From: Verrucomicrobiaceae bacterium
GTDB lineage: Bacteria > Verrucomicrobiota > Verrucomicrobiia > Verrucomicrobiales > V1-33
Assembly (NCBI GenBank): GCA_027483175.1
Contig: JAIXVE010000265.1
Span: 6,530-70,529, forward strand
DNA: 64,000 nucleotides
Reading direction: 5' to 3'
The notes under the pieces were generated by a model. It had not been told where the DNA came from. It worked only from the letters and a program-made list of their open reading frames with translations, and did no database searches. A program made the position numbers and the translations under genes. Of the stretch, positions 1 through 64,000 are shown piece after piece (position 1 is the stretch's first letter; each line of letters starts with the position of its first letter).

Positions 1-192
1 GCCAGGGTTCATGCCGAGGAGGAGGAGCTTCTTGCGGGAGTTGCCGAACTTCCGGATCCACTGGGTGTGGGGTTCCCATGCGTAGTCGAGCGGATTGTAG
101 ACCCGGTCGACGGGCTGGGAGAACGTTAGGGAACGGAGGGCGAGCCGGAGATTATCGGCGGCCTTGATGAGGAGTTGAGCGTGATTGCTCAT
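1..192 (-). CDS. SMUG1-family (family 3) uracil-DNA glycosylase, first 64 codons only; the gene runs off the left edge
   Basis: Manual minus-strand translation from the ATG at 192-190 gives MSNHAQLLIKAADNLRLALRSLTFSQPVDRVYNPLDYAWEPHTQWIRKFGNSRKKLLLLGMNPG. YNPL.YAWEPH and LGMNPG are SMUG1 hallmark motifs. It is absent from the ORF track because it is truncated. Its ATG overlaps the TGA of the upstream gene (ATGA). Confidence 0.8.
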   Translation of the reverse strand, partial: MSNHAQLLIKAADNLRLALRSLTFSQPVDRVYNPLDYAWEPHTQWIRKFGNSRKKLLLLGMNPG

Positions 193-809
193 GGGCGGCG
201 TGCGGGGCGGCGGCGGAAGACGGCGAGGTGGCGGTCGACGGATTTGCCGTCGGTGGAGAGAGCGATGGAGTCGTCATTGCGTGCGGAGACGACGAGTTCT
301 GCGCCGGTGCGTTCGAGGGCCTTGACGGCGAGCGCGTGTTCGCGGTCGAAGTAGCTAGTGATGACGAGGAGCCCGTCGTCATTGAGCCTGGAGAGACCGT
401 GTTCGAAGATCTTGAGCCATGCGGCGGGGTCGTTCCAGAAGTTCTGGTGGCGGAGGAAGGTCAGGTCGAAGTTTTCGCTGGAGGCGAGGGCGTGGTCGAG
501 TTTCGAGCAATCGGCGGCGAGGAATTCGGTGTGGGCGAGGCCTGCGGCGCGGGCGCGGGAGGCGGCTTCGTCGAGTTCGGCGCGGCGGATGTCGGCACCG
601 ACGAGGCGGATGTCTGAGGACGAGCCGGAGACCTCGCGGAGCGAGTGGATGAGGGTTTCGGCTTCGCGGCAGGGACCGCAGGCGAGGTCGAGGATGGAGA
701 GCGGGCGGTCGTTAGGGAGGGATGGGGCGGCGTGGGTGAGGGCGCGGCGGAGGAGCCGTGAGAGGGCGGCGTTTTCGCGGGCGAACTGGTCTTCGTGGGA
801 TGAGGTCAC
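189..809 (-). CDS. Class I SAM-dependent methyltransferase
   Basis: It carries the ILDLACGPC glycine-rich SAM-binding motif followed by VGADI and a Rossmann-like pattern. The track ORF starts at ATG 863, but a GTG at 809-807 overlaps the lpxK stop (GTGA), so I prefer 809. The start is uncertain (809 or 863). Confidence 0.7.
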   Translation of the reverse strand: MTSSHEDQFARENAALSRLLRRALTHAAPSLPNDRPLSILDLACGPCREAETLIHSLREVSGSSSDIRLVGADIRRAELDEAASRARAAGLAHTEFLAADCSKLDHALASSENFDLTFLRHQNFWNDPAAWLKIFEHGLSRLNDDGLLVITSYFDREHALAVKALERTGAELVVSARNDDSIALSTDGKSVDRHLAVFRRRPARRP

Positions 810-2005
810 AGCATTTTCATGGGTGGGGCGGCTCCGATGGGGTGGCAGATGCGGGAGACGCATTCTTCGAAGGCGGCGGCGTTGTCGAGGACTTCGATTT
901 CGACGCGGAGGAAGTAGACTGGGATGAGGGTTTTTTCGAGGGCTGGGAAGCGGACGCTGTCTTTTTCGGTGGTGATGACGCAGTCGGCGAGGTGGTCATC
1001 GGCGCGGAGGATGCATTCGTTGATTTCGTCTTCCGAGTAGCGGTGGTGGTCTGTGTAGCGGCGGGAGACGACGATTTCGCAGCCGAGGTCGCGGAGGATT
1101 TTTTCGAAGCTTTCGGGGGCGGCGATGCCGCAGATGGCTCCGGCTTTGCAGCCATCGAGGAAGAGGAGCGGCTGGGTGTCGTTGGGGTCGTAGATATTCT
1201 GGAGGATGACCGGGCGGTGGCGGCAGGGGATGATTTCAGCGGTGCGGTTGTGTTTGCGGAGACGGGCGATGATTTCATCGTTGCCGTCTTTGCTTTCGCA
1301 TTTGGTGAGGAAGATGTGGCTGGCGCGGCGGAGGTTGCGCGGGGGTTCGCGGAGCGTGCCGCGTGGGAGGAGGTGGTTGTTGCCGAAGGGGGCGTTGCGG
1401 TCGACGAGGACGATGTCGAGACGGCGGCGGAGACGGAGGTACTGGAGACCGTCGTCGAGGAGGAGTGTGTCGCAGTTGAATTCGCGGACGGCCCAGCGGC
1501 CGGCTTTGACGCGGTCCTTGTCGACGACGACGGCGACGCCGGGGAGATTGCGTGCGAGCATCCATGGTTCGTCGCCGGCGTGGGCGGGGTCGCCGGTGAC
1601 GTTAGAGCCATCGCTGACGATGAGGGGAGGGGCTTCGCGGGAGGGGCCGAGGAAGCGAGCGGCGAGACGGTCGCGGAGGGGAGGTTTGACGCGTTTGTAG
1701 CCGCGGCTGAGGATGGCGACCTTGCGGCCCTCCTGCTGAAGGCGGCGGGCGAGCATTTCGACGACTGGGGTTTTGCCGGTGCCGCCGACGGTGAGGTTGC
1801 CGATGCTGATGACGGTGGCACCGAGGTAGTAGTCGGTTTTGACGCGGTGTCTGAAGAGAGAGATGCGGCCCTGGACGATGCCTTTGAAGAGATGGGAGAG
1901 CCCGGAGAGGAGGAGGCGGAGAGAGCCTGCGCGGAAGCCGCGGCGGTGGCCGAGGATGACTTCGATGCCCCATTGTTCGAGGCTGTCCATGTTTTCGCTA
2001 GACAT
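806..2005 (-). CDS. lpxK: Tetraacyldisaccharide 4'-kinase
   Basis: The 399 aa product has the P-loop VISIGNLTVGGTGKTP, then ILSRGY, and an overall LpxK-like sequence. An alternative ATG lies at 1990. Confidence 0.9.
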   Translation of the reverse strand: MSSENMDSLEQWGIEVILGHRRGFRAGSLRLLLSGLSHLFKGIVQGRISLFRHRVKTDYYLGATVISIGNLTVGGTGKTPVVEMLARRLQQEGRKVAILSRGYKRVKPPLRDRLAARFLGPSREAPPLIVSDGSNVTGDPAHAGDEPWMLARNLPGVAVVVDKDRVKAGRWAVREFNCDTLLLDDGLQYLRLRRRLDIVLVDRNAPFGNNHLLPRGTLREPPRNLRRASHIFLTKCESKDGNDEIIARLRKHNRTAEIIPCRHRPVILQNIYDPNDTQPLLFLDGCKAGAICGIAAPESFEKILRDLGCEIVVSRRYTDHHRYSEDEINECILRADDHLADCVITTEKDSVRFPALEKTLIPVYFLRVEIEVLDNAAAFEECVSRICHPIGAAPPMKML

Positions 2006-2019
2006 GGTGGGTGGGGATG

Positions 2020-2883
2020 TCAGGCGATGACGCGGGCGCCTTCATTGTCTGCGGTGACGACGCGGGTGATGGCCGGGGCTGGGCCGCGCCATGAGCGGAG
2101 CATGGCGTCGGCGACGACCTGGGCGGAATCGGCTAGAGCGAGGGAACAGACCGTGGAGCCGGAGCCGCTGAGGAAGCCGCCGATGGCACCGGCGTTGACT
2201 CCGGATTCGATGATTTCGAAGAGACCCGGGACGAGGTGGGACCGGTAGGGCTGGTGGAGGGAATCGCCGAAGCATTCGCGCATGCGTTCGTACTGGCCGG
2301 TGGCGAAGGCGGCGGTGATGGCGCAGGCGTTGCCGATATTGAGGACGGCGTCGCGATGGGAGATGGAGGGAGGGAGGACGCGGCGTGCGTGTTCGGTGAG
2401 GACCTCCATGTCCGGGATGAGGAGGACGAATTTGAGACGTTCGTCGACTGGGAAGCGGAAGGATTCGCCGCGTGCGTCGGTGAGGACGAAGCCGCCGAAG
2501 GCAGCGGGGCCGGCGTTGTCGGGGTGGCCTTCGACCTCGCTGCAGAGGGCGAAGAGACCGTCGCGGGTGAGGGGTTTGCCGCTGAGTTCGTTGAGTGCGG
2601 CGAGGATGCCGAGGCGGATGGTGACGCTGCTGCCGAGGCCTCTGCTGATGGGGACATCGCCGGAGACGGACCATTGGAAGCCGAATTCGGGGACATTGGT
2701 GCGACGGAAGAAGAGCCGTGCGCATTCCCGGAGCATGGCGTGGGGAGGGTCGACGGAGAGTTGGGCGCCGACGCGGGAGACGGAGAGACGGTTGTGGAGG
2801 GCGAGAGCGATGCCGAGGCAATCGAAGCCTGGTCCGATGTTGGACGTGCTGCCGGGGATCTGGATGGTGATGGAGTCAGGCAT
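2020..2883 (-). CDS. thrB: Homoserine kinase (GHMP family)
   Basis: The internal ATG at 2883 gives MPDSITIQIPGSTSNIGPGFDCLG, and the GHMP motif ISRGLGSS is present. The 45-codon Pro-rich extension upstream in the track ORF looks non-coding. Confidence 0.85.
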   Translation of the reverse strand: MPDSITIQIPGSTSNIGPGFDCLGIALALHNRLSVSRVGAQLSVDPPHAMLRECARLFFRRTNVPEFGFQWSVSGDVPISRGLGSSVTIRLGILAALNELSGKPLTRDGLFALCSEVEGHPDNAGPAAFGGFVLTDARGESFRFPVDERLKFVLLIPDMEVLTEHARRVLPPSISHRDAVLNIGNACAITAAFATGQYERMRECFGDSLHQPYRSHLVPGLFEIIESGVNAGAIGGFLSGSGSTVCSLALADSAQVVADAMLRSWRGPAPAITRVVTADNEGARVIA

Positions 2884-2995
2884 CGTGTGTGGGAGTGAAA
2901 CGGCCGATGGGGCTTGATGCAAGGTGAATGGCGGGGGTGTTGGGCGGGAAGAGGAGGCTGGTTGCGCGAATGGGGAAAGCGGTGGAGGGGAGGGG

Positions 2996-3355
2996 ATGCC
3001 GATTTTTCCTGTCGTCAAGATCCTGCTGAGTGCGGTGGTGATTTATGTGGTGACGGAGGTGGTGAAGCGGAGTGACCGGATGGGGGCGTTACTGGCGAGC
3101 CTGCCGTTTGTGTCGATCATTGCGATGGTGTGGATGTACCATGAGGCTGGGGCTGGGGAGCGGGAGGCGAAGGTATCGGATCATGCGTGGTACACCTTCT
3201 GGTATGTGCTGCCGACGCTGCCGATGTTTCTGTTGTTTCCGGTGCTGGTGAGGTGGCTGGGGTTTTACGGGGCGCTGGCGGCGGGGTCGGTGGTAACGGC
3301 GGGGTTGTTTGCGGGGCTGCGGTGGGTGATGGCGTTGTGGGGAGTGAAGTTGTGA
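2996..3355 (+). CDS. Small polytopic membrane protein (DUF3147-like)
   Basis: The track ORF starts at GTG 2924, but the ATG at 2996 is preceded by GGAGGGGAGGGG (SD-like). The 119 aa product has about four hydrophobic segments (MPIFPVVKILLSAVVIYVV...). Confidence 0.55.
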   Translation: MPIFPVVKILLSAVVIYVVTEVVKRSDRMGALLASLPFVSIIAMVWMYHEAGAGEREAKVSDHAWYTFWYVLPTLPMFLLFPVLVRWLGFYGALAAGSVVTAGLFAGLRWVMALWGVKL

Positions 3356-3358
3356 GGG

Positions 3359-3670
3359 TTACCAGTTGGAGATGAGGCCTGCGATCATGAGGGCGAGGAG
3401 GATGATGGCGGTGAGCCACCATTTCCATGCGAGGTGGGGCGGTTTGATGGAGGCGGAGCGGCCGAATTCGCGATTTACGAATTCGTTGTAGTCGAAGTCG
3501 TCGGGGTCGTCGGGGAGACTGACGCCTTCGAGGTGTTCCTCTTCGCGCCATGAGTCGGGGATGCCTGGGGAGCATTTGGAGCAGCCGCGGGAGCCGACGC
3601 GGACTTCAGCGCCGCAGGATGGGCAGGCGAACCAGTCGGCGTCGCTGGGAGGCTTGAGGTGTTGGCCCAT
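3359..3670 (-). CDS. Small zinc-ribbon protein with a C-terminal TM anchor
   Basis: The internal ATG at 3670 gives MGQHLKPPSDADWFACPSCGAEVRVGSRGCSKCSPG (CxxC...CxxC), and the protein ends in WWLTAIILLALMIAGLISNW. The rest of the 273 aa track ORF is a Pro/Ala-rich shadow of hisF. Confidence 0.5.
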   Translation of the reverse strand: MGQHLKPPSDADWFACPSCGAEVRVGSRGCSKCSPGIPDSWREEEHLEGVSLPDDPDDFDYNEFVNREFGRSASIKPPHLAWKWWLTAIILLALMIAGLISNW

Positions 3671-3707
3671 TGGGATTGGGGGGAGAATGGTTGGGGAGAT
3701 TTGGGGG

Positions 3708-4466
3708 TCAGAGGCGGACGGGGATGCCGCGGGAGGCGAGGAAGGATTTGACGGAGGAGATGGAGTGTTCGCCGAAGTGGAAGATGCTGGCGGCGAGGAC
3801 GGCGTCGGCTTTGCCGATGGAGAGGACCTCGGCCATGTGTTCGAGGGTGCCAGCGCCGCCGCTGGCGATGACTGGGATGGAGACGGCGTCGCTGACGGCG
3901 CGGGTGAGTTCGAGGTCGTAGCCTGCCTTGGTGCCGTCGGCGTCCATGCTGGTGAGGAGGATTTCGCCGGCGCCGCGAGCGCAGACATTGCGGGCCCAAT
4001 CGACGGCGTCGAGGTCGGTGGGTTTGCGGCCGCCGTGGGTGAAGACGCGCCATGTGCCGTCGCCGTTGCGGCGGGCGTCGATGGCGACGACGATGCATTG
4101 GCAGCCGAAGGTGGAGGCACCGGCGTCGATGATGGCTGGGTTGAGGATGGCGGCGGTGTTGACGCTGACCTTGTCGGCACCGGCGCGGAGCATGGCTTTC
4201 ATGTCATCGACGGTGCGGATGCCGCCGCCGACGGTGAGGGGCATGAAGCAGCGTTCGGCGGTGCGTTCGACGACATCGATGATGGTGGAGCGGCCGTCTG
4301 AGGAGGCGGTGATGTCGAGGAAGACGAGTTCGTCAGCGCCCTGGAGGTTGTAGGCGACGGCGGATTCGACTGGGTCGCCGGCGTCGCGGAGTTCGAGGAA
4401 TTTGGTGCCTTTGACGACGCGGCCTTTATCGACATCGAGGCAGGGGATGATGCGGCGGGTGAGCAT
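3708..4466 (-). CDS. hisF: Imidazole glycerol phosphate synthase, cyclase subunit
   Basis: [20 protein letters not shown]...[13 protein letters not shown]...[11 protein letters not shown] matches HisF along the full 252 aa. Confidence 0.95.
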
Positions 4467-4518
4467 GGGAAGGGAGACGGGATGGCGGAGGGTCCGGCGG
4501 ATTCTGGCGGGAGGAAAC

Positions 4519-4557
4519 GGAAAAAAGAGGGGGCGTCCCGAATTCTCGGGACGCCCC
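4519..4557 (-). terminator. Rho-independent terminator downstream of the 1327 aa lectin gene
   Basis: There is a perfect 12 bp stem GGGGCGTCCCGA/TCGGGACGCCCC (4530-4557) with loop ATTC. On the minus strand it is followed by CTCTTTTTTCC. Confidence 0.7.
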
Positions 4558-4604
4558 TTGTGGAGGTGGGAGCCGGTGAGATTACCGGAGCTTAGAGGAG
4601 GGCG

Positions 4605-7600
4605 TCAGTTTTTGCGGACGCGGAAGAAGCGGCGGCCTGGTTGTGCGCCAGGGGTGACGGGGCCGCTCCATGAGGTGGTGACTGAGGCGGCGACGATGGA
4701 TGGTTCGACGGTGGACCATGGGCCGGCTGGGCTTTCTGCGGATTCGACGCGGTAGGACGCGCCGGGGATCGAGGAGAAAGTGAGGGAGAACGTGTTGGAC
4801 TCGAGACCGTAGTTGAGGACATTGAGGTCAGGATTGACGAGTTGGAGGCCATCGGTGTCGATGGCTGAGGTGGCGCCGCCGTTGGCGATGATGCGGATGA
4901 CACGGCTATTGGCGACGGATGGGGAGGCGAAGACCTCGAAGTAAGCGCCGCCGGAGCCTTCGAACCACTGGGCGCGGACTGGGTATTCGCCCGGTTCGAG
5001 GTAGACCTCGCCGGAGGTGCGGGTATTGCCGCCGCCGGCATTGAGTTCGATGCGGGAGGAGGGGTTGCCGTTGCTGGCGGCGGTGATGGTGGCGGAGCCG
5101 ATGGCGTTGGCGATGAGGCGAGTGAAGATTGGCTGAGCGCCCTGAGGAGGTGTGAGGAACTCGAGGTAGCCGCCGTCGTCGCCTTGCCAGCCGACGTTGT
5201 AGGTACCGGCGACGGAGACGACGAGAGTGCCTTCGAAGCGTGAGACGAAGAAGTTGTCGTCGACGTTGGCGACATCGTTAGGGTTCGGGTAGTCGTTGGG
5301 GAAGAGCCCGGTGCCGCCTGCTGGGTCGCGGAGGTTGATCATGTCGCGGTTGACGAGAGTAGTCAGCGGCTGAGTGGCGAGCCAGTTGTCGGTCTGTGCG
5401 GCGGTGATGCCCCAGCCGGCTGGCTGGGTGGTGGTGAAGGGGAGGGTCTGGACGACGGAGAAGCCGGGGGCTTTGGCGGTGATGAAGCCGAGCGGGTTTG
5501 GGGAGGCTTTGTAGCCGACGAGACGCCAGCCATCGGCGGCGTTGATGGTGACCCCGCCGTTGTTGGCGGTGGCACCGGCGGCGTATTCGCCGGTACCGAG
5601 CTGGTTGCCGGGGATGGCGTAGACCTCGGCCATGAAGTCGCGGGAGCGGTCGAAGGCGATGAATTCGATCTGGTGGCATCCTGCGGGGAGCATGATGAGC
5701 GATCGGGTGACGATTTCCGAGAGCGCGGTGGCCCCTGCGACCCATGTGAGGACGGAGGGGTCGGCGGGGTCGATGCCGCCGGTGCCGTTTCGGCTGAGCC
5801 ATGGGTTATTGCCGATGCGGAGGGCGAAGCCTTCGCTGGAGCGGACGCCGAAGGTGTAGAGGGCGGTGGTGGGGACGAAGATGGTGGAGCGGGCCTGGAC
5901 GACGACGTCGTTGTCGTCGGTGAAGTCGAGGTCACCGGGGAGAGGTTGATCGCCGCCGAAGAGCCCTGCGGTGCCGGGCTGTGAGGGGTCGGAGAAGTTG
6001 AGGACCTGGGTGGTGCCATAGACGCTTTCTCCGGCGTTGGAGTTGAGAGCGGCGACGGCGTCCTGAATGGTGTTCATGGTGGTGCCGGCGAAGCGGACGT
6101 AGCGGGTGGCCCACTGGCCGGTGGAGGCGGAGGGGGAGCCGGCGATGACTGGCGGGAGGAGAGGCTGGAGGCCGGAGGTGTCGCCGATGAGTTTCCATGC
6201 GGAGGTGTCATTGTCGGCGAGTTGGACGCCTGGGGCGTAGTAGAGTTCGGCGTAGGAGCCGCCGGTGCCCTCGTAGTGGAGGAACTGGACTTCATAGGTG
6301 CCGGCTGCGGGGAACCATGCGGCGGCGCGGATGTTGGCGTCGCCGGAGCCGATGAACCAGTACATGACGGAGTCGTCATTGGGGTCGATGTGGCCCTGGG
6401 CGGTGGTGCTCCAGACGCGGCCGCGCCATTTTGCGCCGTTGAGGAGACGGATGGCGACGGAGTCGTCGGCGTGGGAGCCGATGGTGTAGATGCCGGCGGC
6501 GGGGATGGTGAGGAGCGTGCGGCCGCCCCATGTGTAGTTATTGTCGTCGGCGGTGGTATCAGCTGGTTGCGGGGTATCGAGGGTGAAGAGCCCGCGACCG
6601 CCGGCGTTGTTGGAGTCGGCGAAGTTGATGACTGGGGCGACGGAGTCGACGGTGCTGACGCTGTTCTGGAGGGCGGTGGAGGCGCCGGGGATGGTGGTCA
6701 GGGTGCCGCCGGAGCCGGGGGTAATGGCGCGGATCTGCCATTTATTGTCGGTGGGGGCTGGGGCGTTGAAGGAAGCGGCGGCGGCGAGGACCGGGGTGCC
6801 GGTGGGAGGAGCGCCGAGGAGTTTCCAGTTGCCGTCCCAGTCATTGGGGGCAGCGCCTTCGCACCATGAGACCTCCTGGAAGGAGTTGCTGGTGCCTTCC
6901 CAGCCGATGTATTCGACGTCGTAATCGCCGGGGGTGGAGACGGTGAAGACGGCGCGGGTGTTGGAGTCGCCGATGCCGAAGGGGTAGTAGAAGGCGGAGT
7001 CGCCGGGGTCCTGCATGCCAGCGCCGCTGACCTGGGAGATGGTGACGGTGCCTGGGCCGCTGATGCGGCAGAAGAAGCCGTCATCGCTGTGGACGTTGAT
7101 GGTGTAGGGGCCGGTGGCGGCGAGGTTGACCTTGGTTTTGGCGAAGACGGTGTAGTTGTTGTCGTCTGAGTTGGCGACATCGCCGACGAGGTCGGTTTTC
7201 GGCCAGAAGAGGCCGGTGGTGGAACGGCCGGTGGCACCGGAGACCGCGTTGTCGGTCTGGGAGAGGACTGGGCGGGTGGCCTGAGTGGCGGAGGTGGCGG
7301 TGTTGGCGTAGACCAGGGCGAGAGCGCCGGGGAGGGTGGCGGAGAGGAGGCCTGCGCGCTGTTCCTTGATGGCCCATGTACCGACGGCGTGGGCGTTGGC
7401 GAGGGCTGGGGTGGGAGCGGGGAGGATGGGAGCGGGGATCGCGGCACCGGCGATGGGGGAGGTGCTTTCGGTCTGCCACTCGATGACGTAGCGGCGGAGG
7501 GTGCCGGTGGCTGGGGTGATGTCGTTCCAGAAGCTGGTGCCGAGGAGTTCGATGGCGCTTTCGGTGCCGCCTGAGTTGTCAGGATTTTCGGCGGAGTTCA

Positions 7601-8588
7601 GGGGGAAGCGGGTGGCGAATTTCTGATAGGACCATGATTCGCCGCCATTGCGGTCCATCCATTTCCAGCCCGAGGTTTTGCTGGTGCCTGATTCGGAAGC
7701 GCCGGGTTCGCGGGCTGGGTCGTCGGTAGCGCCGAGCCATGTGGAGATGGTGTTGGCGCCGGCGAAGCCGGAGATACGGAAGATGAAGTCGTTTTCCTGC
7801 TGGGAGGCGACGGTGGCGAGGGAGCCGGTGAGACTGGCGAGAGCGCCGGAGGCGACGCCTGCGATGCCGGTGGAACCGGCGGTGGTGCTGACGGCGAGGG
7901 AGCGTGCGGTGTCGAAGTTCTGGCCTGCGGCGACCATTTTATAGAGATTCCATGTACCGCCGGGGCCGTAGGGAGCGGTGTAGTAGACTGGATGCTGAGC
8001 GGCTCCTGCTGGTGCGGCGGGGAGGCCGAGGCTCCATTCGATGACGTAGCGGCGGGTGACGGTGGAGAGATTGTGTTTGTTGTCGTTCCAGCGGCCATCG
8101 GTGCGCATTTCAGCGGCGTTTTCGGTACCGGAGTTATTGGGTTCGCCGGGGGCCCATGCGAAGTACTGGGTGTCGGTGCCGATGACTTGTTCACCGGCGG
8201 TCCCTGAGCCGCCGGTGGTGCCGGCCCATTCCCAGCCGGTGGGGCTGGCACCTGCTTCGAGATTGCGGTCATTGGCGCCGAGCCAGATGCTGGAGTTGCC
8301 GGAGCCTGGGGTGAGAGCTGCGGCGATGGCGACGAAGGTATTTTCCTCGTCGTTGCTGATTTGGACGAGGTGGCCAGTGGTGGTATTGCCTGCGAGGGAG
8401 GGGAGGCCTGTTGAGGACGCCTGGGCGGCGAGGGCGGCGGTGTTGGCGGCGTCCCATGTGGCGACGGTGGTGATGACGCGGTAGACGTTCCATGTGCCGC
8501 CGGGGCCGTAGGGGCCGGTGAAGACCTGGGAGTGAGCGGCGGCGGTGCTTGTGATCAAAGCGAGCGCTGCCAGATTCCTGATTTGCAT
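4605..8588 (-). CDS. Secreted 1327 aa protein with two C-type lectin-like domains, four PA14-like modules and a short C-terminal tail
   Basis: The signal peptide is MQIRNLAALALITSTAAAHS. The CTLD motifs are WLGANDR...GWEWAG...GEPNNSG...WNDN and WLGATDD...GWKWMD...FWND. Repeated ...DDN.....G.Y.....DDG...R motifs with ...EG.GG...E are PA14-like. Codon bias is coherent over the full length. Confidence 0.85.
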   Translation of the reverse strand: MQIRNLAALALITSTAAAHSQVFTGPYGPGGTWNVYRVITTVATWDAANTAALAAQASSTGLPSLAGNTTTGHLVQISNDEENTFVAIAAALTPGSGNSSIWLGANDRNLEAGASPTGWEWAGTTGGSGTAGEQVIGTDTQYFAWAPGEPNNSGTENAAEMRTDGRWNDNKHNLSTVTRRYVIEWSLGLPAAPAGAAQHPVYYTAPYGPGGTWNLYKMVAAGQNFDTARSLAVSTTAGSTGIAGVASGALASLTGSLATVASQQENDFIFRISGFAGANTISTWLGATDDPAREPGASESGTSKTSGWKWMDRNGGESWSYQKFATRFPLNSAENPDNSGGTESAIELLGTSFWNDITPATGTLRRYVIEWQTESTSPIAGAAIPAPILPAPTPALANAHAVGTWAIKEQRAGLLSATLPGALALVYANTATSATQATRPVLSQTDNAVSGATGRSTTGLFWPKTDLVGDVANSDDNNYTVFAKTKVNLAATGPYTINVHSDDGFFCRISGPGTVTISQVSGAGMQDPGDSAFYYPFGIGDSNTRAVFTVSTPGDYDVEYIGWEGTSNSFQEVSWCEGAAPNDWDGNWKLLGAPPTGTPVLAAAASFNAPAPTDNKWQIRAITPGSGGTLTTIPGASTALQNSVSTVDSVAPVINFADSNNAGGRGLFTLDTPQPADTTADDNNYTWGGRTLLTIPAAGIYTIGSHADDSVAIRLLNGAKWRGRVWSTTAQGHIDPNDDSVMYWFIGSGDANIRAAAWFPAAGTYEVQFLHYEGTGGSYAELYYAPGVQLADNDTSAWKLIGDTSGLQPLLPPVIAGSPSASTGQWATRYVRFAGTTMNTIQDAVAALNSNAGESVYGTTQVLNFSDPSQPGTAGLFGGDQPLPGDLDFTDDNDVVVQARSTIFVPTTALYTFGVRSSEGFALRIGNNPWLSRNGTGGIDPADPSVLTWVAGATALSEIVTRSLIMLPAGCHQIEFIAFDRSRDFMAEVYAIPGNQLGTGEYAAGATANNGGVTINAADGWRLVGYKASPNPLGFITAKAPGFSVVQTLPFTTTQPAGWGITAAQTDNWLATQPLTTLVNRDMINLRDPAGGTGLFPNDYPNPNDVANVDDNFFVSRFEGTLVVSVAGTYNVGWQGDDGGYLEFLTPPQGAQPIFTRLIANAIGSATITAASNGNPSSRIELNAGGGNTRTSGEVYLEPGEYPVRAQWFEGSGGAYFEVFASPSVANSRVIRIIANGGATSAIDTDGLQLVNPDLNVLNYGLESNTFSLTFSSIPGASYRVESAESPAGPWSTVEPSIVAASVTTSWSGPVTPGAQPGRRFFRVRKN
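4839..7406 (-). repeat. Four roughly 170-210 aa PA14-like modules (protein-level tandem repeats)
   Basis: The recurrent cores are NNYTVFAKTKVNLAATGPYTINVHSDDGFFCRI; NNYTWGGRTLLTIPAAGIYTIGSHADDSVAIRL; DNDVVVQARSTIFVPTTALYTFGVRSSEGFALRI; DNFFVSRFEGTLVVSVAGTYNVGWQGDDGGYLEF. Confidence 0.6.
7473..8525 (-). other. Two tandem C-type lectin-like domains (aa ~22-186 and ~201-372)
   Basis: The first domain keeps EPN (8136-8144) and WND (8082-8090). The second has ENPDNSG and FWND. Confidence 0.7.
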
Positions 8589-8820
8589 GAGGATTTGGGG
8601 GTTGGCCGGAATCCGGGGGGATTCGGTGGTTGGTTTTTGGGGGAAGGTGGCGGTGTGATTAATACCAGCCGCCTACGCATTTACGAATCCCTTAATGTTC
8701 TGCCAAGAAAATTTTTCGACAGGTTCGCGAATGAAGGAGAGTCGAGTGTCAACCGCGTACGCGAAAAAAAGATGAAAATTTCGTGACAGACTTGGCGGCG
8801 TGCTGGCAGAGTTCTGGAAG

Positions 8821-11367
8821 ATGAAACCGCTACCCTCCATCCTCGCCGTCGTTTTCACCTTTGCATCCGTGGCTGAGCGCATCAGTGCGGCGGAAGTTGT
8901 GGTGGTTCCCTGGAACCAGAGTTGGGATTACCATCATCCGATGGGGCGGGATCCGGTGAGTGTGGATGCGGATTTCAATGCGACGTGGTTTCTGAAGGCT
9001 GCGGATTTTGCGGCGAGCTATAATGGGCCTGCGTTTGGGGGAGCGACGGTGGTGGGGAGTGCGGCGAACACGGCGTCGTTTGACAAGGGGACGGGAGTGG
9101 GGCCGTTTGGGTACGGGGGGATTGTTTATTTCACGGCTGGCGGGGCGGAGTTTACGGCGTTCGGGACGACGCTGACGACGCCTACTAACGCGAACCGCTA
9201 CACGGCGTATTTCCGGACGACGTTTACGCTGGGGCAGACGTACACATCGCCGCGGATTCGGATGCTGCTGGACGACGGGGCGCTGGTTTATCTGGATGGC
9301 GTGCTGGTGGCGCGGGTGAACAAGTCGGACAACACGGAGTCGTATACGAGTTTTGCGACGGACACGACGGCGAACGCGAATGTGAACGGAGCGTCGGCGG
9401 ACAACGAGTCGGTGTTGCAGTCGTTTACGCTAGGGACGGCGGGGACGAGTCCGCAGGCGGATTCGGTGGTGATTATTCCGGTGCCTACGCTGGCGGCTGG
9501 GGAGCACACACTTGCGGTGTCGGCGCGCAACAACGCGGTGACGAGTTCGGACATGGTGATGGGGCTGCAGCTGCTGGCGAACGATGCGGGTTTATCGGCG
9601 CAGGTATCGGATGTGCAGCGTCAGTTGAACGGGCCTGGATTTGCGGATGACACGTTTACGTTCAAGGTGGCGGTGACGGCGTTGAACATGCCGGGGGCGA
9701 CGACGTGGACGAGCGACAATGCGGCGGCGAATGGTCCGGTTTCCGGGGCGTATGCACCGACGGTGTATACCTACACGTATCCTGCGCAGGTGAACAGCGG
9801 GCAGCTGACGACGGCGACGATCCAGTTCACGGATTCGACGGATCCGCTGCTTTTCAGTTCGGTGGTGGTGACGGCACCGGCGGCGCTGGCGACGACGCCG
9901 CTGGTATTGGCACCGGCGACGCCGGTGGTGGGGACAGGGTTTGAGGAAGCTGGGCTTGGTCAGGGGAATTTCCAGCGGAGTTATTTCAATACGGAGCTGG
10001 GGTTCACGTCGAGCGGTGCGGTGGTGAACGATGCGCTAGCGAACGGGACGGGGTCGAACATGCTGCGTTTTGTGGGGTCGATTGGGACGATGACATCCGA
10101 GGCGGTGCAGCTGGATCCGTCGGTGAAGGGGATCAAGGCTGGGCTAACGATGCGGAGTTACACGACGAGCGGGACGGGATTTGAGCTGGATGATTCGCTG
10201 CGGGTGAGTGTGGAGACGAGTCCTGACGGGACGACGTGGAGTGATGCGGGGAGTGTGCTGCCGCAGATGATCGGGGTGAATGCGGATCTTGGAGGGATTG
10301 ATCAATTGATTACGGCGACTGGGCCTGGTGCTCCGGGGGCTCCGGTGTTGAAGTCGCGTCGCGGGTGGTCGGCGGCGGGTGTGGGGACGGGGCCTGGGCA
10401 GGAGAATATTGATCTTCCGCCGTTGGCTGTGCCAGCGGGGCCGAATCCGGTGCAGGTAGAGTTCACGCATCGGTATAGTTTTGAGTTGGGTGGGACGACG
10501 CGGTTTGATGGTGGAGCGGTGATGGTGTCGGTGAATGGCGGGCCGTACACGCACATTCCGGCGGCATCGTTCACGCAGAATGCCTATCCTGGGACGATTA
10601 CGGGGACTGGTGTGCTGAATGGGTTTGACGGGTTCAGCGCGGATTCTCCGGGGTATGCGAGCGGGAACATGATTACGTCGAGGCTGACGGTGCCTGGGGT
10701 GGTGGCAGGGGATACGATCACGCTGCAGTTTCTGGGGAGCTGGGACGAGAATGCGCTGGGGAGCAGTCCGAACTGGGAGATCAACGACATCAAGGTGACG
10801 GCTGGGGCGACGGTGTTGTTCAGCGACAACTTTGCGGCTGGGCCTGGGGCGGTGCTGCCGAGTCCTGGTTGGGTGTATGATGATGGGTCGCTGAATCCGG
10901 GGCCGAGTTACTATACGTTTGGACGGTCGGCGATTCCGGTGCCTGCGGGGCATCGTTTTGCGCGGTTCCGGATTGCGCAGCCGTTGAATGTGGCGCTGTC
11001 GACGTCTGAGGTGCTGTTGTTTGACGGGATGAAGCTGGAGATTGGGGCTGATCCGCTGGCGGACGCTGATGGGGATGGCGTGAGCAACGGCGAGGAGGAC
11101 TTCTACGGGACGAATCCGCTGGACAAGAGCTCGGCATTCCGGGCGGTGCAGACGGTGAGTGTGGTGCCTGGGGCGACGCCGCTGCAGCGCTTGAATGTGA
11201 GCATGACGGGTGTTGATCTGCGGGTATACAAGCTGCAGTCGAGTGACAATCTGAATACGTGGACGGATGTGGAGACCCGGTTTGGGGATGCGTTCACGCC
11301 GCTGATCGAGTTCACGGCGGAGTCGATTGATCCGACCAAGTTCTGGCGGGTGCAGACGCGCTATTGA
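8821..11367 (+). CDS. Secreted 848 aa protein with a jelly-roll (galactose-binding-like) module, unassigned central domains, a TSP3-like DxDxDG motif and a C-terminal tail
   Basis: The ATG at 8821 gives the signal peptide MKPLPSILAVVFTFASVAERISA (the track start at 8800 is a GTG). The motifs are YFRTTFTL...LLDDGALVYLDGVLV...HTLAVSARNN..SSD and DADGDGVSNGEEDFYGTNP, and the protein ends in KFWRVQTRY. Confidence 0.75.
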   Translation: MKPLPSILAVVFTFASVAERISAAEVVVVPWNQSWDYHHPMGRDPVSVDADFNATWFLKAADFAASYNGPAFGGATVVGSAANTASFDKGTGVGPFGYGGIVYFTAGGAEFTAFGTTLTTPTNANRYTAYFRTTFTLGQTYTSPRIRMLLDDGALVYLDGVLVARVNKSDNTESYTSFATDTTANANVNGASADNESVLQSFTLGTAGTSPQADSVVIIPVPTLAAGEHTLAVSARNNAVTSSDMVMGLQLLANDAGLSAQVSDVQRQLNGPGFADDTFTFKVAVTALNMPGATTWTSDNAAANGPVSGAYAPTVYTYTYPAQVNSGQLTTATIQFTDSTDPLLFSSVVVTAPAALATTPLVLAPATPVVGTGFEEAGLGQGNFQRSYFNTELGFTSSGAVVNDALANGTGSNMLRFVGSIGTMTSEAVQLDPSVKGIKAGLTMRSYTTSGTGFELDDSLRVSVETSPDGTTWSDAGSVLPQMIGVNADLGGIDQLITATGPGAPGAPVLKSRRGWSAAGVGTGPGQENIDLPPLAVPAGPNPVQVEFTHRYSFELGGTTRFDGGAVMVSVNGGPYTHIPAASFTQNAYPGTITGTGVLNGFDGFSADSPGYASGNMITSRLTVPGVVAGDTITLQFLGSWDENALGSSPNWEINDIKVTAGATVLFSDNFAAGPGAVLPSPGWVYDDGSLNPGPSYYTFGRSAIPVPAGHRFARFRIAQPLNVALSTSEVLLFDGMKLEIGADPLADADGDGVSNGEEDFYGTNPLDKSSAFRAVQTVSVVPGATPLQRLNVSMTGVDLRVYKLQSSDNLNTWTDVETRFGDAFTPLIEFTAESIDPTKFWRVQTRY

Positions 11368-11379
11368 GGAGCGGTAGGG

Positions 11380-11694
11380 TCAGGAGTTCTGACCGAGTGC
11401 AGTGGCGATTCTTTTCAAGTAATCGAAGCTGTAGATGCCTGTGCGGTGGCCGTCGCTGAATGCGAAGGCCACCGCGTAGGTTCCGACGTGTTGCCATGCG
11501 GTGACGCGAACACCGGGGAATTCGGTGCGGTCGTCGCCGCCGATTTTGTGGCCGAGGAGGTCTTGTTCGCCTGCGGTTTCGGCGCTGGGGCTGAAGGCGC
11601 GGAGGCGTTCCATGGGGAAGAAGTTTTCGGAGCCGTCGGACCAGCGGATGGCGATTTCGGAGCCGATGGCCTGGATGTCTGTGGGGAGGAGCAT
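11380..11694 (-). CDS. DUF971 domain protein
   Basis: IAIRWSDGSENFFPMERLRAFSPSAE...YAVAFAFSDGHRTGIYSFDYL is typical of DUF971. I prefer the ATG at 11694. The 11739 start would overlap hemB by 19 nt. Confidence 0.6.
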   Translation of the reverse strand: MLLPTDIQAIGSEIAIRWSDGSENFFPMERLRAFSPSAETAGEQDLLGHKIGGDDRTEFPGVRVTAWQHVGTYAVAFAFSDGHRTGIYSFDYLKRIATALGQNS

Positions 11695-11720
11695 GGGAGG
11701 GGTGGGCGGGGAGGAGGGTT

Positions 11721-12701
11721 TCAGTCGTTGAGGAGCCATTGAGCGGCTTGGCGTGCGAAGTAGGTGAGGATGATGTCTGCGCCGGCGCGGTGGATACCGG
11801 TGAGGGATTCGAGGATCATTTTCTTTTCGTCGAGCCAGCCGGCGGCTGCGGCGCTGCGGATCATGAGGTATTCGCCGCTGACCTGATAGGCGGCGATGGG
11901 GAGGGGGGTGGCGGCGCGGAGGGCGTGGATGATGTCGAGGTAGGGGCCGGCGGGTTTGACCATGAGGATGTCGGCGCCTTCGGCTTCGTCGAGGGCGGCC
12001 TCGCGGAGGGCTTCGCGGGCATTGGCGGGGTCCATCTGGTAGGTTTTCTTGTCACCGGCGCGGGGTGCGGAGTCGAGTGCGCCGCGGAAGGGGCCGTAGC
12101 AGGCGCTGGCGTATTTGGCGGTGTAGCTGAGGATGGCGGTGTGGGTGAAGCCGTGGGCGTCGAGGGCGGAGCGGATGGCACCGACGCGGCCGTCCATCAT
12201 GTCGCTTGGGGAGACGACGTCTGCTCCGGCGCGGGCGTGGGTGAGAGCCTGGTTGCAGAGGATGGCGACGGTTTCGTCATTGAGGATGGTGCCGTTGGGG
12301 GAGACGAGGCCGTCGTGACCGTCGCTGTTGTAGGGATCGAGGGCGATATCGGTGATGACGGCGAGGTCTGGTAGGGCCTGTTTGAGGGTGCGGATGGCGA
12401 TGGGGATGAGGCCGTCCGGGTTGAGGGCTTCTTCTGCGCGCGGGGTTTTGAGGGCGTCGTCGATGCGGGGGAAGAGGACGACGGAGCGAATGCCTTCGGA
12501 GAAGGCGGCGGAGGCTTCGGAGACGAGGCCATCGAGGGACCAGCGGTGGCAGCCAGGCATGGAGGCGATGGGTTCGTCGGCGGAGGAGCCGCTGAGGAAG
12601 AGAGGGTAGATGAACTGTTCCGGGTGGAGCCTTGTTTCCCTGACGAGACCGCGGAGGGCAGGGGATTGGCGGTTGCGTCTGGGGCGGATGGGAAGGTTCA
12701 T
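11721..12701 (-). CDS. hemB: Porphobilinogen synthase (delta-aminolevulinate dehydratase)
   Basis: The internal ATG at 12701 gives MNLPIRPRRNRQSPALRGLVRETRLHPEQFIYPLF. The motifs ...SPSDMMDGRV... and ...MVKPAGPYLDI..., which include the active-site Lys region, are present. Confidence 0.9.
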   Translation of the reverse strand: MNLPIRPRRNRQSPALRGLVRETRLHPEQFIYPLFLSGSSADEPIASMPGCHRWSLDGLVSEASAAFSEGIRSVVLFPRIDDALKTPRAEEALNPDGLIPIAIRTLKQALPDLAVITDIALDPYNSDGHDGLVSPNGTILNDETVAILCNQALTHARAGADVVSPSDMMDGRVGAIRSALDAHGFTHTAILSYTAKYASACYGPFRGALDSAPRAGDKKTYQMDPANAREALREAALDEAEGADILMVKPAGPYLDIIHALRAATPLPIAAYQVSGEYLMIRSAAAAGWLDEKKMILESLTGIHRAGADIILTYFARQAAQWLLND

Positions 12702-12938
12702 GGGGTACAGGGAACGAATGTGGCGGTTCGCGCAAGGAGGGTCGTGGTGATGGGGCCTTCTGATTTTCTGGAAAAAAAACGGCTTGCGTGGAGGGGAGGG
12801 GTGCACTAGGGGCACGCTCCCTTTCCGGAGGGAACCAACCTAAACCATCCTCCCGGGTGGATCGGGCGAGAGCCCGAGCAGGAGCAACAAAGAGCGCCCG
12901 GTGGCGCGGCCTGTGCATCTGGGAGACCCCTAAAATAC

Positions 12939-13646
12939 ATGAGTACAGAATCTTTGCAGGCCTTGATTGAGGCAGGCGTTCATTTCGGTCACCAGTCGAA
13001 GAAGTGGCATCCCAACATGAAGCCGTACCTGCTTGGTACGAAGAACGGGGTGCACCTGATTAATCTTGAGGAGACGCTGAAGCAGCTTGAAGCGGCGGCG
13101 GAGTTTCTGAGTGGGCTGGCGAAGGAAGGGCGGAAGATTCTGTTTGTGGGCTGCAAGCGGCAGGCGCAGGACGCAGTGCGCGAGGCGGCTGAGGCGACAG
13201 GTCAGTTTTATGTGAATCACCGCTGGCTGGGCGGCACGCTGACGAACCTTGAGACGATCAAGAAGTCGATTCAGCGTCTGAAGTATCTTGAGACGATCGA
13301 GGCGCAGCCTGAGTACAAGATGATGTCGAAGAAGGAGCTGGCGGCGCTGGGTCGTGAGCGTGCGAAGCTGCTGCGCAATCTGGCGGGGATCCGCGAGATG
13401 GGTGGGCTTCCTGACGTGATGGTGGTGGTGGACAGCCATCGCGAGTCGATTGCGATTGCCGAGGGCAACCGCCTTGGGATTCCGATTGTGGCGATGACTG
13501 ATTCGAATGCGGATCCGTTGAAGGTGACGTATCCGGTGGCATCGAATGATGACGCGGTGCGTTCGATCAAGATCATCCTGCAGCATCTGGTGGAGCCGGT
13601 GACGGCCGCGCTGGAGAGCACAGGTCGTGCGCCCCGGAAGAAGTAA
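12939..13646 (+). CDS. rpsB: 30S ribosomal protein S2
   Basis: LIEAGVHFGHQSKKWHPNMKPYL...HLINLEET...FVGCKRQA matches S2. Confidence 0.97.
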   Translation: MSTESLQALIEAGVHFGHQSKKWHPNMKPYLLGTKNGVHLINLEETLKQLEAAAEFLSGLAKEGRKILFVGCKRQAQDAVREAAEATGQFYVNHRWLGGTLTNLETIKKSIQRLKYLETIEAQPEYKMMSKKELAALGRERAKLLRNLAGIREMGGLPDVMVVVDSHRESIAIAEGNRLGIPIVAMTDSNADPLKVTYPVASNDDAVRSIKIILQHLVEPVTAALESTGRAPRKK

Positions 13647-13668
13647 GCCGGAGTCTGCCCCTATTTCC

Positions 13669-13713
13669 GGAACGGCGGCGGCACCGGCAAGTGCGCCGCC
13701 GTTCCCATTTTCC
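13669..13713 (+). terminator. Intercistronic hairpin (attenuator or partial terminator) between rpsB and tsf
   Basis: The stem GGAACGGCGGC/GCCGCCGTTCC (13669-13705) is followed by CATTTTCC. An internal attenuator in the rpsB-tsf operon is known from E. coli. Confidence 0.5.
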
Positions 13714-13745
13714 AACCGATCAACCAAACAAACCAAACTAAGACC

Positions 13746-14636
13746 ATGGCTGAAATCAGCGCCAAAACTGTAATGGATCTCCGCGCGAAAACGAACGCGG
13801 GAATGATGGACTGCAAGAAGGCCCTCGCGGAAGCGGGTGGTGACATGGACAAGGCGGAAGAGATTCTCCGCAAGAAGGGCATTACGAAGATGGAGAAGCG
13901 GACGGACCGCGTCAGCAAAGAGGGCGTGGTGCACGCCTTGCTGAGCGAGTGCGGGCGGAACGGCGTGCTGCTGGAAGTGAACTGCGAGACGGACTTTGTG
14001 GCGAAGAACGAAGGCTGGCGCGGGTTTGTGTCTGAGATCACGACGCACACGCTGAGTTCGACGGCGGCAACGGTCGAAGAACTGCTGGCGGAGAGTTACA
14101 GCAAAGGTGGCGGCACGGTTGATGAAGTGGTGAAGGTGAAGGGTGCGGAGACTGGTGAAGTCACGGTGCTGCGCCGGTTTGTGCGGTTCAATAGTGCTGA
14201 GAATTCGGCGGTGGCGACGTATCTGCACATGGGCGGGAGGATCGGGGTGATGATTGAGGTGAAGGCAGGCAAGGCGGAGAGTCTGAGTGCGGATGCGTTC
14301 AAGACCCTGCTGAAGGATGTGACGATGCACATTGCGGCGGCGAATCCTGAGTTCCTTGATCGTTCGGAAGTACCAGAAGCGGTGGTGGCGAAGGAGAAGG
14401 AGATCTATGCGGAGTCCGACCGATTGAAGGGCAAGCCAGCGGCGGCGCTGGAAGGGATTCTGAACGGCATGCTGAACAAGTTCTTCAGCCAGGCGTGTCT
14501 GGTGGAGCAGGGGTTCATCAAGGATCCTGACAAATCCGTGGGTGATCTGGTGGCAGCGACGGGCAAGGAGCTGGGCGACACCCTGACGATTCAGCGGTTT
14601 GCGCGGTTTGCGGTGGGTGAAGAGGTGAAGGCCTGA
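13746..14636 (+). CDS. tsf: Translation elongation factor Ts
   Basis: MAEISAKTVMDLRAKTNAGMMDCKKALAEAGGDMDKAEEILRKKG is the UBA-like N-terminus. ...NCETDFVAKNE... is the EF-Ts signature. Confidence 0.97.
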   Translation: MAEISAKTVMDLRAKTNAGMMDCKKALAEAGGDMDKAEEILRKKGITKMEKRTDRVSKEGVVHALLSECGRNGVLLEVNCETDFVAKNEGWRGFVSEITTHTLSSTAATVEELLAESYSKGGGTVDEVVKVKGAETGEVTVLRRFVRFNSAENSAVATYLHMGGRIGVMIEVKAGKAESLSADAFKTLLKDVTMHIAAANPEFLDRSEVPEAVVAKEKEIYAESDRLKGKPAAALEGILNGMLNKFFSQACLVEQGFIKDPDKSVGDLVAATGKELGDTLTIQRFARFAVGEEVKA

Positions 14637-14662
14637 GGCTACTGACTGGAGTCGAATTGCGG

Positions 14663-14702
14663 GGCCGGGATTTCCGAATGGGGATCCCGGCCTTCCTCAT
14701 TT
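14663..14702 (+). terminator. Rho-independent terminator after tsf
   Basis: A 9 bp stem GGCCGGGAT/ATCCCGGCC (14663-14692) is followed by TTCCTCATTT. Confidence 0.65.
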
Positions 14703-14783
14703 GGGAGGGGAGGGGGGGATGGTTTCTTCCCTTTACTCGCGCGGTGGCATGATGAAGCGTGCAGGAGAATCCCACCCGAACGA

Positions 14784-15179
14784 ATGGCATTGCTGGCGCA
14801 TTTCATGTCAGGCCCGAGCAGCACGGACAGCGGTCCGTGGGCGATGTTTTTTGCGCTCGTGATTGGGCATGCGGTGGCTGACTTTGCATTGCAGGGCAAG
14901 TTTCTGGCGATTCGGAAGAACCGGCACATCAAGAGTATTGATTACATTGGGGATTCGCCTGGGAGTCTGTGGGTGTATTGTCTGACGGCGCATTCGCTGG
15001 TGCATGCGGGTGCGGTGTGGGTGGTGACGGGGAGTCCGGTGTTTGCGTTTGTGGAGTTTGTGCTGCACTGGCTGATTGATTTTGTGAAGTGCGAGAAGTG
15101 GACGAATTTCCATCAGGACCAGGGACTGCATATTCTGAGCAAGGCGGTTTATGTGGTGGCGATTGTGGTGTGGGGCTGA
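14784..15179 (+). CDS. DUF3307-like membrane protein
   Basis: The 131 aa product is hydrophobic, with the motifs IGHAVADFALQ and HSLVHAG typical of DUF3307. Confidence 0.6.
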   Translation: MALLAHFMSGPSSTDSGPWAMFFALVIGHAVADFALQGKFLAIRKNRHIKSIDYIGDSPGSLWVYCLTAHSLVHAGAVWVVTGSPVFAFVEFVLHWLIDFVKCEKWTNFHQDQGLHILSKAVYVVAIVVWG

Positions 15180-15199
15180 CAGGAAGCTGACTGAATGCG

Positions 15200-15790
15200 A
15201 TGGCTGATTCTGCGACACCGAAGGAGATTGATGCGTGGCCGGTGCTGGAGTACCCTGCGGTGCGGCATAATCTGGAGTCTGGGGATCTGGTGTTTTGTTC
15301 GGGGCGGTATTTTTTTTCCGGGCTGATACAGAAGGTGACTCGATCGGTGTGGAGCCATTGCGGGATTATCTACAAGGATCCGACGCTGAACCGGGTGTTT
15401 GTGCTGGAGAGTGAGGTGATGATAGGGGTGCGGGTGGTGCCGTTGTCGAAGTATCTGAAGGATTACCATGGGCGGCGGCGGGCGTATCAGGGGCGGATTG
15501 TGATCGGGAGAGTGCATCCGGTGCCTGAGGCGGAGAAGATCCGGCGGGCGATCAGTTTCGGGATGGATGAGCTGACGAAGCCGTATGACAACTGGGAGAT
15601 TCTGAGGATTCTTGTACGGACGCTGTTAGGCAAGGGGAGGAGGACGCGGGACCGGAAGTACATCTGTTCGGAGCTGGTGCAGGAATGTTTCCGGCATGCA
15701 GGGATTGTGTTTCCGTATGTGAAGCGGTCGATCAGTCCGGATGACATCTGGAAGGACGAGCGGGTTCTTTCGGTGTGCCGGATTCTGTGA
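15200..15790 (+). CDS. YiiX/YaeF-type permuted papain-like (NlpC/P60 superfamily) hydrolase
   Basis: GDLVFCSG....IQKVTRSVWSHCGII (His first) is followed later by YICSELVQECF (Cys), which is the permuted catalytic order of the family. Confidence 0.6.
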   Translation: MADSATPKEIDAWPVLEYPAVRHNLESGDLVFCSGRYFFSGLIQKVTRSVWSHCGIIYKDPTLNRVFVLESEVMIGVRVVPLSKYLKDYHGRRRAYQGRIVIGRVHPVPEAEKIRRAISFGMDELTKPYDNWEILRILVRTLLGKGRRTRDRKYICSELVQECFRHAGIVFPYVKRSISPDDIWKDERVLSVCRIL

Positions 15791-15816
15791 TGGGAGGGTG
15801 ACGGGTGCGGGGAGGG

Positions 15817-15892
15817 CAGGCGCACTCCGTGTGCGGAGAGAGCTGTGATTTCCGACCGCAGTCCAGAGCCTTCGGCTGCTGGTTCGGAGAGG
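15817..15892. repeat. Dispersed GC-rich hairpin element, copy 1 (type A core only)
   Basis: CAGGCGCACTCCGTGTGCGGAGAGAGCTGTGATTTCCGACCGCAGTCCAGAGCCTTCGGCTGCTGGTTCGGAGAGG aligns with 23300-23375 and 26091-26175. Confidence 0.75.
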
Positions 15893-15911
15893 AGTTTTAC
15901 CGGGCGGGGTG

Positions 15912-16607
15912 TTAGAGTCCGCTGAGGGGGAGGTCGTCGAGGTCGAGTTCGCGGACTCGGCCGTCTTCGGAGGCCTGGATGAGGAGGCGGGCTTCGATGA
16001 TGAGGGCGGTGAGCCATCCGCCGGCCCATGCGCTGGTGTCGATGCAGGTGGTGTGGCCGAAGTGTTTGGGGAGGCCGGAGCGCTGGGCGGTGTGGCCGAC
16101 GATGAGGGATTTGCCGGAGAAGTGTGGTTGGGCGTCTTCGGAGAGGAATTCCCAGCAGAGCCAGTCGGGTGTCTGGTGTTTGAAGGTGATGTCGGGGGCG
16201 GCGTTGGCGTGGGCGAACAAGTGGGAATCGGTTTCGAAGGAATCGAGGAGCCCATTTTCGAGGAAGTCCCAGTGGTCAGGGGTGACGTGGGCGAGGCGGG
16301 GGATCCATGAGTTAGGAGCGTAGCTTTCGAGCGTCTGGCGGCCGCCGTGGTGGCGCCATGATTTTTCGAGTTCCGGGTTGAGCCGGGCGTCGAGCATCAT
16401 GAGTTCGTGATTGCCTTTGAGAGGTTTGAGGGCGCACTCGTGGCGGAGCTTGATGAGACGTTCGATGACGCCGCGGGAGTCGGGGCCGCGGTCGACGTAG
16501 TCGCCGAGGGTGATGACGAGGTCATCGGAGGCTGGGCGGAGTTCTTCGAGGAGGATATCGAAGGCGTGGCGGCAGCCGTGGATGTCGCCGATGGCGATGG
16601 TTCTCAC
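15912..16607 (-). CDS. Calcineurin-like metallophosphoesterase (PPP-type Ser/Thr phosphatase or ApaH-like)
   Basis: IAIGDIHGC...LGDYVDRGPDS...LKGNHE are the three PPP motifs. The GTG start at 16607 overlaps the stop of the upstream gene (GTGA). Confidence 0.8.
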   Translation of the reverse strand: MRTIAIGDIHGCRHAFDILLEELRPASDDLVITLGDYVDRGPDSRGVIERLIKLRHECALKPLKGNHELMMLDARLNPELEKSWRHHGGRQTLESYAPNSWIPRLAHVTPDHWDFLENGLLDSFETDSHLFAHANAAPDITFKHQTPDWLCWEFLSEDAQPHFSGKSLIVGHTAQRSGLPKHFGHTTCIDTSAWAGGWLTALIIEARLLIQASEDGRVRELDLDDLPLSGL

Positions 16608-17422
16608 GGGGAGAAGGAATCGGCTGTTTTGAAGCGCGGGTTCTGGCTGAGGAAGCGGAGCGGGTTCTGGTAGAGGAGATTGTCGATGGCTGCGGCGGAG
16701 TAGCCACGGCGGCGCATTTCGAGGGCGGTTTTGGGGACGGCGAGCGGGTCGCTGTGGCCCCAGTCGCAGGCGCTGTTGAGCCAGAGCCGTTCTGAGCCGT
16801 AGAGTTCCATCATGTCGATGGCGCGGTTTGGGGTGGCTTTGCTTTCCGGGTAGAGGGTGATGCCTGCCCAGAAGCCAGCGTCGAGGACGAGGGGAGCGGT
16901 GTGTTCTTCGACGTGGTCGATGATGACGCGGTCTGGGGTGATGCGGCTGTGGTTGCGGAGGGCGTCGAGGATGAGCCGGGTGCCTTTGAGTTTGTCTTCG
17001 AGGTGTGGGGTGTGGACGAGGACGAGCTGGTTGTGATCGGCGGCGAGCTGGATGTGTTTTTCGAGGATGAGGAGCTCGTTGCGGCTGTTTTTATTGAGGC
17101 CGATTTCGCCGATGCCGAGGACATTGGGTTTGGCGAGGAGGTCCGGGATGAGGGAGATGACCTCGTCGGCGAGGACGGTGTCTTCGGATTCCTTGGGGTT
17201 GATGCAGAGCCAGCAGTAGTGGGGGAGGAGGTATTTGCTGGCGCGGCGCGGTTCGTATTCCGTGAGCTGGAGGAAGTAGTCGAAGAAGCCGTGTTTATTT
17301 TTGCGGTCGTAGCCTGCCCAGAAGGCGGGTTCGCAGACGGCGACGCAGCCTGCGGTGACCATGGCTTGGTAGTCGTCGGTGGTGCGACTGACCATGTGGC
17401 CGTGGGGCTCGATGTAGCGCAT
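16604..17422 (-). CDS. TatD-family metal-dependent hydrolase
   Basis: MRYIEPHGHM, ...IGEIGLN..., ...LVHTPH... and ...IDH... form a TatD-like metal-ligand pattern in a 272 aa product. Confidence 0.65.
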   Translation of the reverse strand: MRYIEPHGHMVSRTTDDYQAMVTAGCVAVCEPAFWAGYDRKNKHGFFDYFLQLTEYEPRRASKYLLPHYCWLCINPKESEDTVLADEVISLIPDLLAKPNVLGIGEIGLNKNSRNELLILEKHIQLAADHNQLVLVHTPHLEDKLKGTRLILDALRNHSRITPDRVIIDHVEEHTAPLVLDAGFWAGITLYPESKATPNRAIDMMELYGSERLWLNSACDWGHSDPLAVPKTALEMRRRGYSAAAIDNLLYQNPLRFLSQNPRFKTADSFSP

Positions 17423-17476
17423 GGGGAGAGGGGGGCGGGAGAGCGGGAGCGGACGGGACGGGATGTTAGAGGCAGG

Positions 17477-19585
17477 TCAGGGCATGCCGAGGGCTTTCCA
17501 TGCGAAGGCGTACATGTCGGCGGTTTCCTCGAGTTGTTTGGCGGTGGGTTTGCCAGCGCCGTGGCCGGCGCGGAGGTCGACGCGGAGGAGCATGGGGGCT
17601 GGGCCGGCCTGGGCCTGCTGGAGTTCGGCGGCGAATTTGAAGCTGTGGGCTGGGAAGACCCGGTCGTCGTGATCGCCGGTGAGGACCATGGTGGCTGGGT
17701 AGCGCGTGCCTTTTTTCACGTTATGGAGAGGGCTGTAGGCGAGGAGGGTGGGGAAGTCGGCGGCGTTGTCCGGGCTGCCGTATTCTTCCTGCCATGCCCA
17801 GCCGATGGTGAATTTGTGGAAGCGGAGCATGTCCATGACGCCGACGGCTGGGAGGGCGCAGCCAAATAGGTCGGGGCGCTGGAGGAGACAGGCACCGACG
17901 AGGAGACCGCCGTTGGATCCGCCGCTGATGGCGAGTCGTTCGGGTTTGGTCCAGCCTTCTTTGATGAGGAATTCGGCTGCGCCGATGAAGTCGTCGAAGA
18001 CGTTCTGTTTGCGGTTCTTCATGCCGGCTTCGTGCCATGCCTGGCCGAATTCGCCGCCGCCGCGGAGATTGACCTGGGCGTAGACGCCACCGGCTTCGAG
18101 CCATGCGATTCTGCTGGCGCTGAAGGTTGGGGAGAGACTGATGTTGAAGCCGCCGTAGCCGTAGAGGATGACGGGGAGGGCGGCGTTTTTGGCGGTGGAT
18201 TTCTTGTGCGTCACGAACATGGGGACGCGGGTACCGTCTTTGGAGGTGAACCAGAGTTGTTCGACGACGATGTCGGAAGTGTTGAAGGCGACCTTGGTTT
18301 CGTCGTGGAGGGAGGATTGGCCGGTGGCGGTGTTGTAGCGGTAGATGGCACCGGGGGTATCGAAGCCGGAGACGGCGAAGAAGGTTTCCTTGTCGTCGAA
18401 TTTGCCGCCGAAGCCTCCGGCGCTGCCGAAGTTAGGGAGCTTGAGGTTGTCGAGGGATTTGCCGGAGAGGTCGGCGACGGTGACATCGTCGTGGGCGTCG
18501 ACGAGACGCTGGATGAAGAGACGGCGGCCGACGATGCTGGCGGATTCGATGACGCTTTTGCCTTCGGGGACGATTTCCTGCCAGTTGGCGCGTTCGGGTT
18601 TAGCGAGGTCGATGGCGACGATGCGGCGGTTGGGTGCGTTGAGCGTGGTGAGGAAGAAGAACTTCGAGCCATCGTTGCCGAGGAAGTTCCATTCTGCTTC
18701 GAAGCCTGGGAGGAGTTCGATGACTGGGGAGTCCTGGCCTTTGGAGAGATCGCGGTAGAAGAAGCACTCCTGAGGTTTGGTGCCTTCGTGGACGAAGAGG
18801 AGGAGGTAGCGACCGTCTTCGGATTCGGCGGCATTGAGGCCCCACTTGGGGAAGTCGGGACGGGCGTAGACGAGACGGTCCTTGTCCTGGGTTTGGCCGA
18901 GGGCGTGGTAGTAGACCTTCTGGTTGTAGTTTTCGGCTTTGAGTTCCGAGCCTTTTTCGGGTTCGGCGTAGCGGCTGTAGTAGAAGCCCTTGCCGTCCTT
19001 GCTCCATGAGGGGCCGCTGAATTTGACCCAGCGGATGACGTCGGGGAGTTCCTTGCCGGCGGTGACGTCGCGGACGCGGATGGTGACCCAATCGCTGCCG
19101 GCCTCGCTGAGCGAGTAGGCGGCGAGGGCACCGTCTTCGGAGAGGTCGTAGCCGCCGAGGGCGACGGTGCCGTCCTTGCTGAGCGTGTTTGGGTCGAAGA
19201 GGACGTGGTCTGGGGCGTCCTTGCGGTCCTCGCGCCAGTAGACGACGGCCTGATTCTGGAGCCCTTGTTTTTTGCTATAGAAGAGACGACCGGCGGCGAG
19301 TTGGGGGACGCCGAGTTTATCGTAGTCCTGGAGTTCGCGGAGACGTTTGAGGAACGTGGCGCGCTGGGGGATGGCGGAGAGGTAGGCGTTGGCTAGATCG
19401 GCCTGGGCCTCGACCCATTTTCTGGTTTCGGGGCTATCGATGTCTTCCATCCAGCGGTAGGGATCCGCGACGCTGGTGCCGTGCAGGGATTCGACGAGGG
19501 CGTCGCGACGGGCTGCGGGGTACGTGAGCGGGTCGGCGGAGGCTGCGGCGGAGAAGGCCATGAGGGCGAGGGCGGCGGATTTCAT
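17477..19585 (-). CDS. Prolyl oligopeptidase (S9A), periplasmic
   Basis: The signal peptide is [25 protein letters not shown] is the N-terminal motif, [13 protein letters not shown] is the catalytic Ser motif, and ...TGDHDDRV... is present. The product is 702 aa. Confidence 0.9.
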
Positions 19586-19604
19586 GAGCGGGCGGAAGAG
19601 CGGA

Positions 19605-19647
19605 GAGGGAAAACGGCAGCGCCAGCCGAGTGGGGGCTGGCGCTGCC
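19605..19647 (-). terminator. Rho-independent terminator after the cytoplasmic cyclophilin gene
   Basis: A 14 bp stem CGGCAGCGCCAGCC/GGCTGGCGCTGCCG (19614-19647) is followed on the minus strand by TTTTCCCTCTCC. Confidence 0.7.
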
Positions 19648-19669
19648 GGGGGAAGTCAGGGAAGGCGGC

Positions 19670-20170
19670 TCAGCGGTCGAGCACGGCGTTCCACTTGGTG
19701 AGGAGGGCGGCCTGGTCGGCGAAGAGATCGTCGGTGGAGTCGAGGATGTCGATGCTGGTGATTTTGTCGCCGCCGCGGATGGCGTTGACGACGTCCTGGC
19801 CGGTGGTGACCTCACCGAAGACCGAGTGTTTGCCATCGAGCCAGTCGGTGGGGACGTGGGTGATGAAGAACTGGGAGCCGTTGGTTCCGGGGCCGGCATT
19901 GGCCATGGAGAAGATGCCGGGTTTGGTGTGTTTGAGGGACGGGTGGAATTCGTCACCGAACTTGTAGCCTGGGCCGCCGGAGCCGGTGCCGGTGGGGTCG
20001 CCGCCCTGGATCATGAAGTTGGGGATGACGCGGTGGAATTTGATGCCGTTGTAGTAGCCGCGCTTGGCGAGGTTGAGGAAGTTGGCGCAGGTCATGGGCG
20101 TCTTCGAGGCGAAGAGCGTGCCTTCGATCTGGCCCTTGTCGGTGTGAACGATGATGCGGATGTCAGTCAT
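19670..20170 (-). CDS. ppiB: Peptidyl-prolyl cis-trans isomerase, cyclophilin type (cytoplasmic)
   Basis: [25 protein letters not shown]...[16 protein letters not shown] matches the family. The product is 166 aa with no signal peptide. Confidence 0.9.
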
Positions 20171-20209
20171 GAAATGGGAGATTGGAAGATTTGGGGATGG
20201 GAGAGGTGA

Positions 20210-20905
20210 TTATTTTACGAGTGTGGCGGACTTGATGTAGTCGAGTTTGGGGAATTCCTTTTTGAAGTAGGTGTTGCCTTCGGTTTGGGCGCGCATCTGG
20301 TCCGGGCCGTTTCCGCGTGGGGCGCCTTCGCCGTAGCCCTTGTAGATTTTGTCGACGACGTCCATGCCTTCGGTGACTTTACCGAATGGGGAGAAGCCCA
20401 TGGAGTCGAGCTGGGTGTTGTCGCCGAAGTTGATGAAGAACTGGGTGCTGCGGGAGTTGGGGAGCCCGGTTTTGGCGAACGTGACCATGCCGCGGGTGTT
20501 GCTGGCTTTGACGGGATCGTCCTGGATGTTGGCGGTGCGCCATGCGGTGGCAATTTTTGGGTCACCGTGGATCCCGAACTGGCACATGAAGCCTTCGATG
20601 ACGCGGAAGAAGGCGACGTCGGTGAAGAAGCCGTTTTTGGCGAGATTGAAGAAGCGGTCTGCTCCGTTGGGGGAGAGGGCGCGGGTGACTTCGATGGTGA
20701 ATGAGCCGACGGTGGTATCGAATTTGACCTTGAACGAGTCGGGGGCTTTTTCGGTGAACTTGGAGGGATCGGCGAGGGAAGCGGCCGGGGCGGCTGGCTT
20801 GGCTTCCGGGGCTGGTGTCGCGGCGGCGGATTGGGCGAAGGAGGAGGAGGAGAGGCCCGCGACGAGAGCCGCGGCGAGGGATGGGAGGAGGAATCGGCGA
20901 TTCAT
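20210..20905 (-). CDS. ppiA: Peptidyl-prolyl cis-trans isomerase, cyclophilin type (exported)
   Basis: The signal peptide is MNRRFLLPSLAAALVAGLSSSSFA. FFRVIEGFMCQFG...VTFAKTGLPNSRSTQFFI matches the family. Confidence 0.88.
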   Translation of the reverse strand: MNRRFLLPSLAAALVAGLSSSSFAQSAAATPAPEAKPAAPAASLADPSKFTEKAPDSFKVKFDTTVGSFTIEVTRALSPNGADRFFNLAKNGFFTDVAFFRVIEGFMCQFGIHGDPKIATAWRTANIQDDPVKASNTRGMVTFAKTGLPNSRSTQFFINFGDNTQLDSMGFSPFGKVTEGMDVVDKIYKGYGEGAPRGNGPDQMRAQTEGNTYFKKEFPKLDYIKSATLVK

Positions 20906-21055
20906 GGAGCGCGGAGTGTGGGTGGGGTGCGTGCGGTTTCAACCGGGGAACGGAGTGGCGAGAACTGGGTGCGAGAATGATTGCCTGAGGGAGGAAAGAG
21001 AGTAACTTTGAAGGACCGTGGCCGGTCTGGTCCGGGAGAAACCGAATATATTGCC

Positions 21056-23077
21056 ATGCGACTGATTGCTTCACTGCTGATTGCCGGAACTGGGTTTGCT
21101 GCGGAACCGCTGACTGAATCGCCGAGGCCCGTGGCGGCAGGGGAGGCTGGGGCGGGGCGGATGGTGGCGGGGATTGAGGCGGCTGATGTGGATGGGCGGG
21201 TATGGAAGCTGGCGGAGGCGGCGCGTGAGGGGAAGGCGGTGGTGGTGGCGTTCAACAGTCCGACGTGTCCGTTGAGTGCGAAGATGCTGCCGAGCCTGCG
21301 GGCATTGGAGGCGGAGTATGCGGGGAAGGGCGTGGCATTTGTGTATGTGAATCCGACGGCGTCGGATAGTGCGGAGGCGATTGCGGCGGTGCGGAAGGCG
21401 CATGGGCTGGCGGGAATGTATGTTCATGACAAGACGCTGGCGGTGGCGGCGGCGTTCGGGGCGCAATCGACGACGGAGGTGTTTGTGCTGGATGCGGCGC
21501 GGACCCTGACATATCGCGGGGCGGTGGATGACCAGTATGGGATCGGGTATGCGAAGGATGCGCCGGAGCAGCGGTGGTTGCGGGATGCGATTGAGGAGAC
21601 GGTGGCGGGGAGGCGGCCGCGGGTGGCGGCGACGACGGCACCGGGTTGTGCGATTGATCTGCCGAAGGCGGAAGTGGCGGCGGGAGAGGTGACGTGGCAC
21701 GGACGGGTGTCGCGGATTCTGCAGACGAATTGTCAGGATTGCCATCGGGATGGCGGGATCGGGCCGTTTCCGCTGGTGACGATGGAGGATGCGGTGTCGC
21801 ATGCGGGGCAGATCCGGAAGGCGGTGGGGAAGGGATTGATGCCGCCGTGGTTTGCGGCGCGGGAGGCTGGGGTGGCGCACAGTCCGTTTGTGAATGACCG
21901 GAGCCTGCCGGAGCGGGACAAGGCGGATTTGCTAGCGTGGCTGGAGGGCGGGCGTGCGGCGGGAGATCCTGCGGATGCGCCGGTGGCGCGGGTGTGGGCG
22001 GATGCGGAGTGGGTGATTGGCAAGCCGGATGCGATTTATGAGATTCCGCGGGAGATTGAGGTGAAGGCGACTGGGAAGATGGGGTATGTGCATCTGATTG
22101 TTGACCCTGGGCTGACCGAGGATCGGTGGGTGAAGTCGCTGGAAGTGCTGCCGACGGCGCGGGCGCAGGTGCATCACGTGCTGGTGTTTGTGCTGTCCCA
22201 GGATGCGGATCGGCGGAAGATTGCGAACGGGGACAATTTTTTTGCGGCGTATGTGCCCGGGAGCAGCAGCATGCAATATGCGGAAGGGTATGCGAAGAAG
22301 CTGCCGAAGGGATCGAAGCTGCTGTTCCAGCTGCACTACACTCCGACGGGGCTGGCGGCGGTGGACCGGACGCGGCTGGGCGTGAAGTTTGCGGATGGTG
22401 CGCCGAAGCATGAGGTGCTGGTGGCGGCGGCGAAGAACACGAGGTTTGCGATTCCGCCGGGGGCGGCTGACCATGTGGAGCGCGGCAGGCTGGACGTGCC
22501 GCGGGATGCGGACGTTCTGGCGTTCATGCCGCACATGCATGTGCGGGGGAAGTCGTTCAAGTATGAGGTGGTGAAGCCAGGGGCGGAGAAGGCGCTGGTG
22601 CTGGATGTGCCGCGTTACGATTTCAACTGGCAGTTGCTATACCGGCTGGCGGAGCCGCTGCATCTGCCGGCGGGGAGCCGACTGGAGGTGACGGCGGCGT
22701 TCGACAACAGCACGGGGAATCCGGCGAATCCTGATCCGGCGAAGACGGTGCGCTGGGGTGAGCAGACGGATGACGAGATGCTGATCGGGTATGTGGAGTA
22801 TGTGTTTTCCGAGGAGAAGCCTGCAGTGGCGGCAGCGGCGGGAGGGTCGGCCGGGGCGAGTCCGCAGATTCAGCTTACGGGGAAGAGCATCGGGGCATTG
22901 GGCAAGCTGCTGGACAAGGACGGGGACGGGCGGGTTTCCAAGGCTGAAGCGGGGAGTGAGTACGGGGCGCTTCACGCGGTGCTTGATGGTGACGGCGACG
23001 GGTTTGTGACGGGCGAGGAAGCGCGCCGGATGATCCGCGAGAGGAAGGGATCGGGCGCGGGTGGGGCTGCGCCGTGA
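21056..23077 (+). CDS. Exported fusion protein: thioredoxin-like redoxin, CxxCH heme domain, PHM/DBH-like copper monooxygenase core and two EF-hand loops
   Basis: The ATG at 21056 gives MRLIASLLIAGTGFAAEP. The motifs are NSPTCPLS (CxxS), CQDCH (21731-21745), VHHVLVF (HH at 22172-22177), HMHVRG (22532-22540), DDEMLIGY, and DKDGDGRVSKAE plus DGDGDGFVTGEE. Confidence 0.75.
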   Translation: MRLIASLLIAGTGFAAEPLTESPRPVAAGEAGAGRMVAGIEAADVDGRVWKLAEAAREGKAVVVAFNSPTCPLSAKMLPSLRALEAEYAGKGVAFVYVNPTASDSAEAIAAVRKAHGLAGMYVHDKTLAVAAAFGAQSTTEVFVLDAARTLTYRGAVDDQYGIGYAKDAPEQRWLRDAIEETVAGRRPRVAATTAPGCAIDLPKAEVAAGEVTWHGRVSRILQTNCQDCHRDGGIGPFPLVTMEDAVSHAGQIRKAVGKGLMPPWFAAREAGVAHSPFVNDRSLPERDKADLLAWLEGGRAAGDPADAPVARVWADAEWVIGKPDAIYEIPREIEVKATGKMGYVHLIVDPGLTEDRWVKSLEVLPTARAQVHHVLVFVLSQDADRRKIANGDNFFAAYVPGSSSMQYAEGYAKKLPKGSKLLFQLHYTPTGLAAVDRTRLGVKFADGAPKHEVLVAAAKNTRFAIPPGAADHVERGRLDVPRDADVLAFMPHMHVRGKSFKYEVVKPGAEKALVLDVPRYDFNWQLLYRLAEPLHLPAGSRLEVTAAFDNSTGNPANPDPAKTVRWGEQTDDEMLIGYVEYVFSEEKPAVAAAAGGSAGASPQIQLTGKSIGALGKLLDKDGDGRVSKAEAGSEYGALHAVLDGDGDGFVTGEEARRMIRERKGSGAGGAAP

Positions 23078-23131
23078 GGGGAGGGCGGCCTCGCCCGGGG
23101 CGAATGTGCCGCCCGGAGGCGGAGGAGTAAT

Positions 23132-23207
23132 TGGTGGGCCGGACAGGAGTTGAACCTGCGACCTATCGATTATGAGTCGACTGCTCTAACCGTTGAGCTA
23201 CCAGCCC
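23132..23207 (-). tRNA. tRNA-Met (anticodon CAT), 76 nt with encoded CCA; elongator type, or possibly tRNA-Ile2 if lysidinylated
   Basis: The cloverleaf was folded by hand: acceptor GGGCTGG/CCGGCCC, D arm GCTC-AACGGTTA-GAGC, anticodon arm GTCGA-CTCATAA-TCGAT, T arm GCAGG-TTCAACT-CCTGT, then ACCA. It lacks the three G-C pairs of an initiator. Confidence 0.9.
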
Positions 23208-23256
23208 GCGGGGAAAAGGTGGCGTGGGTTGTGGATTGGTCAATCGCGGTTCTCTG

Positions 23257-23418
23257 GAAGTGAGAAGTGAGAAAGGGGGCTTGTTCGGAGATGGCGGGTA
23301 GGCGTGCTCCGCGCGCAGAGAGAGCTGTGATGGCTCACCGCAGTCCAGAGCCTGCGGCTGGCTGGGTTCGGAGGGTGGCTCGGACGGAGGGGGCGCTGAC
23401 GCGAAGGCCCGGGGCGTT
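23257..23418. repeat. Composite repeat, left copy (GAAGTGAGAA module, type A hairpin core and part of type B)
   Basis: GGAAGTGAGAAGTGAGAAAGGGGGCTTGTTCGGAG...GCGCAGAGAGAGCTGTGATGGCTCACCGCAGTCCAGAGCCTGCGGCTGG...GGACGGAGGG...CCCGGGGCGTTG is collinear with 26029-26250. Confidence 0.75.
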
Positions 23419-23426
23419 GATGAGAT

Positions 23427-26003
23427 TCAGTTGGAGTGGGATGAGAGCAGGAACGGAGGTTCGTCGGACAGTTTGATTTTTCCCGAGGCGGTGAGGATGT
23501 GCATGACTTCGGGGGTGGCGGCGCGAAGACGTGGGAGTTCCACCGACTGCCGGGATTTGGCGAGTGCTGAGGCGATCTCGGTGGAGTCGATGACGGAGAG
23601 ACCGAGAAAGAGTGGCTTATTGGAGGTGGCGATGATCGCGGCGGTTTCGGGGGTGATGGATTCGAGCATCGGGAGGGTGATGCCGCCGGAGGATTCATCG
23701 GAGACGTAGCGACGGGCGAGGTCTGGTGAGTCGAGGATGCGGAGTTTTCTGAGGCCGAAGAAGTATTTGTATCTGGAGAGGGCGATGGCGGCGTCTGTGG
23801 AGATGGTTTCGAGGGCGAAGAGCGTCCATGTGTTCTGCTGCGCGAATTTTTCGGCGAGTGGACCGGAATCGAGATCCTTGAGGGGAAGTTGGAGCGTGCC
23901 GGGGATTCTGGAGAGGTAGGCGGCGGCAGGCTGGGAGAGTTTTTCGACGGCTGGGCCTGAGAGGGAGAGGGCGGTGCCGGCGAAGCTGGAGAGAGCGGCG
24001 GCGGAGGCGTCGGGGAGATCATCGAGGCCGTTGATGGAGAGGAAGCCGTGGTATCTGGCTAGTTCGGTGGCGACTTCGGGATCGAGCGTTTGGAAGCCTG
24101 AACCGGACGAACCAAGGTCGCCGCCGAGATAGAGTTTCGGGGATTTGCTGGTACGGGTATGGCCGAGGTCATCGACGCCGCGGTTGAGGGAATCGACGAG
24201 GATGCGAGCGGCTTGGGGGGAGAGATTGCGGAGTCTGGGGAGGACGATGAAGCCGCCGCCCATGGATTGGTCTGTGGGCGTCTGGGCGAAGGCGTCGGCG
24301 GATGACTCGGGGAGGGAGGTGATGCCGAGGGTGAGTCGGAAGGTATTCCGGGCGAGGCAGCGAATGGTTTCCGGAGAGATGTTATCGAGGGACGGCAGGG
24401 AGATATCGAGCCAGCGTTTTCTGAGGAGGAGACGAAGCGTTTCTGGTGGGAGGGAGGTGAGACTTGGGAAGGAGAGATAGCCGTTTGGCAGGATGGTTTC
24501 CGAGCCGTCGGAGAGTTTCCGGACGGTATCCGGCAGGGCGCCGAGTGCGGCGGCGACCTCATCTGAGATGGAAAGGACGCTGCGGTTTACCGGGGCGAAG
24601 AGAGTGCCGTTGCTGCCGCTGGCGACCGACTTCTCGGCAAGAATCAGCGAGTCGAGAGCCTTGGCGCCGGGAAGCGAAAGCGAGGCAAGGGCGGGAAGTG
24701 CGGGCTGTGATTTTTGTTCGGTGGATGCGTCGGAGAGGATCTGTTTCTGGGTGGGAGAAAGGGTTTCGAGGTTAGGCAGGATCAGATTGGCGCGTGACTT
24801 GAGTAAGGCTTTGAAGGCTTCGTCTGAGACGGGGCCGGTGCCGACGAGGGTGAGGTTGAAGAAGGGGGCGGTTGGCGCGTTAGGATCGGGTGCGAAGGCG
24901 GCAGCGACTTCCGGAGTGATCACGGCGAGAGGCAGGATGATGCCTCCGAAGAATGAGGCGACGCCCTTGGCGCCGGGGAGGAGGGCAGCGTGTTCAGCGG
25001 AGAGTCTTTCCAGTTTGGGGAGGACGACCGAACCTGAGGTGAGTTTTGCGGCGATGGGTGTGGATTCGATGGATGCGAGGTTCGGCAGGTAGAGCGTGCC
25101 GACGGTGAGGGCGAGTTTTTCCTGCACGTCTGATGGCACGCTGGTCAGTCCGGCGAGGGTCAGGGATTTTGTGCTTCCGGCGAGGACTGCGGCGATTTCC
25201 GGGGAGATGCTTTTGAGATAGGGGAAGGAAAGGGCTCGTGGTGAGGAAACGAGTTTTTCGGCGAGTGGAATGGAATCCAGTTCTGTCAGACCGGTGAGGA
25301 CCAGTTTCGGCGGCATCTTAGCGAGGGATGCGGCGACTTCCGGGGAGAGCGAGGTCACGGAGTGAAGCCAGACGGTGGCGGCCTTTGCGGTGGACAGGGC
25401 GCTGGCGACGTCGGCTGTGAGGTTTTTCAGGCCGAGGATGAGCATTTCTCCGCGGAATTCCGCGAGTGCTGCGGCGGCGGGCGGGCTCAACTCGTGAGTC
25501 CGGCTGAGCTGCAGGATTTCCCATGGCGACTTGGCGTGGGTTTCCCTGACTAGCCGAATGGCATCCTCGACGGTGAGATTCTGTGATTCCGCTGGTGGCG
25601 CGTGCGGGAGGGGATCGGGATCGGACGTGAACGGCTGGACGGGGAGCCTGCCGTTTTGAAAGAGGTCACCTAAGGTTGGAGAGCCGGGTAGTGAAGGGTC
25701 GAGGGGGATGCTGGCGATGCGGCGACCGGCGTCGCGCTGGCGAAAGGAATCCTCGCGATCTTTCAATGAGAGGAGCGTGTTGACGGCGGTGCCGAAGGCA
25801 TTGCGAGGGCCGCCGAATGGGGCGAGGTGGCAGGCGGTGCAGCCGACTCCGGCGAGTTTCTGGTTCAGATCTGCCCTGACGTCAGGGTTGTTCACGAGGC
25901 GAACCATCTCAGTGGCGGCATCATCGAGGCCACAAATGGCGTTGGCCTTCGGGCTGATGCCGATGGTGAGGGTTCCCAGCAGGAGGATGCAGGAGGGGCG
26001 CAT
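23427..26003 (-). CDS. Exported 858 aa leucine-rich-repeat protein (RNI/CC-type-like units) with an N-terminal CxxCH motif
   Basis: The ATG at 26003 gives MRPSCILLLGTLTIGISPKANA. CTACH lies at 25827-25841. More than 20 units of roughly 22-26 aa follow, such as LHSVTSLSPEVAASLAKMPPKLV and YLKSISPEIAAVLAGSTKSLT. The 45 upstream codons of the track ORF fall in the repeat element. Confidence 0.75.
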   Translation of the reverse strand: MRPSCILLLGTLTIGISPKANAICGLDDAATEMVRLVNNPDVRADLNQKLAGVGCTACHLAPFGGPRNAFGTAVNTLLSLKDREDSFRQRDAGRRIASIPLDPSLPGSPTLGDLFQNGRLPVQPFTSDPDPLPHAPPAESQNLTVEDAIRLVRETHAKSPWEILQLSRTHELSPPAAAALAEFRGEMLILGLKNLTADVASALSTAKAATVWLHSVTSLSPEVAASLAKMPPKLVLTGLTELDSIPLAEKLVSSPRALSFPYLKSISPEIAAVLAGSTKSLTLAGLTSVPSDVQEKLALTVGTLYLPNLASIESTPIAAKLTSGSVVLPKLERLSAEHAALLPGAKGVASFFGGIILPLAVITPEVAAAFAPDPNAPTAPFFNLTLVGTGPVSDEAFKALLKSRANLILPNLETLSPTQKQILSDASTEQKSQPALPALASLSLPGAKALDSLILAEKSVASGSNGTLFAPVNRSVLSISDEVAAALGALPDTVRKLSDGSETILPNGYLSFPSLTSLPPETLRLLLRKRWLDISLPSLDNISPETIRCLARNTFRLTLGITSLPESSADAFAQTPTDQSMGGGFIVLPRLRNLSPQAARILVDSLNRGVDDLGHTRTSKSPKLYLGGDLGSSGSGFQTLDPEVATELARYHGFLSINGLDDLPDASAAALSSFAGTALSLSGPAVEKLSQPAAAYLSRIPGTLQLPLKDLDSGPLAEKFAQQNTWTLFALETISTDAAIALSRYKYFFGLRKLRILDSPDLARRYVSDESSGGITLPMLESITPETAAIIATSNKPLFLGLSVIDSTEIASALAKSRQSVELPRLRAATPEVMHILTASGKIKLSDEPPFLLSSHSN

Positions 26004-26028
26004 GAGCTTTAGTTTGCGAGCTGGGGAG

Positions 26029-26312
26029 GGAAGTTTGAAGTGAGAAGTTTGAAGTAAGAAAGGGGGCTTGTTCGGAGGAGCTTGTGGGGATGGCGTGCCG
26101 CGCGCACTCCGTGCGCAGAGAGAGCTGTGATTGCTCACAGCAGTCCAGAGCCTGCGGCGCGCGGGTAAGGAGAGGGGCTGGAACGGAGGGTGTTCCGCCC
26201 TTTCAGGGCTGGGGGTCTTTTGATGTGCGCACCCGGGGCGTTGCCCCGGTCTACGGTAGGGCGCGCCGTTGGCGCTCCCTGGCGGGCAGGCAGGCTAGAA
26301 CGGAAAAGGGGC
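26029..26312. repeat. Composite repeat, right copy (GAAGTGAGAA-like module, type A hairpins, type B unit copy 1)
   Basis: Hairpins are GCGCAC-TCC-GTGCGC (26102-26116) and GCTGTGA-TTGC-TCACAGC (26124-26141). The type B unit GCCCTTTCAGGGCTG...CCGGGGCGTTGCCCCGGTCTACGGTAGGGCGCGCCGTTGGCGCTCCCTGGCGGGCAGGCAGGCTAGAACGGA follows. Confidence 0.8.
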
Positions 26313-26508
26313 TCGCGCGAAGGCGCGGGGGGTGCGGGTCAGCGGTTGCCGCCCGTGCCGGGGCGGTGTTGTATTGTGTGTTAGACCGGCGGCTGATCTC
26401 CGTCAAGCCTTCGGCTTGGTGAGCCGGTTGGGGTGGGGCGCGGGGAGGGAGGGGCTTGTCGGGAGGGTGGCGGCGTTCGCCCGGGGCTGCGCCCCGGGAA
26501 AAGATAGG

Positions 26509-26627
26509 GCGCCCTTTCAGGGCTGCTTGTTGGGGGTGTGGTTGAACCGGGGCGTTGCCCCGGTCTACGGTAGGGCGCGCCGTTGGCGCTTCCTGGTGGG
26601 CAGGCAGGCTAGAACGGAGAGGGGGCT
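26509..26627. repeat. Type B unit, copy 2 (direct repeat of about 26196-26312)
   Basis: GCGCCCTTTCAGGGCTG...CCGGGGCGTTGCCCCGGTCTACGGTAGGGCGCGCCGTTGGCGCTTCCTGGTGGGCAGGCAGGCTAGAACGGAGAGGGGGCTC is near-identical to copy 1 over the roughly 75 nt core. Confidence 0.8.
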
Positions 26628-26672
26628 CAGCCTTCGGCTAGGTGGTGGGGAAGGGGCTGGTTTGGAGGTGGG

Positions 26673-27821
26673 CTAGGGAGTTTGGAGGGTGGCGGCGGAG
26701 TCGGCTAGGAAGCGGTCGGTGAAGCCTGAGAGGTAGTCGCAGACGGTGCGGTGGAGGCCGTGGGAGGGGATGCGGGAGGTAGCGCCTGGGCCGAGCTGGT
26801 CTGGGTGGGTGAGGAAGTGGTTGAAGAGCTGTTGGATGAGGGAGCAGCCGTGGGCGTTGAGGGCGGCGACGGTGGGGTGGTGGTAGAGATTGGCGTAGAG
26901 GAAGCGTCGGAGGTCGGCGGCCATGCGGCGGACGTCTGGTGGGGAGGCGGCGATGCGTTCGGGGAGACGGCGGATGTCGTCTGGTGAGGAGGGATTGGCG
27001 GCGGCGATGCGACTGGCGGTGTGGGAGACGAGTTGTTCGACTTGCCAGTCGATGAGGGTGCGGACGGTGTAGCGGACGGCGAGTTCGCCGGAGATGGTAG
27101 GGAACTGTGAGAGGACCCTGTGGGAGGCGAGCTGCCAGATTTCGAGGGAGTCGAGCTGCTGGACGGAGATGAGCCCGTGGTCGAGCCCGTCTTCGATGTC
27201 GTGGCTGGAGTAGGCGATTTCGTCGGCGAGGTTCGCGATCTGGGCTTCGAGGGAAGGCTGGGGGAAGGATTCGGGCGGCGAGGTGGGGGAGCCTGGGCGG
27301 TGGAGGGCGCGGTCGTGTTTGCGGAGCCCTTCGAGGACCTCCCATGAGAGGTTGAGGCCGGGGATGTCAGGGAATTTGGATTCGATGAGGGAGACGATGC
27401 GGAGGCTTTGGGAATTGTGTTCGAAGCCGCCGTGGTCCTTCATGAGGGAGGCGAGCATTTCTTCGCCGGCGTGGCCGACGGGAGGGTGGCCGAGGTCGTG
27501 GGCGAGGGCGATGGTTTCTGCGAGGTCGGCGTTGAGGCGGAGGGCGGTGGCGATGGCGCGGGTGATGGAGGCGACCTCCATGGTGTGGGTGAGGCGGGTG
27601 CGGAGGTGGTCACCGGAGCCGTTGAGGAAGACCTGGGTTTTGGATTCGAGACGTCGGAAGGCGCGGGAGTGGATGATGCGGGCGCGGTCTCGCTGGAAGT
27701 GGGTGCGCCAAGGGTGTGGAGGTTCCGGGTGGGCGCGGCCGACCGAAGTGCTGCTGAGCTGGGCCCATGGGGCGAGACGGGCGAGTTCTTCGGATTCAGC
27801 CAGCTCGCGGGAGAGGATCAT
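26673..27821 (-). CDS. dgt: dGTP triphosphohydrolase-like HD-domain protein
   Basis: FQRDRARIIHSRAFRRLESKTQVF...HLRTRLTHTMEVASI...AHDLGHPPVGH matches the family. The ATGA overlap links it to the upstream gene. Confidence 0.85.
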   Translation of the reverse strand: MILSRELAESEELARLAPWAQLSSTSVGRAHPEPPHPWRTHFQRDRARIIHSRAFRRLESKTQVFLNGSGDHLRTRLTHTMEVASITRAIATALRLNADLAETIALAHDLGHPPVGHAGEEMLASLMKDHGGFEHNSQSLRIVSLIESKFPDIPGLNLSWEVLEGLRKHDRALHRPGSPTSPPESFPQPSLEAQIANLADEIAYSSHDIEDGLDHGLISVQQLDSLEIWQLASHRVLSQFPTISGELAVRYTVRTLIDWQVEQLVSHTASRIAAANPSSPDDIRRLPERIAASPPDVRRMAADLRRFLYANLYHHPTVAALNAHGCSLIQQLFNHFLTHPDQLGPGATSRIPSHGLHRTVCDYLSGFTDRFLADSAATLQTP

Positions 27822-28321
27822 GGGTCGGGCGGGAGTTCGACGTGGCGGAAGGAATTGTCAGTGGAGTCGTAGATGCCGAAGGAGACCGTGCCGAAGCGGC
27901 CCATGATTTCGCCTGGGTTGGCCCAGATGGTGCGGCCGAGCTGGTGGGCGTAGCGCTGGTGGTCGTGGCCGCTGAAGACGGCGTCGAAGTGTTCCGAGGC
28001 GGCGATGTAGTGGGCGACGTCGGGGTAGTGGTGGAGGGCGATGCGGCGGCTGGCGAGATCGAGTTCCGCGAAGTGACCGTGGAGTTTGACGTTCGGGTGT
28101 TTGGAGGCGACGCCGCAGAGGAGGAAGGCGTCGCCGTCGTTGTTGCCGAAGACCGCGTCGATGGGGCCGGGGAAGCCGGAGGCGAGGGCTGCTAGGGTGA
28201 AGGGTGCGCAGAAGTCGCCGAGGAAGCAGAGGTGTTCAGCGCCTTCCTGCTGGACTGCGATGAGGACGCGCTGGAGGTTGGCGAGCTGGTCGTGGGCGTC
28301 GCTGAGGACGGCGATTTTCAT
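27818..28321 (-). CDS. YfcE/MJ0936-family metallophosphoesterase
   Basis: MKIAVLSDAHD...FLGDF...FGNNDGD...HGH...SGHDH matches the family in a 167 aa product. Confidence 0.8.
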   Translation of the reverse strand: MKIAVLSDAHDQLANLQRVLIAVQQEGAEHLCFLGDFCAPFTLAALASGFPGPIDAVFGNNDGDAFLLCGVASKHPNVKLHGHFAELDLASRRIALHHYPDVAHYIAASEHFDAVFSGHDHQRYAHQLGRTIWANPGEIMGRFGTVSFGIYDSTDNSFRHVELPPDP

Positions 28322-28330
28322 GAGGGGAGG

Positions 28331-29050
28331 TCAGCGGATGGCGGCGTGGATGCGGTGGACATCGCTGTGGTCGTCGAGGGCCTGGAGGAAGGAGGTGACT
28401 TCTTCGCGCTGGGCGTCGGTGAGTTCGGGGTAGTCCTTGGGGCGGTAGCTGAGTTCGGTGGTGGTGATGGACCAGCCGGCGGCTTTGAGGGCCTTGGTGA
28501 CGTTATTGAGTTCAGCGGGCTGGGTGAAGAAGCGGGCGGCGACGGCGTTGGGCGGGAGGTCTTCGAGATCGTCGGCGGAGAGGATTTCGAGGTCATCGGC
28601 ACCGGCTTCGATGGCGGCGCTTTCGGGGTCGGTGCCTTGCGGGGCGTTTGCTTCGACGAGACCGACGTAATCGAACATCCATGCGACGGCGCCCATGGAG
28701 CCTGCGCGGAAGAGGACGCGGATTTCGGGGCCGGTGCGGTTATTGTTTTCGGTGAGGCACTCGACGAGAACGGGGACACGGTGAGGGGTGAAGCCTTCGA
28801 AGATGACGGTTTCGATGGCGTCGGCTTTGCCGTCCTGGCCTGAGCCTTTGGCGATGGCGCGTTCGATGGTGTCGCGGTAGACGCTTTGTTTTTTAGCGGC
28901 TTCGATGGCGGCGGCGAGGCGCGGGTTGAATTCCGGGCTTGGGCCGGCCATGCGTGCGGCGACTTGGATTTCGCGCACGAGTTTGGTGGTCATGCGGCCT
29001 TTTTTGTCCGCGGCGAGTTCGCGCCATTTTTGTTTCCATTGAGCTCCCAT
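28331..29050 (-). CDS. yebC: YebC/PmpR-family transcriptional regulator
   Basis: The internal ATG at 29050 gives MGAQWKQKWRELAADKKGRMTTKLVREIQVAARMAGPSPEFNPRLAAAIEAAKKQSV, with a DUF28 pattern throughout. Confidence 0.85.
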   Translation of the reverse strand: MGAQWKQKWRELAADKKGRMTTKLVREIQVAARMAGPSPEFNPRLAAAIEAAKKQSVYRDTIERAIAKGSGQDGKADAIETVIFEGFTPHRVPVLVECLTENNNRTGPEIRVLFRAGSMGAVAWMFDYVGLVEANAPQGTDPESAAIEAGADDLEILSADDLEDLPPNAVAARFFTQPAELNNVTKALKAAGWSITTTELSYRPKDYPELTDAQREEVTSFLQALDDHSDVHRIHAAIR

Positions 29051-29219
29051 GGGAGGATTTATGGGGAATCCGGCGGGTGCGGCAAGGCGAATCGTTGGGT
29101 GGGTGGGATGGGGGCAAAACGAAGAGCGCGGCGCATGCGATCCCCCTCGCATACGCCGCGCATTTCGCGGGGCCCTGCCGCCAAACGGGGCGGACGGGCG
29201 CGATGTCCGCAAAATCGGG

Positions 29220-30116
29220 TCAGAAGCGCCAGATGAGGTCGAAGGTGAACCTGTCTGCGAAGAGGCCCTTGGGGTTTACGACGGCGGTTTCGTAGCCGAA
29301 GCCGAGGTCGAGGTTGGGGCGGAGTCTGGTGCGGAAGCCGCCGCCGAGGGTGACGGAAGTGTCTGCGGAAGTGCTGCCGAAGTTGATGAGGTCGTAGCCT
29401 TCGCTGTCGAGTGGGAGGGCATTGCCGTTGCTGATGACGGAGGAGCCGTTCATGGAGACGAAGGGGATAAACCACTGGCAGACGTAGTAGTCGGCCATGA
29501 GACTGTAGTGGAAGCTGGAGGATTCGGCATCGCCGTCGATGGGGAGGCGGAAGCCGACATTGGTGGTGAGGTGGAGGTCGCCGAAGCCTTTGGCGGCGGA
29601 GACGAAGAGGTTGAATTCGCCGTCGCCGTTGCCCTGGAAGACCTTTTTCTCGCCGAAGGGGGCTTCGAAGGTGAAGCCTGGGGTGAGGATGAACTGGTTG
29701 GCGCGGTCGTCGATGAGGGCGTATTTGAGGCCGAGGGCGACATCGGCCCAGCCGGAGGCGCCGGGGCCGACGCCTGGGTTGATGTCGACGTAGCCGTCTT
29801 TGGTGGCGATGAGGCCGAGGCGGTCGGTGATGGCCCAGCGGAACTGGAGGGCGTAGAGGTTGACGTTGCCGCCTTTGGTGATGAAGCCGTCGTCGATATT
29901 GTGGCGCATGTAGATCGGCCGGAGTTCCGTGCGGATCGTGGGGTCTTCGAAGAAGATGGGGTTATTGACTGGGGAGATGGTGTGGGAGAGCCAGTCGCCG
30001 GTGGCTGGGGGCGGGGATGGTGGGAGGGCTGGGGTGGTGGTGCCGGCGAGGGCGGCGGAGGTAGCGAGGGCGGCCGTGGCGGCCGCGGCGAGGATGGATG
30101 AGTGCGTTGCAGTCAT
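29220..30116 (-). CDS. Putative outer-membrane beta-barrel protein
   Basis: The ATG at 30116 gives the signal-like MTATHSSILAAAATAALATSAALA. Amphipathic strands alternate and the protein ends in FDLIWRF (aromatic terminal residue). The family assignment is uncertain (MetA/phenol-degradation-like?). Confidence 0.55.
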   Translation of the reverse strand: MTATHSSILAAAATAALATSAALAGTTTPALPPSPPPATGDWLSHTISPVNNPIFFEDPTIRTELRPIYMRHNIDDGFITKGGNVNLYALQFRWAITDRLGLIATKDGYVDINPGVGPGASGWADVALGLKYALIDDRANQFILTPGFTFEAPFGEKKVFQGNGDGEFNLFVSAAKGFGDLHLTTNVGFRLPIDGDAESSSFHYSLMADYYVCQWFIPFVSMNGSSVISNGNALPLDSEGYDLINFGSTSADTSVTLGGGFRTRLRPNLDLGFGYETAVVNPKGLFADRFTFDLIWRF

Positions 30117-30249
30117 GATGGAGATATACCCGGCTGGGTGGGAGGGTTGCGCCGCATGGGTTGGTGAAGACTGCGCAGATATTGGCGTGGCGGGAGGGTG
30201 GTGATGAGGCCACTTGCGGAGGGAGGGAGGCGGTGCGAATCGGGGGGAT

Positions 30250-31344
30250 ATGGCGCGGATTTTGTCAGCGATGTCTGGTGGGGTGGACAGCAGTGTGGCG
30301 ACGGCCATGCTGCTGGAGGCTGGTCATGAGGTGGAGGGGGCGTACATGAAGAACTGGATCAACGAGGAGAACATTCTGGGGGATTGTCCGTGGCAGGAGG
30401 ACATCGAGGATGCGCGGTCGGTGGCGGAGAAGTTAGGAGTTCCATTCCGGGTGGTGAATCTGATGGATGACTACCGGGAGCGGGTGGTGAGTTATCTGCT
30501 GGAGGGGTACCGGAGCGGGGTGACGCCGAATCCTGACGTGATGTGCAATCGGGAGATCAAGTTCGGGGTGTTTCTGGATTATGCCTTGGCGGAGGGATTC
30601 AGTGCGGTGGCGACCGGGCACTATGCGCGGGTGGAGCATGGGGTTGACGGGGTGAGCCGGATGTTCCGGGGGATGGATCCTGGGAAGGACCAGAGTTATT
30701 TTCTGGCATTGATGCGTCAGGAGCAGTTGCGGCGGGCGGAGTTTCCGATCGGGGGGATGCTGAAGGCGGAGGTTAGGGAGCGTGCGGCGGCATTGGGACT
30801 GGCGACGGCGGCGAAGAAGGACAGCCAGGGGATTTGTTTCATTGGGAACGTGCGGATGAGTGATTTTCTGCGGGCATTTGTGCCTGATGAGCCGGGGAAC
30901 ATTGTGGGATTGGACGGGCGGGTGCTGGGGCGGCATGCGGGGGTCCATTTGTACACATTGGGGCAGCGGAAGGGGTTGGGGGTGGCGTCGAATGCGTACA
31001 AGGAGGCCTATGTGGTGGTGGAGAAGCGGGTGGGGACGCGGGAGCTGGTGGTGGCGTTTGATCATCCGGAGACGCCGAGATTGTATGCGCGGCGGTGCAC
31101 GGTGGGGACGTTGTCATGGACTGGGGCGCCGATGAGGTTGCCTGGGCGGTATCAGGTGCAGCCGAGGTATCGGTGTGCGGGGCAGGATGCGGAGGTGGAG
31201 GAGTTGGAGGGCGGGCGGGTGGCGGTGACGTTTGCGGAGGCGCAGCGGGCGTTGGCACCGGGGCAGATCTGTGCGTTTTATGCTGGGGACGAGCTGCTGG
31301 GTGGGGGGATCTTCGAGACGGTGACGCCTGAGGTGGAGGGTTGA
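30250..31344 (+). CDS. mnmA: tRNA-specific 2-thiouridylase
   Basis: The ATG at 30250 gives MARILSAMSGGVDSSVATAMLL (PP-loop SGGVDS). ...NPDVMCNREIKF... and ...KDQSYFL... are present. Confidence 0.93.
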   Translation: MARILSAMSGGVDSSVATAMLLEAGHEVEGAYMKNWINEENILGDCPWQEDIEDARSVAEKLGVPFRVVNLMDDYRERVVSYLLEGYRSGVTPNPDVMCNREIKFGVFLDYALAEGFSAVATGHYARVEHGVDGVSRMFRGMDPGKDQSYFLALMRQEQLRRAEFPIGGMLKAEVRERAAALGLATAAKKDSQGICFIGNVRMSDFLRAFVPDEPGNIVGLDGRVLGRHAGVHLYTLGQRKGLGVASNAYKEAYVVVEKRVGTRELVVAFDHPETPRLYARRCTVGTLSWTGAPMRLPGRYQVQPRYRCAGQDAEVEELEGGRVAVTFAEAQRALAPGQICAFYAGDELLGGGIFETVTPEVEG

Positions 31345-31566
31345 GGGGTGGTGTCGTAGGGGAAACCCCGAATGACGCGGAAACGGTGTCCGATTGGTCG
31401 AATGGCGGCAGGTTTAATCCTGCGGTCATCTTTCTGGTGCGACCGTTGCGTTTCGAGGTCATGGCGGCTGGGAACCTGTTTTCGGGCGGGTACCGGGGCT
31501 GCTGTGATTGACGAGAAGCTCCTGATTTGTGCAGAATTCCCGACCGGTGTTTACCCTGACGCCGAC

Positions 31567-31585
31567 TTTCCCCTGATTCCCCATG
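31567..31585 (+). promoter_or_regulatory. Pyrimidine-rich translation-initiation leader TTTCCCCTGATTCCCC-ATG, shared with 48764-48788
   Basis: The string CCCCTGATTCCCC lies directly before the ATG of both the 3254 aa and the 2247 aa genes. No purine-rich SD is present. Confidence 0.35.
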
Positions 31586-34500
31586 CGTTCCTCCCTGTTG
31601 CTTGCGTTGCTGCTGCCTGCTGTGGCGATTCCTTTGTATGCCGTGCCGACGGCGGTGAATGACACGTTTACGACCCCGGAGGACACGGCGTTGTCTGGCG
31701 GGTCGGTGACGAATCCTCTGCTGGTGACGGATTTCGAGGCTGGGGGCGCCGGGTTCACGTTGCCGGGGACGTGGGATTATCTGGACACCCTGCTGACGAC
31801 GGCGGCTGGGGGTGCGAACACGTATCCGAGGGATGGGTCGAGTCGGGCGTGGAATGCGGTGGGGTTTGACAAGGCGAGTTCGACGGTGACGGGGTGGAAA
31901 TCGGCGGCGCTGCCGATTCAGGGGGGTGGGGTGGATGCGTTTGCGAATGCGCCGAATCTGCTGGGAGGGATCACGGGGAACAGCGGGGTGAACACGGTGA
32001 ACACGTATCTATTCCGGACGAGCTTCACGATGACGGGAGCGGAGGCGGCGCAGACGTGGAATGCGCGGGTCCTGGCGGACGACGGGTGCATCATTTATGT
32101 GAATGGGGTGGAGGCTGGTCGGTACAATTATCCCGGGAATGTGCCGGTGAATCCGGATGCGCTGGTGGGTGGGAATGGCGGGAGTGAGACGGCGTACACG
32201 ACGGTGCCGCTGACGGTGCCGTTTGCGGTCGGGGAGAATGTGATTGCGGTGGAGCTTCACCAGAACACGAATAACAGTTCGGATGCGGGGATTGATCTGA
32301 CGATTGCGTCGGCGAGTGCGGATCCGCTCCGTGGGATGGTGTATGCGGATGACATTGACGGGACGAACCGTCCTAACGTGGTGTCCGGGGTGCTGGATTC
32401 CGGGACGGGGAATCCGGGGTCGTCGGTGAACGTGTCGTTTTCGCGTGGGTTTGGGGGTGGCGGGAACGGGCCGAATATTTCGGGTGGGTGGCGCAGGACG
32501 ATTGAGGTGCCGGCGGCGGCGACCCTGACGATCAAGTGTGATGCGAGGGCGCGAGCGGTGAATGGATTGGAGGACAACGAGTATGCGGAGGCGATTGTGA
32601 TGCTGGACGGCGTGCGGTTGAGTTCCGGCGGGAGGAATTATCTGGTGAGGCAGGTGGGGGCGAATCCGGCGGGATCGGCTGGAGCGAACGGGAATGCGGA
32701 CAGCGGGTGGGGGACGTACACGATTGAGGTGCCGGTGACGGCGGGGTCGCACGTGGTGGCGTTTGGCGGGTTCGGGCCGCGGCCGAGTGGTGAGAATTTC
32801 GATGTGGATGAGGGCGGGATTGTGAATTTCGACAACATTGATGTGTCGGTGAAGGGGACGGGCGGGTCGCTGCTGGACAACGACACGGGCGGGGTGGCTC
32901 CGGTGACGGCGGTGAAGGTGACGGATCCTGCGAACGGGACCCTTGTGCTAGGGACGACGGGGACGTTCACGTACACGCCGAATGCGAACTGGTTCGGGAC
33001 GGATAGTTTCAGTTATCGGGCGGTGGATTCGACTGGGCAGTCGAATCCTGCGACGGTGACGGTGACGGTGACGCCGGTGAATGATGCGCCGGTGGGGGTG
33101 GCGGACAATTATGCGGTGACGCAGGGTGGGGTGCTGACGGTGCCGGTGGCGCAGGGTGTGCTGGTGAATGACAACGATGTGGACAATGCGGCAGCGACGC
33201 TGACGGCGGTGTCGGCGAGTACGCCGAGCAATGGGGCGGTGGTGCTGAATGCGAACGGGTCGTTCAGTTACACGCCGACGGCGCAGTTTTCGGGGGTGGC
33301 GACGTTTACGTACCGGGTGAGTGACGGGGCGCTGCAGTCGGCTCCGGTGACGGTGACGATTGCGGTGACGGACACGCCGGATGCGCCGGTGGCGGCGGGT
33401 GACAGTTACACGGCGGTGAGGAACACGCCATTGGTGGTGAGTGCGTTGGCTGGCGGGACGACGACGGAGGAACTGCTGCCGTACAAGGGACCTGACTGGC
33501 GGTATTTTGATTCGCTAGTGCTGGCGAGCCGGAATCTGGGGACGGCGTGGCGTGCGGAGGATTTTGTGGAGAACGGGGACTGGAAGACGGGAGCTGGGGA
33601 ATTGGGGTATGGGGACGGGGATGAGGCGACGGTGATCAACGACAATCCGGATCCGGCGTTCAATGCGGCGGCGGGGGACAAGTTTGCGACGTATTATTTC
33701 CGGAGGCCGCTGACGGTGGCGAATGCGTTCAACATCACGGGGGTGGAGGTGTCGGTGATTTACGATGATGCGGTGGCGTTTTACATCAACGGCGGGGCGG
33801 GGACGCGGACGAGCAACCTGCCGGATCTGGCGACGATGCCGGAGTTGGCGTGGGATTATTTCCCGACGACGAATGTGAACGACAATTCGACGCAGACGTT
33901 CACGCTGCCGGCTGGGACGTTTCGCGAGGGGGTGAATCTGCTGGCGGCGGAGGCGCACCAGAACGGGGCGAGTTCGAGTGACATCTCTTTTGACATGCGG
34001 GTTCGGGTGACGCGGGCGATTTCGGCCGGGGTGCTGGCGAATGATACGGATCCTGATCCGGGGGAGACGGCGACGCTGGTGGCGGAACTGGTGACTGGGC
34101 CTGCGCGTGGGAACGTGACCTTGAACAGCAATGGGACGTTTACGTACACGCCTGCGGCGGGTTTTACGGGAGCGGATTCGTTCACGTATCGGGCGCGAGA
34201 CACGAGTGGGCGGGTGTCGGCGGTGGCGACGGCGAGCATCACGGTGGTGACGGGGCCGAATGCGGCGCCGCTAGTGACGGCGGACAGTTATACGACTGCG
34301 GAGGACACGGTGCTGACGGTGACGGCTCCGGGCGTGCTGGCGAATGATGTGGATGGCGAGGGTGATGCGTTTACGGCGTCGGTGGTGACGCAACCGACGC
34401 GCGGGACGGTGGTGATGAATGCGAATGGCGGGTTTGTTTACACGCCGGCCGCGGACTTCAACGGGACGGATACGTTCACGTACCGGGCGACGGACACGCA

Positions 34501-37500
34501 ACCGTCTGCGCCTGCGACGGTGACGGTGACGGTGACGCCGGTGAATGATGCGCCGGTGGCGCGTGCGGACAGTTATGCTGGTGATCCGGGCGTGCCGCTG
34601 ACGATCGGGGCGTCGCAGGGGGTGTTGGCGAATGATACGGATGCGGATGCGGGGACGGTGCTGACAGCGAAGCTGGGGACGCCGCCGGTGGGTGCGACGG
34701 TGACCATGAATTCCGATGGATCGTTTGTGTTCAGCGCGCCGGTGGGCGGGGTGTATACCTTCACGTATCGGGCGCGGGATGAGGCATTGAGTTCGGGTCC
34801 GGTGACGGTGACGGTGTCGCTGAATGCCGCTCCGAGCGGGGTGGCGGATGCGTACAGTGTGGATGAGGACCGGACATTGACGGTGTCTGCGGCGCAGGGC
34901 GTGCTGGCGAACGATGTGGATCCGGAGGGACAGACGGTGACGGCGGTGCTGGTGACGGGCGCGGCGAGGGGGAGCCTGACGCTGAATGCGGATGGGTCCT
35001 TTGAGTACACACCGGCGGCTAACTTTGCGGGGAGTGACAGTTTCAGTTATCGGGCGTCTGATGGCGTGCGTCAGTCGGGTGTGGTGACGGTGGGGCTGAC
35101 GGTGAATGCGGTGAATGATGCGCCGGTGGCGGTGGCGGATGCCTATGGGGTGAAGTTGGACACGCCGCTGACAATTGCGGTGGCGAATGGGGTGTTGAGG
35201 AATGATACGGATGTTGAGGGTGGGGCGCTGACGGCGGTGCTGGTGGCCGCACCGGTGGAGGGGGCGCTGACGCTGCGGAGTGACGGGTCGTTTGATTATG
35301 TGCCGCCGACTGGGTATTCGGGGACGACGACGTTCAGTTACCGTGCGAGTGACGGGGCGCTGACGTCGGCGGTGACGGTGGTGACGCTGAATGTGACGGC
35401 GGATCTGAACACGGTGATGATCAGTGAGATCATGTACAATCCGCCGGGAGCTGCCGGGGTGTTTGAGGAGTTCATTGAGGTTTACAATTTCGGGGATGCG
35501 GCGGTGGATCTGACGGGATGGGAGTTCAGCAAGGGGGTGAACTATGTGTTTCCAGCGGGGCAGTTGCTGCCTGCGAAGGCGTCGCTGGCGGTGCCTGCGG
35601 ACAAGGCGGCATTCACGGCGAAGTATGGCGCTGGGGCGGCGGCGACGGCGACTGGGTGGGGGCCGTTGTCGCGGTTGAGCAACAGCGGGGAGATGATTCG
35701 GCTGAAGAATGCGCTAGGGGAGACGGTGGACGAGGTGGAGTATGCGGATTCCGGTGACTGGGCGGTGCGGAAGATTGTGGGTGTGTGGGATGCGACGAAC
35801 ACGCCTGGGCAGACCCCGGCGAATGGATTGGACACGGATCCTGGACTGGAGTGGGTGACGGCGGCGGATCCTGATCCGGAGATTGGGAATGCTGGCGGGT
35901 CGTCGATTCAGTTGATCAATCCTGCGCTTTCGAACAAGGCTGGGGTGAACTGGGCGGCGGCGGTGCCGACGCCTGGGGCTGCGAATGCGCTGGTGGCTCG
36001 TGCGAACAGTGCGCCGCTGATTCGGGATGTGGTGCATAGTCCGGCGGTGCCGAACCGGACCCAGCAGGTGACGGTGACGGCGCGGATCACGGATGAACTG
36101 ACGACGGGGATCAGTGCGTCGGTGTTCTTCCGTTCGTGGCTGCCGTCGGGGACGACGCCGGCGGTGGACTGGGATGAAGTGCTGCTGAAGGATGATGGGC
36201 GGAGTGGCGACGGGGTGGCGAACGATGGTATATACGGGGCGGTGCTTCCGGCGCAGGCGTTGAATACGGTGGTGGAGTTTTATGTGAGGGCGGCGGACAG
36301 TGTGGCGAATGTGCGTTCGTGGCCGCCGCCGACGCTGGATTTGAACGGGGCGAATCCGGTGCAGAATGCGAACTGCCTGTATCAGGTGAGTGAGGAGGCG
36401 TGGGCGGATGCGCGGCCGCTGTATCAGGTGGTGATGACTGGGGCGGACAATGCTTCGTGGAATGCTGGTTTGGCGAACCGGACGAGCAATGCGGCACCGA
36501 ACTGCACGGTGATTTTCCGTCAGGGCGGGGCGTTTGATGTGAGGTATCGCGGGAGCATCCGGACGCGGGGGAACAGTTCGCGGAGTGACACGCCGGTGAA
36601 TTTGAGGCTGGATGTGCCTGGTGACGCGTCATGGAACGGCAGGACGGCGTTCACGATGAACTACAAGTATGCGTACAGCCAGTTTCTGGGGAGTCGGCTG
36701 ATGGAGGCGGCGGGAGTGCCGTGTGAGAAGTCGAACGTGGTGGGGATGCGGATCAATGGGGTGAACCGGTTGCTGGATCAGAATGGGAACCGGACGTTTG
36801 GGTATTATTGTGATTTGATTCCGAGGGGCGGGGAGACGATTGACGAGTGGTTCCCGGGGAACAATGACGGGAACGGGTATGGGAAGATCCGCGGGAGTGT
36901 GCGGTGGGGGGTGTCGACGCTGCCGGTGATCGGGGCGAACGGGTGGGCTGAGGGCGGGTATGTGAATGAAGGGTGGTGGAAGCAGACGAATGCGGTGCAG
37001 AATGACTGGGCGGATCTGCATGCGTGGATCACGTCGATGAATGCGGGGACGGCGGACACCTTCCACGAGACGATCAAGAGCACGGTGGACATTGATGAAT
37101 GGTGCCGGTTCCTGGCGATTTCGACGATCATCAACCATGCGGAGACGAACATGGCGAATGGGGATGACGACGATTACTCGGTGTACTTCGGGATTGATGA
37201 CGATTTGTGCCGCCTCATTCCGCACGACATGGACACGTGTTTCAATCTGAACGCGATTGGTCTGGGTGATGAAGTGGCGCCGCCGACGGGGACGATTTAT
37301 CAGTGTACGCAGGCGAATTATCCTGGGGACAACGCGACCTTGCCGCAGATGGACAAGTTCTATCGGAATCCGGTGACGGGTCGGAAGTTCAAGGCGGCAT
37401 TGCGGCGGTATCTGGACACGCTTTTTGCGAAGCCTACGTTTGATGCCTACATTGACACGATGCTGGATGCGCCGTGGATGGGGACGCAGTTCACGCCGAA

Positions 37501-40500
37501 CGGGGATGCGATCCGGGCGCACATCAAAGCGTTCCTGGACACGCGGCGGACGACGATTGAGGCATTTCTGCCGACGGCGTTCACTGCTGGGACGACGCTA
37601 GCGTTGCAGAATGGCGTGCCGCGGACGACGACGGCGACGAATCTGGGGGATTTGGGAGGGAAGATTGATCCGGCGCGGACTGCGGAGGTGCGGGTGAATG
37701 GGATCAAGGTGACGACGAATCCGTATGGATCGACGGCGGCGGCTGACAATTCGTGGAGTGCGGGGACGGCGGTGACGCTGCAGCCGGGGTTGAACACGCT
37801 GGTGTGTACGGCGCATGATGAGGCCGGGAGTGTGTTTGCGAGTCAGACGGTGACGATCTGGTATGATTTGGCCGGGGTGAACCGCAGCGGGACGCTGGCG
37901 GGGAGTGAAACGTGGAGTCCGGCTGCTGGGCCGTACAATGTGACGGCGAACCTGACGGTCCCGAATGGTGCGGTGCTGACGATTCAGCCGGGGACGACGG
38001 TGTTTGTGGCGTCCGGGGCGTCGATCACGGTGAATGCGGGTGGCCGGATTGTGGCTGAGGGGACGGAGGCGGCTGGGATCACGATCGCGCGGATTCCGTC
38101 GGGGACGGGGAACTGGGGTGGGATTACGGTGAGCGGGGCGACGGCCGAGCCGTCGCGGTTCGGGTATCTGACGTTCAGCCAGAATGGGTCGACGGCGATT
38201 CATACGCAGAGCGGGGCGAATGTAGAGATTCACCATGTGACGTTCCTGAATCCAGCGGTGCAGTTCCTGTCGTTCGATGGGAGTTCGTTCCGGGTGAGTG
38301 ACTGTGTGTTCCCTGACAGTACGGCCGGATTTGAGCCGGTGCATGGGACCGGCGGGATTGCGGCGGGTGGTCGCGGGATTATTGAGCGGTGCCGGTTTGG
38401 GAAGACGCAGGGATACAATGATTCGGTTGATTTCACGGGCGGGAACCGGCCGGGGCCGATTCTGCATGTGCTGAACTGTGTGTTTACGGGATCGGACGAT
38501 GACATTCTGGATCTCGACAGCACGGATGCGTGGATTGAGGGGAACGTGTTCATGCATGCGCACCGGAACGGGGCGTCGCCTGACAGTTCGAGTGCGGTGT
38601 CGGGCGGGTCGGACAATGCGGATTACAGTCAGGTGACGGTGATCAACAATCTGATCTATGATTGTGACAATGCGATTACGATGAAGCAGGGCGGGCAGCC
38701 GCAGGGCGGGTCTGGCGTGCTGCTTTACAACACGATTGTGAGGACGACGAAGGTGGGTGGGATTGACGGAGGGTCGGGGATTGTGAACTTCGATGACGAA
38801 GGCGTGACTGGGGAAGGGAAAGGATTCTATCTGGAAGGGAATGTGATCTTTGATGCGGAGAATCTGGCGCGGAATTATGTGCCAGCGAACAGCCGCCTTG
38901 TGATGAATGGGAACTTCCTTCCGGTGGCACCGCCTGCTGGGGTGGAGGCGACGGGGAATGTGATCGGGGCGGACTTGAAGCTGAATCTTGGACTGATCAC
39001 GAATCCTGCGACGGCGACGGCTGAGCAGGTGGTGGCGGCATTGAGGCCGCAGTGGTGTTCGCCGGTGCTGGGGGCTGGGCCGATGGGTGGGAATGCGGGG
39101 GCGGATGTGGCGAAGACGGGGATTCGGGTACAGACCCCGCCGGGGAGTGTGTGGCCGGCGACGTTCACGATTGCGGCGGGGATTGGCGGGAGCTTCACGC
39201 CGACGGGGCAGCCTGCGTGGGCGTATGGGTTCAGCCATTACAAGTACCGGGTGGATGGGGGCGCGGAGAGTCCGGAGATTGCGGTGTCGGTGCCGGCGAC
39301 ATTGAGCGGGTTGAGTGCGGGTGCGCACGTGCTGACGGTGCTAGGGAAGCGTGATTCCGGGTTGTGGCAGGAAGTGCCGACGACGGTGGCGTTCACGGTG
39401 GTGGCGGGGATACCGACGGTGGTGCTGAGTGAAGTGCTGGCGGAGCCGGTGAGCGGGGTGGATTTCGTGGAGTTGCGGAACTGGGGGAGTGAGACGGCGG
39501 TGCTGGACGGTTGCGGGTTGACGGATGACACGGCGGTGCCGGGTCGGTTCACGTTCCCGGTGGGGACGGTGATTGCGCCGGGCGGGTATCTGGTGGTGGA
39601 TGCGACGCAGGCTGGGTTCGGGCTTGATGGTGGCGGTGAGACCGTGCGGTTCACGTCGGCTGGCGGGACGCTGATTGATGAAGTGGCGTTCGGGCCGCAG
39701 TTGAGTGGGAAGTCGGTGGCGCGTGTGGCTGGCGGGTGGCGTTTGTCGGAGCCGACGCCTGCGGCGGCGAACACGGCGGTGTGCGAGACGGGGACTGGGA
39801 GCGGGATCCGGATCAATGAGTGGCTGGGGTCTAACAGCATCATTGTGGCTGGGGACTTTGTGGAGTTGTACAATCCTGAGGCGCTGCCGGTGGACATTGG
39901 CGGGTGGCGGATGAGTCAGGATTACCGGAACGAGCCAGGGCAGAGTGTGTTTCCGCCGCTGAGTTTTGTGGGGGCGCGCGGCTTTCTGTCGCTGGTGGCG
40001 GATGGGAATGCGGCGGCTGGTGGCAATCATCTGGCGTTCAAGATTTCGAGGATTCGGGACACGATTGCGCTGCTGGATGGTGGCGCGGTGCCGGTGGATA
40101 TTGTGACGGTGTTGCCGGGGAATCCTGATGTGTCGCAGGGGCGGACGACGGATGGCGGGTTGACGATCGGGTATCTGCCGCTGCCGACGGCCGGGTTTTC
40201 GAATGGGAGCGATGTGAGTGCGGATGTGACGGTGATGAACGGGCTGCGGATTACGGAGCTGATGTTTGATCCGCCGTCGAGCAGTCAGGCTGAGTACGTT
40301 GAGTTCCGGAACATCACGGCGGTGCCGATGACGCTGACGGGCGTGCGGTTTGCGTCGGGGATTACGTTCACGTTCCCTGTGCTGACGGTGCCTGCGAACG
40401 GGTATGCGGTGATCACGCAGGATCTGGTGAAGTTTGCGGCGCAGTTTCCTGGGGTGAGTGCGGTGCAGTGGGCGGGCGGGCGATTGGACAACAATGGGGA

Positions 40501-41347
40501 GAGCCTGCGTGTGGAGACTGGGGTGTATGGGCTGGGGATTCTCGATTTCCGGTATGAAGGGAATTGGTATCCGGCCACGCGGGCGGGGGCATCGCTGGAG
40601 ATGGTGAATCCGCTGGCGGCGCGGGAGGCGTGGAATGAGAAGGCGAGCTGGCAGCCGTGTGTGCCGAGTCCGGGCGGGCCGTCGGCGTTCGGGGTGGTGA
40701 CGCCGCCGGACACGTCGGTGGGTGTGGGTGAGGTGTTTGCGATTGATGCGGTGGTGTGTCCGGGGCCGCATCCAGCGGCTGGGGTGACGGTGGCGTGGTC
40801 GACGGTGTCCGGGCCAGCGGCGGCGGTGTTTACGGCGCCTGCGAATGGGCGGACGAACGTGACGTTCCCGCAGGCTGGGGTGTACGAGATCCGATTGCTG
40901 GCGACTGGGCCGGGGGGTGTGCAGGCGTCGGATGCGACGGTGGTGACGGTGAGTGAGACGTATGCGCAGTGGGCGGCGCGGGTGATGCCTGGGCTTGGTG
41001 CGGCGGACCGGGAGTCGACGGCTGACCCTGACAAGGATGGGTTCAACAACCTTGTGGAGTTTGCGCTGGGTGGGAATCCGGTACGGAGTGATGCGGGGAG
41101 CCTTGTGACGGTGGTGCCGGGGAGCCTGCCGCTGACGATGACGTGGCGGAGGAATCCTTATGCGAGTCCTGCGCCGGTGATTGTGCCTGAAGTGTCGAGT
41201 GACCTGCAGACATGGGCGTCGGGGCCGGGAGCGGTGGATTCGCTGCTGGTGACGTCGGGTGGCGGGTTGGAGACGTGGAGGAGTGTGGATGCGGGGCCGG
41301 CGGGGAGTCCGCAGCGGTATCTGCGGCTGAAGGTGATTCAGCCGTGA
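31583..41347 (+). CDS. Giant secreted 3254 aa protein: jelly-roll module, about 7 tandem-95/cadherin-like repeats (one split by a second jelly-roll), LTD, CotH, parallel beta-helix, 3 further LTDs, PKD-like domain and C-terminal tail
   Basis: The signal peptide is MRSSLLLALLLPAVAIPLYA. Motifs are the repeated ..NDAPVA.ADSY....D..L.V....GVLANDTD..G..L.A............G.F.YTP...F.G.D.F.Y.A.D; the LTDs ISEIMYNPPG..EFIEVYNFGDAAVDLTGW, VELRNWG, VELYNPEA and VEFRNIT; and CotH IRTRGNSSRS...IPHDMD. It is a single uninterrupted ORF with coherent codon bias. Confidence 0.9.
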   Translation: MRSSLLLALLLPAVAIPLYAVPTAVNDTFTTPEDTALSGGSVTNPLLVTDFEAGGAGFTLPGTWDYLDTLLTTAAGGANTYPRDGSSRAWNAVGFDKASSTVTGWKSAALPIQGGGVDAFANAPNLLGGITGNSGVNTVNTYLFRTSFTMTGAEAAQTWNARVLADDGCIIYVNGVEAGRYNYPGNVPVNPDALVGGNGGSETAYTTVPLTVPFAVGENVIAVELHQNTNNSSDAGIDLTIASASADPLRGMVYADDIDGTNRPNVVSGVLDSGTGNPGSSVNVSFSRGFGGGGNGPNISGGWRRTIEVPAAATLTIKCDARARAVNGLEDNEYAEAIVMLDGVRLSSGGRNYLVRQVGANPAGSAGANGNADSGWGTYTIEVPVTAGSHVVAFGGFGPRPSGENFDVDEGGIVNFDNIDVSVKGTGGSLLDNDTGGVAPVTAVKVTDPANGTLVLGTTGTFTYTPNANWFGTDSFSYRAVDSTGQSNPATVTVTVTPVNDAPVGVADNYAVTQGGVLTVPVAQGVLVNDNDVDNAAATLTAVSASTPSNGAVVLNANGSFSYTPTAQFSGVATFTYRVSDGALQSAPVTVTIAVTDTPDAPVAAGDSYTAVRNTPLVVSALAGGTTTEELLPYKGPDWRYFDSLVLASRNLGTAWRAEDFVENGDWKTGAGELGYGDGDEATVINDNPDPAFNAAAGDKFATYYFRRPLTVANAFNITGVEVSVIYDDAVAFYINGGAGTRTSNLPDLATMPELAWDYFPTTNVNDNSTQTFTLPAGTFREGVNLLAAEAHQNGASSSDISFDMRVRVTRAISAGVLANDTDPDPGETATLVAELVTGPARGNVTLNSNGTFTYTPAAGFTGADSFTYRARDTSGRVSAVATASITVVTGPNAAPLVTADSYTTAEDTVLTVTAPGVLANDVDGEGDAFTASVVTQPTRGTVVMNANGGFVYTPAADFNGTDTFTYRATDTQPSAPATVTVTVTPVNDAPVARADSYAGDPGVPLTIGASQGVLANDTDADAGTVLTAKLGTPPVGATVTMNSDGSFVFSAPVGGVYTFTYRARDEALSSGPVTVTVSLNAAPSGVADAYSVDEDRTLTVSAAQGVLANDVDPEGQTVTAVLVTGAARGSLTLNADGSFEYTPAANFAGSDSFSYRASDGVRQSGVVTVGLTVNAVNDAPVAVADAYGVKLDTPLTIAVANGVLRNDTDVEGGALTAVLVAAPVEGALTLRSDGSFDYVPPTGYSGTTTFSYRASDGALTSAVTVVTLNVTADLNTVMISEIMYNPPGAAGVFEEFIEVYNFGDAAVDLTGWEFSKGVNYVFPAGQLLPAKASLAVPADKAAFTAKYGAGAAATATGWGPLSRLSNSGEMIRLKNALGETVDEVEYADSGDWAVRKIVGVWDATNTPGQTPANGLDTDPGLEWVTAADPDPEIGNAGGSSIQLINPALSNKAGVNWAAAVPTPGAANALVARANSAPLIRDVVHSPAVPNRTQQVTVTARITDELTTGISASVFFRSWLPSGTTPAVDWDEVLLKDDGRSGDGVANDGIYGAVLPAQALNTVVEFYVRAADSVANVRSWPPPTLDLNGANPVQNANCLYQVSEEAWADARPLYQVVMTGADNASWNAGLANRTSNAAPNCTVIFRQGGAFDVRYRGSIRTRGNSSRSDTPVNLRLDVPGDASWNGRTAFTMNYKYAYSQFLGSRLMEAAGVPCEKSNVVGMRINGVNRLLDQNGNRTFGYYCDLIPRGGETIDEWFPGNNDGNGYGKIRGSVRWGVSTLPVIGANGWAEGGYVNEGWWKQTNAVQNDWADLHAWITSMNAGTADTFHETIKSTVDIDEWCRFLAISTIINHAETNMANGDDDDYSVYFGIDDDLCRLIPHDMDTCFNLNAIGLGDEVAPPTGTIYQCTQANYPGDNATLPQMDKFYRNPVTGRKFKAALRRYLDTLFAKPTFDAYIDTMLDAPWMGTQFTPNGDAIRAHIKAFLDTRRTTIEAFLPTAFTAGTTLALQNGVPRTTTATNLGDLGGKIDPARTAEVRVNGIKVTTNPYGSTAAADNSWSAGTAVTLQPGLNTLVCTAHDEAGSVFASQTVTIWYDLAGVNRSGTLAGSETWSPAAGPYNVTANLTVPNGAVLTIQPGTTVFVASGASITVNAGGRIVAEGTEAAGITIARIPSGTGNWGGITVSGATAEPSRFGYLTFSQNGSTAIHTQSGANVEIHHVTFLNPAVQFLSFDGSSFRVSDCVFPDSTAGFEPVHGTGGIAAGGRGIIERCRFGKTQGYNDSVDFTGGNRPGPILHVLNCVFTGSDDDILDLDSTDAWIEGNVFMHAHRNGASPDSSSAVSGGSDNADYSQVTVINNLIYDCDNAITMKQGGQPQGGSGVLLYNTIVRTTKVGGIDGGSGIVNFDDEGVTGEGKGFYLEGNVIFDAENLARNYVPANSRLVMNGNFLPVAPPAGVEATGNVIGADLKLNLGLITNPATATAEQVVAALRPQWCSPVLGAGPMGGNAGADVAKTGIRVQTPPGSVWPATFTIAAGIGGSFTPTGQPAWAYGFSHYKYRVDGGAESPEIAVSVPATLSGLSAGAHVLTVLGKRDSGLWQEVPTTVAFTVVAGIPTVVLSEVLAEPVSGVDFVELRNWGSETAVLDGCGLTDDTAVPGRFTFPVGTVIAPGGYLVVDATQAGFGLDGGGETVRFTSAGGTLIDEVAFGPQLSGKSVARVAGGWRLSEPTPAAANTAVCETGTGSGIRINEWLGSNSIIVAGDFVELYNPEALPVDIGGWRMSQDYRNEPGQSVFPPLSFVGARGFLSLVADGNAAAGGNHLAFKISRIRDTIALLDGGAVPVDIVTVLPGNPDVSQGRTTDGGLTIGYLPLPTAGFSNGSDVSADVTVMNGLRITELMFDPPSSSQAEYVEFRNITAVPMTLTGVRFASGITFTFPVLTVPANGYAVITQDLVKFAAQFPGVSAVQWAGGRLDNNGESLRVETGVYGLGILDFRYEGNWYPATRAGASLEMVNPLAAREAWNEKASWQPCVPSPGGPSAFGVVTPPDTSVGVGEVFAIDAVVCPGPHPAAGVTVAWSTVSGPAAAVFTAPANGRTNVTFPQAGVYEIRLLATGPGGVQASDATVVTVSETYAQWAARVMPGLGAADRESTADPDKDGFNNLVEFALGGNPVRSDAGSLVTVVPGSLPLTMTWRRNPYASPAPVIVPEVSSDLQTWASGPGAVDSLLVTSGGGLETWRSVDAGPAGSPQRYLRLKVIQP
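32870..35400 (+). repeat. Array of about 7 tandem-95/cadherin-like repeats (roughly 95 aa each)
   Basis: See the repeat consensus above. The array includes an exact 49-nt in-frame DNA duplication (33047-33095 = 34511-34559). Confidence 0.8.
36370..37570 (+). other. CotH (atypical kinase fold) domain of the 3254 aa protein
   Basis: FDVRYRGSIRTRGNSSRSDTPVNLRLDV...MNYKYAYSQFLGSRLMEAAGVP...DDDYSVYFGIDDDLCRLIPHDMDTCF matches the family (HDMD at 37223-37234). Confidence 0.7.
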
Positions 41348-41379
41348 GGTGGGGCTTCACTGAGAAGACATGAAGTGAT

Positions 41380-41415
41380 GGAGTCCGGAAGGGGGATTGA
41401 CCGCTTCCGGACTCC
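41380..41415 (+). terminator. Strong hairpin after the 3254 aa gene (possible terminator; no U-tract)
   Basis: A 12 bp stem GGAGTCCGGAAG/CTTCCGGACTCC has a 12 nt loop and is followed by GCATTAGGG, which is not T-rich. Confidence 0.4.
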
Positions 41416-41430
41416 GCATTAGGGCCAAGG

Positions 41431-43137
41431 ATGATGAGCAAGCGATATTCGATCGGACTGGATTACGGGACGAATTCCTGCCGTTCCCTGCTGGTGGATC
41501 TGGAGACCGGGGCGGAACTGGGGAGTGCGGTCTTCAATTATCCGTCTGGCGAGCTTGGGATACTGACGGACCCGCGGGATCCTAACGTGGCGCGGCAGAA
41601 TCCGCAGGATTACATTGACGGGATGGTGGCGGTGGTGACTGGGGCGATCGAGCAGGCGCGTCGGGCGGATCCAGGGTTTGATGCGTCGCGGGTGATTGGG
41701 ATCGGGGTGGACACGACTGGGAGCACGGTGATTCCGGTGGATGCGGATGGGACCCCGCTGGGGTTGCTGGAGGAGTTCCGGGACAACCTGAATGCGCAGG
41801 TATGGTTGTGGAAGGATCACACGGCGCATGAGGAGGCGGCGGAGCTTACGGCTGCGGCGCGGCGGACGCATCCGCAGTATCTGGACCGGTGCGGCGGGAC
41901 GTATTCGAGCGAATGGTTCTGGAGCAAGCTACTGCGATTGAAGCGGGTGGATCCGGGGGTATTTGCGGCGGCGGCGAGTTTTGTGGAGCATTGCGACTGG
42001 ATTCCGGCGCTGCTGACTGGGCAGAGTGATCCGTTGAAGATGGCGCGGAGCGTGTGTGCGGCGGGGCACAAGGCGATGTACAATCCTGACTGGGGCGGGT
42101 TGCCGGCGAGGGATTTTCTGGCGTCGGTTGATCCTGCGCTGGGTGGATTGCGGGATCGGTTGTATCACCGGGCGCTGACGTCGGATCAACTGGCGGGGCG
42201 GCTGTCGCCGAACTGGGCGAAGAAGCTAGGATTGCGGACGGGGATTGCGGTGGCGGTGGGGGCGTTCGATGCGCACATGGGAGCGGTGGGGGCGGGGGTG
42301 CGGGAGGGGACGCTGGTGAAGATTCTGGGGACGAGCACGTGTGACCTGATGATCCATCCTAACCAGCAGGAGCTGGCGGACATTCCCGGTTTGTGCGGGA
42401 TTGTGGATGGCTCGGTGCTGCCTGGGTGTTACGGGCTGGAGGCCGGGCAGAGTGCGGTGGGGGATATTTTTCTGTGGTTTGTGAACCATCTGGTGCCTGA
42501 GTGTTATGGGTCGGATGTGGCGGCGAAGTTCGAGGGGATGGAGCGGGCGATGGTGGGGATGAAGCCTGGGGAGACTGGGTTGATGGCGCTGGACTGGAAC
42601 AACGGGAACCGGACGATCCTGACGGATGTGAGGTTGAGCGGGATGATTCTGGGGCAGACCCTGCACACGGAGGCGCATGAGATTTACCGGGCATTGATCG
42701 AGGCGACGGCGTACGGGGCCTTGACGATTGTGAATCGGTTTGAGGAGTACGGGGTGAAGGTTGAGGAGATTGTGTGTACGGGCGGGCTGGCGGTGAAGAA
42801 TGCGACGCTGATGCAGATTTATGCGGATGTGCTGGGGCGGCCGATGAAGGTGAGCCAGAGCGAGCAGACGTGTGCCTTGGGTGCGGCGATTTTCGGGGCG
42901 ATGGCGGCGGGCGCGGTGGAGAGCGGGTTTGATTCGGTGCAGGGGGCGCAGGAGCAATTGTGCCGGGTGCGGGATGGGGTGTATATGCCGGACCGGGGAC
43001 GGCATGAGACGTACCGGAAGCTTTATGGGATTTACCGGCGGCTGCATGATGCGTTCGGGACGGCCGAGTGGGCGGGTGGGCTGCATGGGGTGATGAAGGA
43101 ACTGATTGCGATCCGGGAGACGGCGCGGGCGGAATAG
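41431..43137 (+). CDS. araB: L-ribulokinase (FGGY family)
   Basis: YSIGLDYGTNSCRSLLVD..., ...GVDTTGSTVIPVD..., ...SSEWFWSKLL... and ...GGLAVKN..LMQIYADV... match AraB. The 568 aa length is AraB-like. AAGG precedes the ATG. Confidence 0.85.
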   Translation: MMSKRYSIGLDYGTNSCRSLLVDLETGAELGSAVFNYPSGELGILTDPRDPNVARQNPQDYIDGMVAVVTGAIEQARRADPGFDASRVIGIGVDTTGSTVIPVDADGTPLGLLEEFRDNLNAQVWLWKDHTAHEEAAELTAAARRTHPQYLDRCGGTYSSEWFWSKLLRLKRVDPGVFAAAASFVEHCDWIPALLTGQSDPLKMARSVCAAGHKAMYNPDWGGLPARDFLASVDPALGGLRDRLYHRALTSDQLAGRLSPNWAKKLGLRTGIAVAVGAFDAHMGAVGAGVREGTLVKILGTSTCDLMIHPNQQELADIPGLCGIVDGSVLPGCYGLEAGQSAVGDIFLWFVNHLVPECYGSDVAAKFEGMERAMVGMKPGETGLMALDWNNGNRTILTDVRLSGMILGQTLHTEAHEIYRALIEATAYGALTIVNRFEEYGVKVEEIVCTGGLAVKNATLMQIYADVLGRPMKVSQSEQTCALGAAIFGAMAAGAVESGFDSVQGAQEQLCRVRDGVYMPDRGRHETYRKLYGIYRRLHDAFGTAEWAGGLHGVMKELIAIRETARAE

Positions 43138-43192
43138 AGGTTGGAATTTGTTTGTGCCGGGCGGGTGAATCCGGTTTCATGGGGATACCCCT

Positions 43193-46100
43193 ATGAAAAG
43201 TTCAGCCCTTTGCGCGGCGCTGACCGTGCTGCTGCCTGTGATGGCAGCGGCGGTCGACAGTGTGGTTGTGTTCAACGAACTGCAGTATCATCCGGTGGCG
43301 GGTGATGCGGGTGGGGAATGGATTGAGTTGCACAATCAGATGGCGATTGATGTGGATCTGTCGGCGTGGCGGATTGAGGCTGGGGTGAGTTATGTGTTTC
43401 CGGAGGGAACGGTGATTGCGGGGGGCGGGTATCTGGTGGTGGCAGCGAATCCAGCGGGATTGCAGGTGGCGGCTGGGGTGACGGGGGTGCTGGGGCCGCT
43501 GACGGGGAGTCTGGCGAATGCGGGGGAGCGGGTGGAGTTGAGGGATCGGAACGGGCGGTTGATGGACCGGATTGATTACCGGGATAGTGGGGAGTGGCCG
43601 GTGGCGGCGGATGGAGCGGGGACGACGCTGGCGAAGCGTGAGCCTGGGACGACGAGTGGCGAGCCGGAGCATTGGACGTCCGGGGTGGTGCTGGGAGGGA
43701 CGCCGGGGGCGCGGAATTTTCCGGATACGAGCACGACGATCCGGCCGCTGGTGCCGATCAACGCGTTGTGGCGGTATGATGCGAGTGGGACGGATCGTGG
43801 GGCGGCGTGGAAGGAGCCCGGGTTTGATGACGGGGCGTGGGCGGGGTTGAACGTGGCGGCGCTGGTGTCCTACTGGCCATTCAACGGGAATGCGACTGCG
43901 GTGAGGGGGACGAACGGGACACCGATCGGGGCGGCGACGCCGGGGGCGGATCGGAATGGGACGGCGGGTCAGGCGCTGGTTTTCAACGGGACCTCGCAGT
44001 ACATCAGTGTGGTGGGTGGAGGAGGGTTGAATGCGGCGGCGAGTGGGACGATTGCGATGTGGGCGCGATGGAACGGGAGCAGTCAGGATGCGGATTGCTG
44101 CGGGACGTTCGGGGCGATTACGGCGCGGCAGAACAATGGCGTGTTTTCGGACACGATTCTGGCGTTGAACGGGGCGAATCCGGCGACGGCGAGGTTGGTG
44201 TGGCGGCAGTCAGGCGGGCCTGCGCCGATCCTGCTGACGAGCACCGCGGCGGTGGGGAATGGGTGGCGGCATGTGGCGGTAACGTTTTCGCCTGGGGGGA
44301 GTACGTTGTATGTGGATGGGGTCGCGCAGGCGACGGCGACGGGGAGTCCGATGAACAACGGGAGTGCGACGCCGTTGTCGTTAGGGGCGTGGGGTGGGGA
44401 TGGGACGGGGTTCATGAATGGGAGTCTGGATGATGTGGCGGTGTGGGATCAGCCGCTGACGGCGGCGCAGATTGCGGCGCTGGCGGCGGGGACGAAGGGG
44501 CCGATGGATTTTGCGAATGCGGAGAGTGCGGTGTATTTCAGTGGGGACGGGAAGCTGGCGACGAGTGACGAGTTGCGGAAGACGGCGCTGGCGGGGACGC
44601 CGGTGACGTCGTATTTCCGGCGGGCGTTCGACGTAACGGATCCAGTTTCGAGGATGTCATTGAAGCTGGATCTGGCGGTGGATGACGGGGCGGTGGTGTA
44701 TTTGAACGGGACGGAAGTGTACCGGCACAATCTGGCGGCTGGGGCGGTGGGGTTTGGGACCCTAGCAACGGCGGTGGTGGGGGATGCGCCGCTGCTGAGC
44801 GGGATCGATATTCCGTCGGGGGCCTTGGTGGTGGGGAGGAATGTGCTGGCGGTGGAGGTGCACCAGGCGGCGGAGGTGGACGGCGGGATGGTGTTCGGAG
44901 CTGGATTGACGGGGATTGTGCAGGCGGCTGGGCTGGCGGCGACGGTGCCGAACGATCTGGTGATTAACGAAGTGACGGCGGCGGGTGGGCCGTTGCGGAT
45001 TGAGTTGATGAATCGTGGGGCGGGAGTGGTGGAGACGGCGGGGTATGCGCTGGTGCGGACGGGTTCGGGGGTGGATTTACGTTATGCGTTGCCGGGTCAG
45101 GCGATTCCGGCTGGCGGGATGGTGGTGGTGGAGGCGGCGGCGCACGGTTTTCCAGGGCTAGATGGGGACCGAGTGTTTCTGATTCGGGAGAGCGCGGGGA
45201 CGGTGGCGGACGCGGTGGTGGTGGAGAGTCAGGGGAGGGCGCGGTATCCGGATGGGCGAGGGGAGTTTCTGACGCCGACGGTGTTCACGCCTGGGGCGTC
45301 GAATGTGGTGGTGCTGCAGACGGGTGTGGTGATCAATGAGATCATGTACAATGGGCCGCCGGTGCTGGAGCAGCCGGCGGCGGGCGGGAATCCGGCGGTG
45401 CCGTTCAGCAGGTCGGTGGAGCAATGGATAGAGCTGCACAATCGGGAGGCGGCGGCGGTGGCGATTGGTGGATGGGCGATGGATGGCGGAGTGCGCTATC
45501 AATTTCCGGCGGGGACGGTGATTCCGGCGGGAGGGTATCTGGTGGTGGCGCGGGATCCGGCGGCGCTGGCGGTGAAGTTTCCGGGATTGGTGGCGCTGGG
45601 GCCGTTCGAGGGGAGTTTGTCAGGGAGCGGGGAGGAAGTGGTGCTGCGGGATGGCGTGGGCAATCCGGCGGATGAGGTGCATTATTATGATGATGGGGCG
45701 TGGCCGGAGGCGGCGGACGGGGGCGGGTCGAGTCTGGAGTTGAAGGATCCGAGGTCGGACAACAATGCGGGCGGGAGCTGGGCGGCGAGTGACGAGCGGA
45801 GCCGGAGCGGATGGAAGACTTACAGTTATACGGGAGTGGCGGCGGCGAGTCAGATCGGGCCGGACACACAGTGGCGGGAGTTTGTGCTTGGGTTGATGGA
45901 TAAGGGGGAAGTGCTGCTCGATGACATCAGTGTGGTGGAGTCGCCTGCGGGGACGCCGGTGGAAATGCTGCAGAACGGGAGTTTCGGGACGGATGCGGCG
46001 AGGTGGCGGATTATTGGGAATCATTCCGGGACGGTGGTGGATGATCCGGATCAGGTGGGGAACAAAGTGCTGAGGCTGGTATCGACTGGGAGTACGGATC

Positions 46101-48709
46101 ACATGAGCAACCATGCGGAGACGACGTTTGGATCGTCGCGGAGTGTGGTGAATGGGCGGACGTACCGGATTTCGTATCGTGCGAAGTGGATCAGCGGGTG
46201 CCGGCAGTTGAACACGAGACTGTACTTCAATCGATTGGCGAGGACGACGGTGCTGGACGGTCCGGGGGTGCAGATCGGGACGCCGGGGAGTGTGAACAGC
46301 AGGAGGGTGGCGAATGCGGGGCCTGTGTTTGCGGGATTGCGGCATGATCCAGCGGTGCCGGCGGCGTTCGGGACGGTGGCGGTGACGGTGCGTGCGGGTG
46401 ATCCTGACGGAGTTGGGCCGGTGGTGTTGTGGTCGCGGGTGGACGGCGGGGCGTGGGTGAGTCAGGCGATGGATCCGGTGGAGGGGGATGCGGGGAATTA
46501 CCGTGCGGTGCTGGCGGGGAGAGCGGCTGGGACGGTGGTGCAGTTTTATGTGGCGGCGACGGATGGGGCTGGTGCGACGGCGGTGTATCCGGCGGGGGGT
46601 GTGGATTCGCGGGCGATGTATGAGGTGAATGACGGGCTGGCGGCGACGAACGGGTTGCACAACATGCGGCTGGTGACGCTGAAGGCGGATGCGGACTGGA
46701 TGCACACGACGATCAATCTGATGAGCAATCAGCGGATCGGGGCGACGCTGGTGGTGGACGAGAAGGAAGTGATTTACGACATCGGGTTGAGGTTGAAGGG
46801 GAGCGAGCACAGCCGGACGACGAGTGCGCGGTTAGGGTTCAATCTGGGATTTGATTCGGAGCATCTGTTCCGCGGCGTGCATCGGAGTCTGGCGATTGAC
46901 CGGTCGGAGAGCACTGGGTTCGGGCAGCGGGAGATGCTGGCGCATCAGATGCTGAATCATGCGGGCGGGGTGCCGACAAAGTATCATGATCTGTGTCAGG
47001 TGATCGCGCCTCGATTGGAGCATACGGGGAGTGCGGAGCTGCAACTGGCGCGGTACACGGATGTGTTTCTGGATGATCAGTATGAGAACGGGAGTGACGG
47101 GATGTTGTTTGAGTATGAGCTGGTGTATCAGCTGAATTCGACGGACAACGGGACGCCGGAGGGGAACAAAGTGCCGGCACCGGATTCGGTGGTGGGAACG
47201 ACGATTCGGAACATGGGGGATGACAAGGAGCAGTACCGGTGGACTTATCTGATCAAGAACAACGAGGATCGGGATGATTACAGCCGGGTGATGGCGTGGG
47301 CGAAGTGGATGGCGACGACGGGGACGGCGTTCACGAGTCAGATTCCGGCGTTTCTTGAACCGGAGCAGTGGCTGCGGGGGCACGCGGTGAATGTGCTGAC
47401 GGGGGCTGGGGACAGTTATGGCGGGGACGGGGCGCAGCACAACGTGCAGTTCTATGTGCGGCCGACGGACGGGCGGATGCTGTATTTTCCGCATGACATG
47501 GATGCGTTCTACGATGCGAACCGGACGATTTATCCTAACGCGGATTTGAACAAGATACTGGCGGTTCCGGGGTATGCGCGGCTGTATTTCGGGCAACTGC
47601 TGGAGATTCTGGAGACGACGTACAATACGGGGTACATGCAGCGTTGGGCGGATCATTTCGGGCGATTGCTGCCGGCGCAGCCGTTTGCGAGTCATCTGAC
47701 GTTCATCGGGCAGAGAGCAACGGTGGTGCGGACGGCGGTGAATGCGGCGGTGTCGCCGAACACGCCGTTTGCGATCAGCACGAATGGGGGTGCGGACACG
47801 ACGGTGGCGACGGGGATGCTGAACCTGACGGGAACGGCGAACCTGAGTGTGCGGACGGTTCAGGTGAACGGGGTGAATTATCCGCTGACGTGGACATCGC
47901 GGACCGTGTGGTCGGTGGCGGTGCCGCTGCAGACGGGGGCGAATCTGCTGCGGGTGCAGGGGATTGACCGGTCGGGGAATGCGCTAGTTGCGGCGGTGGA
48001 TACGATCACGGTGACGAACACGGGGCCGCCGGGGAATCAGCCGGTGAGGATCAACGAGTGGATGGCGGACAACCGCGGGCCGGGCGGTTTTGCGGATCCT
48101 GCGGACGGGTTGTTCCAGGACTGGATTGAATTGTTCAACGGGAATGCAGATCCGGTGGATTTGTCAGGTTATCTGCTGAGTGACGATGCGGCGGCGCCTG
48201 GGAAGTGGGTGGTGCCGGCGGGGACGGTGATTCCGGCGCGCGGGTTTCTGATGATCTGGGCGGATGGGGTGACGGCGCAGAATACGCCGGGGAACGGGTT
48301 GCATGCTGGGTTTCAGCTGAGCAGTGCGGGGGAGTTTCTGGGCTTGTACAATGCGGCGGGGGTGGCGCAGCACACGCTGGTGTTCGGGGAGCAGCAGGTG
48401 AATGTGAGTCAGGGGTTGTTTCCGGATGGCAACGTGGGGGTTCCGGCGTATGCGATGCGGAATGCGACGCCGCGGTGGCCGAATACGCTGGCGGGGCCGC
48501 TGGAGGTGACTGGTTTCGGGCGGAATGGGTCGGTGAGCACCCTGACTTTCACGAGTCTGCCGGGGAGGAGTTACCGGGTGGAGTTTACTGATGGGGTGGG
48601 GCCGTGGACGGCGCTGGTTCCGGATGTGGCGGCGGTGGGTGACGTGTCGTCGGCGACGGATACGACGGGGAATGCGCGGCGGTTTTACCGGGTGCGGCGG
48701 GTGGAGTGA
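43193..48709 (+). CDS. Giant secreted 1838 aa protein: LTD, jelly-roll module split by a LamG domain, 2 LTDs, CBM-like domain, CotH, Ig-like domain, LTD and short C-terminal tail
   Basis: The signal peptide is MKSSALCAALTVLLPVMAAA. The LTDs are VVFNELQYHP..GEWIELHNQMAIDVDLSAW, INEIMYNGPP...EQWIELHNREAAAVAIGGW and RINEWMADN...QDWIELFNGNADPVDLSGY. LamG is SYWPFNGNA...LDDVAVWDQPLT. CotH is LRLKGSEHSR...YFPHDMDAFY. Confidence 0.9.
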   Translation: MKSSALCAALTVLLPVMAAAVDSVVVFNELQYHPVAGDAGGEWIELHNQMAIDVDLSAWRIEAGVSYVFPEGTVIAGGGYLVVAANPAGLQVAAGVTGVLGPLTGSLANAGERVELRDRNGRLMDRIDYRDSGEWPVAADGAGTTLAKREPGTTSGEPEHWTSGVVLGGTPGARNFPDTSTTIRPLVPINALWRYDASGTDRGAAWKEPGFDDGAWAGLNVAALVSYWPFNGNATAVRGTNGTPIGAATPGADRNGTAGQALVFNGTSQYISVVGGGGLNAAASGTIAMWARWNGSSQDADCCGTFGAITARQNNGVFSDTILALNGANPATARLVWRQSGGPAPILLTSTAAVGNGWRHVAVTFSPGGSTLYVDGVAQATATGSPMNNGSATPLSLGAWGGDGTGFMNGSLDDVAVWDQPLTAAQIAALAAGTKGPMDFANAESAVYFSGDGKLATSDELRKTALAGTPVTSYFRRAFDVTDPVSRMSLKLDLAVDDGAVVYLNGTEVYRHNLAAGAVGFGTLATAVVGDAPLLSGIDIPSGALVVGRNVLAVEVHQAAEVDGGMVFGAGLTGIVQAAGLAATVPNDLVINEVTAAGGPLRIELMNRGAGVVETAGYALVRTGSGVDLRYALPGQAIPAGGMVVVEAAAHGFPGLDGDRVFLIRESAGTVADAVVVESQGRARYPDGRGEFLTPTVFTPGASNVVVLQTGVVINEIMYNGPPVLEQPAAGGNPAVPFSRSVEQWIELHNREAAAVAIGGWAMDGGVRYQFPAGTVIPAGGYLVVARDPAALAVKFPGLVALGPFEGSLSGSGEEVVLRDGVGNPADEVHYYDDGAWPEAADGGGSSLELKDPRSDNNAGGSWAASDERSRSGWKTYSYTGVAAASQIGPDTQWREFVLGLMDKGEVLLDDISVVESPAGTPVEMLQNGSFGTDAARWRIIGNHSGTVVDDPDQVGNKVLRLVSTGSTDHMSNHAETTFGSSRSVVNGRTYRISYRAKWISGCRQLNTRLYFNRLARTTVLDGPGVQIGTPGSVNSRRVANAGPVFAGLRHDPAVPAAFGTVAVTVRAGDPDGVGPVVLWSRVDGGAWVSQAMDPVEGDAGNYRAVLAGRAAGTVVQFYVAATDGAGATAVYPAGGVDSRAMYEVNDGLAATNGLHNMRLVTLKADADWMHTTINLMSNQRIGATLVVDEKEVIYDIGLRLKGSEHSRTTSARLGFNLGFDSEHLFRGVHRSLAIDRSESTGFGQREMLAHQMLNHAGGVPTKYHDLCQVIAPRLEHTGSAELQLARYTDVFLDDQYENGSDGMLFEYELVYQLNSTDNGTPEGNKVPAPDSVVGTTIRNMGDDKEQYRWTYLIKNNEDRDDYSRVMAWAKWMATTGTAFTSQIPAFLEPEQWLRGHAVNVLTGAGDSYGGDGAQHNVQFYVRPTDGRMLYFPHDMDAFYDANRTIYPNADLNKILAVPGYARLYFGQLLEILETTYNTGYMQRWADHFGRLLPAQPFASHLTFIGQRATVVRTAVNAAVSPNTPFAISTNGGADTTVATGMLNLTGTANLSVRTVQVNGVNYPLTWTSRTVWSVAVPLQTGANLLRVQGIDRSGNALVAAVDTITVTNTGPPGNQPVRINEWMADNRGPGGFADPADGLFQDWIELFNGNADPVDLSGYLLSDDAAAPGKWVVPAGTVIPARGFLMIWADGVTAQNTPGNGLHAGFQLSSAGEFLGLYNAAGVAQHTLVFGEQQVNVSQGLFPDGNVGVPAYAMRNATPRWPNTLAGPLEVTGFGRNGSVSTLTFTSLPGRSYRVEFTDGVGPWTALVPDVAAVGDVSSATDTTGNARRFYRVRRVE
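46616..47740 (+). other. CotH domain of the 1838 aa protein
   Basis: IGLRLKGSEHSRTTSARLGFNLGF...REMLAHQMLNHAGGVP...HNVQFYVRPTDGRMLYFPHDMDAFY matches the family (HDMD at 47492-47503). Confidence 0.7.
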
Positions 48710-48763
48710 GGCGTGTTCAGGATAGTGGACAACGCGGGCGGGATCTGGTAAAGGGAGGGCAGA

Positions 48764-48788
48764 TTTTCTCCCCCCTGATTCCCCCATG
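48764..48788 (+). promoter_or_regulatory. Second copy of the pyrimidine-rich leader: TTTTCTCCCCCCTGATTCCCCC-ATG
   Basis: See 31567-31585. Confidence 0.35.
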
Positions 48789-51700
48789 AAGAAGAAATGG
48801 CTTTTTGTTTCCGGCGTGCTGCTGCTGACCGGGCTGTGCAGTCGTGGACCGATGGTGTCGCTGATGAGGCGGGTGGCGGCTGGTGATGGTGGGAAAGTGG
48901 TGGTGGCTGGGGAGACGGGAGTGGAGGGGCGAGCAGAGGCGGTGGCGGAGAAGGCGGCGGGAGGAGCTGCGGATTTCGGGGTGCGGGGGAAGGCGGAACG
49001 AGGCGAGGTGGATTTCGGGGCGCTGCATGCGTTCAGGGAGTGGGAGGGTCGGTATGTGGGGGCTGGGGTTGAGGAGAGGGCTGGGATGGTGGGTGAGGGA
49101 GTGCGGCTGGCGGCGGCGAGGCGGCCGGCGATGGAGCGATTGATTGTGACGAATCCGAGATTGGCGCTGGAGGTGGCGGTGCGTGCGGTGGTGCGGCAGG
49201 ATTTGCCGGAGGAAGTGAAGGAATTGCTGGAGAAGTCGGTGAGCGGGCGGGGGGATTACAAGGCGTACTTTGGTAGGCCAGTGGAGGGAGCGGTGGTGCC
49301 TGCGGGGACGGAATTGACGCTAAGGTATTTTGAGACACCGGAGGGGGACAGTTACCGGGCGCATGTGTTCGGGGAGATGGAGGAGGCGGTGAGTCGGCGC
49401 GGGGTGGCGATGAGGGGCGTGGCGATCGGGCGTGAGATGGCGGTGGCGGAGAGTCCGGTGCGGCAGATGGAGGCGGGGGAACGGATCGCGGCGGGGACGC
49501 CGGTGGACGAGACGTGTCCGGTTTCGGGGACGGTGACGCCGACGACGACTGAGGAGACGTTAGTGGTGGAGCCGGAGGTGCCGCTGGTGGAGGTGGCGGG
49601 TCGCGTGATCCGGTTGTGCAACGGGACGCACGTGACGGTGTTTGAGGAAGCGCAGCGTTGGGCGAGCGGCGGGCCGGGCGGCGCGGGGTATTTCTATGAC
49701 AACTATCCGGGGACGTCGTCTGAGGCGATCGGGAACTTCCGGTGTCTGTACATCCGGGTGACGTATCCTGACCAGATGCGGGCACCGAACACGGAAGCGC
49801 GGGCGTGGAGCGACATGCAGAATGTGTCGCGGTTTTATCTGGAGTCGTCGTACGGGAAGCTGACAACGACGTCGGTGGTGACGCCATTGATTGTGATGCC
49901 GCACAGCAAGGCGTGGTACATTGCGAAGGACAGCGAGGTGGATGGACTGGGGCTGGTGCACAGCGATGCGCGGGCGATGGCGCGGCGGATGGGTTATGAC
50001 AGCAGCCAGTTCAACTGCACGATTGTGCGGGTGAACGAGGGGCCGCGGCTGAGCGGGATTTCGTGGGGTGGCGGGGACAGTGTGTGGGTTTCGTGGGACG
50101 GGATGGATGTACTGAATCACGAGTGCGGGCATTCGCTAGGGAGGAACCATGCGAATTTCTGGAAGACGAGTGACGGGTCGGCGATCGGGGTGGGGGAGAA
50201 CCAGGAGTATGGGAACAGTTATGATGTGATGGGTGGCGGTGGCGGGTTCGGGGCGCATTACAACAGTTACAGCAAGCGGTCGCTGGGTTGGCTACAGGAT
50301 CCGTATGTGCACCGACCGGGGACGACTGCGGCCTACAATGGGGTGTATCGGATTCACGCGTATGACCAGCCGAGGATCGAGGAAGGGAAGCGTTATTCGC
50401 TGCGATTGGACAAGGACGTGCAGCGGCGGTTTTATCTGGAGTATCATCCGGCGATTGGGGGTAGTTGGCCGGATCAGTTGCTGCTGATGATGAGCGGACT
50501 GGGGAGCAATGCGGGGCATCTGGTGGATACGACGCCTGGGAGTGCGGGAGGGAAGGGTGACGGTGGGATCCAGGTGGGAAGGACGTTCAGTGATTTTGAG
50601 AGTGATCTGCATTTCACGGTGCTGGGGAAGGCTGGGACGGTGCCGGAGGCGCTGGATGTGGCGGTGATGCGCGGGCCGTTTCCGGGGAATCGGGCTCCGG
50701 TGGTGACGCTGAATGCGACGGCGACGCAGGTGGCGGTGAACGGGAGTGCGACGTTCACGGCGAGTGCGAGTGATCCTGACGGCGATACCCTTGCGTATCA
50801 CTGGGATTTCAATGACGGGTATGCGGCGCCGAACAGTGCTAGTGTGACACGGGTGTTTCCGACGACCGATCAGCAGACGGTGTCGCTGACGGTTTCGGAT
50901 CTGAAGGGAGGGACGGTGCGGGCGCACACGGTGATCACGATTGGGAGTCCGGGGCGAGCGGTGGCGCGGGGGACGATAACGATTGGCGGGCGGCCTCTGG
51001 CGGGGGTTCGAGTGACGAGTGATACGGACAAGTATTGTTTTACGGACAGCAATGGGGGGTATGCGCTGGCGGATCTGCAGAGCGGGACGCGGACTCTGAG
51101 TGCGATGCTGACGGGGTATACGTTCACGGCTGGGTTTACGAATCCCGCGAGTGTGCCGACGGCTGGATTGACGGGATTGAACTGGACGGCGACGAGTGTT
51201 CCGGAGGTGGTGATGACGGCGGTGGATGCGGCTGAGGGTGGGGCGAACGGGTCGTTTGTGCTGACGCGGAGCGGGGATGTGACGGCGGCGATGGATGTGA
51301 CAGTGGCTCCGGCGGGTGGGTCTGCGGTGAAGACGACGGATTACAGTTTTGCGCCGGATTATGCGGCGAGCGGGACGATGAACACGTTTACGATTCCTGC
51401 GGGGCAGGCGAGCCTGACGGTGACGGTGGCGGCGGTGAATGACACGGCGCAGGAAGGGCCGGAGACGGTGACCCTGCAGTTGGGAGCGGGGGCTGGGTAT
51501 CAGGTGCGGAGCAGCGGGGTGGCGATGCTGACGATTGCGGACAATGACACGACGCGGCCGGTGGTGAGTCTGGCGGCGACGGATGTGTATGCGGGTGAGG
51601 GGTCGGGAGATGCCGGGGCGTTCACGGTGAGCCGGACTGGGGCGACGGGATCGCCGCTGACGGTTGCGCTGGCGTTCAGCGGGACGGCGACGAACGGGGT

Positions 51701-54700
51701 GGATTGCGGGATGGTGCCTGGGACGGTGACGATTCCTGCGGGGCAGAGTTCGGTGGTGGTGCCATTGGTGGTGACGGATGACAGCGTGATGGAAGCGCCG
51801 GAGGATGCGATCCTGACAGTTAGTGCGAATGCGGCGTATGTGGTGAGTCCGGTGGCGGCGAGCGGGACGGTGACGATTACGGACAATGACCTGCCGGTGG
51901 TGTCGGTGACGGCGATTGATGATGTGTTGAATGAGGCGGGGAGGGGGACCGGGGTGGTGCTGGTGACGCGGCGGGGGAGTCTGAGCGGGACGTTGAAGGT
52001 GTATTATGGCGTGGGGGGCCGGGCGCTGCATGGGACGGATTATGTGGCGCTGCCTGGTGAAGTGACGTTTCCTGTGGGTGTGGACACGGTGCCGGTGGTG
52101 CTGACGCCTTATGACGACGGGCATGGGGAGGGAGACGAAGGGATCGCGTTTGCGCTGACGGTGTTTGACAATGCGTACACGCTGGGGGCGAATTTTTCGG
52201 CGGCGCTGACGATCAAGGACAATGCGGATGCGCCATTGGTGGGGGTGACGGCGAACTCGGCGGGCGAGCCGAGCACGAACGGGACGTTTACGGTGACGGC
52301 GGTGGGGACGGCACCGGGGAACATTACGGTAAGGTACACGATCAGCGGGACGGCGACGGCGGGGCAGGATTTCACGATGCCGTCGGGCACGGTGACGGTT
52401 GCGGGGACGAGTACGGATGTGAAGGGGAATGCGGCGACGGTGACGATCCCGGTTTTGAACGATGCGTTGCCGGAGAACACGGAGACGGTGATTCTGACGA
52501 TCACGCCGGATCCTGCGTACCGGGTGTACTTGGACGGGCAGGCGGTGATGCGATTGAAGGATGACGAAGCGGAGCCGGTGGCGGTGAGCACGCACAGCAG
52601 CGGGTTGGCGGAGCCGGCGGATGGGAGTTCGTTTTACATTTCGAGGGCTGGGACGACGGGTGCGCTGGCGGTGGGGTATACGATGAGCGGGACGGCGGTG
52701 AACGGGACGGACTATCAGCTATTGACCGGCAGCGCGGTGATTCCTGACGGGGCGAGCGGGGTGGATGTGACGGTGACGCCGCTGGATGATGCGTTGCGGG
52801 AGGGGACGGAGACTGTGGTGATGCGGCTGGCGGGCGGGGCGGGATACGGCGTGGAAGTTGCGGAAGCGACCCTGCTGCTGGAGGACAATGATCTGGCGAG
52901 CACCCTGCCGTCGATGGGTTTTGTGTCGGCGACGGGGACGACGGGAGAGTTGCCGGATGCGGTGATGGGGGAGTATCGTGACATTGAGGTGACGCTGCCG
53001 TCGGCGATGAGCGGGACGGTGACGGTGGATTATGTGATGAGGGGCGGGACGGCGACTGGGGATGATGTGGACTGGCGGTTTGCGGATGCGGCGGCGGGGA
53101 ATGCGATGATTCCGGGTGGGACCCTGACATTTCCGCCGGGGGTGACCTCGCGGAAGCTGCGCGTGCGGATTGTGAATGACGGCGTGGTGGAGGGGAATGA
53201 GACGGCGATCATTGATCTGGTGAATCTGAACGCGGGCGGGAGCGGCGTGCGGCTGAGTGGGACGAGGTACCGGCATACGCTGACGATCAATGACAACACG
53301 GCGGCGAATCCGGTGCCGCGGGTGAGTTTTCTGATGTCGGCGACGACGCGGCAGGAGGCTGACGGAGGCGAGCCGCTGCTGATGGCGGCGCTGGACGCGC
53401 CAGCGGGCGGGACGGTGACGGTGCAATTCACGGTGAGCGGGACGGCGACGCGCGGGAGTGATTTCAATCTGAATCCGGGGACCCTGACATTTGCTCCCGG
53501 GGAGATGTTCAAGAAACTGCCGATGGTGATTCTGGCGGATGGAGTGTCGGAACTGGCGGAGACGGCGGTGGTGACCCTTGTGAATCCGACCGGGGCGCAA
53601 CTGGGGACGATTCCGACGCACACGGTGACGATCACGGATGCGTCGGCGGCGGCGGTGTCCGTGGCGGCGGTGGTGGGGACGGTGGAGGAAGACAGCAGCG
53701 GGAGCGGCGTGTTTGCGGTGACGCGGAGTGGCGGGGTGTTGAATCTGCCACTGACAGTTAGTGTGGCGGTGAGCGGGACTGCGGTGGCTGGCGAGGATTA
53801 TGCGGGATTGCCGGCGAGCGTGACGATTCCGGCGGGGCAGACGACGGCGACCCTGAGTGTGGCTCCGGTGCGGGACACTGTGGAGGAAGCGGATGAGACC
53901 GTGGTGGTGACGGTGGTGGATGCGGCGGATTACGATCTGGGGTCGGTGGCTGAGGCGGTGGTGACGATTCTGGATGACGATGCGCCGCCGGTGGTGACCC
54001 TGGTGTGGCCGAGTACGGCGACGGCGGCGATTCCGGCGGGGGTGGGAATGATTGCGGAGGTGGAGGCGACGCGGGAGTTGCCGAGCGGGACGGTGCATCC
54101 GGCGGTGGTGTGGAGTCAGGTGTCTGGGCCTGGGTCGGCGGTGATTGAGACGCCTGGGTTGCGGCGGACGGCGGTGAGTTTTCCGGTGAATGGCGTGTAC
54201 GTGCTGCGGGCGAGTGCGACGCACGGGACGACGACGTCGGCGGATTTGACCGTGCAGGTGGCACCTGCTCCGGTGGTGCCGAATTTCAGTGTGGCGCGGT
54301 TCGGGAATGCGCCAGCGACGACTGGGTTTACGGCTGGGGGTGTGGCGGGGTCGTACAACGTGACGGCAGGCGGGGCGAGCATCGCGAGCACGGGGACGGC
54401 GGATCAGTTTGTGTTTGTGCAGCAGGCAATGACCGGGGATGCGACGCTGGTGGCGCGGGTGGTGAGCATGGGGACGGGCGGGAGTTCGACGTCGGACAAC
54501 CGTGCGGGGCTGATGATCAGAGAGAGTGTTAGCGACGGCGGGTCGCGGCATGCGTTCATCGGGATCACGAAGACACCGGCGACGAGGTTCATCAGTCGGG
54601 CGGCGACTGGGGCGGCGAGTACGAATACGACGGGGACGGGAGCGTTTCCGTGCTGGGTGCGGCTGGTGAGGAGTGGCAATGTGTTTACGGGGGAGACGGC

Positions 54701-55529
54701 TCCTGACAATGGGGGTGTGCCGGGTGTGTGGACGACGGTGGGGACGCAGACGGTGGCGATGAATGCGGCGGCGTTTGCGGGAATTGCGGCGTCGAGCGGG
54801 AGCACTGGCGGCGGGTCGCTGGCGGCGGTGGTGGTGGACAATGTGAGGATACTGAATCACGGGCCGGTGGCGAATCTGGGGCCGGCGGTGGATGCGGGGG
54901 CGGCGCTGAGTGGTGGCGGGCCGTGGATGCTGGATGCGACGGTGGTGGATGACGGGCAGCCGGCTCCGTCGGTGCTGACGATGCATTGGCAGTCGGTGAG
55001 CGGGCCGGGGGTTCCGGTGTTTGCGAATGGGACGTCGACGGATACGGCGGTGACGTTTCCGGTGAGTGGTCGTTATGGATTGCGGCTGACGGCGAGTGAC
55101 GGGCAGGTGATGACGTTTGACGATGCGGTGGCGGACGTGGCGCTGCCGACGCCGTATGACAGCTGGCGGTTGGCGCAGTTTGGGGCGGAGTCGGGCAATC
55201 CGGTGGTGGCGGGTGAGCTAGCGGATCCGGATAGGGATGGCGTGGCGAACCTGCTGGAGTATGCGTTTGCGACCGATCCGCGGCGTGCTGGAGGAGCTGC
55301 GATGACGGCTGCAGATGTGGACGAAGGCTTGCTGGCGGTTGATTACCGGATCAATCTGGATGCGACTGACGTGGTGGCTGCGGTGCAGTGGAGTGCGGAT
55401 CTTGGCACGTGGAGCGACGCCCCGGCGACGGTGACGGTGCTAGGGGAATCGGGCCGGGTGCGGACGGTGCGCGCGACCGTGCCGGCCGATGGAGTGCGGC
55501 GGTTCCTGAGGGTGAAGGTGAGTCGCTGA
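48786..55529 (+). CDS. Giant secreted 2247 aa protein: metzincin-type zinc protease, PKD, CarboxypepD_reg-like domain, 8 Calx-beta repeats, Ig/PKD-like domain, ConA-like domain, PKD-like domain, TSP3-like motif and C-terminal tail
   Basis: The N-terminus is MKKKWLFVSGVLLLTGLCS. Motifs are HECGHSLGRNH (HExxHxxGxxH), SDPDGDTLAYHWDFNDG, and the repeated ...G.A..G.DY......V.(I/F)PAG......V.V...D...E..E... units. It is a single ORF. Confidence 0.9.
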   Translation: MKKKWLFVSGVLLLTGLCSRGPMVSLMRRVAAGDGGKVVVAGETGVEGRAEAVAEKAAGGAADFGVRGKAERGEVDFGALHAFREWEGRYVGAGVEERAGMVGEGVRLAAARRPAMERLIVTNPRLALEVAVRAVVRQDLPEEVKELLEKSVSGRGDYKAYFGRPVEGAVVPAGTELTLRYFETPEGDSYRAHVFGEMEEAVSRRGVAMRGVAIGREMAVAESPVRQMEAGERIAAGTPVDETCPVSGTVTPTTTEETLVVEPEVPLVEVAGRVIRLCNGTHVTVFEEAQRWASGGPGGAGYFYDNYPGTSSEAIGNFRCLYIRVTYPDQMRAPNTEARAWSDMQNVSRFYLESSYGKLTTTSVVTPLIVMPHSKAWYIAKDSEVDGLGLVHSDARAMARRMGYDSSQFNCTIVRVNEGPRLSGISWGGGDSVWVSWDGMDVLNHECGHSLGRNHANFWKTSDGSAIGVGENQEYGNSYDVMGGGGGFGAHYNSYSKRSLGWLQDPYVHRPGTTAAYNGVYRIHAYDQPRIEEGKRYSLRLDKDVQRRFYLEYHPAIGGSWPDQLLLMMSGLGSNAGHLVDTTPGSAGGKGDGGIQVGRTFSDFESDLHFTVLGKAGTVPEALDVAVMRGPFPGNRAPVVTLNATATQVAVNGSATFTASASDPDGDTLAYHWDFNDGYAAPNSASVTRVFPTTDQQTVSLTVSDLKGGTVRAHTVITIGSPGRAVARGTITIGGRPLAGVRVTSDTDKYCFTDSNGGYALADLQSGTRTLSAMLTGYTFTAGFTNPASVPTAGLTGLNWTATSVPEVVMTAVDAAEGGANGSFVLTRSGDVTAAMDVTVAPAGGSAVKTTDYSFAPDYAASGTMNTFTIPAGQASLTVTVAAVNDTAQEGPETVTLQLGAGAGYQVRSSGVAMLTIADNDTTRPVVSLAATDVYAGEGSGDAGAFTVSRTGATGSPLTVALAFSGTATNGVDCGMVPGTVTIPAGQSSVVVPLVVTDDSVMEAPEDAILTVSANAAYVVSPVAASGTVTITDNDLPVVSVTAIDDVLNEAGRGTGVVLVTRRGSLSGTLKVYYGVGGRALHGTDYVALPGEVTFPVGVDTVPVVLTPYDDGHGEGDEGIAFALTVFDNAYTLGANFSAALTIKDNADAPLVGVTANSAGEPSTNGTFTVTAVGTAPGNITVRYTISGTATAGQDFTMPSGTVTVAGTSTDVKGNAATVTIPVLNDALPENTETVILTITPDPAYRVYLDGQAVMRLKDDEAEPVAVSTHSSGLAEPADGSSFYISRAGTTGALAVGYTMSGTAVNGTDYQLLTGSAVIPDGASGVDVTVTPLDDALREGTETVVMRLAGGAGYGVEVAEATLLLEDNDLASTLPSMGFVSATGTTGELPDAVMGEYRDIEVTLPSAMSGTVTVDYVMRGGTATGDDVDWRFADAAAGNAMIPGGTLTFPPGVTSRKLRVRIVNDGVVEGNETAIIDLVNLNAGGSGVRLSGTRYRHTLTINDNTAANPVPRVSFLMSATTRQEADGGEPLLMAALDAPAGGTVTVQFTVSGTATRGSDFNLNPGTLTFAPGEMFKKLPMVILADGVSELAETAVVTLVNPTGAQLGTIPTHTVTITDASAAAVSVAAVVGTVEEDSSGSGVFAVTRSGGVLNLPLTVSVAVSGTAVAGEDYAGLPASVTIPAGQTTATLSVAPVRDTVEEADETVVVTVVDAADYDLGSVAEAVVTILDDDAPPVVTLVWPSTATAAIPAGVGMIAEVEATRELPSGTVHPAVVWSQVSGPGSAVIETPGLRRTAVSFPVNGVYVLRASATHGTTTSADLTVQVAPAPVVPNFSVARFGNAPATTGFTAGGVAGSYNVTAGGASIASTGTADQFVFVQQAMTGDATLVARVVSMGTGGSSTSDNRAGLMIRESVSDGGSRHAFIGITKTPATRFISRAATGAASTNTTGTGAFPCWVRLVRSGNVFTGETAPDNGGVPGVWTTVGTQTVAMNAAAFAGIAASSGSTGGGSLAAVVVDNVRILNHGPVANLGPAVDAGAALSGGGPWMLDATVVDDGQPAPSVLTMHWQSVSGPGVPVFANGTSTDTAVTFPVSGRYGLRLTASDGQVMTFDDAVADVALPTPYDSWRLAQFGAESGNPVVAGELADPDRDGVANLLEYAFATDPRRAGGAAMTAADVDEGLLAVDYRINLDATDVVAAVQWSADLGTWSDAPATVTVLGESGRVRTVRATVPADGVRRFLRVKVSR
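50118..50150 (+). other. Metzincin zinc-binding signature HExxHxxGxxH
   Basis: Codons 445-455 read H-E-C-G-H-S-L-G-R-N-H. Confidence 0.75.
51205..53985 (+). repeat. Eight tandem Calx-beta-like repeats (roughly 105-125 aa each)
   Basis: Each unit contains a (T/S)G(T/S)A..G.D(Y/F) segment, a (I/F)P.G segment, a ...D...E..E... segment, and ends in ...(I/L).D(N/D)(D/E). Confidence 0.75.
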
Positions 55530-55550
55530 CGCGAGCGGGCGGGTGAGCGG

Positions 55551-58148
55551 TCAGCGGGTGAATTCGACGAACATGAAGTCGGCGATGGTGCCTTTGGGTG
55601 CTTTGAGGGCGATGATAACGTCGGCGGGAGCGCCGTGGGCGTTGGCGTTAGGCATGGGGAGGTTCCAGACCGAGGCTTTGCCGGTGGCGGGGCCTGCTTT
55701 GATGGTGGTGGAGACGAGGGGCGGCGAGTCCGGGGAGTCCTTGTGGATGGAGATGGTGGCGTCGCCGCCGTGGACCCAGCCGTGGAGTTGGATGGCGGAG
55801 AAGTCCTGATAGCGGAGGTGGCGGAAGCGGATCCAGCCGTCGGGATCGAGGCGAGCGACCATGCCGCCCTGGTCGAGATTGTCCTGGGCGGAGGCGAGGT
55901 GGCCGTTGTCGAAGAAGCAGGCGCGCTGGCGGCGGGAGCGGAGCGTGATTTCTGCGGCGCCGAGTTGCGGGGCGAGGCCATTGGCACCGAGGTCGGTGGC
56001 GGCGACGTGGAGACGGAGGACACCGTTCTGGGCGGTGCCCCACTGGCGGGAAGGTTCGGCGAGTTTGAATTCGCCGGAGGCACCGCGGGCGGTGAGGGTT
56101 TCGCCCTGCTGGGCGAGCGAGAGGATCCAGTCGATCATGAGGGCGGCCTCGGCTGGGGAGTGCTGCGGGTGCGGGGGCATGGGGAGCTCGCCCCATGTGC
56201 CTTTGCCGCCGGAGATGATTCTGGTGGCGAGGGCGGGGCGGGCGGCTGGGTCGGCGGCGTAGCGGCGGGCGACCTCGGCGTAGGGCGGGCCGGCGGATTT
56301 GTCAGCGGTCTGGTGGCAACTGAAGCAGGTGGTGGCGCGCATGAGGGCGAGACCGGCCGGGACGGCGGCGGCGTCCGGGAAGCGGTCGCGGCGTTCTGCG
56401 GTGACGAGGAGTCGATCGGTGATGGAGTTGCCGTCTTCGGCGTCGGTGGCCTGGACGGCCCATGGGACGGGCTTGGTCCAGTCGAAGAAGCTGCCGTCTG
56501 GAGGGTTGGTGAATGAGACCGTGGGGGCGGCGTTCCCGGCGGCGATGGTGAGGGAGGATTTGGAGAGAGCGCCGGAGGGATCGCGGGCGGTCAGGGTGAG
56601 GGAGTAGATGCCGGGCTGGGGGAAGGAGAAGGAAGGAGAGGGACCGTCGGCATGGCCGGAGAGACCAGCGCCTTGCCAGTCCCATGAGAAAGTGAGGGCG
56701 TCCTTGTCCGGGTCCGAGCTTGAGGAGCTGACTGGATTGATGGTGAGTGGGCAGGGGCCGGAGGTGACTGGGGCGGAGACGACAGCGACGGGCGGGCGGT
56801 TGCCGGAGAGGTAGGCGATGCGGGTGATGGCGCTGTCTTTGTTGCCGGTCCAGCGGTCGCCCATTTCTGCGATGTAGAGTGCGCCGTCGGGGCCGGTGGT
56901 TAGGGCGGCGGGTTTGCGGAAGCGGAGGTTCGGGGTGAAGGGCGCGGCGGAGAGGAGTGAGCCGTTCTGGTTGAGTTGGGCGAGACAGAGCCAGTTGCGC
57001 ATCCATTCGGCGAAAATGAGTGAGCCGTCGAGTTCGGCGGGGAGGGCGTCGGGGGCGGGGTTGGCGGGGCGGCGGAAGATGATGCCGCCGGTGATGCTGC
57101 GGCCGCCGCTGCCGAGGAACGGCCAGTCGCGGGAAGGTTCCGAGCCGTACCAGAGGAGAGCGGGTCGGGAGGGCGGGAGGGCGATGGGAGTGGCTAGGGT
57201 TGGGCTGTCGTTGACGAGCTTGGCGGGATCCCAGAATGGGCCGGAGGGTTTGAGCGTTTTGCCGTCGAAGGGGCGCCATGGGAGGTTAGGGCCCGAGCAG
57301 AACGGCCAGCCGAAGAAGCCTGGTGCGGCGGTGAGATTGATTTCGTCGAAGCCTTCGGGGCCGAGATCGAGGTCGGTTTTGACATTACCGCCGACATCGC
57401 CCCATGTGATCCAGCCGGTTTTGGGGTCGCAGGAGAGACGGAAGGGATTGCGGACGCCGAAGGCGAAGACCTCGGGTCGACCGTCTTTGGGGTTGGTGAA
57501 GAGATTGCCGGAGGGGATGGAGAAGGAGCCGTCGGGTTCCGGGTGGATGCGGAGGATTTTGCCGCGGAGGTCGTGGGGGTTGGCGGCGGAGCGGCGGGAG
57601 TCGCGATTGCGTTCGGTGGGGTGGACGGCGGGGGTGTCCTGAGGCGGGCTGTTGTCGCCGGTGCCGATGAGGAGATTGCCGTGGCCGTCCCATGCGAGGC
57701 CGCCGCCGCAGTGGGAGGGATCGATGCCGGCTTCGAGCGGGATCGTTAGGAGGACGCGGGTGGAGTCGGGGACGAAGGAGAGGTCGGGGTTGAGTGAGCG
57801 GCGTTCGACTTTGAGGACGCGGGGGAGGGCATCGGGTGTGTAGAAGACGAAGATGTCGCGCTGGGCTGGCCATTGGCGGCCGGTGACGATGGCGAGGGCA
57901 CCGGCGTCGGCGGAGGCGAACGAGGGGATGGTGCCGGAGAGACCGGAGGAACCGTCTGGGCGGCGCCATTTGACAGCGCCGCGGCGTTCGATCCAGAAGA
58001 GCGTGCCGTCGCTGGCGAAGTCGAGCTGCATGGGGTCTTCGCAGCCTGAGACGACGGTGGATTTGACGAAGCGGTCGGGCTCGAGGGCGGGGGCTGGGAG
58101 GATGGAGGCGAGGGCGAGCGTGAGGGACGGGAGGAGGCGGGAGTTCAC
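55551..58148 (-). CDS. Exported PQQ-dependent sugar dehydrogenase (GSDH-type beta-propeller) fused to PKD domains, a class I cytochrome c and a C-terminal CBM-like domain
   Basis: The start is a GTG at 58148, and the signal peptide is MNSRLLPSLTLALASILPAPA. Motifs are ...LLIGTGDN..., ...LRGKILRI...DGS..IP..N..., FAFGVRNPFRLS, SSSDPDKDALTFSWDW, and CFSCHQ...GGKGTWGELPMPPHP. Confidence 0.8.
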   Translation of the reverse strand: MNSRLLPSLTLALASILPAPALEPDRFVKSTVVSGCEDPMQLDFASDGTLFWIERRGAVKWRRPDGSSGLSGTIPSFASADAGALAIVTGRQWPAQRDIFVFYTPDALPRVLKVERRSLNPDLSFVPDSTRVLLTIPLEAGIDPSHCGGGLAWDGHGNLLIGTGDNSPPQDTPAVHPTERNRDSRRSAANPHDLRGKILRIHPEPDGSFSIPSGNLFTNPKDGRPEVFAFGVRNPFRLSCDPKTGWITWGDVGGNVKTDLDLGPEGFDEINLTAAPGFFGWPFCSGPNLPWRPFDGKTLKPSGPFWDPAKLVNDSPTLATPIALPPSRPALLWYGSEPSRDWPFLGSGGRSITGGIIFRRPANPAPDALPAELDGSLIFAEWMRNWLCLAQLNQNGSLLSAAPFTPNLRFRKPAALTTGPDGALYIAEMGDRWTGNKDSAITRIAYLSGNRPPVAVVSAPVTSGPCPLTINPVSSSSSDPDKDALTFSWDWQGAGLSGHADGPSPSFSFPQPGIYSLTLTARDPSGALSKSSLTIAAGNAAPTVSFTNPPDGSFFDWTKPVPWAVQATDAEDGNSITDRLLVTAERRDRFPDAAAVPAGLALMRATTCFSCHQTADKSAGPPYAEVARRYAADPAARPALATRIISGGKGTWGELPMPPHPQHSPAEAALMIDWILSLAQQGETLTARGASGEFKLAEPSRQWGTAQNGVLRLHVAATDLGANGLAPQLGAAEITLRSRRQRACFFDNGHLASAQDNLDQGGMVARLDPDGWIRFRHLRYQDFSAIQLHGWVHGGDATISIHKDSPDSPPLVSTTIKAGPATGKASVWNLPMPNANAHGAPADVIIALKAPKGTIADFMFVEFTR

Positions 58149-58285
58149 GGCGGGAAGATGGTGGGGGGTGCGGGGAGATGGGCGAGAAAGGGGCGGGAGG
58201 CAACGGCGATGGGCAAGGACCTTGCGTGGAGGGGAGGATGGTGTCAGTGGGAGGGATGACCAACGATGGAGAAGGCACAGAAGGG

Positions 58286-59329
58286 ATGAGCGGGGCGCGC
58301 CCGCCGCGGAGACCGCGGTATGCGGGGAAGAACCCGCGTAAGTTTGCGGAGAAGTACAAAGAGCATCGGGGGGACGGGGAGACCTTGAGCAAAGTGGCGG
58401 CGGCTGGCAAGACGCCAGCGGGGACGCATCGGCCGATCATGGTGGATGAAGTGCTGCAGGTGCTGGAGTTGGAGGCTGGGGAAGTGGTGGCGGATGCGAC
58501 GCTTGGGTTTGGCGGGCATGCGTCGGCGATGCTAGGGAGGGGGGCGGTGGTGCATGCGTTTGACGTGGATCCGGTGGAGGGACCGCGGACGGTGGAGCGG
58601 ATGCGGGCGGCGGGGTATGGGGAGGACGTGCTGGTGTTTCACCCGGTGAATTTTGCGGGGATTGGACGCGAGCTGGCGGCGGCGGGGTATCCGGAGGGAG
58701 TGGATGCGGTGTTTGCGGACCTGGGGTTGTCGTCGATGCAGATTGACGATCCGGCGCGTGGGTTCACGTGGAAGGAGAACGGGCCATTGGACATGCGGTT
58801 GAATCCGCAGCGCGGGGTGTCGGCGGGGAAGCTGCTGGCGGGGATGAGTGAGGAGAAGTTAGTGCGGGTGCTGACGGAGAATGCGGATGAGCCGCTGGCG
58901 AGGGAGGTGGCGGCGGTGGTGGCGGGCCGGGAGTTTGCGGGAACGAAGGCGTTAGCGGAGGCGGTGCGTGCGGTGGTGGCACCGGTGTATCGATTGCGGG
59001 TGGGCGGGGATGAGGAAGTGCAGCGGACGATCCGGCGGGTGTTTCAGGCGTTGCGGATTGAGGTGAATGGGGAGTTCAGCGCGCTGGACGCGTTTTTGAG
59101 GGCGCTGCCTGGGTGTTTGCGTGTGGGTGGTCGGGCGGCGGTGCTGACGTTTCACAGTGGGGAGGACCGGAGGGTGAAACATGCGTTTGCGGCGCTGGCG
59201 GCTAGTGGCGGGTATTATATGGCGGACGACCAACCGTGGCGTGCGAGTGTGGCGGAGCAGCGTGCGAATTCGCGGAGTACGAGTGCGAAGCTACGGTGGA
59301 TTGAGCGGGTGGAAGTGGACGATGCTTGA
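58286..59329 (+). CDS. rsmH: 16S rRNA (cytosine1402-N4)-methyltransferase
   Basis: HRPIMVDEVL...DATLGFGGHA...FADLGLSSMQIDD..RGF...LRIEVN.E...LTFHSGEDR matches RsmH. I prefer the ATG at 58286 (GAAGG..AAGGG upstream) over the track start 58178. The start is uncertain. Confidence 0.88.
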   Translation: MSGARPPRRPRYAGKNPRKFAEKYKEHRGDGETLSKVAAAGKTPAGTHRPIMVDEVLQVLELEAGEVVADATLGFGGHASAMLGRGAVVHAFDVDPVEGPRTVERMRAAGYGEDVLVFHPVNFAGIGRELAAAGYPEGVDAVFADLGLSSMQIDDPARGFTWKENGPLDMRLNPQRGVSAGKLLAGMSEEKLVRVLTENADEPLAREVAAVVAGREFAGTKALAEAVRAVVAPVYRLRVGGDEEVQRTIRRVFQALRIEVNGEFSALDAFLRALPGCLRVGGRAAVLTFHSGEDRRVKHAFAALAASGGYYMADDQPWRASVAEQRANSRSTSAKLRWIERVEVDDA

Positions 59330-59361
59330 CGGTGGGGCGGTCCGCATCCACGGTTGGGGGC

Positions 59362-60366
59362 ATGAAAGCCGCGTTGCCGATCACGTTTTTGCTGGGTGCC
59401 GCCTGTGGGGCGGGAGTTTACAGTTTGTTTGACAAGCCTGCGCCTGAGAAGACGGGCGGAGTGGTCACGGCGGCGGTGAAGGCGGCGGAGGCACGGGCGG
59501 CGGTAAAGCCTGTGAAGGTGGGCGGGCCTGCCGCGGCGAATGGTGCGGTGGTGGTGGCGGGAGCGGAGGGAGCGGTTCCGCCTGAAATGGGCGAGTTCAA
59601 GGGGCCGGATCAGGCGGAGATGGACAAAATGATGAAGAAGGATGCCGAGCGGAAGGCGAATCGTGATGCGGACCGTCTGGCGCTGCGGTTGAAGCTGACG
59701 GGGCCACAGAAGGAAGCGCTGCGGGCGTTTCTGGTGGCGGATCGGGAATGGAAGATGGCGAAGATGCAGGAGACGATGAGCGGGAAGGCACCGGCATCAG
59801 CGGAGCAGCGGCAGACGCTGGAAGAGTTTCTGAAAGGGATGCTGGAGCCGGCGCAATTGGCGGAGCACGAGAAGGCGCAGGCGGAGGACAAGGCTGCAAA
59901 GGCGGAGGATTTTGCGCAGCGGAGGATTCGGGCGCTGGATCGGGAGTTAGGGTTGAATGCGGAGCAGAAGGACCGGGTGTTTCAGGCGCTGGCGAATGCA
60001 CGGCTGACGGAGCCGCAGAAGTCGGATCTGGCGGCGCATCTGGAAGCGGCGGGAGCGCCTGCTGAGGCGATTGCGGCAATGGCGACGATTGATGCTGACG
60101 GAGGCGTGTTCGGGGTGGAGATGGAGGACATGCCGTTTCTGGGGAATCTTGCTGGTGCGAAGGAGCGGGAGACTCTGGCGGGGATTCTGACTGAGGAGCA
60201 GATGGCGGTGTATGATCAGCGGCGGGAGGACGAGAAGGAGTCGAATCCGTTCTTTGGAATGGAAGGTGCGGCGTTCAGTGTGGGGCCTGTGGAGGGGGCG
60301 GCGGCCAGTGATGCGGTGGAGGGACCGGCGGCACCACCGGCGGAAGCACCGGCGGGCGGGAAGTGA
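59362..60366 (+). CDS. Membrane-anchored or exported LTXXQ-motif (Spy/CpxP-like) helical protein
   Basis: The ATG at 59362 gives MKAALPITFLLGAACGAGVY (the track start 59326 is a TTG inside the rsmH end). Repeats are LTGPQKEAL, SAEQRQTL, LNAEQKDRV, LTEPQKSDL and LTEEQMAV. The protein is Ala/Glu/Lys-rich. Confidence 0.55.
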   Translation: MKAALPITFLLGAACGAGVYSLFDKPAPEKTGGVVTAAVKAAEARAAVKPVKVGGPAAANGAVVVAGAEGAVPPEMGEFKGPDQAEMDKMMKKDAERKANRDADRLALRLKLTGPQKEALRAFLVADREWKMAKMQETMSGKAPASAEQRQTLEEFLKGMLEPAQLAEHEKAQAEDKAAKAEDFAQRRIRALDRELGLNAEQKDRVFQALANARLTEPQKSDLAAHLEAAGAPAEAIAAMATIDADGGVFGVEMEDMPFLGNLAGAKERETLAGILTEEQMAVYDQRREDEKESNPFFGMEGAAFSVGPVEGAAASDAVEGPAAPPAEAPAGGK

Positions 60367-60462
60367 TGAGGCAGAGTGGGTCGATGGGTCGGGTGGCGGC
60401 GGGTCGAAATGTCTTGGCAAGTGGGTGGTGGGAGGCATGTATGGGAGGATGGGAGACGAATC

Positions 60463-62427
60463 ATGAATGGAGCGATTGATCCTCGGAGACTGCGAAGCGG
60501 CGTGGTGCGGCGATCAGGGCTGGCTGTGGGGTTGGTGGTGGTGGGATGTGGATTGGTGGCGACGGGTTGGGCGATGGAGGAAGCGGAGGTGAGGCCGGTG
60601 CTGGAGGCGTATTGTTTCAAGTGTCACAGTGAGCGGAAGGCGGAGGGCGGGATCAGTTTCGGGGAGTTTGGGGGGGCGCTGGATGTGTGGCGGTCGAGGA
60701 AGGAGTGGGTGCGAGTCAGGGATGCGATTGATGGGGGGAGGATGCCCCCTGAGGAGGCGAAGGAGTTGCCGGTGGGGGTGCGGGCGGGGCTTTCCGAGTG
60801 GATTGGGAGAACGCTAGCGGATGTTGATGTGAGCCGACTGCCGGTGGATCCGGGGCATGTGGTGCCGAGGCGGCTGAACCGGACGGAGTATGGGTATACG
60901 GTGAGCGACCTGTTCGGGATTGAGTCGGTGGCGTTCGTGGGGCTGCCGGAGGATCAGGTATCGGAGGGAGGTTTTGACAATGAGGCGGCGACGCTGGCGG
61001 TGCAGCCGTTAGTGATTGAGAAGTTTCTGGAAGTGGCGGATGCGGTGGTGGCGGAAGTGTGGGGTGATCGGGCGGCGCTGGAGCGATTGGTTTTCGAGAA
61101 ACCGCCGGGGGGAGGTGAGCTGGCGGCGAAGGATTTCGAGATGGGGGAAGGCGACAGGTGGAATGAGATGGAGGCGGCGCGGCGGGTGCTGGGGCGGTTT
61201 CTTGGGCAGGCGTTCCGGCGGGAGGTGGGGGAGGAGGAAGTGGAGCGCTATCATTTGTTGTTTCGGGGGGCGAGGGAGGCGGGGGATGATTATGTGACGG
61301 CGATGAGGTTGCCGGTGAGGGCGGCGCTGGTGTCGCCTGCGTTTCTGTTCCGGACGGAGGAAGTGCAGACGGCTGGGGGGGAGTACCGGGTGTCCGGTCG
61401 GGAACTGGCGAATCGGCTATCGTATTTTCTGTGGTTGAGCCTGCCGGACGAGCGACTGGCGGAGTTGGGGGCGCGGGGAGGGCTGGCGGATAAGCAGGTG
61501 TTGGACGCGGAAGTTGTGAGGATGCTGAAGGATCCGCGGTCGCAGCGGATGAGCCGGCATTTCGGGATGCAATGGCTGCGGATTGGGGGACTGGGTCAGA
61601 AGATCCGGCCGGACCGGGCGCTTTTTCCGCATACGGATGATGCGTTGCTTGAGGCGATGAAGGAGGAGAGCGTGTTGTTTATTGATTCGGTGTTCCGGGA
61701 GGATCGGCCGTTGAGGACCCTGCTGGAGGCGGACTATACTTTCGCCAATGAGCGGCTGGCTGCGCATTACGGAATGCGCGGGGTTACGGGCGAGGAAATG
61801 CGGAGGGTGAAATTTGATGGCGATGGAATGGGGCGTGGGGGCGTACTGACGCAGGCGAGTGTGCTGACGGTGACGTCGTCGCCACGGCGGTCGAGTCCGG
61901 TGTATCGCGGGAAGTGGATTCTGGATGTGGTGCTTGGGCAACCACCGCCGCCGCCGCCGCCGAATGTTCCGGCGCTGGGGGCTGCGGCCGAGAGAGGTGC
62001 GGGGAGCGTTAGGGAGGCGTTGAGCGCGCATCGAGCGGAGGCGGCCTGTGCCAGTTGTCATGACCGGATTGATCCGCTGGGATTTGCGCTGGAGGCCTTT
62101 GATGCGACGGGCAGATTGAGGGAGGGGGCAGTGGACAATGCGGGGGTGTTGCCGGATGGGAGCGCCTTCGAGGGGCATGATGGGCTGAAGGAGCTGCGGC
62201 GGACGAAGCGGGAAGGGGAGTTTGTGCGGCATTTTGCGAGCCGGCTGCTGGAATTTGCGTTAGGAAGGGAGTTGAGTTTTACTGATGAGCGGGCGCTGCA
62301 GACGATTCTGGCACGGGTGCGCGAGGCGGGTGGATCGTCGCAGGCGCTTGTGCGGGAGATTGTCTCGAGCTATCCCTTCCAGTACAGCAAACAACCGGAG
62401 ACCCCTGAGGGGAAGCAAACGCGATGA
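60463..62427 (+). CDS. DUF1592/DUF1588-family protein with an N-terminal planctomycete-type cytochrome c motif
   Basis: The ATG at 60463 is preceded by GGGAGG. A TM/signal segment GLAVGLVVVGCGLVATGWA and CFKCH (60613-60627) are present. Motifs are ...NRLSYFLW.S.PD..L..., ...HFG.QWL... and ...CASCHDRIDPLGFALE.FD..G..R. The stop overlaps the next ATG. Confidence 0.8.
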   Translation: MNGAIDPRRLRSGVVRRSGLAVGLVVVGCGLVATGWAMEEAEVRPVLEAYCFKCHSERKAEGGISFGEFGGALDVWRSRKEWVRVRDAIDGGRMPPEEAKELPVGVRAGLSEWIGRTLADVDVSRLPVDPGHVVPRRLNRTEYGYTVSDLFGIESVAFVGLPEDQVSEGGFDNEAATLAVQPLVIEKFLEVADAVVAEVWGDRAALERLVFEKPPGGGELAAKDFEMGEGDRWNEMEAARRVLGRFLGQAFRREVGEEEVERYHLLFRGAREAGDDYVTAMRLPVRAALVSPAFLFRTEEVQTAGGEYRVSGRELANRLSYFLWLSLPDERLAELGARGGLADKQVLDAEVVRMLKDPRSQRMSRHFGMQWLRIGGLGQKIRPDRALFPHTDDALLEAMKEESVLFIDSVFREDRPLRTLLEADYTFANERLAAHYGMRGVTGEEMRRVKFDGDGMGRGGVLTQASVLTVTSSPRRSSPVYRGKWILDVVLGQPPPPPPPNVPALGAAAERGAGSVREALSAHRAEAACASCHDRIDPLGFALEAFDATGRLREGAVDNAGVLPDGSAFEGHDGLKELRRTKREGEFVRHFASRLLEFALGRELSFTDERALQTILARVREAGGSSQALVREIVSSYPFQYSKQPETPEGKQTR

Positions 62428-63791
62428 GACACTGGCGGATATCGAGACGGACATTGTTGCGCGGGGCAGGGGCATCGCTGGCGCTGCCGATGCTTGAAGT
62501 GATGACGCCGGTATCGGCGCGTGCGGCGGCACGGCAGCGGCCGCCGGTGCGGCTGGGATGCATTTACCTGCCGAATGGGTCTCCTGAGAGTGCGTGGAAT
62601 GCGTCGGTGGATGGGGAAGGGAGGATGACTGCGATGGCAGAGAACATGCGGCCGTTTGAGCCATTCAGAGAAGACCTGCAGCTGGTGACGGGGTTGGAGT
62701 CGGAGGTGCGGGGGAGCCATCCGGCGGGTGGGGCGACGTGGCTGATCCGGCCTGCGCCGGAGGGAGACGGGATCAATGCGCGGACGGGGGTGGGTGGTGT
62801 TTCGATGGATCAGATTGCGGCGCGGGCGATTGGTGGTGGGACGATGCTGTCGTCGCTGGAGCTGATCATGAAGCCGGAGGGGAGCTTTTCGAGTGACATC
62901 CTGCGTAATAACATTTCGTGGAGCACGCCGACAACGCCTGTGCCGAGGGAGACGGAGCCACTGGCGGTGTTCCGGCGGCTGACGAGGGAGGGCGGAGGGG
63001 CGGTTGGGGCGGCTGGGGCGGCGAGGGATGACCGGAAGACGATTCTCGACACTGTGCTGGAGGATGCGAAGAGGCTGCGGGCGAAAGTGAGTAGTGCGGA
63101 CCGGGACAAACTGGACGAGTATTTCGAGTCGGTGCGTGAAGTGGAGAAGCGGCTGGCGATGACCCGTGAGGATTCGCAGAGTCAGCGGCGGGCGATGCTG
63201 GCGGGTGCAGCGGCTCCGCCGGGTGGTTATCCGGAGAATCACCAAGTTTACATGCGACTGATGTTCGACATGATGGTGCTAGCGTACTGGACGGATTCGA
63301 CCCGCGTGGCGAGTTTCATGCTAGATCACGAGCAGAGCAATCGGTATTTTGATTTCATACCGGATGTTAGAGGGATGTGGCATGCGCTTTCTCACTGGGG
63401 CGATGCGTCAGGGAAGACGGAGGATGACGATGGGCGAACCTCGTGGACGTCAAAGGAGGTGAAGCGGCAGCAGTACCTCAAGGTGATTCATTACCATCAC
63501 GAGCAGGTGGCGTATTTTCTCGGGAGATTGAAGTCGATCCGTGAGGGAGAGGGGACCCTGCTGGATAATAGTGTGATTCTATATGGGTCGCCGTTTGAGG
63601 ACGGGAACCGGCATGCGTCCAAGCGGGTTCCGGTGATGGTGGCGGGCAGGGCGGGCGGCAGGCTGAGGACGGGAAGGCAGTTGAGTTATGACGGGCAACC
63701 GCGCGAAGGGATTTATCTCAGCATTCTTGATGCGCTGGGCGCGCATGTGGAGAAGATGGGGAACACGGACAAGGCGCTGTCGATTGCGTGA
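62424..63791 (+). CDS. DUF1552-family protein with a twin-arginine signal
   Basis: MRHWRISRRTLLRGAGASLALPML is a Tat motif. ...LSSLEL..., ...DRDKLDEYFESVREVEKRL... and ...GNRH....PV.VAG.AGG match the family. The ATGA overlap couples it to the DUF1592 gene. Confidence 0.85.
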   Translation: MRHWRISRRTLLRGAGASLALPMLEVMTPVSARAAARQRPPVRLGCIYLPNGSPESAWNASVDGEGRMTAMAENMRPFEPFREDLQLVTGLESEVRGSHPAGGATWLIRPAPEGDGINARTGVGGVSMDQIAARAIGGGTMLSSLELIMKPEGSFSSDILRNNISWSTPTTPVPRETEPLAVFRRLTREGGGAVGAAGAARDDRKTILDTVLEDAKRLRAKVSSADRDKLDEYFESVREVEKRLAMTREDSQSQRRAMLAGAAAPPGGYPENHQVYMRLMFDMMVLAYWTDSTRVASFMLDHEQSNRYFDFIPDVRGMWHALSHWGDASGKTEDDDGRTSWTSKEVKRQQYLKVIHYHHEQVAYFLGRLKSIREGEGTLLDNSVILYGSPFEDGNRHASKRVPVMVAGRAGGRLRTGRQLSYDGQPREGIYLSILDALGAHVEKMGNTDKALSIA

Positions 63792-63796
63792 GCGCG

Positions 63797-63825
63797 GAGA
63801 AGTGAGAAGTGAGAAAGGGAGCGGA
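63797..63825. repeat. Isolated copy of the GAAGTGAGAAGTGAGAAAGGG module
   Basis: GGAGAAGTGAGAAGTGAGAAAGGGAGCGG matches 23257-23280 and, in variant form, 26029-26063. It lies between convergent genes. Confidence 0.6.
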
Positions 63826-63840
63826 AGGGGTGTAGGAGAG

Positions 63841-64000
63841 TTAGGCGGGCGAGAGGCAGTGGGTGGCGATGACGCGGGGGAGGAGGGCGCGTTCGGCGGC
63901 GTTGATTTTGGGGCGGAGGGAGGCTGGGGTTTCGTCCGGGGCGATGGGGACGGATTCCTGGGCGAGGATGGGGTTGGAGCCGTCGGAGGTGACGAGGTGG
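63841..64000 (-). CDS. 3' end of an unidentified gene that runs off the right edge
   Basis: Manual minus-strand translation gives ...HLVTSDGSNPILAQESVPIAPDETPASLRPKINAAERALLPRVIATHCLSPA*, with the stop at 63841-63843. G/C-rich third positions are consistent with coding. I did not recognise a family. Confidence 0.4.
   Translation of the reverse strand, partial: HLVTSDGSNPILAQESVPIAPDETPASLRPKINAAERALLPRVIATHCLSPA

Follow-up and report, generated by a model that had tools for sequence, protein, structure and literature searches.

Three of four consecutive genes on one strand of a 64,000-nucleotide stretch of Verrucomicrobiaceae DNA (hereafter, the window) are of giant size, and the locus raises the question of whether their products form a single extracellular kinase, protease, and adhesin apparatus, as was originally predicted, or whether each acts on its own. 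The predicted protein sizes of 3254, 1838, and 2247 aa are confirmed by the coordinates of the open reading frames, which extend along the + strand from 31583 to 41347 for gene A, from 43193 to 48709 for gene B, and from 48786 to 55529 for gene C. The three giants do lie side by side, with the qualification that the fourth gene, araB (41431-43137, +), is located between A and B and encodes an L-ribulokinase, a cytoplasmic sugar kinase of 568 aa. This assignment rests on Pfam FGGY_N and FGGY_C domains and on a match to NCBIfam NF003154 (666 bits; cut-off 428). The gene order is thus A, araB, B, C, with intergenic gaps of 83, 55, and 76 nt. The lineage shows extreme GC skew.

We consider it likely that A, B, and C are three independent genes for very large secreted or surface multi-domain proteins of a freshwater Verrucomicrobiales bacterium, and that they adjoin one another, with araB between them, as a result of lineage history and not of joint function. 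In each protein, one or two putative catalytic modules are combined with a Sec-type N-terminus and with numerous binding modules, which are of the Ig, cadherin, LTD, LamG, CBM, PKD, and Calx-beta types. Following Sec export, the proteins would remain exposed at the cell envelope or be released from it, with their repeat arrays (Ca2+-binding Calx-beta, TSP3-like, and cadherin-like units) serving as stalks and also binding polymers, for example glycans or matrix. The catalytic module of each would act on extracellular polymers independently of the other two proteins, by proteolysis in the case of C and by phosphoryl or related group transfer in the case of B and perhaps A.

CotH domains of proteins A and B

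Protein B (43193-48709, +) was analyzed using Pfam profiles, an AF2 model, and Foldseek. It begins with a Sec-like signal, a lamin-tail domain (LTD), a LamG domain, two further LTDs, and a CBM-like module, and continues with an Ig-like module, a canonical CotH domain, a beta-sandwich, a fourth LTD, and a C-terminal module. Pfam detects the four LTDs (E 1e-54), Laminin_G_3 (E 9e-21), a faint CBM_4_9 match, and the CotH domain, which scores 24.9 bits in the full-length protein and 26.6 bits as a segment against a cut-off of 23.8. The signal peptide, MKSSALCAALTVLLPVMAAA followed by V, resembles a classical Sec signal as judged by eye only. Close homologues of B are found in Planctomycetota, Myxococcota, Verrucomicrobiota, Actinomycetota, and candidate phyla.

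Searches of the PDB with single sequences returned nothing meaningful for the CotH region of B, for the CotH region of A, or for the N-terminus of C, and profiles and structure prediction were needed. For the region of B that spans the Ig-like module, the CotH kinase-like domain, and the beta-sandwich (46325-48022, +; aa ~1045-1610), the AF2 model has a pLDDT of 88.8 and a pTM of 0.84, and its top Foldseek match in the PDB is Bacillus cereus CotH (5JD9; E 2.2e-12, TM 0.74, 401 columns). A profile built from B's relatives likewise matches 5JD9, at E 3.6e-9. The catalytic loop of B contains D1407, H1416-N1417, and D1435-x-D1437, and 39-40 of 40 relatives have the same residues. When equivalence to B. 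subtilis CotH is assigned through the alignment to B. cereus CotH, using a constant offset of +4, these are the same D, HN, and DxD residues as in the Bacillus enzymes (PF08757; 5JD9/5JDA) and include the equivalents of D228 and D251, both of which are required for the activity of B. subtilis CotH (PMC7821199). On the evidence of the model, the CotH domain of B is an atypical protein-kinase fold with an intact catalytic loop, and kinase activity is predicted. The two proteins differ in their setting: Bacillus CotH is a single domain of ~360 aa that acts on CotB and CotG in the mother-cell cytoplasm (PMC7821199), whereas B is an 1838-aa protein that bears a Sec signal together with LTD, LamG, CBM-like, and Ig-like modules.

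Protein A (31583-41347, +) was analyzed with Pfam and NCBIfam profiles. A Sec-like signal (MRSSLLLALLLPAVAIPLYA followed by V, again resembling a classical Sec signal as judged by eye only) is followed by a jelly-roll-like region (aa 21-420) and 7-8 tandem-95/cadherin-like repeats (aa ~421-1270), and then by an LTD, a variant CotH region, a beta-helix, three LTDs, a PKD domain, and a C-terminal module. The Pfam matches are to four LTDs (E 4e-53), 7-8 cadherin-like/Big_9 repeats, PKD, and CotH (34.3 bits full length and 41.4 bits as a segment; cut-off 23.8), and the repeats match the NCBIfam tandem-95 model NF012211 at E 4e-120. Both A and B therefore carry the four LTDs and the CotH domain ascribed to them, in each case as significant Pfam matches. 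The additional binding-type modules ascribed to these proteins are borne out for LamG and for the cadherin-like repeats; the Pfam Beta_helix match falls just short, at 25.7 bits against a cut-off of 25.9, and the N-terminal 420 aa that include the jelly-roll-like region match no Pfam or NCBIfam model.

The CotH-like region of A (35963-37858, +; aa 1461-2092, with the Pfam core at aa 1800-1960) is homologous to that of B (BLASTP E 5e-18). Its catalytic loop departs from the canonical residues found in B and in Bacillus CotH, with E1854 where the Asp would be and D1863-D1864 occupying the His-Asn positions, while D1882-x-D1884 is retained. Because 143-144 of 144 relatives keep this E/DD/DxD pattern unchanged, we place A in a sister subfamily of its own and do not regard it as a decayed copy. 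The conservative nature of the E and DD replacements, along with their invariance, points to selection on what may be an active or metal-binding site and not to decay. CotH domains of this type form 1990 representative clusters, mostly within proteins of 2000-5000 aa.

The strict conservation of both catalytic loops bears upon a different reading of A and B, in which their CotH domains are non-enzymatic binding or adhesin modules, A and B would function purely as adhesins or matrix proteins, and C would be the sole catalyst. A binding or adhesin role has been proposed for the CotH invasins of Mucorales, and binding modules make up the bulk of both A and B. A has neither the canonical catalytic Asp nor the HN pair, and an extracellular or periplasmic kinase would be without an obvious supply of ATP; in a diderm bacterium, no ATP source is known beyond the cytoplasm. 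Against these points stand the retention in B of every canonical catalytic-loop residue, each near-invariant among its relatives, and the chemically conservative and invariant E and DD of A. We regard this reading as unlikely and favor putative catalytic roles for B and perhaps A within independent secreted proteins.

Downstream of the CotH-like region of A lies a right-handed beta-helix region (37883-39082, +; aa ~2101-2500) that contains numerous invariant Asp, His, and Asn residues. Searches of NCBIfam and Pfam with aa 2100-2620 yielded nothing at threshold. A profile of nine homologues of the beta-helix produced only a local match of 39 residues to the PL6 alginate lyase 7O84 (E 5e-6). A match of this length is too little to carry an enzyme assignment.

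Protein C and the common C-terminal module

Protein C (48786-55529, +), which we analyzed by profiles and by fold matching, begins with an N-terminal hydrophobic segment, a helical and beta N-domain, a metzincin-like catalytic domain, and a PKD domain, and continues with CarboxypepD_reg, 7-8 Calx-beta repeats, two PKD-like domains, and a C-terminal module. Calx-beta, PKD, CarboxypepD_reg, and K319L-PKD are all detected by Pfam. Sec signal peptides had been assigned to all three giants; by eye this holds for A and B, and the N-terminus of C, read in the same way, may instead be a signal anchor. A lipoprotein signal at LLLTGLC was considered for C and rejected because position -1 is Leu. Overall, an extracellular location for the giants is plausible. 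The Calx-beta array (51255-53720, +; aa ~824-1645) comprises seven significant stretches (overall E 1.6e-56) and a marginal one at aa ~824-921 (E 0.008), which together account for the eight repeats originally predicted.

The prediction that C is a protease with an HExxHxxGxxH motif is upheld as regards the motif and a metzincin-type fold match, and not as regards a peptidase family model at threshold. The zinc motif HECGHSLGRNH (aa 445-455; nt 50118-50150) lies within the metzincin-like catalytic domain (49728-50345, +; aa ~315-520), which was delimited by the conserved motif and by Foldseek. HExxHxxGxxH is kept in all homologues that span the motif, with the exception of one frameshifted sequence. 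A conserved D[VI]MG segment ~26 residues past H455 (DVMG in C, aa ~479-482) is a candidate Met-turn, in a part of the model (residues 452-492) where pLDDT is <50. The best Foldseek matches of the catalytic domain are CpaA (6O38), ADAMTS-4/-1/-5, fragilysin, InhA2, adamalysins, and MMP-13. All of these are metzincins, matched with probabilities of 0.9-1.0, E of 8e-5 to 1e-2, and TM <=0.46 to a model with a mean pLDDT of 68.6. These matches lend moderate support to a metzincin fold for the catalytic domain of C.

No Pfam or NCBIfam peptidase model matches C at threshold; its score against TIGR03296 (M6 domain) is 34 bits, with a cut-off of 110.8, and its score against Reprolysin_4 is 13.9 bits (E 0.042), with a cut-off of 22. 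The catalytic part has no sequence match in the PDB, and a family profile of the N-terminus of C, when compared with the PDB, matched in the PKD part only. C has in common with the known metzincins (adamalysin/ADAMTS M12B, fragilysin M10, InhA M6, and CpaA) the HExxHxxGxxH motif and, with the moderate Foldseek support given above, a catalytic fold that is matched by metzincins alone; its conserved Met-containing segment downstream is a candidate counterpart of their Met-turn. Its weak similarity to the M6 profile is combined with a His as the third ligand-position residue of the zinc motif, whereas M6 peptidases use HExxHxxGxxD. The catalytic-domain family is confined to Verrucomicrobiota, and every member is joined in one polypeptide to PKD, CarboxypepD_reg, and long Calx-beta (or Calx-beta/PA14) arrays. 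An initial homologue search with 20 matches had made the family appear rare, and this impression was overturned by a genome scan that located C-like giants at at least 90 loci in at least 80 species-level genomes of Verrucomicrobiota. In this phylum-specific family of giant proteins, C is the conserved core.

A module of ~70 aa is common to the C-termini of A (41126-41344, +; aa 3182-3254, ending QRYLRLKVIQP), B (48521-48706, +; aa 1777-1838, ending RRFYRVRRVE), and C (55353-55526, +; aa 2190-2247, ending RRFLRVKVSR), and to two other proteins in the window that have unrelated architectures. It often follows a TSP3-like Ca2+ motif and ends in ...RRF[YLF]R[VL][KR]V, and 49 of its 54 matches terminate <=8 residues from the stop codon. 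No Pfam or NCBIfam model matches the module, and PEP-CTERM was rejected for the C-termini since these have neither a PEP motif nor a terminal membrane helix. The module is probably an export, anchoring, or sorting tag, and it may mark a shared sorting route. A bolder, two-part proposal is that a single undescribed route for export or anchoring in Verrucomicrobiota, defined by this module, carries all three giants, and that the A-type CotH domain (E/DD) together with the conserved beta-helix constitutes a distinct class of extracellular enzyme with a chemistry unlike protein Ser/Thr phosphorylation. We put this forward tentatively and consider it doubtful that both parts hold together.

Conservation of the gene neighbourhood

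If the LTD-CotH kinases (A and B) and the Calx-beta metzincin (C) were a co-expressed apparatus cooperating at the surface or in the matrix, the kinase might, for example, modify the protease, the substrates of the protease, or a shared glycan or protein matrix. Several features of the locus invite this interpretation. All four genes run in one direction and are only a few tens of nucleotides apart, so that read-through transcription may occur. In addition, the C-rich 13-mer CCCCTGATTCCCC is found exactly twice in the window, both times just 5' of the ATG of a giant gene: one copy (31570-31582, +) abuts the ATG of A and the other (48772-48784, +) ends 1 nt short of the ATG of C. This identical leader could be a sign of common regulation of A and C. 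The C-terminal module, too, is present on all three proteins, a point that is offset by its presence on the unrelated proteins elsewhere in the window.

The block is interrupted, however, by the unrelated cytoplasmic araB gene and by a strong hairpin. Between A and araB (41380-41415, +) is a perfect 12-bp hairpin, GGAGTCCGGAAG-N12-CTTCCGGACTCC, with a dG of -38.6 kcal/mol and a z of -4.6, and none of 200 shuffled sequences is equally stable. The hairpin is terminator-like without a T tract, and its position 3' of A argues for a separate transcript, short of proof. A scan for consensus sigma-70 promoters and terminators was uninformative for this DNA, with matches rarer than in shuffled sequence.

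Conservation of adjacency had been named beforehand as a test of the one-apparatus claim, and we compared ~50 related genomes in this respect, treating C-like loci as informative if they had at least 6 kb of upstream sequence (n=49). A CotH gene is located upstream of the C-like gene at four of these loci and is absent from that position at the other 45. In three other genomes (L014, L016, and L021), a B-like LTD-CotH gene is directly upstream of a C-like gene. Since such adjacency is above random expectation, a loose and dispensable association of B-type with C-type genes may exist.

In two of the three closest relatives (L008 and L010; 92-93% nt identity), B is cleanly deleted while A, araB, and C are kept. 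The deletion is of 5462 bp and lies precisely between two copies of a 9-bp microhomology, TGCGCGGCG, of which the 5' copy (43211-43219, +; B codons 7-9) marks the left breakpoint and the 3' copy (48673-48681, +; near the B stop codon) the right breakpoint. The remaining scar still contains the opening and closing codons of B. At greater evolutionary distance, the orthologues of A and B sit among other genes. Orthologues of A at 74% and 50% identity have unrelated neighbours, and the MAG with the 74% orthologue has its C-like gene on a separate contig, the genes on either side being unrelated in both cases. Likewise, a B orthologue at 58-64% identity has unrelated neighbours and is not followed by a C-like gene. 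Adjacency of the three giants is therefore not conserved, as is apparent from the four of 49 loci, the deletion of B, and the dispersal of the orthologues, and the claim of a single kinase, protease, and adhesin apparatus is not supported; we judge such an apparatus to be quite improbable.

The orthologues bear in turn on the reality of the reading frames, since the open frames could in principle be assembly artefacts or chance products of G+C-rich, strongly skewed DNA, in which high G+C and strong skew yield numerous long spurious open reading frames on the opposite strand. This explanation has practically no probability and is already refuted by the orthologue data: profile matches are spread over the full length of each frame, its codon-position composition is coding-like, and co-linear orthologues of similar length recur across dozens of independent assemblies (3271, 3295, and 3329 aa for A-like, 1888 aa for B-like, and 2182-3901 aa for C-like proteins, the last in >50 genomes).

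Relation to known systems

With A, B, and C taken as independent genes, the best reading of the giants is that they are part of a large, uncharacterised secreted or surface repertoire. The genomes of Planctomycetota, Verrucomicrobiota, and their allies (PVC) are rich in giant secreted multi-domain genes, and the finding as it was first stated is ordinary in this respect. A and B are further members of an uncharacterised LTD-CotH class that is already named in public annotation ('CotH kinase family protein' or 'lamin tail domain-containing protein' at NCBI), with which they share their architecture and from which they differ in nothing essential. The statement that LTD-CotH giants of PVC bacteria have no functional description holds for the searchable literature, in which we found none. 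On CotH in combination with Verrucomicrobia or Planctomycetes, the one relevant item was a DGR study, in which phage CotH-like targets are mentioned.

What the analysis adds concerns families and not this particular locus, as neither the metzincin family, nor the CotH classes, nor the C-terminal module is specific to it. A conserved Verrucomicrobiota giant annotated merely as 'PKD domain-containing protein' is a putative metzincin-type protease with a catalytic family of its own that existing models do not cover. Giant proteins carry CotH domains of no fewer than two classes, each with its own strictly conserved active site, and these sites provide mutagenesis targets for determining the role of secreted bacterial CotH.

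Two other systems with LTDs are relevant for comparison. For freshwater Planctomycetes, a 'planctosome' has been proposed on purely computational grounds (Andrei et al. 2019, PMC6461901); in this model, peptidases are held at the outer membrane by a giant protein that carries both a signal peptide and an LTD. The proposal is close to the earlier idea of an apparatus, but gene linkage is not conserved here, and we found none of the cohesin-dockerin pairs and P-domains on which the planctosome model depends (PMC6461901). ExeM of Shewanella is a secreted nuclease with one LTD that is dispensable for the degradation of extracellular DNA (PMC6085458). A and B differ from ExeM, with its one LTD and nuclease domains, in having four LTDs each and no nuclease domain; B resembles it in having an N-terminal LTD beside the signal peptide.

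Domain content of the three giant genes

Three giant genes occupy the + strand, where the ORF list contains A at 31583-41347 (3254 aa), B at 43193-48709 (1838 aa) and C at 48786-55529 (2247 aa), exactly as the original prediction had placed them. Between A and B stands araB (41431-43137, + strand, 568 aa), which encodes L-ribulokinase (NF003154, 666 bits against a cut-off of 428), a cytoplasmic enzyme of sugar catabolism. The genes flanking the block (among them mnmA, yebC, an HD-domain gene, a GSDH-cytochrome c gene, rsmH and a PSD/PSCyt and DUF1552 pair) assign the window to the PVC group.

When A, B and C were scanned with Pfam, both entire and cut into overlapping segments, A and B were each confirmed to carry the four lamin-tail domains (LTDs) and the CotH domain (PF08757) attributed to them. 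Residues 1-420 of A match no Pfam or NCBIfam profile. Next come 7-8 cadherin-like/Big_9 repeats, classed by NCBIfam as tandem-95 repeats (E 4e-120), and then an LTD, CotH (34.3 bits against a cut-off of 23.8), Beta_helix (25.7 bits, slightly below the 25.9 cut-off), three more LTDs and PKD. In B the order is LTD, Laminin_G_3, two LTDs, a faint CBM_4_9, CotH (24.9 bits against a cut-off of 23.8) and a fourth LTD. Residues 1-635 of C have no Pfam match, but they contain the predicted HExxHxxGxxH protease motif as HECGHSLGRNH (residues 445-455); PKD, CarboxypepD_reg, a Calx-beta array and two K319L-type PKD domains follow. Eight Calx-beta repeats had been counted in C, of which seven are significant and the eighth is marginal. 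At their N-termini A and B have what look like classical Sec signals; C starts with a hydrophobic stretch and then a low-complexity linker, and this start may serve as either signal peptide or signal anchor.

LTD-CotH proteins occur in many phyla, and NCBI annotation already gives them that name; A and B belong to this known, uncharacterised class. Giant genes, too, have been described from PVC genomes, in a passage of PMC6461901 that cites Reva and Tummler 2008.

Predicted catalytic domains of A, B and C

A profile built from B residues 1001-1620 and relatives (40 sequences) matches Bacillus cereus CotH, 5JD9 (E 3.6e-9). The AlphaFold model of this region is confident (pLDDT 88.8, pTM 0.84), has 5JD9 as its best PDB match (E 2.2e-12, TM 0.74), and shows the kinase fold preceded by an Ig-like domain and succeeded by a CBM56/Fn3-like sandwich. 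D1407, H1416-N1417 and D1435-x-D1437 of B align, in the profile comparison, with the Bacillus segment NFD-GFVHN...PWDYD, and these residues of B are kept in 39-40 of the 40 relatives. With a constant offset of +4 from the B. cereus numbering, D1407 and D1435 would be the equivalents of D228 and D251 of B. subtilis CotH, whose D228Q and D251A mutants are catalytically dead (PMC7821199). Together, the profile, the structural match and the conserved loop residues assign B to the CotH family, of which it is, judged by sequence, a bona fide member with an intact catalytic loop.

The CotH-like region of A is homologous to that of B (23% identity over 665 columns, E 5e-18). Its catalytic-loop segment (residues 1854-1884; 37142-37234, + strand) contains E1854, D1863-D1864 and D1882-x-D1884, and so has E...DD...DxD at the aligned positions of the canonical D...HN...DxD. 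An exhaustive HMMER search for A-type CotH domains returned 1990 representative clusters at E <=1e-3 and 511 at E <=1e-30, mostly proteins of 2000-5000 aa, and across 144 aligned relatives the five loop positions are E in 143, D in 143, D in 144, D in 144 and D in 143. The loop of A is a conserved variant active site, not a product of decay, and its substitutions retain both a carboxylate base and a metal-binding carboxylate. This large E/DD class of CotH domains is a modestly useful by-product of the analysis. The beta-helix region of A (residues ~2101-2500; 37883-39082, + strand) varies little between A-type giants: many of its Asp, His and Asn residues are invariant, as are motifs such as GYND..DFTGGNR, DDILDLD.TDAWIEGN.F.H.H and YDCD, and it may be a second catalytic module. 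Its sole PDB sequence match, to a PL6 alginate lyase, is local and covers 39 residues, so that an enzymatic assignment is not justified.

Homologues of C conserve HE-x-GH-xx-G-x-x-H-A-N-x-W and a downstream D[VI]MG. The model of the N-terminal part of C, made from 21 sequences, is of moderate quality (pLDDT 68.6), being good in a helical bundle (residues 77-145), the beta domain and the catalytic-domain core and poor at residues 452-492, and Foldseek matched it significantly to metzincins only (CpaA, ADAMTS-4/-1/-5, fragilysin, InhA2, adamalysins and MMP-13). Curated peptidase models scored below threshold on C, TIGR03296 (M6 domain) with 34 bits against a cut-off of 110.8 and Pfam Reprolysin_4 with E 0.04. 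The conserved motif and the metzincin-only fold matches point to a metzincin-type peptidase of a catalytic family that has no curated model.

A profile of the C N-terminal family, run against a single genome for each GTDB species, returned at least 90 C-like loci, and 80 of these were retained. Nearly all bear Verrucomicrobiota titles, mainly Verrucomicrobiales, with hosts in Verrucomicrobiaceae, Akkermansiaceae, Luteolibacter, Haloferula, Prosthecobacter and Chthoniobacter. After exclusion of a few shorter, apparently frameshifted ORFs, complete C-like ORFs of 2182-3901 aa are found in more than 50 loci, so that C is by itself a conserved giant. NCBI names these homologues "PKD domain-containing protein", and their metzincin identity is likewise of modest use. 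Several environmental MAGs carrying a C-like gene, among loci L013, L019, L026, L047, L056, L063 and L067, are titled 'Akkermansia muciniphila', and one of those C-like MAGs is titled 'Enterobacteriaceae'; these look like taxonomic mislabels.

A shared C-terminal module and a proposed mode of action

A module of ~70 residues closes A (41126-41344), B (48521-48706) and C (55353-55526), all on the + strand, with the endings ...QRYLRLKVIQP, ...RRFYRVRRVE and ...RRFLRVKVSR, respectively (pattern ...[RK][FY][LYFW]R[VL]...). A TSP3-like Ca2+ motif often stands before the module, in A and C as DPD(K/R)DG..NL.E(F/Y)A. The same module ends two further window proteins of unrelated architecture, a 1327-aa C-type-lectin/PA14 protein (gene 4605-8588, module 4605-4830, - strand) and an 855-aa protein (gene 8800-11367, module 11140-11364, + strand). 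An HMM built from these five proteins and iterated over the window and 1.4 Mb of related loci found 54 copies, and in 49 of them no more than 8 residues separate the end of the copy from a stop codon; Pfam and NCBIfam have no model for the module. By analogy with other sorting domains at C-termini, its strict C-terminal position and wide sharing suggest an export, anchoring or sorting tag. If so, A, B and C would be fellow cargo, not partners, and the module itself is another modestly useful by-product.

In the mode of action that we propose, A, B and C would be exported by Sec and displayed or released by the C-terminal module, and their repeat arrays would form Ca2+-stiffened stalks and polymer-binding surfaces. 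C would cut extracellular proteins, and B, possibly also A, would transfer phosphate, or some other group derived from a nucleotide, to substrates outside the cell. The phosphate donor is a serious gap in this mechanism, as diderm bacteria are not known to have ATP available outside their cytoplasm. The same gap leaves a live alternative in which the CotH domains of A and B are non-catalytic and have a binding role, although the strictly conserved catalytic-loop residues speak against it. Whereas extracellular action is proposed for B and A, Bacillus CotH acts in the mother-cell cytoplasm (PMC7821199). LTDs have been suggested to associate with membranes or polymers, and the LTD of ExeM is dispensable for extracellular DNA degradation (PMC6085458); in the hypothetical "planctosome" model, an LTD protein anchors peptidases (PMC6461901).

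Gene neighborhood, loss of B and DNA features

The original prediction joined A, B and C into a single extracellular kinase, protease and adhesin system, and the conservation of adjacency that it named as its test is not borne out. When parts of A, B, araB and C were compared with all loci by tblastn, a CotH gene was found upstream of the C-like gene in only 4 of the 49 informative loci (those with at least 6 kb upstream of a C-like gene). Of these four, L010 has the arrangement A-araB-C; in the three other genomes (L014, L016 and L021) a B-like gene (38% identity, co-linear with B) lies immediately upstream of the C-like gene, and this adjacency speaks for a unit. In six metagenomic C-like contexts, an LTD-CotH neighbor occurs only on a contig identical with L016. 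A 74% orthologue of A (L089) lies between MFS and sulfatase-maturase-like genes before it and a PNPOx-like gene after it, and that MAG carries its C-like gene on a separate contig (L082), with no CotH gene in the 6.9 kb upstream. A 50% orthologue of A (L090) has yet different neighbors, and the B orthologue of L088 (58-64%) has no C-like gene next after it.

The closest relatives, L008, L009 and L010 (92-93% nucleotide identity), each stand for a separate species of the collection. C directly follows araB in L008 and L010, and the 190-nt spacer there consists of the B leader and first codons and then jumps at the 9-mer TGCGCGGCG to the last codons and stop of B. Because the window has this 9-mer at both ends of B (43211-43219 and 48673-48681, + strand), at the breakpoints of the loss, the clean 5462-bp deletion is microhomology-mediated. 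The scar (L010 9760-10020; L008 326-584) retains the B leader, the first ~9 codons and the last ~12 codons, and in L010 the B start codon is already mutated to ACG. The L009 contig starts within the 3' end of B, so L009 keeps at least part of the gene. The clean loss in L008 and L010 shows that species which retain A and C can dispense with B.

Within the window, the four genes share a strand with short gaps, and the 13-mer CCCCTGATTCCCC is common to the leaders of A and C (31570-31582 and 48772-48784, + strand), as would suit a unit. Its only two exact copies in the 64 kb end 0-1 nt before the ATG, each inside a similar ~24-nt leader, and it may act in translation initiation or in regulation; in L003 and L006, too, homologous genes have C-rich tracts before their ATG, on a very G-rich strand. 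Against a unit stand the functionally unrelated araB and a perfect 12-bp GC-rich hairpin just after the A stop codon (41380-41415, + strand; dG -38.6 kcal/mol, z -4.6, far stabler than shuffled sequence), which has no T tract. We conclude from these comparisons that the three-gene block is lineage-specific and that B-type and C-type genes have at most a loose, dispensable association; the system-level reading is not supported.

PSD/PSCyt (DUF1592 etc.) and DUF1552 (HXXSHH) genes lie ~5 kb downstream of C (60376-63791), and a DUF1552 gene is just upstream of the C-like gene in L001 (8347-9708) and L004 (3630-8015, with PSD genes). As pairs of this kind abound in PVC genomes, the proximity may be due to chance.

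The window also has an extreme GC skew, with (G-C)/(G+C) from +0.26 to +0.43 in every 2-kb bin. Third codon positions of + strand genes have a skew of +0.62 to +0.72; in - strand genes whose products Pfam confirms it runs from -0.60 to -0.79, the exception being one unconfirmed ORF at -0.30. The opposite signs on the two strands show that this is a DNA-strand bias independent of gene orientation. A literature search on extreme GC skew found nothing. Over all fetched Verrucomicrobiota loci the median |skew| is 0.03, a few loci reaching ~0.2, and L008, L009 and L010, which are independent assemblies, have the same skew as the window (+0.37 to +0.39).

What the first reader, a model, noticed from the sequence alone, without database searches (positions are those of the whole stretch)
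36370..37570. Both CotH modules keep the Asp-rich core despite being on exported proteins (second copy 46616-47740)
In the 3254 aa protein the sequence reads DDDYSVYFGIDDDLCRLIPHDMDTCF (HDMD 37223-37234). In the 1838 aa protein it reads HNVQFYVRPTDGRMLYFPHDMDAFY (HDMD 47492-47503). Both also keep the basic G(N/S)xxS strand (IRTRGNSSRS and LRLKGSEHSR). From memory, the aspartates of the equivalent PxDxD segment lie in the active site of characterised CotH kinases. If so, these would be catalytically competent kinases working outside the cytoplasm, where the ATP supply and the substrates are unexplained.
Basis: partly seen in the sequence, partly recalled or inferred. Interest (0 to 1): 0.6.

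Follow-up and report, generated by a model that had tools for sequence, protein, structure and literature searches.

The report
Exported CotH kinase-fold modules, Verrucomicrobia
Two giant exported surface proteins of a freshwater Verrucomicrobiales bacterium each carry a genuine CotH-type kinase-fold domain with a conserved metal-binding site. This is an ordinary member of a very large, already annotated family, but the larger protein's domain lacks the textbook catalytic aspartate.

Summary
HDMD lies at 37223-37234 in the 3254 aa protein and at 47492-47503 in the 1838 aa protein. Both domains are true CotH folds. Pfam PF08757 scores sit just above threshold, profile comparison to Bacillus CotH gives probabilities of 99% and 90%, and AlphaFold models hit B. 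cereus CotH (5JD9/5JDA) first, at E 6e-17 and 4e-12.

I mapped the published active-site residues. The 1838 aa protein keeps all three: D1412, N1417 and D1435, the equivalents of PKA D166, N171 and D184. The 3254 aa protein keeps the metal aspartate D1882. It has Asn1859 where the catalytic Asp should be and Asp1864 in place of the Asn. That variant loop marks a whole clade, in which position 1859 is Asp in only 3 of 147 clusters. E1854, D1864, D1882 and D1884 stay invariant there.

The adenine-stacking Trp245 of Bacillus CotH is His in both modules.

Lamin-tail/CotH proteins with signal peptides are widespread in Verrucomicrobiota and Planctomycetota. Extracellular CotH proteins are also known from cellulosomes and fungi. 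The finding is real but mostly ordinary. Catalytic competence is plausible for one module and open for the other. The phosphate-donor question remains unsolved.

The parts
31583..41347 (+). Gene for the 3254 aa exported multidomain protein: 7 cadherin-like/Big_9 repeats, LTD, CotH, beta-helix, 3 LTD, PKD, C-terminal tail
   Evidence: ORF list; translation; Pfam; NCBIfam tandem-95 repeats
31583..31642 (+). Probable Sec signal peptide (aa 1-20, MRSSLLLALLLPAVAIPLYA)
   Evidence: Read directly from the translation. An orthologue is annotated 'exported protein of unknown function'. No predictor was run.
35387..35761 (+). Lamin tail domain 1 (aa 1269-1393), upstream of the CotH module
   Evidence: Pfam LTD best stretch 1276-1388; phmmer mapping
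36416..37573 (+). CotH kinase-fold module of the 3254 aa protein (aa 1612-1997)
   Evidence: Pfam PF08757 34.3 bits. Profile vs 5jd9 E 1.2e-9. hhalign vs Bacillus CotH prob 99.2, 335 columns. AF2 pLDDT 80 and Foldseek 5jda E 6e-17, TM 0.78.
36560..36583 (+). Basic strand R1660-T-R1662-G1663-N-S-S-R1667. It aligns with Bacillus V-Y-R45-G46-x-H-I-R50.
   Evidence: R1662 and G1663 are 147/147, R1667 is 142/147.
37142..37174 (+). Variant catalytic loop E1854-T-N-M-A-N1859-G1860-D-D-D1863-D1864. N1859 sits at the position of the Bacillus catalytic Asp, and D1863-D1864 replace His-Asn.
   Evidence: HMMER, hhalign and three MAFFT modes agree. Column counts: E1854, G1860 and D1864 are 147/147; position 1859 is N88, T30, S10, D3.
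37223..37234 (+). H1881-D1882-M-D1884. It is equivalent to Bacillus W245-D246-Y-D248 (B. subtilis D251, PKA D184).
38111..38551 (+). Right-handed beta-helix region (aa 2177-2323) downstream of the CotH module
   Evidence: Pfam PF13229, 25.7 bits, just below its cutoff of 25.9. Its motif recurs about 460 aa after the CotH motif in 37 of 117 relatives.
39392..40567 (+). Lamin tail domains 2-4 (aa 2604-2995)
43193..48709 (+). Gene for the 1838 aa exported protein: LTD, LamG, LTD, LTD, CotH, LTD, C-terminal tail
43193..43252 (+). Probable Sec signal peptide (aa 1-20, MKSSALCAALTVLLPVMAAA)
   Evidence: Read directly from the translation. No predictor was run.
46670..47743 (+). CotH kinase-fold module of the 1838 aa protein (aa 1160-1517)
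   Evidence: Pfam PF08757 24.9 bits vs cutoff 23.8. Profile vs 5jd9 E 0.005. hhalign prob 90.5 vs Bacillus and 99.8 vs the other module's family. AF2 pLDDT 70 and Foldseek 5jd9 E 3.9e-12, TM 0.67.
46790..46816 (+). Basic strand R1200-L-K1202-G1203-S-E-H-S-R1208
   Evidence: K1202 is 119/121, R1208 is 121/121.
47411..47443 (+). Canonical catalytic loop with a 5-residue insert: D1407-S-Y-G-G-D1412-G-A-Q-H1416-N1417. D1412-G-x-x-H-N matches Bacillus D223-G-F-V-H-N228.
   Evidence: D1407, H1416 and N1417 are 121/121; D1412 is 109/121.
47492..47503 (+). H1434-D1435-M-D1437, the metal-site Asp pair
48071..48496 (+). Lamin tail domain 4 (aa 1627-1768), downstream of the CotH module

Best explanation
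Both regions are genuine CotH-family (Fam20-like atypical kinase fold) modules. They sit between lamin-tail domains in two giant proteins of a freshwater Verrucomicrobiales bacterium. Those proteins carry Sec signal peptides and many adhesin-like domains.

Shown here:
- the CotH fold
- homology to Bacillus CotH
- family-wide invariance of the basic R/K-G...R strand and of the H-D-x-D pair, which corresponds to the metal-binding Asp (B. subtilis D251)

The 1838 aa protein keeps the whole published catalytic triad (D1412, N1417, D1435). I infer that it is most likely an active divalent-cation-dependent phosphotransferase that works after export, on a surface or extracellular protein or glycan.

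The 3254 aa protein belongs to a separate and very large clade found in Verrucomicrobiota, Kiritimatiellia and Planctomycetota. In that clade the catalytic Asp is replaced by Asn, Thr or Ser, the His-Asn pair is Asp-Asp, and an invariant Glu sits five residues upstream. The site is under strong purifying selection, so I infer that it still binds metal and phosphate. Its chemistry may differ from that of Bacillus CotH, for example through a relocated base, low activity like HER3, or another transfer reaction.

The adenine-stacking Trp is His in both modules. Nucleotide binding, and even the identity of the phosphoryl donor outside the cytoplasm, therefore remains an inference.

My odds:
- both are true CotH-fold modules on exported proteins: about 0.95
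- the 1838 aa module is catalytically active: about 0.6
- the 3254 aa module is catalytically active in some transfer reaction: about 0.45
For: - Pfam PF08757 is above the gathering score in both proteins.
- A profile of 21 relatives hits only 5jd9/5jda 'Spore coat protein H' in the PDB, at E 1.2e-9. The second family's profile also hits it, at E 0.005.
- hhalign gives 99.2%, 90.5% and 99.8% for the three family pairs.
- AF2 models (pLDDT 80 and 70) have the B. cereus CotH kinase as top Foldseek hit, at E 6e-17 and 3.9e-12. Other atypical kinases follow: HipA, CtkA, PI3K and hydra Fam20.
- The published active-site residues are equivalents of PKA D166, N171 and D184, with a Tyr142/Trp245 adenine sandwich (PMC12189002). 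D228Q and D251A are inactive (PMC7821199).
- The family is large: more than 1173 relatives of one module and 785 clusters at 50% identity for the other, nearly all in proteins of 700-5000 aa.
- The taxonomy of 80 loci is.
Against: - No biochemical data exist for any lamin-tail/CotH protein of this kind.
- In the 3254 aa module the D166-equivalent is Asn, a classic pseudokinase signature.
- Trp245 is His in both modules. The Tyr142 position is not aromatic by strict register: Gly1767 in this protein (R/K in its family) and Glu1307 in the other.
- Even in the 1838 aa family, D1412 is lost in 12 of 121 members.
- The catalytic loops carry a 5-residue insert and are the least confident parts of the models. 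pLDDT is below 50 at aa 1410-1413 and averages 64 over aa 1855-1864.
- There is no known ATP source in the periplasm or outside the cell.
- Export rests on signal peptides read by eye and on domain content.
Confidence: 0.75

Rival explanations
1. Non-catalytic binding module. The CotH fold serves as an adhesin or ligand-binding domain. This would resemble the way Rhizopus CotH proteins act in binding host GRP78, and the speculated plant-cell-wall binding of cellulosomal CotH proteins. The conserved charged residues would bind a ligand or a metal rather than catalyse transfer.
For: - Mucorales CotH proteins act as virulence factors through binding of human GRP78 (PMC9973265).
- Both proteins here are built from adhesin-type domains.
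- The catalytic Asp is lost in the 3254 aa clade, and Trp245 is replaced in both.
- There is no obvious ATP outside the cell.
Against: Invariance falls on exactly the residues that bind metal and phosphate in kinases: R-G...R, D/N at the N171 position, and D-x-D. It holds across 147 clusters at or below 50% identity. The 1838 aa module keeps the complete triad, which a pure binding module would not need.
Confidence: 0.2
2. The modules are phosphotransferases, but they are not ATP-dependent protein kinases. They would phosphorylate a glycan or another polymer, as Fam20B and POMK do in the same superfamily. Alternatively they would use an exported donor such as polyphosphate.
For: - CotH genes are linked to a polyphosphate-polymerase-like gene and DUF4956 next to Gram-positive pel loci (10.1101/768473).
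- Earlier notes of this scan report the same link for lamin-tail/CotH proteins in many phyla (unchecked leads).
- The adenine sandwich is not conserved here.
- Neighbouring domains are carbohydrate-type: LamG and beta-helix here, and CHB_HEX_C_1 in the neighbour protein of L081.
- Hydra Fam20 with sugar is the third Foldseek hit for the 1838 aa module, although weak at E 0.028.
Against: - No VTC or DUF4956 gene was found among about 45 ORFs of this window.
- None lies within 10 kb of two orthologues.
- No biochemical precedent exists for a polyphosphate-using CotH.
Confidence: 0.2
3. The 3254 aa module is a dead pseudokinase that serves only as a scaffold. The 1838 aa module is the only active enzyme of the pair.
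For: The D166-equivalent is Asn1859 and the N171-equivalent is Asp1864. The Asn-for-catalytic-Asp change is the signature of pseudokinases such as HER3 (general knowledge). A second CotH protein of another type also lies next to the orthologue in L081, which suggests pairing.
Against: Pseudoenzymes usually let their active-site residues drift. Here E1854, G1860, D1864, D1882, D1884, R1662 and G1663 are 147/147 and D1863 is 142/147.
Confidence: 0.25

Closest known systems
Bacillus CotH spore-coat Ser/Thr kinase (B. subtilis CotH; B. cereus CotH, PDB 5JD9/5JDA; Pfam PF08757)
   Same: - The fold is the same (Foldseek TM 0.67-0.78).
- The R-G...R strand is shared.
- The G-x-x-(H/D)-(N/D)-Y catalytic-loop frame is in exact register.
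- The D-x-D metal site lies 18 residues after the Asn position.
- The 1838 aa module keeps D-G-x-x-H-N and D-x-D completely.
   Different: - Bacillus CotH is a single-domain protein of about 360 aa that acts in the mother cell, where ATP is present.
- The modules here are embedded in Sec-exported proteins of 1838 and 3254 aa.
- Sequence identity is only about 16%.
- There is a 5-residue insert before the catalytic loop with an invariant acidic residue.
- Trp245 is His.
- In the 3254 aa module the catalytic Asp is Asn and His-Asn is Asp-Asp.
Cellulosomal and fungal extracellular CotH proteins (C. thermocellum CseP Cthe_0044; Cthe_0239 with LTD-LTD-Fn3-CotH-dockerin; Neocallimastigomycota dockerin-CotH; Mucorales CotH1-17)
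   Same: They are exported or surface-located CotH modules. Cthe_0239 even has the same LTD + CotH combination (PMC6083626). Their function outside the cell is likewise unknown (PMC12484212).
   Different: - The organisms and anchoring devices differ: dockerin or GPI there, against a Verrucomicrobial C-terminal tail here.
- Those proteins are much smaller.
- I made no sequence-level comparison with them.
Fam20C/Fam20B secretory-pathway kinases
   Same: They belong to the same atypical kinase superfamily and act outside the cytosol. Fam20B shows that members can phosphorylate sugars. Hydra Fam20 appears as a weak structural hit.
   Different: Fam20 kinases work in the Golgi lumen, which imports ATP. 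Similarity to them here is remote (E 0.03). They lack lamin-tail domains.
cotH / polyphosphate-polymerase / DUF4956 accessory gene set of Gram-positive pel loci
   Same: It also involves a CotH-like protein in a non-sporulating, envelope-related context with an unexplained phosphate donor (10.1101/768473).
   Different: The partner genes are absent from this window and from the 10 kb flanks of two orthologues.

Membership tests
CotH kinase family (Pfam PF08757) | Match to the family HMM above the gathering score | tested here: met
   34.3 bits (3254 aa protein) and 24.9 bits (1838 aa protein) against a cutoff of 23.8. Both are marginal. hhalign against 120 Bacillaceae CotH backs them up: prob 99.2, E 1.7e-19 and prob 90.5, E 1.4e-6.
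CotH kinase family (Pfam PF08757) | Atypical protein-kinase-like fold of B. cereus CotH (5JD9/5JDA) | tested here: met
   The top Foldseek hits of both AF2 models are 5jda/5jd9: E 6e-17 with TM 0.78, and E 3.9e-12 with TM 0.67. The next hits are 9 or more orders of magnitude weaker.
CotH kinase family (Pfam PF08757) | Metal-binding Asp equivalent to PKA D184 (B. subtilis D251, B. cereus D246) | tested here: met
   D1882 and D1435 are invariant in 147 and 121 relatives and aligned in every method. The B. subtilis numbering is inferred from 363 aa orthologues and the 23-residue spacing, because the B. subtilis sequence itself was not retrieved.
CotH kinase family (Pfam PF08757) | Catalytic Asp equivalent to PKA D166 (B. 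subtilis D228, B. cereus D223), immediately before the invariant Gly | tested here: inconclusive
   Met in the 1838 aa module: D1412-G, conserved in 109/121. Not met in the 3254 aa module: N1859-G, and the family has N88, T30, S10 and D3 of 147. An invariant Glu1854 five residues upstream might substitute. Without model coordinates this could not be checked.
CotH kinase family (Pfam PF08757) | Asn equivalent to PKA N171 (B. cereus N228) | tested here: inconclusive
   N1417 is kept (121/121) in the 1838 aa module. In the 3254 aa module it is replaced by the invariant Asp1864 (147/147).
CotH kinase family (Pfam PF08757) | Adenine sandwiched by Tyr142 and Trp245 (PMC12189002, citing Nguyen 2016) | tested here: not met
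   The Trp245 position is His in both: H1881 in 132/147 and H1434 in 120/121. The strict Tyr142 register gives Gly1767 in this protein (R/K in its family) or Glu1307. An invariant aromatic lies one or two residues away (Y1766; F1306/Y1308), so the Tyr part is uncertain.
CotH kinase family (Pfam PF08757) | Protein kinase activity (autophosphorylation, substrate phosphorylation) | not testable with these tools
   This needs expression and a radiolabelled or antibody-based assay.
Secreted/extracytoplasmic kinases (Fam20C-like, cellulosomal CotH) | Export from the cytoplasm | tested here: inconclusive
   N-terminal sequences have a charged n-region, a hydrophobic stretch of 13-15 residues and small residues before the likely cleavage site. 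Domain content is typical of surface proteins. An orthologue is annotated as an exported protein. No predictor or experimental localisation was available.
CotH-VTC-DUF4956 envelope phosphate module | Adjacent polyphosphate-polymerase-like (VTC) and DUF4956 genes | tested here: not met
   None was found among the ORFs of the 64 kb window scanned with Pfam. None lies within 10 kb of orthologues L081 and L082.

The most novel reading that the evidence does not exclude
The 3254 aa type of module would define a distinct, uncharacterised enzymatic branch of the CotH family. The branch is widespread on giant surface proteins of Verrucomicrobiota, Kiritimatiellia and Planctomycetota. Its signature is E-T-N-x-x-[NTS]-G-x-x-D-D-Y ... 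H-D-x-D-T. In this branch the catalytic base has moved or the reaction has changed, for example to a different phosphoryl donor such as polyphosphate, or to transfer onto a glycan or another extracellular polymer. That change would explain how it can work where there is no ATP.
Probability: 0.25. Interest if true: 0.6.

Novelty: new member of a known kind. Interest (0 to 1): 0.3.

Why it matters
Lamin-tail/CotH proteins are among the commonest giant surface proteins of Verrucomicrobiota and Planctomycetota, and nobody knows what they do. This analysis shows that their kinase-like sites are under strict conservation and fall into at least two types, one canonical and one without the textbook catalytic Asp. 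That gives concrete residues to mutate and two natural, neighbouring test cases for the standing question of what extracellular CotH modules catalyse and with which donor. It does not reveal a new kind of system.

Tried and rejected
- Single-sequence phmmer of either module against PDB sequences found no CotH. Profiles were needed.
- BLASTP of one module against the other's family found nothing at 1e-5. Direct pairwise BLAST gave only a 90-residue match around the catalytic loop and HDMD.
- I considered an alternative alignment that puts the 5-residue insert after the catalytic acid. E1854 and D1407 would then be the D166-equivalents, because both lie 9 residues after a conserved Ala, as Bacillus D223 does. 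I now rate it less likely. HMMER, hhalign and three MAFFT modes all place the Bacillus Asp directly before the invariant Gly. A third CotH type in L081 (Pfam 110 bits) also has 'D-G', at a different distance from the helix. It is not excluded.
- The original Nguyen et al. 2016 paper and its commentary are not held. Active-site residues were taken from papers that cite it.
No count of CotH genes and no VTC/DUF4956 search in the whole genome was possible.
- The run search (kind any) found only runs labelled DNA, all freshwater, lake or aquatic metagenomes, and no RNA run, so there is no expression evidence.
- AF2 model coordinates are not exposed, so distances between E1854, N1859, D1864 and D1882 could not be measured.
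- My three family HMMs did not detect the CotH of the L081 neighbour, which is a third subtype.

Full report
**Observation**

The window holds two long + strand ORFs, 31583-41347 (3254 aa) and 43193-48709 (1838 aa). HDMD lies at aa 1881-1884 (nt 37223-37234) in the first and at aa 1434-1437 (nt 47492-47503) in the second. Both proteins begin with sequences that look like Sec signal peptides: MRSSLLLALLLPAVAIPLYA and MKSSALCAALTVLLPVMAAA. No predictor was available, so this rests on reading the sequence.

**Domain identity**

- Pfam gives CotH (PF08757) only marginally: 34.3 and 24.9 bits against a cutoff of 23.8.
- Both proteins have four lamin-tail domains. The large protein adds seven cadherin-like/Big_9 repeats and a beta-helix. 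The smaller one adds a LamG domain.
- Single-sequence searches of the PDB found nothing.
- A profile of 21 relatives of the 3254 aa module hits only B. cereus 'Spore coat protein H' (5jd9/5jda), at E 1.2e-9 over residues 37-355.
- A profile of 17 relatives of the other module hits the same chain at E 0.005.
- Profile-profile comparison with 120 Bacillaceae CotH proteins gives probability 99.2% (E 1.7e-19, 335 columns) and 90.5% (E 1.4e-6, 318 columns). The two modules' families match each other at 99.8% (E 2.7e-30).
- AlphaFold2 models (pLDDT 80/pTM 0.84 and pLDDT 70/pTM 0.70) have 5jda/5jd9 as top Foldseek hits, at E 6e-17 with TM 0.78 and E 3.9e-12 with TM 0.67. HipA, CtkA, PI3K and hydra Fam20 follow far behind.

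The fold assignment is therefore secure.

**Published active-site residues**

B. subtilis CotH D228Q and D251A are catalytically inactive (PMC7821199). A 2025 review that cites the original structure paper states two things. CotH keeps the equivalents of PKA D166, N171 and D184. It also sandwiches the adenine between Tyr142 and Trp245 (PMC12189002).

In 120 Bacillaceae CotH proteins, D-G-x-x-H-N and P-W-D-x-D are invariant. In the commonest 363 aa form the two Asp are residues 228 and 251, 23 apart. In B. cereus numbering they are D223, N228, W245 and D246.

**Mapping onto the window's proteins**

From the invariant Gly through the D-x-D pair, all three families align without a gap.

| Bacillus residue (PKA equivalent) | 1838 aa module | 3254 aa module |
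|---|---|---|
| D223 (D166, catalytic Asp) | D1412 | N1859 |
| H227 | H1416 | D1863 |
| N228 (N171) | N1417 | D1864 |
| W245 (adenine stacking) | H1434 | H1881 |
| D246 (D184, metal site) | D1435 | D1882 |
| D248 | D1437 | D1884 |

- The 1838 aa module reads D1412-G-A-Q-H1416-N1417 ... P-H1434-D1435-M-D1437, so all three catalytic equivalents are present.
- The 3254 aa module reads N1859-G1860-D-D-D1863-D1864 ... P-H1881-D1882-M-D1884. The metal Asp is present. The catalytic Asp position is Asn, and the His-Asn pair is Asp-Asp.
It replaces F-V-H-N.
It is invariant in all three families: R1662-G1663...R1667 and K1202-G1203...R1208.

**Family-wide conservation**

An exhaustive search with the 3254 aa module found 785 clusters at 50% identity, almost all inside proteins of 700-5000 aa. 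In 147 aligned representatives:

- E1854, G1860, D1864, D1882, D1884, R1662 and G1663 are 147/147.
- D1863 is 142/147.
- Position 1859 is N88, T30, S10, R6, I3, D3.

The variant loop is therefore a clade signature, not a local decay. The site is under strong constraint.

In 121 relatives of the 1838 aa module (all at or above 50% identity), D1407, H1416, N1417, D1435, D1437 and R1208 are invariant. D1412 is present in 109.

Both clades carry a 5-residue insert before the loop, with an invariant acidic residue: E1854 and D1407. I considered whether that residue is the true D166-equivalent. Every automatic aligner puts the Bacillus Asp directly before the invariant Gly. A third CotH subtype next to an orthologue also has D-G, at a different distance from the preceding helix. 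I therefore favour the reading that N1859 sits at the catalytic position and that E1854 is at most a substitute.

**Nucleotide pocket**

Trp245 is His in both modules and nearly throughout both clades: 132/147 and 120/121. By strict register the Tyr142 position is Gly1767 in this protein (R/K in its family) and Glu1307 in the other. An invariant aromatic lies one or two residues away. The unusual adenine sandwich of Bacillus CotH is thus not demonstrably kept. That leaves the nature and affinity of the donor open.

**Distribution and context**

- Relatives of the 1838 aa module number more than 1173. They carry the same LTD/LamG/CotH architecture in Verrucomicrobiales, Pedosphaera and Planctomycetota, where NCBI calls them 'lamin tail domain-containing protein'.
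- Eighty genome loci with the 3254 aa type come from Verrucomicrobiota (Verrucomicrobiales, Akkermansiaceae, Roseibacillus, Pedosphaera, Limisphaerales, Opitutia), Kiritimatiellia and Planctomycetota. The nearest is a lake MAG at 97% identity.
- Public runs that hold the sequence are labelled DNA and are freshwater, lake or aquatic metagenomes. No RNA run was found.
- In the window, an FGGY sugar kinase separates the two genes, and a 2247 aa Calx-beta/PKD protein follows them.
- A 59%-identical orthologue of the large protein also has a second LTD-CotH-LTD protein 3.7 kb upstream, of a third CotH subtype.
- An orthologue of the 1838 aa protein has no such neighbour.

**Is 'exported CotH' new?**

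No. CotH is described as distantly related to the Fam20C secretory-pathway kinases.

- C. thermocellum cellulosomes contain CseP (CotH) and Cthe_0239 (LTD-LTD-Fn3-CotH) (PMC6083626).
- About 20% of the dockerin proteins of anaerobic fungi are CotH proteins (PMC8665504).
- Mucorales CotH proteins have signal peptides and GPI anchors (PMC9973265).
- A 2025 review says the role of cellulosomal CotH 'is not clear yet' (PMC12484212).
- Large Bacteroides DGR variable proteins also contain CotH-like regions.

The question of the phosphate donor outside the cytoplasm is real, but it is general to this family.

**The polyphosphate lead**

Earlier notes of this scan and a preprint on Gram-positive pel loci (10.1101/768473) link cotH genes to a polyphosphate-polymerase-like gene and DUF4956. 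I looked for these partners. None is among about 45 ORFs of the window. None lies within 10 kb of two orthologues.

**Verdict**

Both modules are real CotH folds with a conserved metal site on apparently exported proteins. One keeps the full canonical catalytic set. The other belongs to a large clade with a non-canonical loop that lacks the textbook catalytic Asp. Whether either transfers phosphate, from what donor and to what acceptor, needs the bench.

The finding is a new member of a known and heavily populated kind. The variant-loop clade is the only part that might repay further study.

Noticed in passing
window 38111-38551 (aa 2177-2323 of the 3254 aa protein); relatives P0159-P0306: A beta-helix region lies about 460 aa after the CotH HDxD motif. 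It carries a strongly conserved motif (H-x-H-K/R-N-G ... [FY]-D-x-D-[HNQ]-A). The motif recurs at the same distance (433-479 aa) in 37 of 117 distant relatives with enough sequence, which suggests a CotH + beta-helix supermodule.
   Followed up: partly
L081 1338-6239 (next to the orthologue at L081 10001-19849): A 59%-identical orthologue of the 3254 aa protein also has a second LTD-CotH-LTD protein (1633 aa, with CHB_HEX_C_1/Fn3_assoc) 3.7 kb upstream. Its CotH is a third subtype (Pfam 110 bits; loop KQI-D-G-YRLS, site PLWDYN). Pairing of two different CotH giants may be a recurring arrangement.
   Followed up: partly
protein P0236 (3293 aa), aa ~760 and ~2898: One relative carries two CotH modules of different types in a single chain. 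One has the variant E-T-N..G..DD..HDMD type. The other has a canonical-looking D-I-G-Y-G-K-N-Y ... P-W-D-V-D type.
   Followed up: no
window 41431-43137 (+): An FGGY-family sugar kinase gene (568 aa) sits alone between the two CotH giants on the same strand. No other sugar-catabolism gene was seen nearby.
   Followed up: no
window 60376-63791 (+): This is a gene pair typical of Planctomycetes/Verrucomicrobia. The first is a 683 aa protein with PSCyt1, PSD3, PSD5, PSD4, PSCyt3 and PSD2 domains (DUF1585-1595 series). It is followed by a DUF1552 (HXXSHH) protein.
   Followed up: no
window 20981-23077 (+): A 698 aa protein combines Redoxin/AhpC-TSA, a copper type II monooxygenase C-terminal-like domain and EF-hand motifs. 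This is an unusual fusion.
   Followed up: no
window 4605-8588 (-) and 8800-11367 (+): There are two further large proteins. One is 1327 aa with C-type lectin and PA14 hits. The other is 855 aa with a bacterial TSP3 repeat. The region is rich in surface-protein genes.
   Followed up: no

Follow-up and report, generated by a model that had tools for sequence, protein, structure and literature searches.

The five giant proteins encoded in the window, by which we mean the whole 64,000-nucleotide stretch of Verrucomicrobiaceae DNA analyzed here, end in copies of one unannotated domain family that comes in two architectures, a bare one in giants A and D and one capped with a putative Ca2+ loop in giants B, C, and E. 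The tail is a six-stranded beta-sandwich of about 70 aa that is remotely homologous to FN3 and ends directly past the F strand (RFYRV), without an FG loop or a G strand. We are highly confident of this identity and anatomy of the tail domain.

Five giant proteins share a C-terminal domain

The giants and their tails are located as follows.

4605 to 8588, minus strand: giant A, 1327 aa, with a signal-like peptide and Lectin_C and PA14 domains
4608 to 4847, minus strand: short-form tail of giant A (last ~80 aa), ending in GRRFFRVRKN; HMM E value of 1.4e-18
8800 to 11367, plus strand: giant B, 855 aa, with a signal-like peptide
11002 to 11364, plus strand: long-form tail of giant B, with a TSP3/EF-hand-like loop at 11062-11097 (DADGDGVSNGEE) and then the beta-sandwich, ending in KFWRVQTRY; long HMM E value of 1.9e-24
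31583 to 41347, plus strand: giant C, 3254 aa, with Big_9/cadherin-like repeats, four LTD domains, CotH, a beta-helix, PKD, and a choice-of-anchor X motif
40943 to 41344, plus strand: long-form tail of giant C, with a helix (TYAQWAARV), a putative Ca2+ loop at 41024-41059 (DPDKDGFNNLVE), a helix, and the beta-sandwich, ending in QRYLRLKVIQP; long HMM E value of 1e-33
43193 to 48709, plus strand: giant D, 1838 aa, with four LTD domains, Laminin_G_3, and CotH
48479 to 48706, plus strand: short-form tail of giant D (last 76 aa), the bare six-stranded FN3-like domain, ending in RRFYRVRRVE; enriched HMM envelope at ORF residues 1771-1846, E value of 3e-23
48786 to 55529, plus strand: giant E, 2247 aa, with seven Calx-beta domains and PKD
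55110 to 55526, plus strand: long-form tail of giant E, with a helix (PYDSWRLAQF), a putative Ca2+ loop at 55224-55259 (DPDRDGVANLLE), a helix, and the beta-sandwich, ending in RRFLRVKVSR; long HMM E value of 1.6e-35

The initial annotation had described these tails as related, in a short and a long form, and had given coordinates and sequences that proved correct; the tail of giant D reads ...TLTFTSLPGRSYRVEFTDGVGPWTAL...ARRFYRVRRVE, and position 48500 is the L of LEVTGFGRNG. Within each form, the relationship was evident from pairwise BLASTP: tails A and D were 37.5% identical over 72 aa (E = 6e-13), tails C and E were 32% identical over 105 aa (E = 2e-12), and tail B matched tails E (E = 1e-6) and C (E = 5e-5). 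Pairwise similarity between the two forms was weak (E = 0.043 for tails D and E by BLASTP), and the first HMMs, made from three to five sequences each, did not cross-detect short and long forms. When enriched profiles of the two forms were compared by hhalign, they aligned over 69 co-linear columns with a probability of 94.6% and an E value of 7e-8; the same comparison with reversed columns gave 0.7%. The enriched short-form HMM also matched the beta part of the giant B tail (E = 0.013) and that of several long tails from outside the window. A common ending, [FY][FYLW]R[VL], had been claimed for all five giants, and indeed, this motif was found within the last 12 aa of 5 of the 279 stop-to-stop ORFs of at least 100 aa in the window, exactly the five giants, at an expected rate of ~0.0012 per ORF. 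The BLASTP and hhalign results, the reversed-column control, and this motif count rule out chance or low-complexity similarity of the tails. Each giant carries one copy, at the protein end, and a six-frame translation of the window did not contain a sixth tail.

The passengers of these tails are unrelated (Lectin_C/PA14; Big_9/cadherin/LTD/CotH; LTD/LamG/CotH; Calx-beta/PKD), and thus the proposal of a common tail on otherwise unrelated cargo is borne out by the Pfam domains. All five giants start with Sec-type signal-like peptides, and the periplasm-type Sec proteins of the window do not have the tail. As a side observation, giant C matches the NCBIfam "choice-of-anchor X" motif; the label "choice-of-anchor" is given to passenger domains that are paired with varied C-terminal anchors.

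The tail is an FN3-like sandwich without a G strand

AlphaFold2 modeled the giant D tail as six strands (pLDDT of 90.4) and the giant E tail as a helix-loop-helix followed by six strands (pLDDT of 91.5). As modeled, the fold is a 3+3 FN3-like sandwich and not a jelly roll, and the top matches of the tail models in a Foldseek search of the PDB were FN3 scaffolds and cytokine-receptor FN3 domains. The closest PDB sequence match of the tail profile was 3mpc, an "Fn3-like protein" (E = 0.0018). Compared with genuine Pfam-fn3 repeats by hhalign, the tail profile gave a probability of 92% and an E value of 6e-7, but the alignment did not extend beyond the F-strand columns, and the other ~35 columns of the template, which we take to be the FG-loop/G-strand region, had no counterpart. 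The Pfam fn3 model (PF00041) hit only 3 of 63 tail family members at an E value of <1, with a best E value of 0.013, which is below threshold. Instead of a seven-stranded A-B-C-C'-E-F-G sandwich, the models have six strands, and the chain stops 4 to 5 residues past the predicted strand F, without a G strand. The "..YRV" of the tail F strand is presumably the FN3 tyrosine corner. Since the RxYRV motif is nothing other than strand F of FN3, its conservation can be accounted for without sorting. Judged by the models, Foldseek, and the profile comparison, the tail folds as an FN3-like domain and is not a short, linear signal.

Neither Pfam nor NCBIfam has a model for this domain, as searched with the five giants, their tails, and the family members, and a literature search that included the motif strings did not retrieve a description of it. 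The weak matches of the tail profile to discoidin/CBM32, which were marginal (E = 0.003 to 0.03) and covered part of the domain, and to T9SS_plug_1st were treated as noise arising from beta-sandwich composition.

Giants B, C, and E have one EF-hand/TSP3-like loop (DxDxDGxxNxxE[FY]), a putative Ca2+ site, ahead of the sandwich; the TSP3-like loop that had been noted in front of the long-form tails is present at all three positions listed above. In DPDRDGVANLLE and DPDKDGFNNLVE, potential ligands occupy positions 1, 3, 5, 9, and 12 and a Gly occupies position 6, as in an EF-hand, and Ca2+ binding is predicted from this pattern. The AlphaFold2 model of giant E has helices on both sides of the loop, and profile matches of the loop to the EF-hands of calcineurin B and CDPK in the PDB were marginal (E of ~0.6). 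The threshold for bacterial TSP3 (PF18884; cutoff of 25 bits) was reached in giant B only, with 26.6 bits for the whole protein and 28.9 bits for the isolated tail (TSP3_bac at residues 755-775); giants C and E stayed below it and share the DxDxDG pattern of giant B. In contrast to a TSP3 repeat array, the long-form tail has just one loop, which is packed against the sandwich in the manner of an EF-hand. Weak matches to the NCBIfam model NF042425 (Amuc_1099 family pilus-like system protein, from Akkermansia) were found in 8 of 13 long-form tails (best E = 0.012), at model positions ~117-187, but their scores were far below the 50-bit cutoff, and the match probably reflects just the Ca2+ loop and its flanks.

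Position and copy number in the family

A word-indexed homologue search with the giant D tail alone returned one near-identical fragment only. A full HMMER scan found the tail domain in 1378 representative proteins. In the best 150 of these, the last copy lies no more than 6 residues from the stop in 139, tandem or interspersed short-form copies occur in 99, and 206 of the 337 short-form instances are not terminal. Internal short copies end in the same RFYRVxLLP as terminal ones, and the terminal copy is therefore without a distinguishing signal. With a four-sequence long-form alignment, 249 genome sites were confirmed to encode the capped form; at the best 80 of these sites, 90 of 96 carrier ORFs end no more than 5 residues past the domain. 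It is essentially single copy and terminal, on proteins of 200 to 3400 aa, and truly internal long-form copies are rare (two, at loci L025 and L048). Restriction of the tail to the extreme C terminus was thus found in more than 90% of the carriers but is not strict, with the short form being a repeat unit as well and the long form having these two internal copies.

Of 121 short forms, 81 stop exactly 4 aa past R[VL], and of 85 long forms, 48 stop exactly 5 aa past it. Pro is the final residue of ~50% of the tails, compared with a background of 13%, and this terminal Pro corresponds to the residue at which the linker after an internal copy starts. Genuine fn3 arrays retrieved by the same search (P0065, P0073, P0075, P0082, P0097, and P0123) are not C terminal. 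At least 50 of 76 carriers have signal-like N termini by a crude test, and at three loci (L070, L011, and L004) there are small signal-peptide proteins that are little more than the tail. Comparison with the orthologue at locus L002 was uninformative, as the tail is 92% identical and the whole protein 95%.

Lineage spread and gene neighborhood

The capped form is restricted to Verrucomicrobiota at the best 80 of the 249 loci (GTDB): 79 are titled Verrucomicrobiota, and 1 is titled only "uncultured bacterium." These loci span Verrucomicrobiales, Opitutales, Chthoniobacterales, and Akkermansiaceae. The systematic taxonomic scan covers the long form, and the taxonomy of the short form rests on a few source names, which are Verrucomicrobia, Verrucomicrobiota, or Limisphaerales, plus one Acidoferrales. 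Luteolibacter pohnpeiensis KCTC 22041, Haloferula sp. BvORR071, and IMCC26134 (CP011265.1) are among the carriers in culture. Genomes have several carriers, with 5 in the 64 kb of the window and 4 in 20 kb at locus L004. We conclude that the tail is a new, lineage-restricted, C-terminus-locked variant of FN3.

A co-occurring transporter or sortase-like gene, which the initial annotation had suggested looking for, was not found in the window. Likewise, no neighboring gene recurred across the 80 capped-form loci with their 96 carriers; only antisense shadows and orthologous synteny were seen. PorK/L/M/N, SprA, or PorU/V-type machinery was also not found in the window.

Possible function of the tail

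The domain is almost always at the C terminus of big surface-type proteins, and its capped form occurs across Verrucomicrobiota; therefore, it may be a module for surface targeting or anchoring. We tentatively favor its being a C-terminal surface-localization module, somewhat short of an even chance. Such a part in sorting or anchoring is plausible and has partial support, but since the tail is folded and FN3-like, has internal copies, and comes with neither a transporter or sortase-like gene in the window nor a recurring neighbor, we infer this role from position. For the earlier proposal of a dedicated secretion or attachment signal, the terminal placement, the unrelated cargo, and the lineage restriction of the capped form speak in favor, whereas the folded domain, the short-form repeats, the two internal long-form copies, the small proteins made of little but the tail, and the missing partner gene speak against it. 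After Sec export, the folded terminal sandwich would dock the cargo noncovalently to a surface partner or to an envelope component specific to the lineage, probably through its exposed C-terminal edge strand. Ca2+ could be required for folding or docking of the capped form, and extra tandem copies might extend the reach or raise the avidity, as they do in other repeated noncovalent anchors.

The main rival to sorting or anchoring is a purely structural role, which we consider rather unlikely. The tail would then be a lineage-specific FN3 spacer or cap, the repeats of which would have arisen at the 3' end of the gene through duplication or shuffling, with the coding sequence just stopping at a domain boundary. 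Such a role would fit the FN3 homology, the arrays in 99 of the best 150 proteins, the rare internal long forms, the lack of a partner gene in the window or near the 96 carriers, and the fact that internal and terminal copies are indistinguishable, down to the shared Pro. However, it leaves unexplained why ~93% of the carriers end with the domain and a fixed overhang of 4 to 5 residues and why the capped form is essentially single copy and terminal on unrelated passengers in several verrucomicrobial orders, and the genuine fn3 arrays of the same search do not share this position.

If the tail were instead a translocation signal that is read by a verrucomicrobial outer membrane secretion machine and then cleaved or attached, it would follow the logic of the T9SS CTD, i.e., a Sec signal plus a beta-sandwich of ~70 to 100 aa at the extreme C terminus of diverse cargo, and its occurrence in one phylum among the loci seen, with several carriers per genome, would agree with that. 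Yet the 63 family members did not match Por_Secre_tail, the top 50 structures did not include a T9SS CTD, tandem and internal copies as well as stand-alone tail proteins exist, and a candidate machine was seen neither in the window nor recurring near the carriers; moreover, we know of no T9SS in Verrucomicrobiota. A signal of this kind is improbable, and retention at the cell is more likely than a cleaved translocation signal. Very improbable is a ligand- or substrate-binding tip, that is, a CBM-like or adhesive module directed at an external polysaccharide or another cell and not at the producer's envelope. Tandem copies are typical of CBMs, the carriers are adhesin-like, and there are the weak discoidin/CBM32 profile matches, but these matches are marginal and partial, the predicted 3+3 FN3-like sandwich is no jelly roll, and a position fixed at the very end of the chain is not normal for a binding module.

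Verrucomicrobia are abundant polysaccharide degraders and gut symbionts, and to our knowledge, the route by which very large adhesin-like proteins of PVC bacteria get across or onto the outer membrane is poorly understood. An HMM of the tail is a cheap annotation handle by which a large group of proteins can be marked as probably surface located, and the tail itself is a concrete bait for a partner, be it a receptor, a translocon, or a peptidase. Even if it were merely structural, it would constitute a new subfamily of FN3 and merit an entry in Pfam.

Comparison with known systems

In a survey of C-terminal sorting signals, Verrucomicrobiota come up solely in the context of PEP-CTERM (Haft 2023). 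The tails have neither a PEP motif nor a hydrophobic segment and did not match a PEP-CTERM model in NCBIfam, in agreement with the initial annotation, which had also not recognized them as the T9SS CTD of Bacteroidota. Indeed, Por_Secre_tail/TIGR04183-type models did not match the five tails (Pfam, E values up to 10), T9SS CTD models did not match the five whole proteins (NCBIfam, E values up to 1), Por_Secre_tail did not match any of the 63 family members (E values up to 1), and a T9SS CTD was absent from the top 50 structural matches of either tail model (Foldseek); membership in the T9SS CTD family is therefore not supported. The tail nevertheless resembles the T9SS CTD (PF18962/TIGR04183) in being a small beta-sandwich at the extreme C terminus of Sec-exported, unrelated large proteins and in being restricted to one phylum with many carriers. 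It differs in copy number: the T9SS CTD is a single terminal copy, and more than 90% of the tail carriers are terminal, yet the short form is repeated internally and is multicopy in 99 of the best 150.

Dockerin type I (PF00404) of cellulosomal enzymes is likewise a C-terminal Ca2+-loop module that is common to unrelated cargo and docks to a surface scaffold, and the long form has its canonical 12-residue DxDxDGxxNxxE loop between helices. In contrast to dockerin, which has two loops, the long form has a single one, with a beta-sandwich behind it, and no cohesin-like partner was identified; Dockerin_1 did not match the five tails at E values up to 10, and classing the tail as a dockerin is not supported. 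SLH, GW, and LysM are terminal modules that bind a lineage-specific envelope polymer. The tail, which is also terminal, single or tandem, and on unrelated cargo, is a functional analogue at most, without any relationship in sequence or fold. It is conceivable, although unlikely, that an undescribed C-terminal-domain-dependent pathway of Verrucomicrobiota delivers or attaches large Sec-exported adhesin-like proteins to the surface, with the FN3-like sandwich, bare or EF-hand capped, as the tag; such a pathway would be functionally like the T9SS CTD or cohesin-dockerin. With FN3 (PF00041), the tail has in common a beta-sandwich in which strands B, C, C', E, and F correspond, a conserved Trp, the "..YRV" F strand, and, in the short form, tandem arrays, but the tail is locked to the C terminus, whereas the classical fn3 arrays from the same search are not.

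Five giant exported proteins with a related C-terminal tail

The window (G+C content, 63.8%) encodes five giant proteins, A to E, each with a Sec-type signal-like N-terminus and with no kinship among their bodies in domain content.

Giant tail-bearing proteins of the window
4605-8588, minus strand: giant A, 1327 aa; Lectin_C and PA14
8800-11367, plus strand: giant B, 855 aa
31583-41347, plus strand: giant C, 3254 aa; Big_9/cadherin-like repeats, LTD, CotH, beta-helix, PKD
43193-48709, plus strand: giant D, 1838 aa; LTD x4, Laminin_G_3, CotH
48786-55529, plus strand: giant E, 2247 aa; Calx-beta x7, PKD

The initial annotation had reported a common tail on these proteins, ending in [FY][FYLW]R[VL]. 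Its tail sequences agreed exactly with those reread from the window, and the tail itself was confirmed by BLASTP, hhalign and a motif count: of the 279 window ORFs with a length of 100 aa or more, five have [FY][FYLW]R[VL] among their final 12 residues, and these are the five giants, against a chance expectation of about 0.001 per ORF. In pairwise BLASTP, the tails of A and D (short form) matched at 37.5% over 72 aa (E = 6e-13). Among the long-form tails, C and E matched at 32% over 105 aa (E = 2e-12), B and E with an E value of 1e-6 and B and C with one of 5e-5. The link between the two forms was marginal in this assay (D and E, 0.043), and small HMMs did not bridge them. We then compared enriched profiles. 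That of the short form comprised 63 sequences, collected by searching all 1.84 billion representatives with HMMER, and that of the long form 13. hhalign placed the whole short form onto the beta part of the long form with a probability of 94.6% (E = 7e-8, 69 columns), compared with 0.7% in a reversed-column control, and the enriched short-form HMM also picked up the tail of B and, in other genomes, the sandwich part of several long tails. The five tails are therefore homologous, and the long form differs from the short one by an added cap at its N-terminus.

C, D and E lie head to tail on the plus strand (31583-55529), interrupted solely by a 568-aa sugar-kinase-like cytoplasmic gene (41431-43137). 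C and D have a core of LTD x4 and CotH in common, yet C carries the long and D the short form. A conserved stretch, P(R/N)xPNTLA(G/A)P, precedes the short tail in LTD/CotH-type carriers (window 48440-48500, where D has RWPNTLAGP; also the database proteins P0062 and P0112) and could be a linker or domain end. Residues 1535-1559 of C (window 36185-36259) contain the NCBIfam motif "choice-of-anchor X" (E = 2.6e-8, above cutoff). In NCBIfam naming, choice-of-anchor passenger domains pair with varying C-terminal anchors across lineages, and the motif hints that related cargo in other lineages may carry known sorting signals at its end.

The tail as a probable divergent FN3 derivative

Pfam and NCBIfam had no model covering any of the five tails, with the sole exception of TSP3_bac on the Ca2+ loop of B. 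The last 76 aa of D were predicted to form six beta strands (pLDDT 90.4, pTM 0.77). For the last 125 aa of E (pLDDT 91.5, pTM 0.83), the predicted order is a helix, the loop DPDRDGVANLLE, a second helix and the same six-stranded sandwich as in D. The loop has the ligand spacing of an EF-hand (positions 1, 3, 5, 9 and 12) with Gly at position 6, and its profile matches to the EF-hands of calcineurin B and CDPK were marginal.

The top PDB structural matches were the FN3 scaffolds 5j7k and 4u3h (26% identity, TM about 0.6) for the short form and cytokine-receptor FN3 and Ig domains for the long form; the top PDB sequence match was 3mpc, an "Fn3-like protein" (E = 0.0018). Classical FN3 arrays were the weakest matches of the big scan (e.g., P0097; Pfam fn3 x16, E = 6e-181). 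hhalign aligned the short form with classical FN3 repeats (92% probability, E = 6e-7), leaving the FN3 FG loop and G strand unmatched, and "RFYRV" is the equivalent of the FN3 F strand. At E below 1, the Pfam fn3 model matched 3 of the 63 short-form members and Por_Secre_tail matched none. The tail is most probably a divergent derivative of FN3 that ends after strand F, bare or EF-hand-capped; remote homology places it in the FN3 superfamily, though it has no seventh strand.

The 802-aa database protein P0017 consists of eight tandem short-form modules unrecognized by Pfam fn3. It gave only summed sub-threshold matches, including T9SS_plug_1st (E = 7.5e-5, no individual stretch), which we treated as beta-sandwich noise. 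Eight of the 13 long-form tails in alignment A5 (in which the tail of B is window 11002-11364) weakly matched NCBIfam NF042425, "Amuc_1099 family pilus-like system protein," around model positions 117-187 (best E = 0.012, far under cutoff). To judge from these matches, Akkermansia Amuc_1099 may contain a related Ca2+-loop/sandwich unit.

Distribution and position of the tail

The short-form profile matched 1378 representative proteins at E values up to 1e-3. Among the best 150, a copy lay within 5 aa of the C-terminus in 131; with the enriched HMM, the final copy lay within 6 aa in 139, and the remaining 11 were mostly classical fn3 arrays or unrelated repeats. Multiple copies, up to eight, were present in 99 of these 150, and the boundary "...RFYRVxLLP" was identical in internal and terminal copies. 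Matches with a named source came from Verrucomicrobia, Verrucomicrobiota or Limisphaerales, plus one from Acidoferrales.

A scan of one genome per GTDB species with the pattern N[LIF]LEYAF[GAS][TL] gave 249 confirmed long-form sites, in lineages including Luteolibacter, Haloferula, Prosthecobacter, Rubritalea, Akkermansiaceae, Opitutaceae, Didemnitutus and Chthoniobacterales. Of the best 80 loci (1.1 Mb), 79 were titled Verrucomicrobiota and one just "uncultured bacterium"; two (L001 and L002) were 92 to 94% identical to the window organism, which belongs to a Verrucomicrobiales or Verrucomicrobiaceae MAG lineage; cluster members carry the name "Verrucomicrobia bacterium." These 80 loci hold 96 carrier ORFs of about 180 to 3440 aa; in 90 of them, fewer than 5 aa separate the domain from the stop. 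Non-terminal copies were read in L025 and L048, and L074 has a second, weak match upstream of its terminal copy.

Of 121 short forms, 81 had a chain that ran exactly 4 residues past R[VL]; of 85 long forms, 48 ran exactly 5 residues past it. Pro was the last residue in about half of the carriers (background, 13%). Among the 76 carriers with a complete N-terminus, a crude test scored at least 50 as signal-like there. The tail is absent from window signal-peptide proteins of periplasm-type function (a prolyl oligopeptidase, a GSDH-cytochrome c protein and a small protein). Cargo proteins that are unrelated and for the most part Sec-exported thus share a folded FN3-like module restricted to one lineage; its position is locked to the C-terminus, and the overhang is fixed.

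Three short JGI/ENA ORFs (P0002, P0003 and P0015) join unrelated N-termini, among them an HAE1 exporter fragment and a histidine-kinase-like fragment, to a stretch matching the tail of C or E or a related tail; these joins probably stem from contig chimerism or frame errors rather than from real fusions. In L081 (5386-10387; Limisphaerales MAG JBBCBH010011352.1), five consecutive same-strand gene calls of 231, 574, 162, 524 and 128 aa end in the short-form tail. The series resembles a single large gene broken by frameshifts, and fragmentation of this kind may lie behind many "short" tail proteins in databases.

Gene context

Elsewhere the window encodes housekeeping proteins (LpxK, HisF, ALAD, S2, EF-Ts, MnmA and MraW) and planctomycete-type PSD/PSCyt proteins. 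We found no candidate for secretion, sortase-like or peptidase functions in the window, and no non-carrier gene family recurred near the 96 long-form carriers beyond orthologous synteny.

Other genes of the window
23427-26138, minus strand: ORF, 903 aa, coding-like composition, no Pfam match at E up to 0.001
29220-30308, minus strand: ORF, 362 aa, likewise
59326-60366, plus strand: ORF, 346 aa, likewise; signal-/membrane-anchor-like N-terminus
60376-62427, strand not given: planctomycete-type PSCyt/PSD multidomain protein

The gene after the PSCyt/PSD gene has a twin-arginine-like N-terminus, MRHWRISRRTLLRGAGASLALP; the two (60376-63791) form a PVC-typical gene pair.

Small tail-only ORFs of the long-form loci (strand not given), each with a signal-like N-terminus and a long-form-like tail
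L004, 12396-13271
L011, 6959-7663
L070, 11919-12608

These proteins, of about 190 to 290 aa, are scarcely more than a tail, and the Ca2+ loop is degenerate in those of L004 and L011 (..TDGLTNLEKYALGLDP). Their genes adjoin giant tail-bearing genes, a layout kept in two genomes, and a role as partners, decoys or caps is conceivable.

Possible function

We tentatively favor a C-terminal surface-localization role, since positional lock is a property of C-terminal sorting or docking modules and is not seen in the classical fn3 arrays of the same search. The terminal sandwich would dock its cargo to an envelope partner, probably through its C-terminal edge strand, which would be exposed because strand G is absent; in the capped form, interaction or folding would be Ca2+ dependent. 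Tandem copies are a better fit to repeated non-covalent anchors than to a cleaved secretion tag. The initial annotation had proposed a dedicated sorting or anchoring tail. The C-terminal lock on unrelated, mostly Sec-exported cargo upholds this in part, but the short form is related to a known structural domain, FN3, and 206 of its 337 instances in the best 150 matches are non-terminal; the initial annotation had itself named findings of both kinds as evidence against its proposal. The main alternative, a purely structural FN3 cap or spacer, is less likely but is supported by the short-form arrays, by the sameness of internal and terminal copies and by the lack of a partner gene in the window and near the 96 carriers. 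A T9SS-like translocation signal is improbable; the T9SS CTD was absent from the top 50 structural matches of either form. Least probable is a tip that binds an external ligand.

We found no description of the domain in the literature, and it is missed by current Pfam and NCBIfam models. The comparisons do not support placing the tail in the T9SS CTD, PEP-CTERM or dockerin families. In placement and in the diversity of its cargo, it is nevertheless like CTD- or dockerin-type tags.
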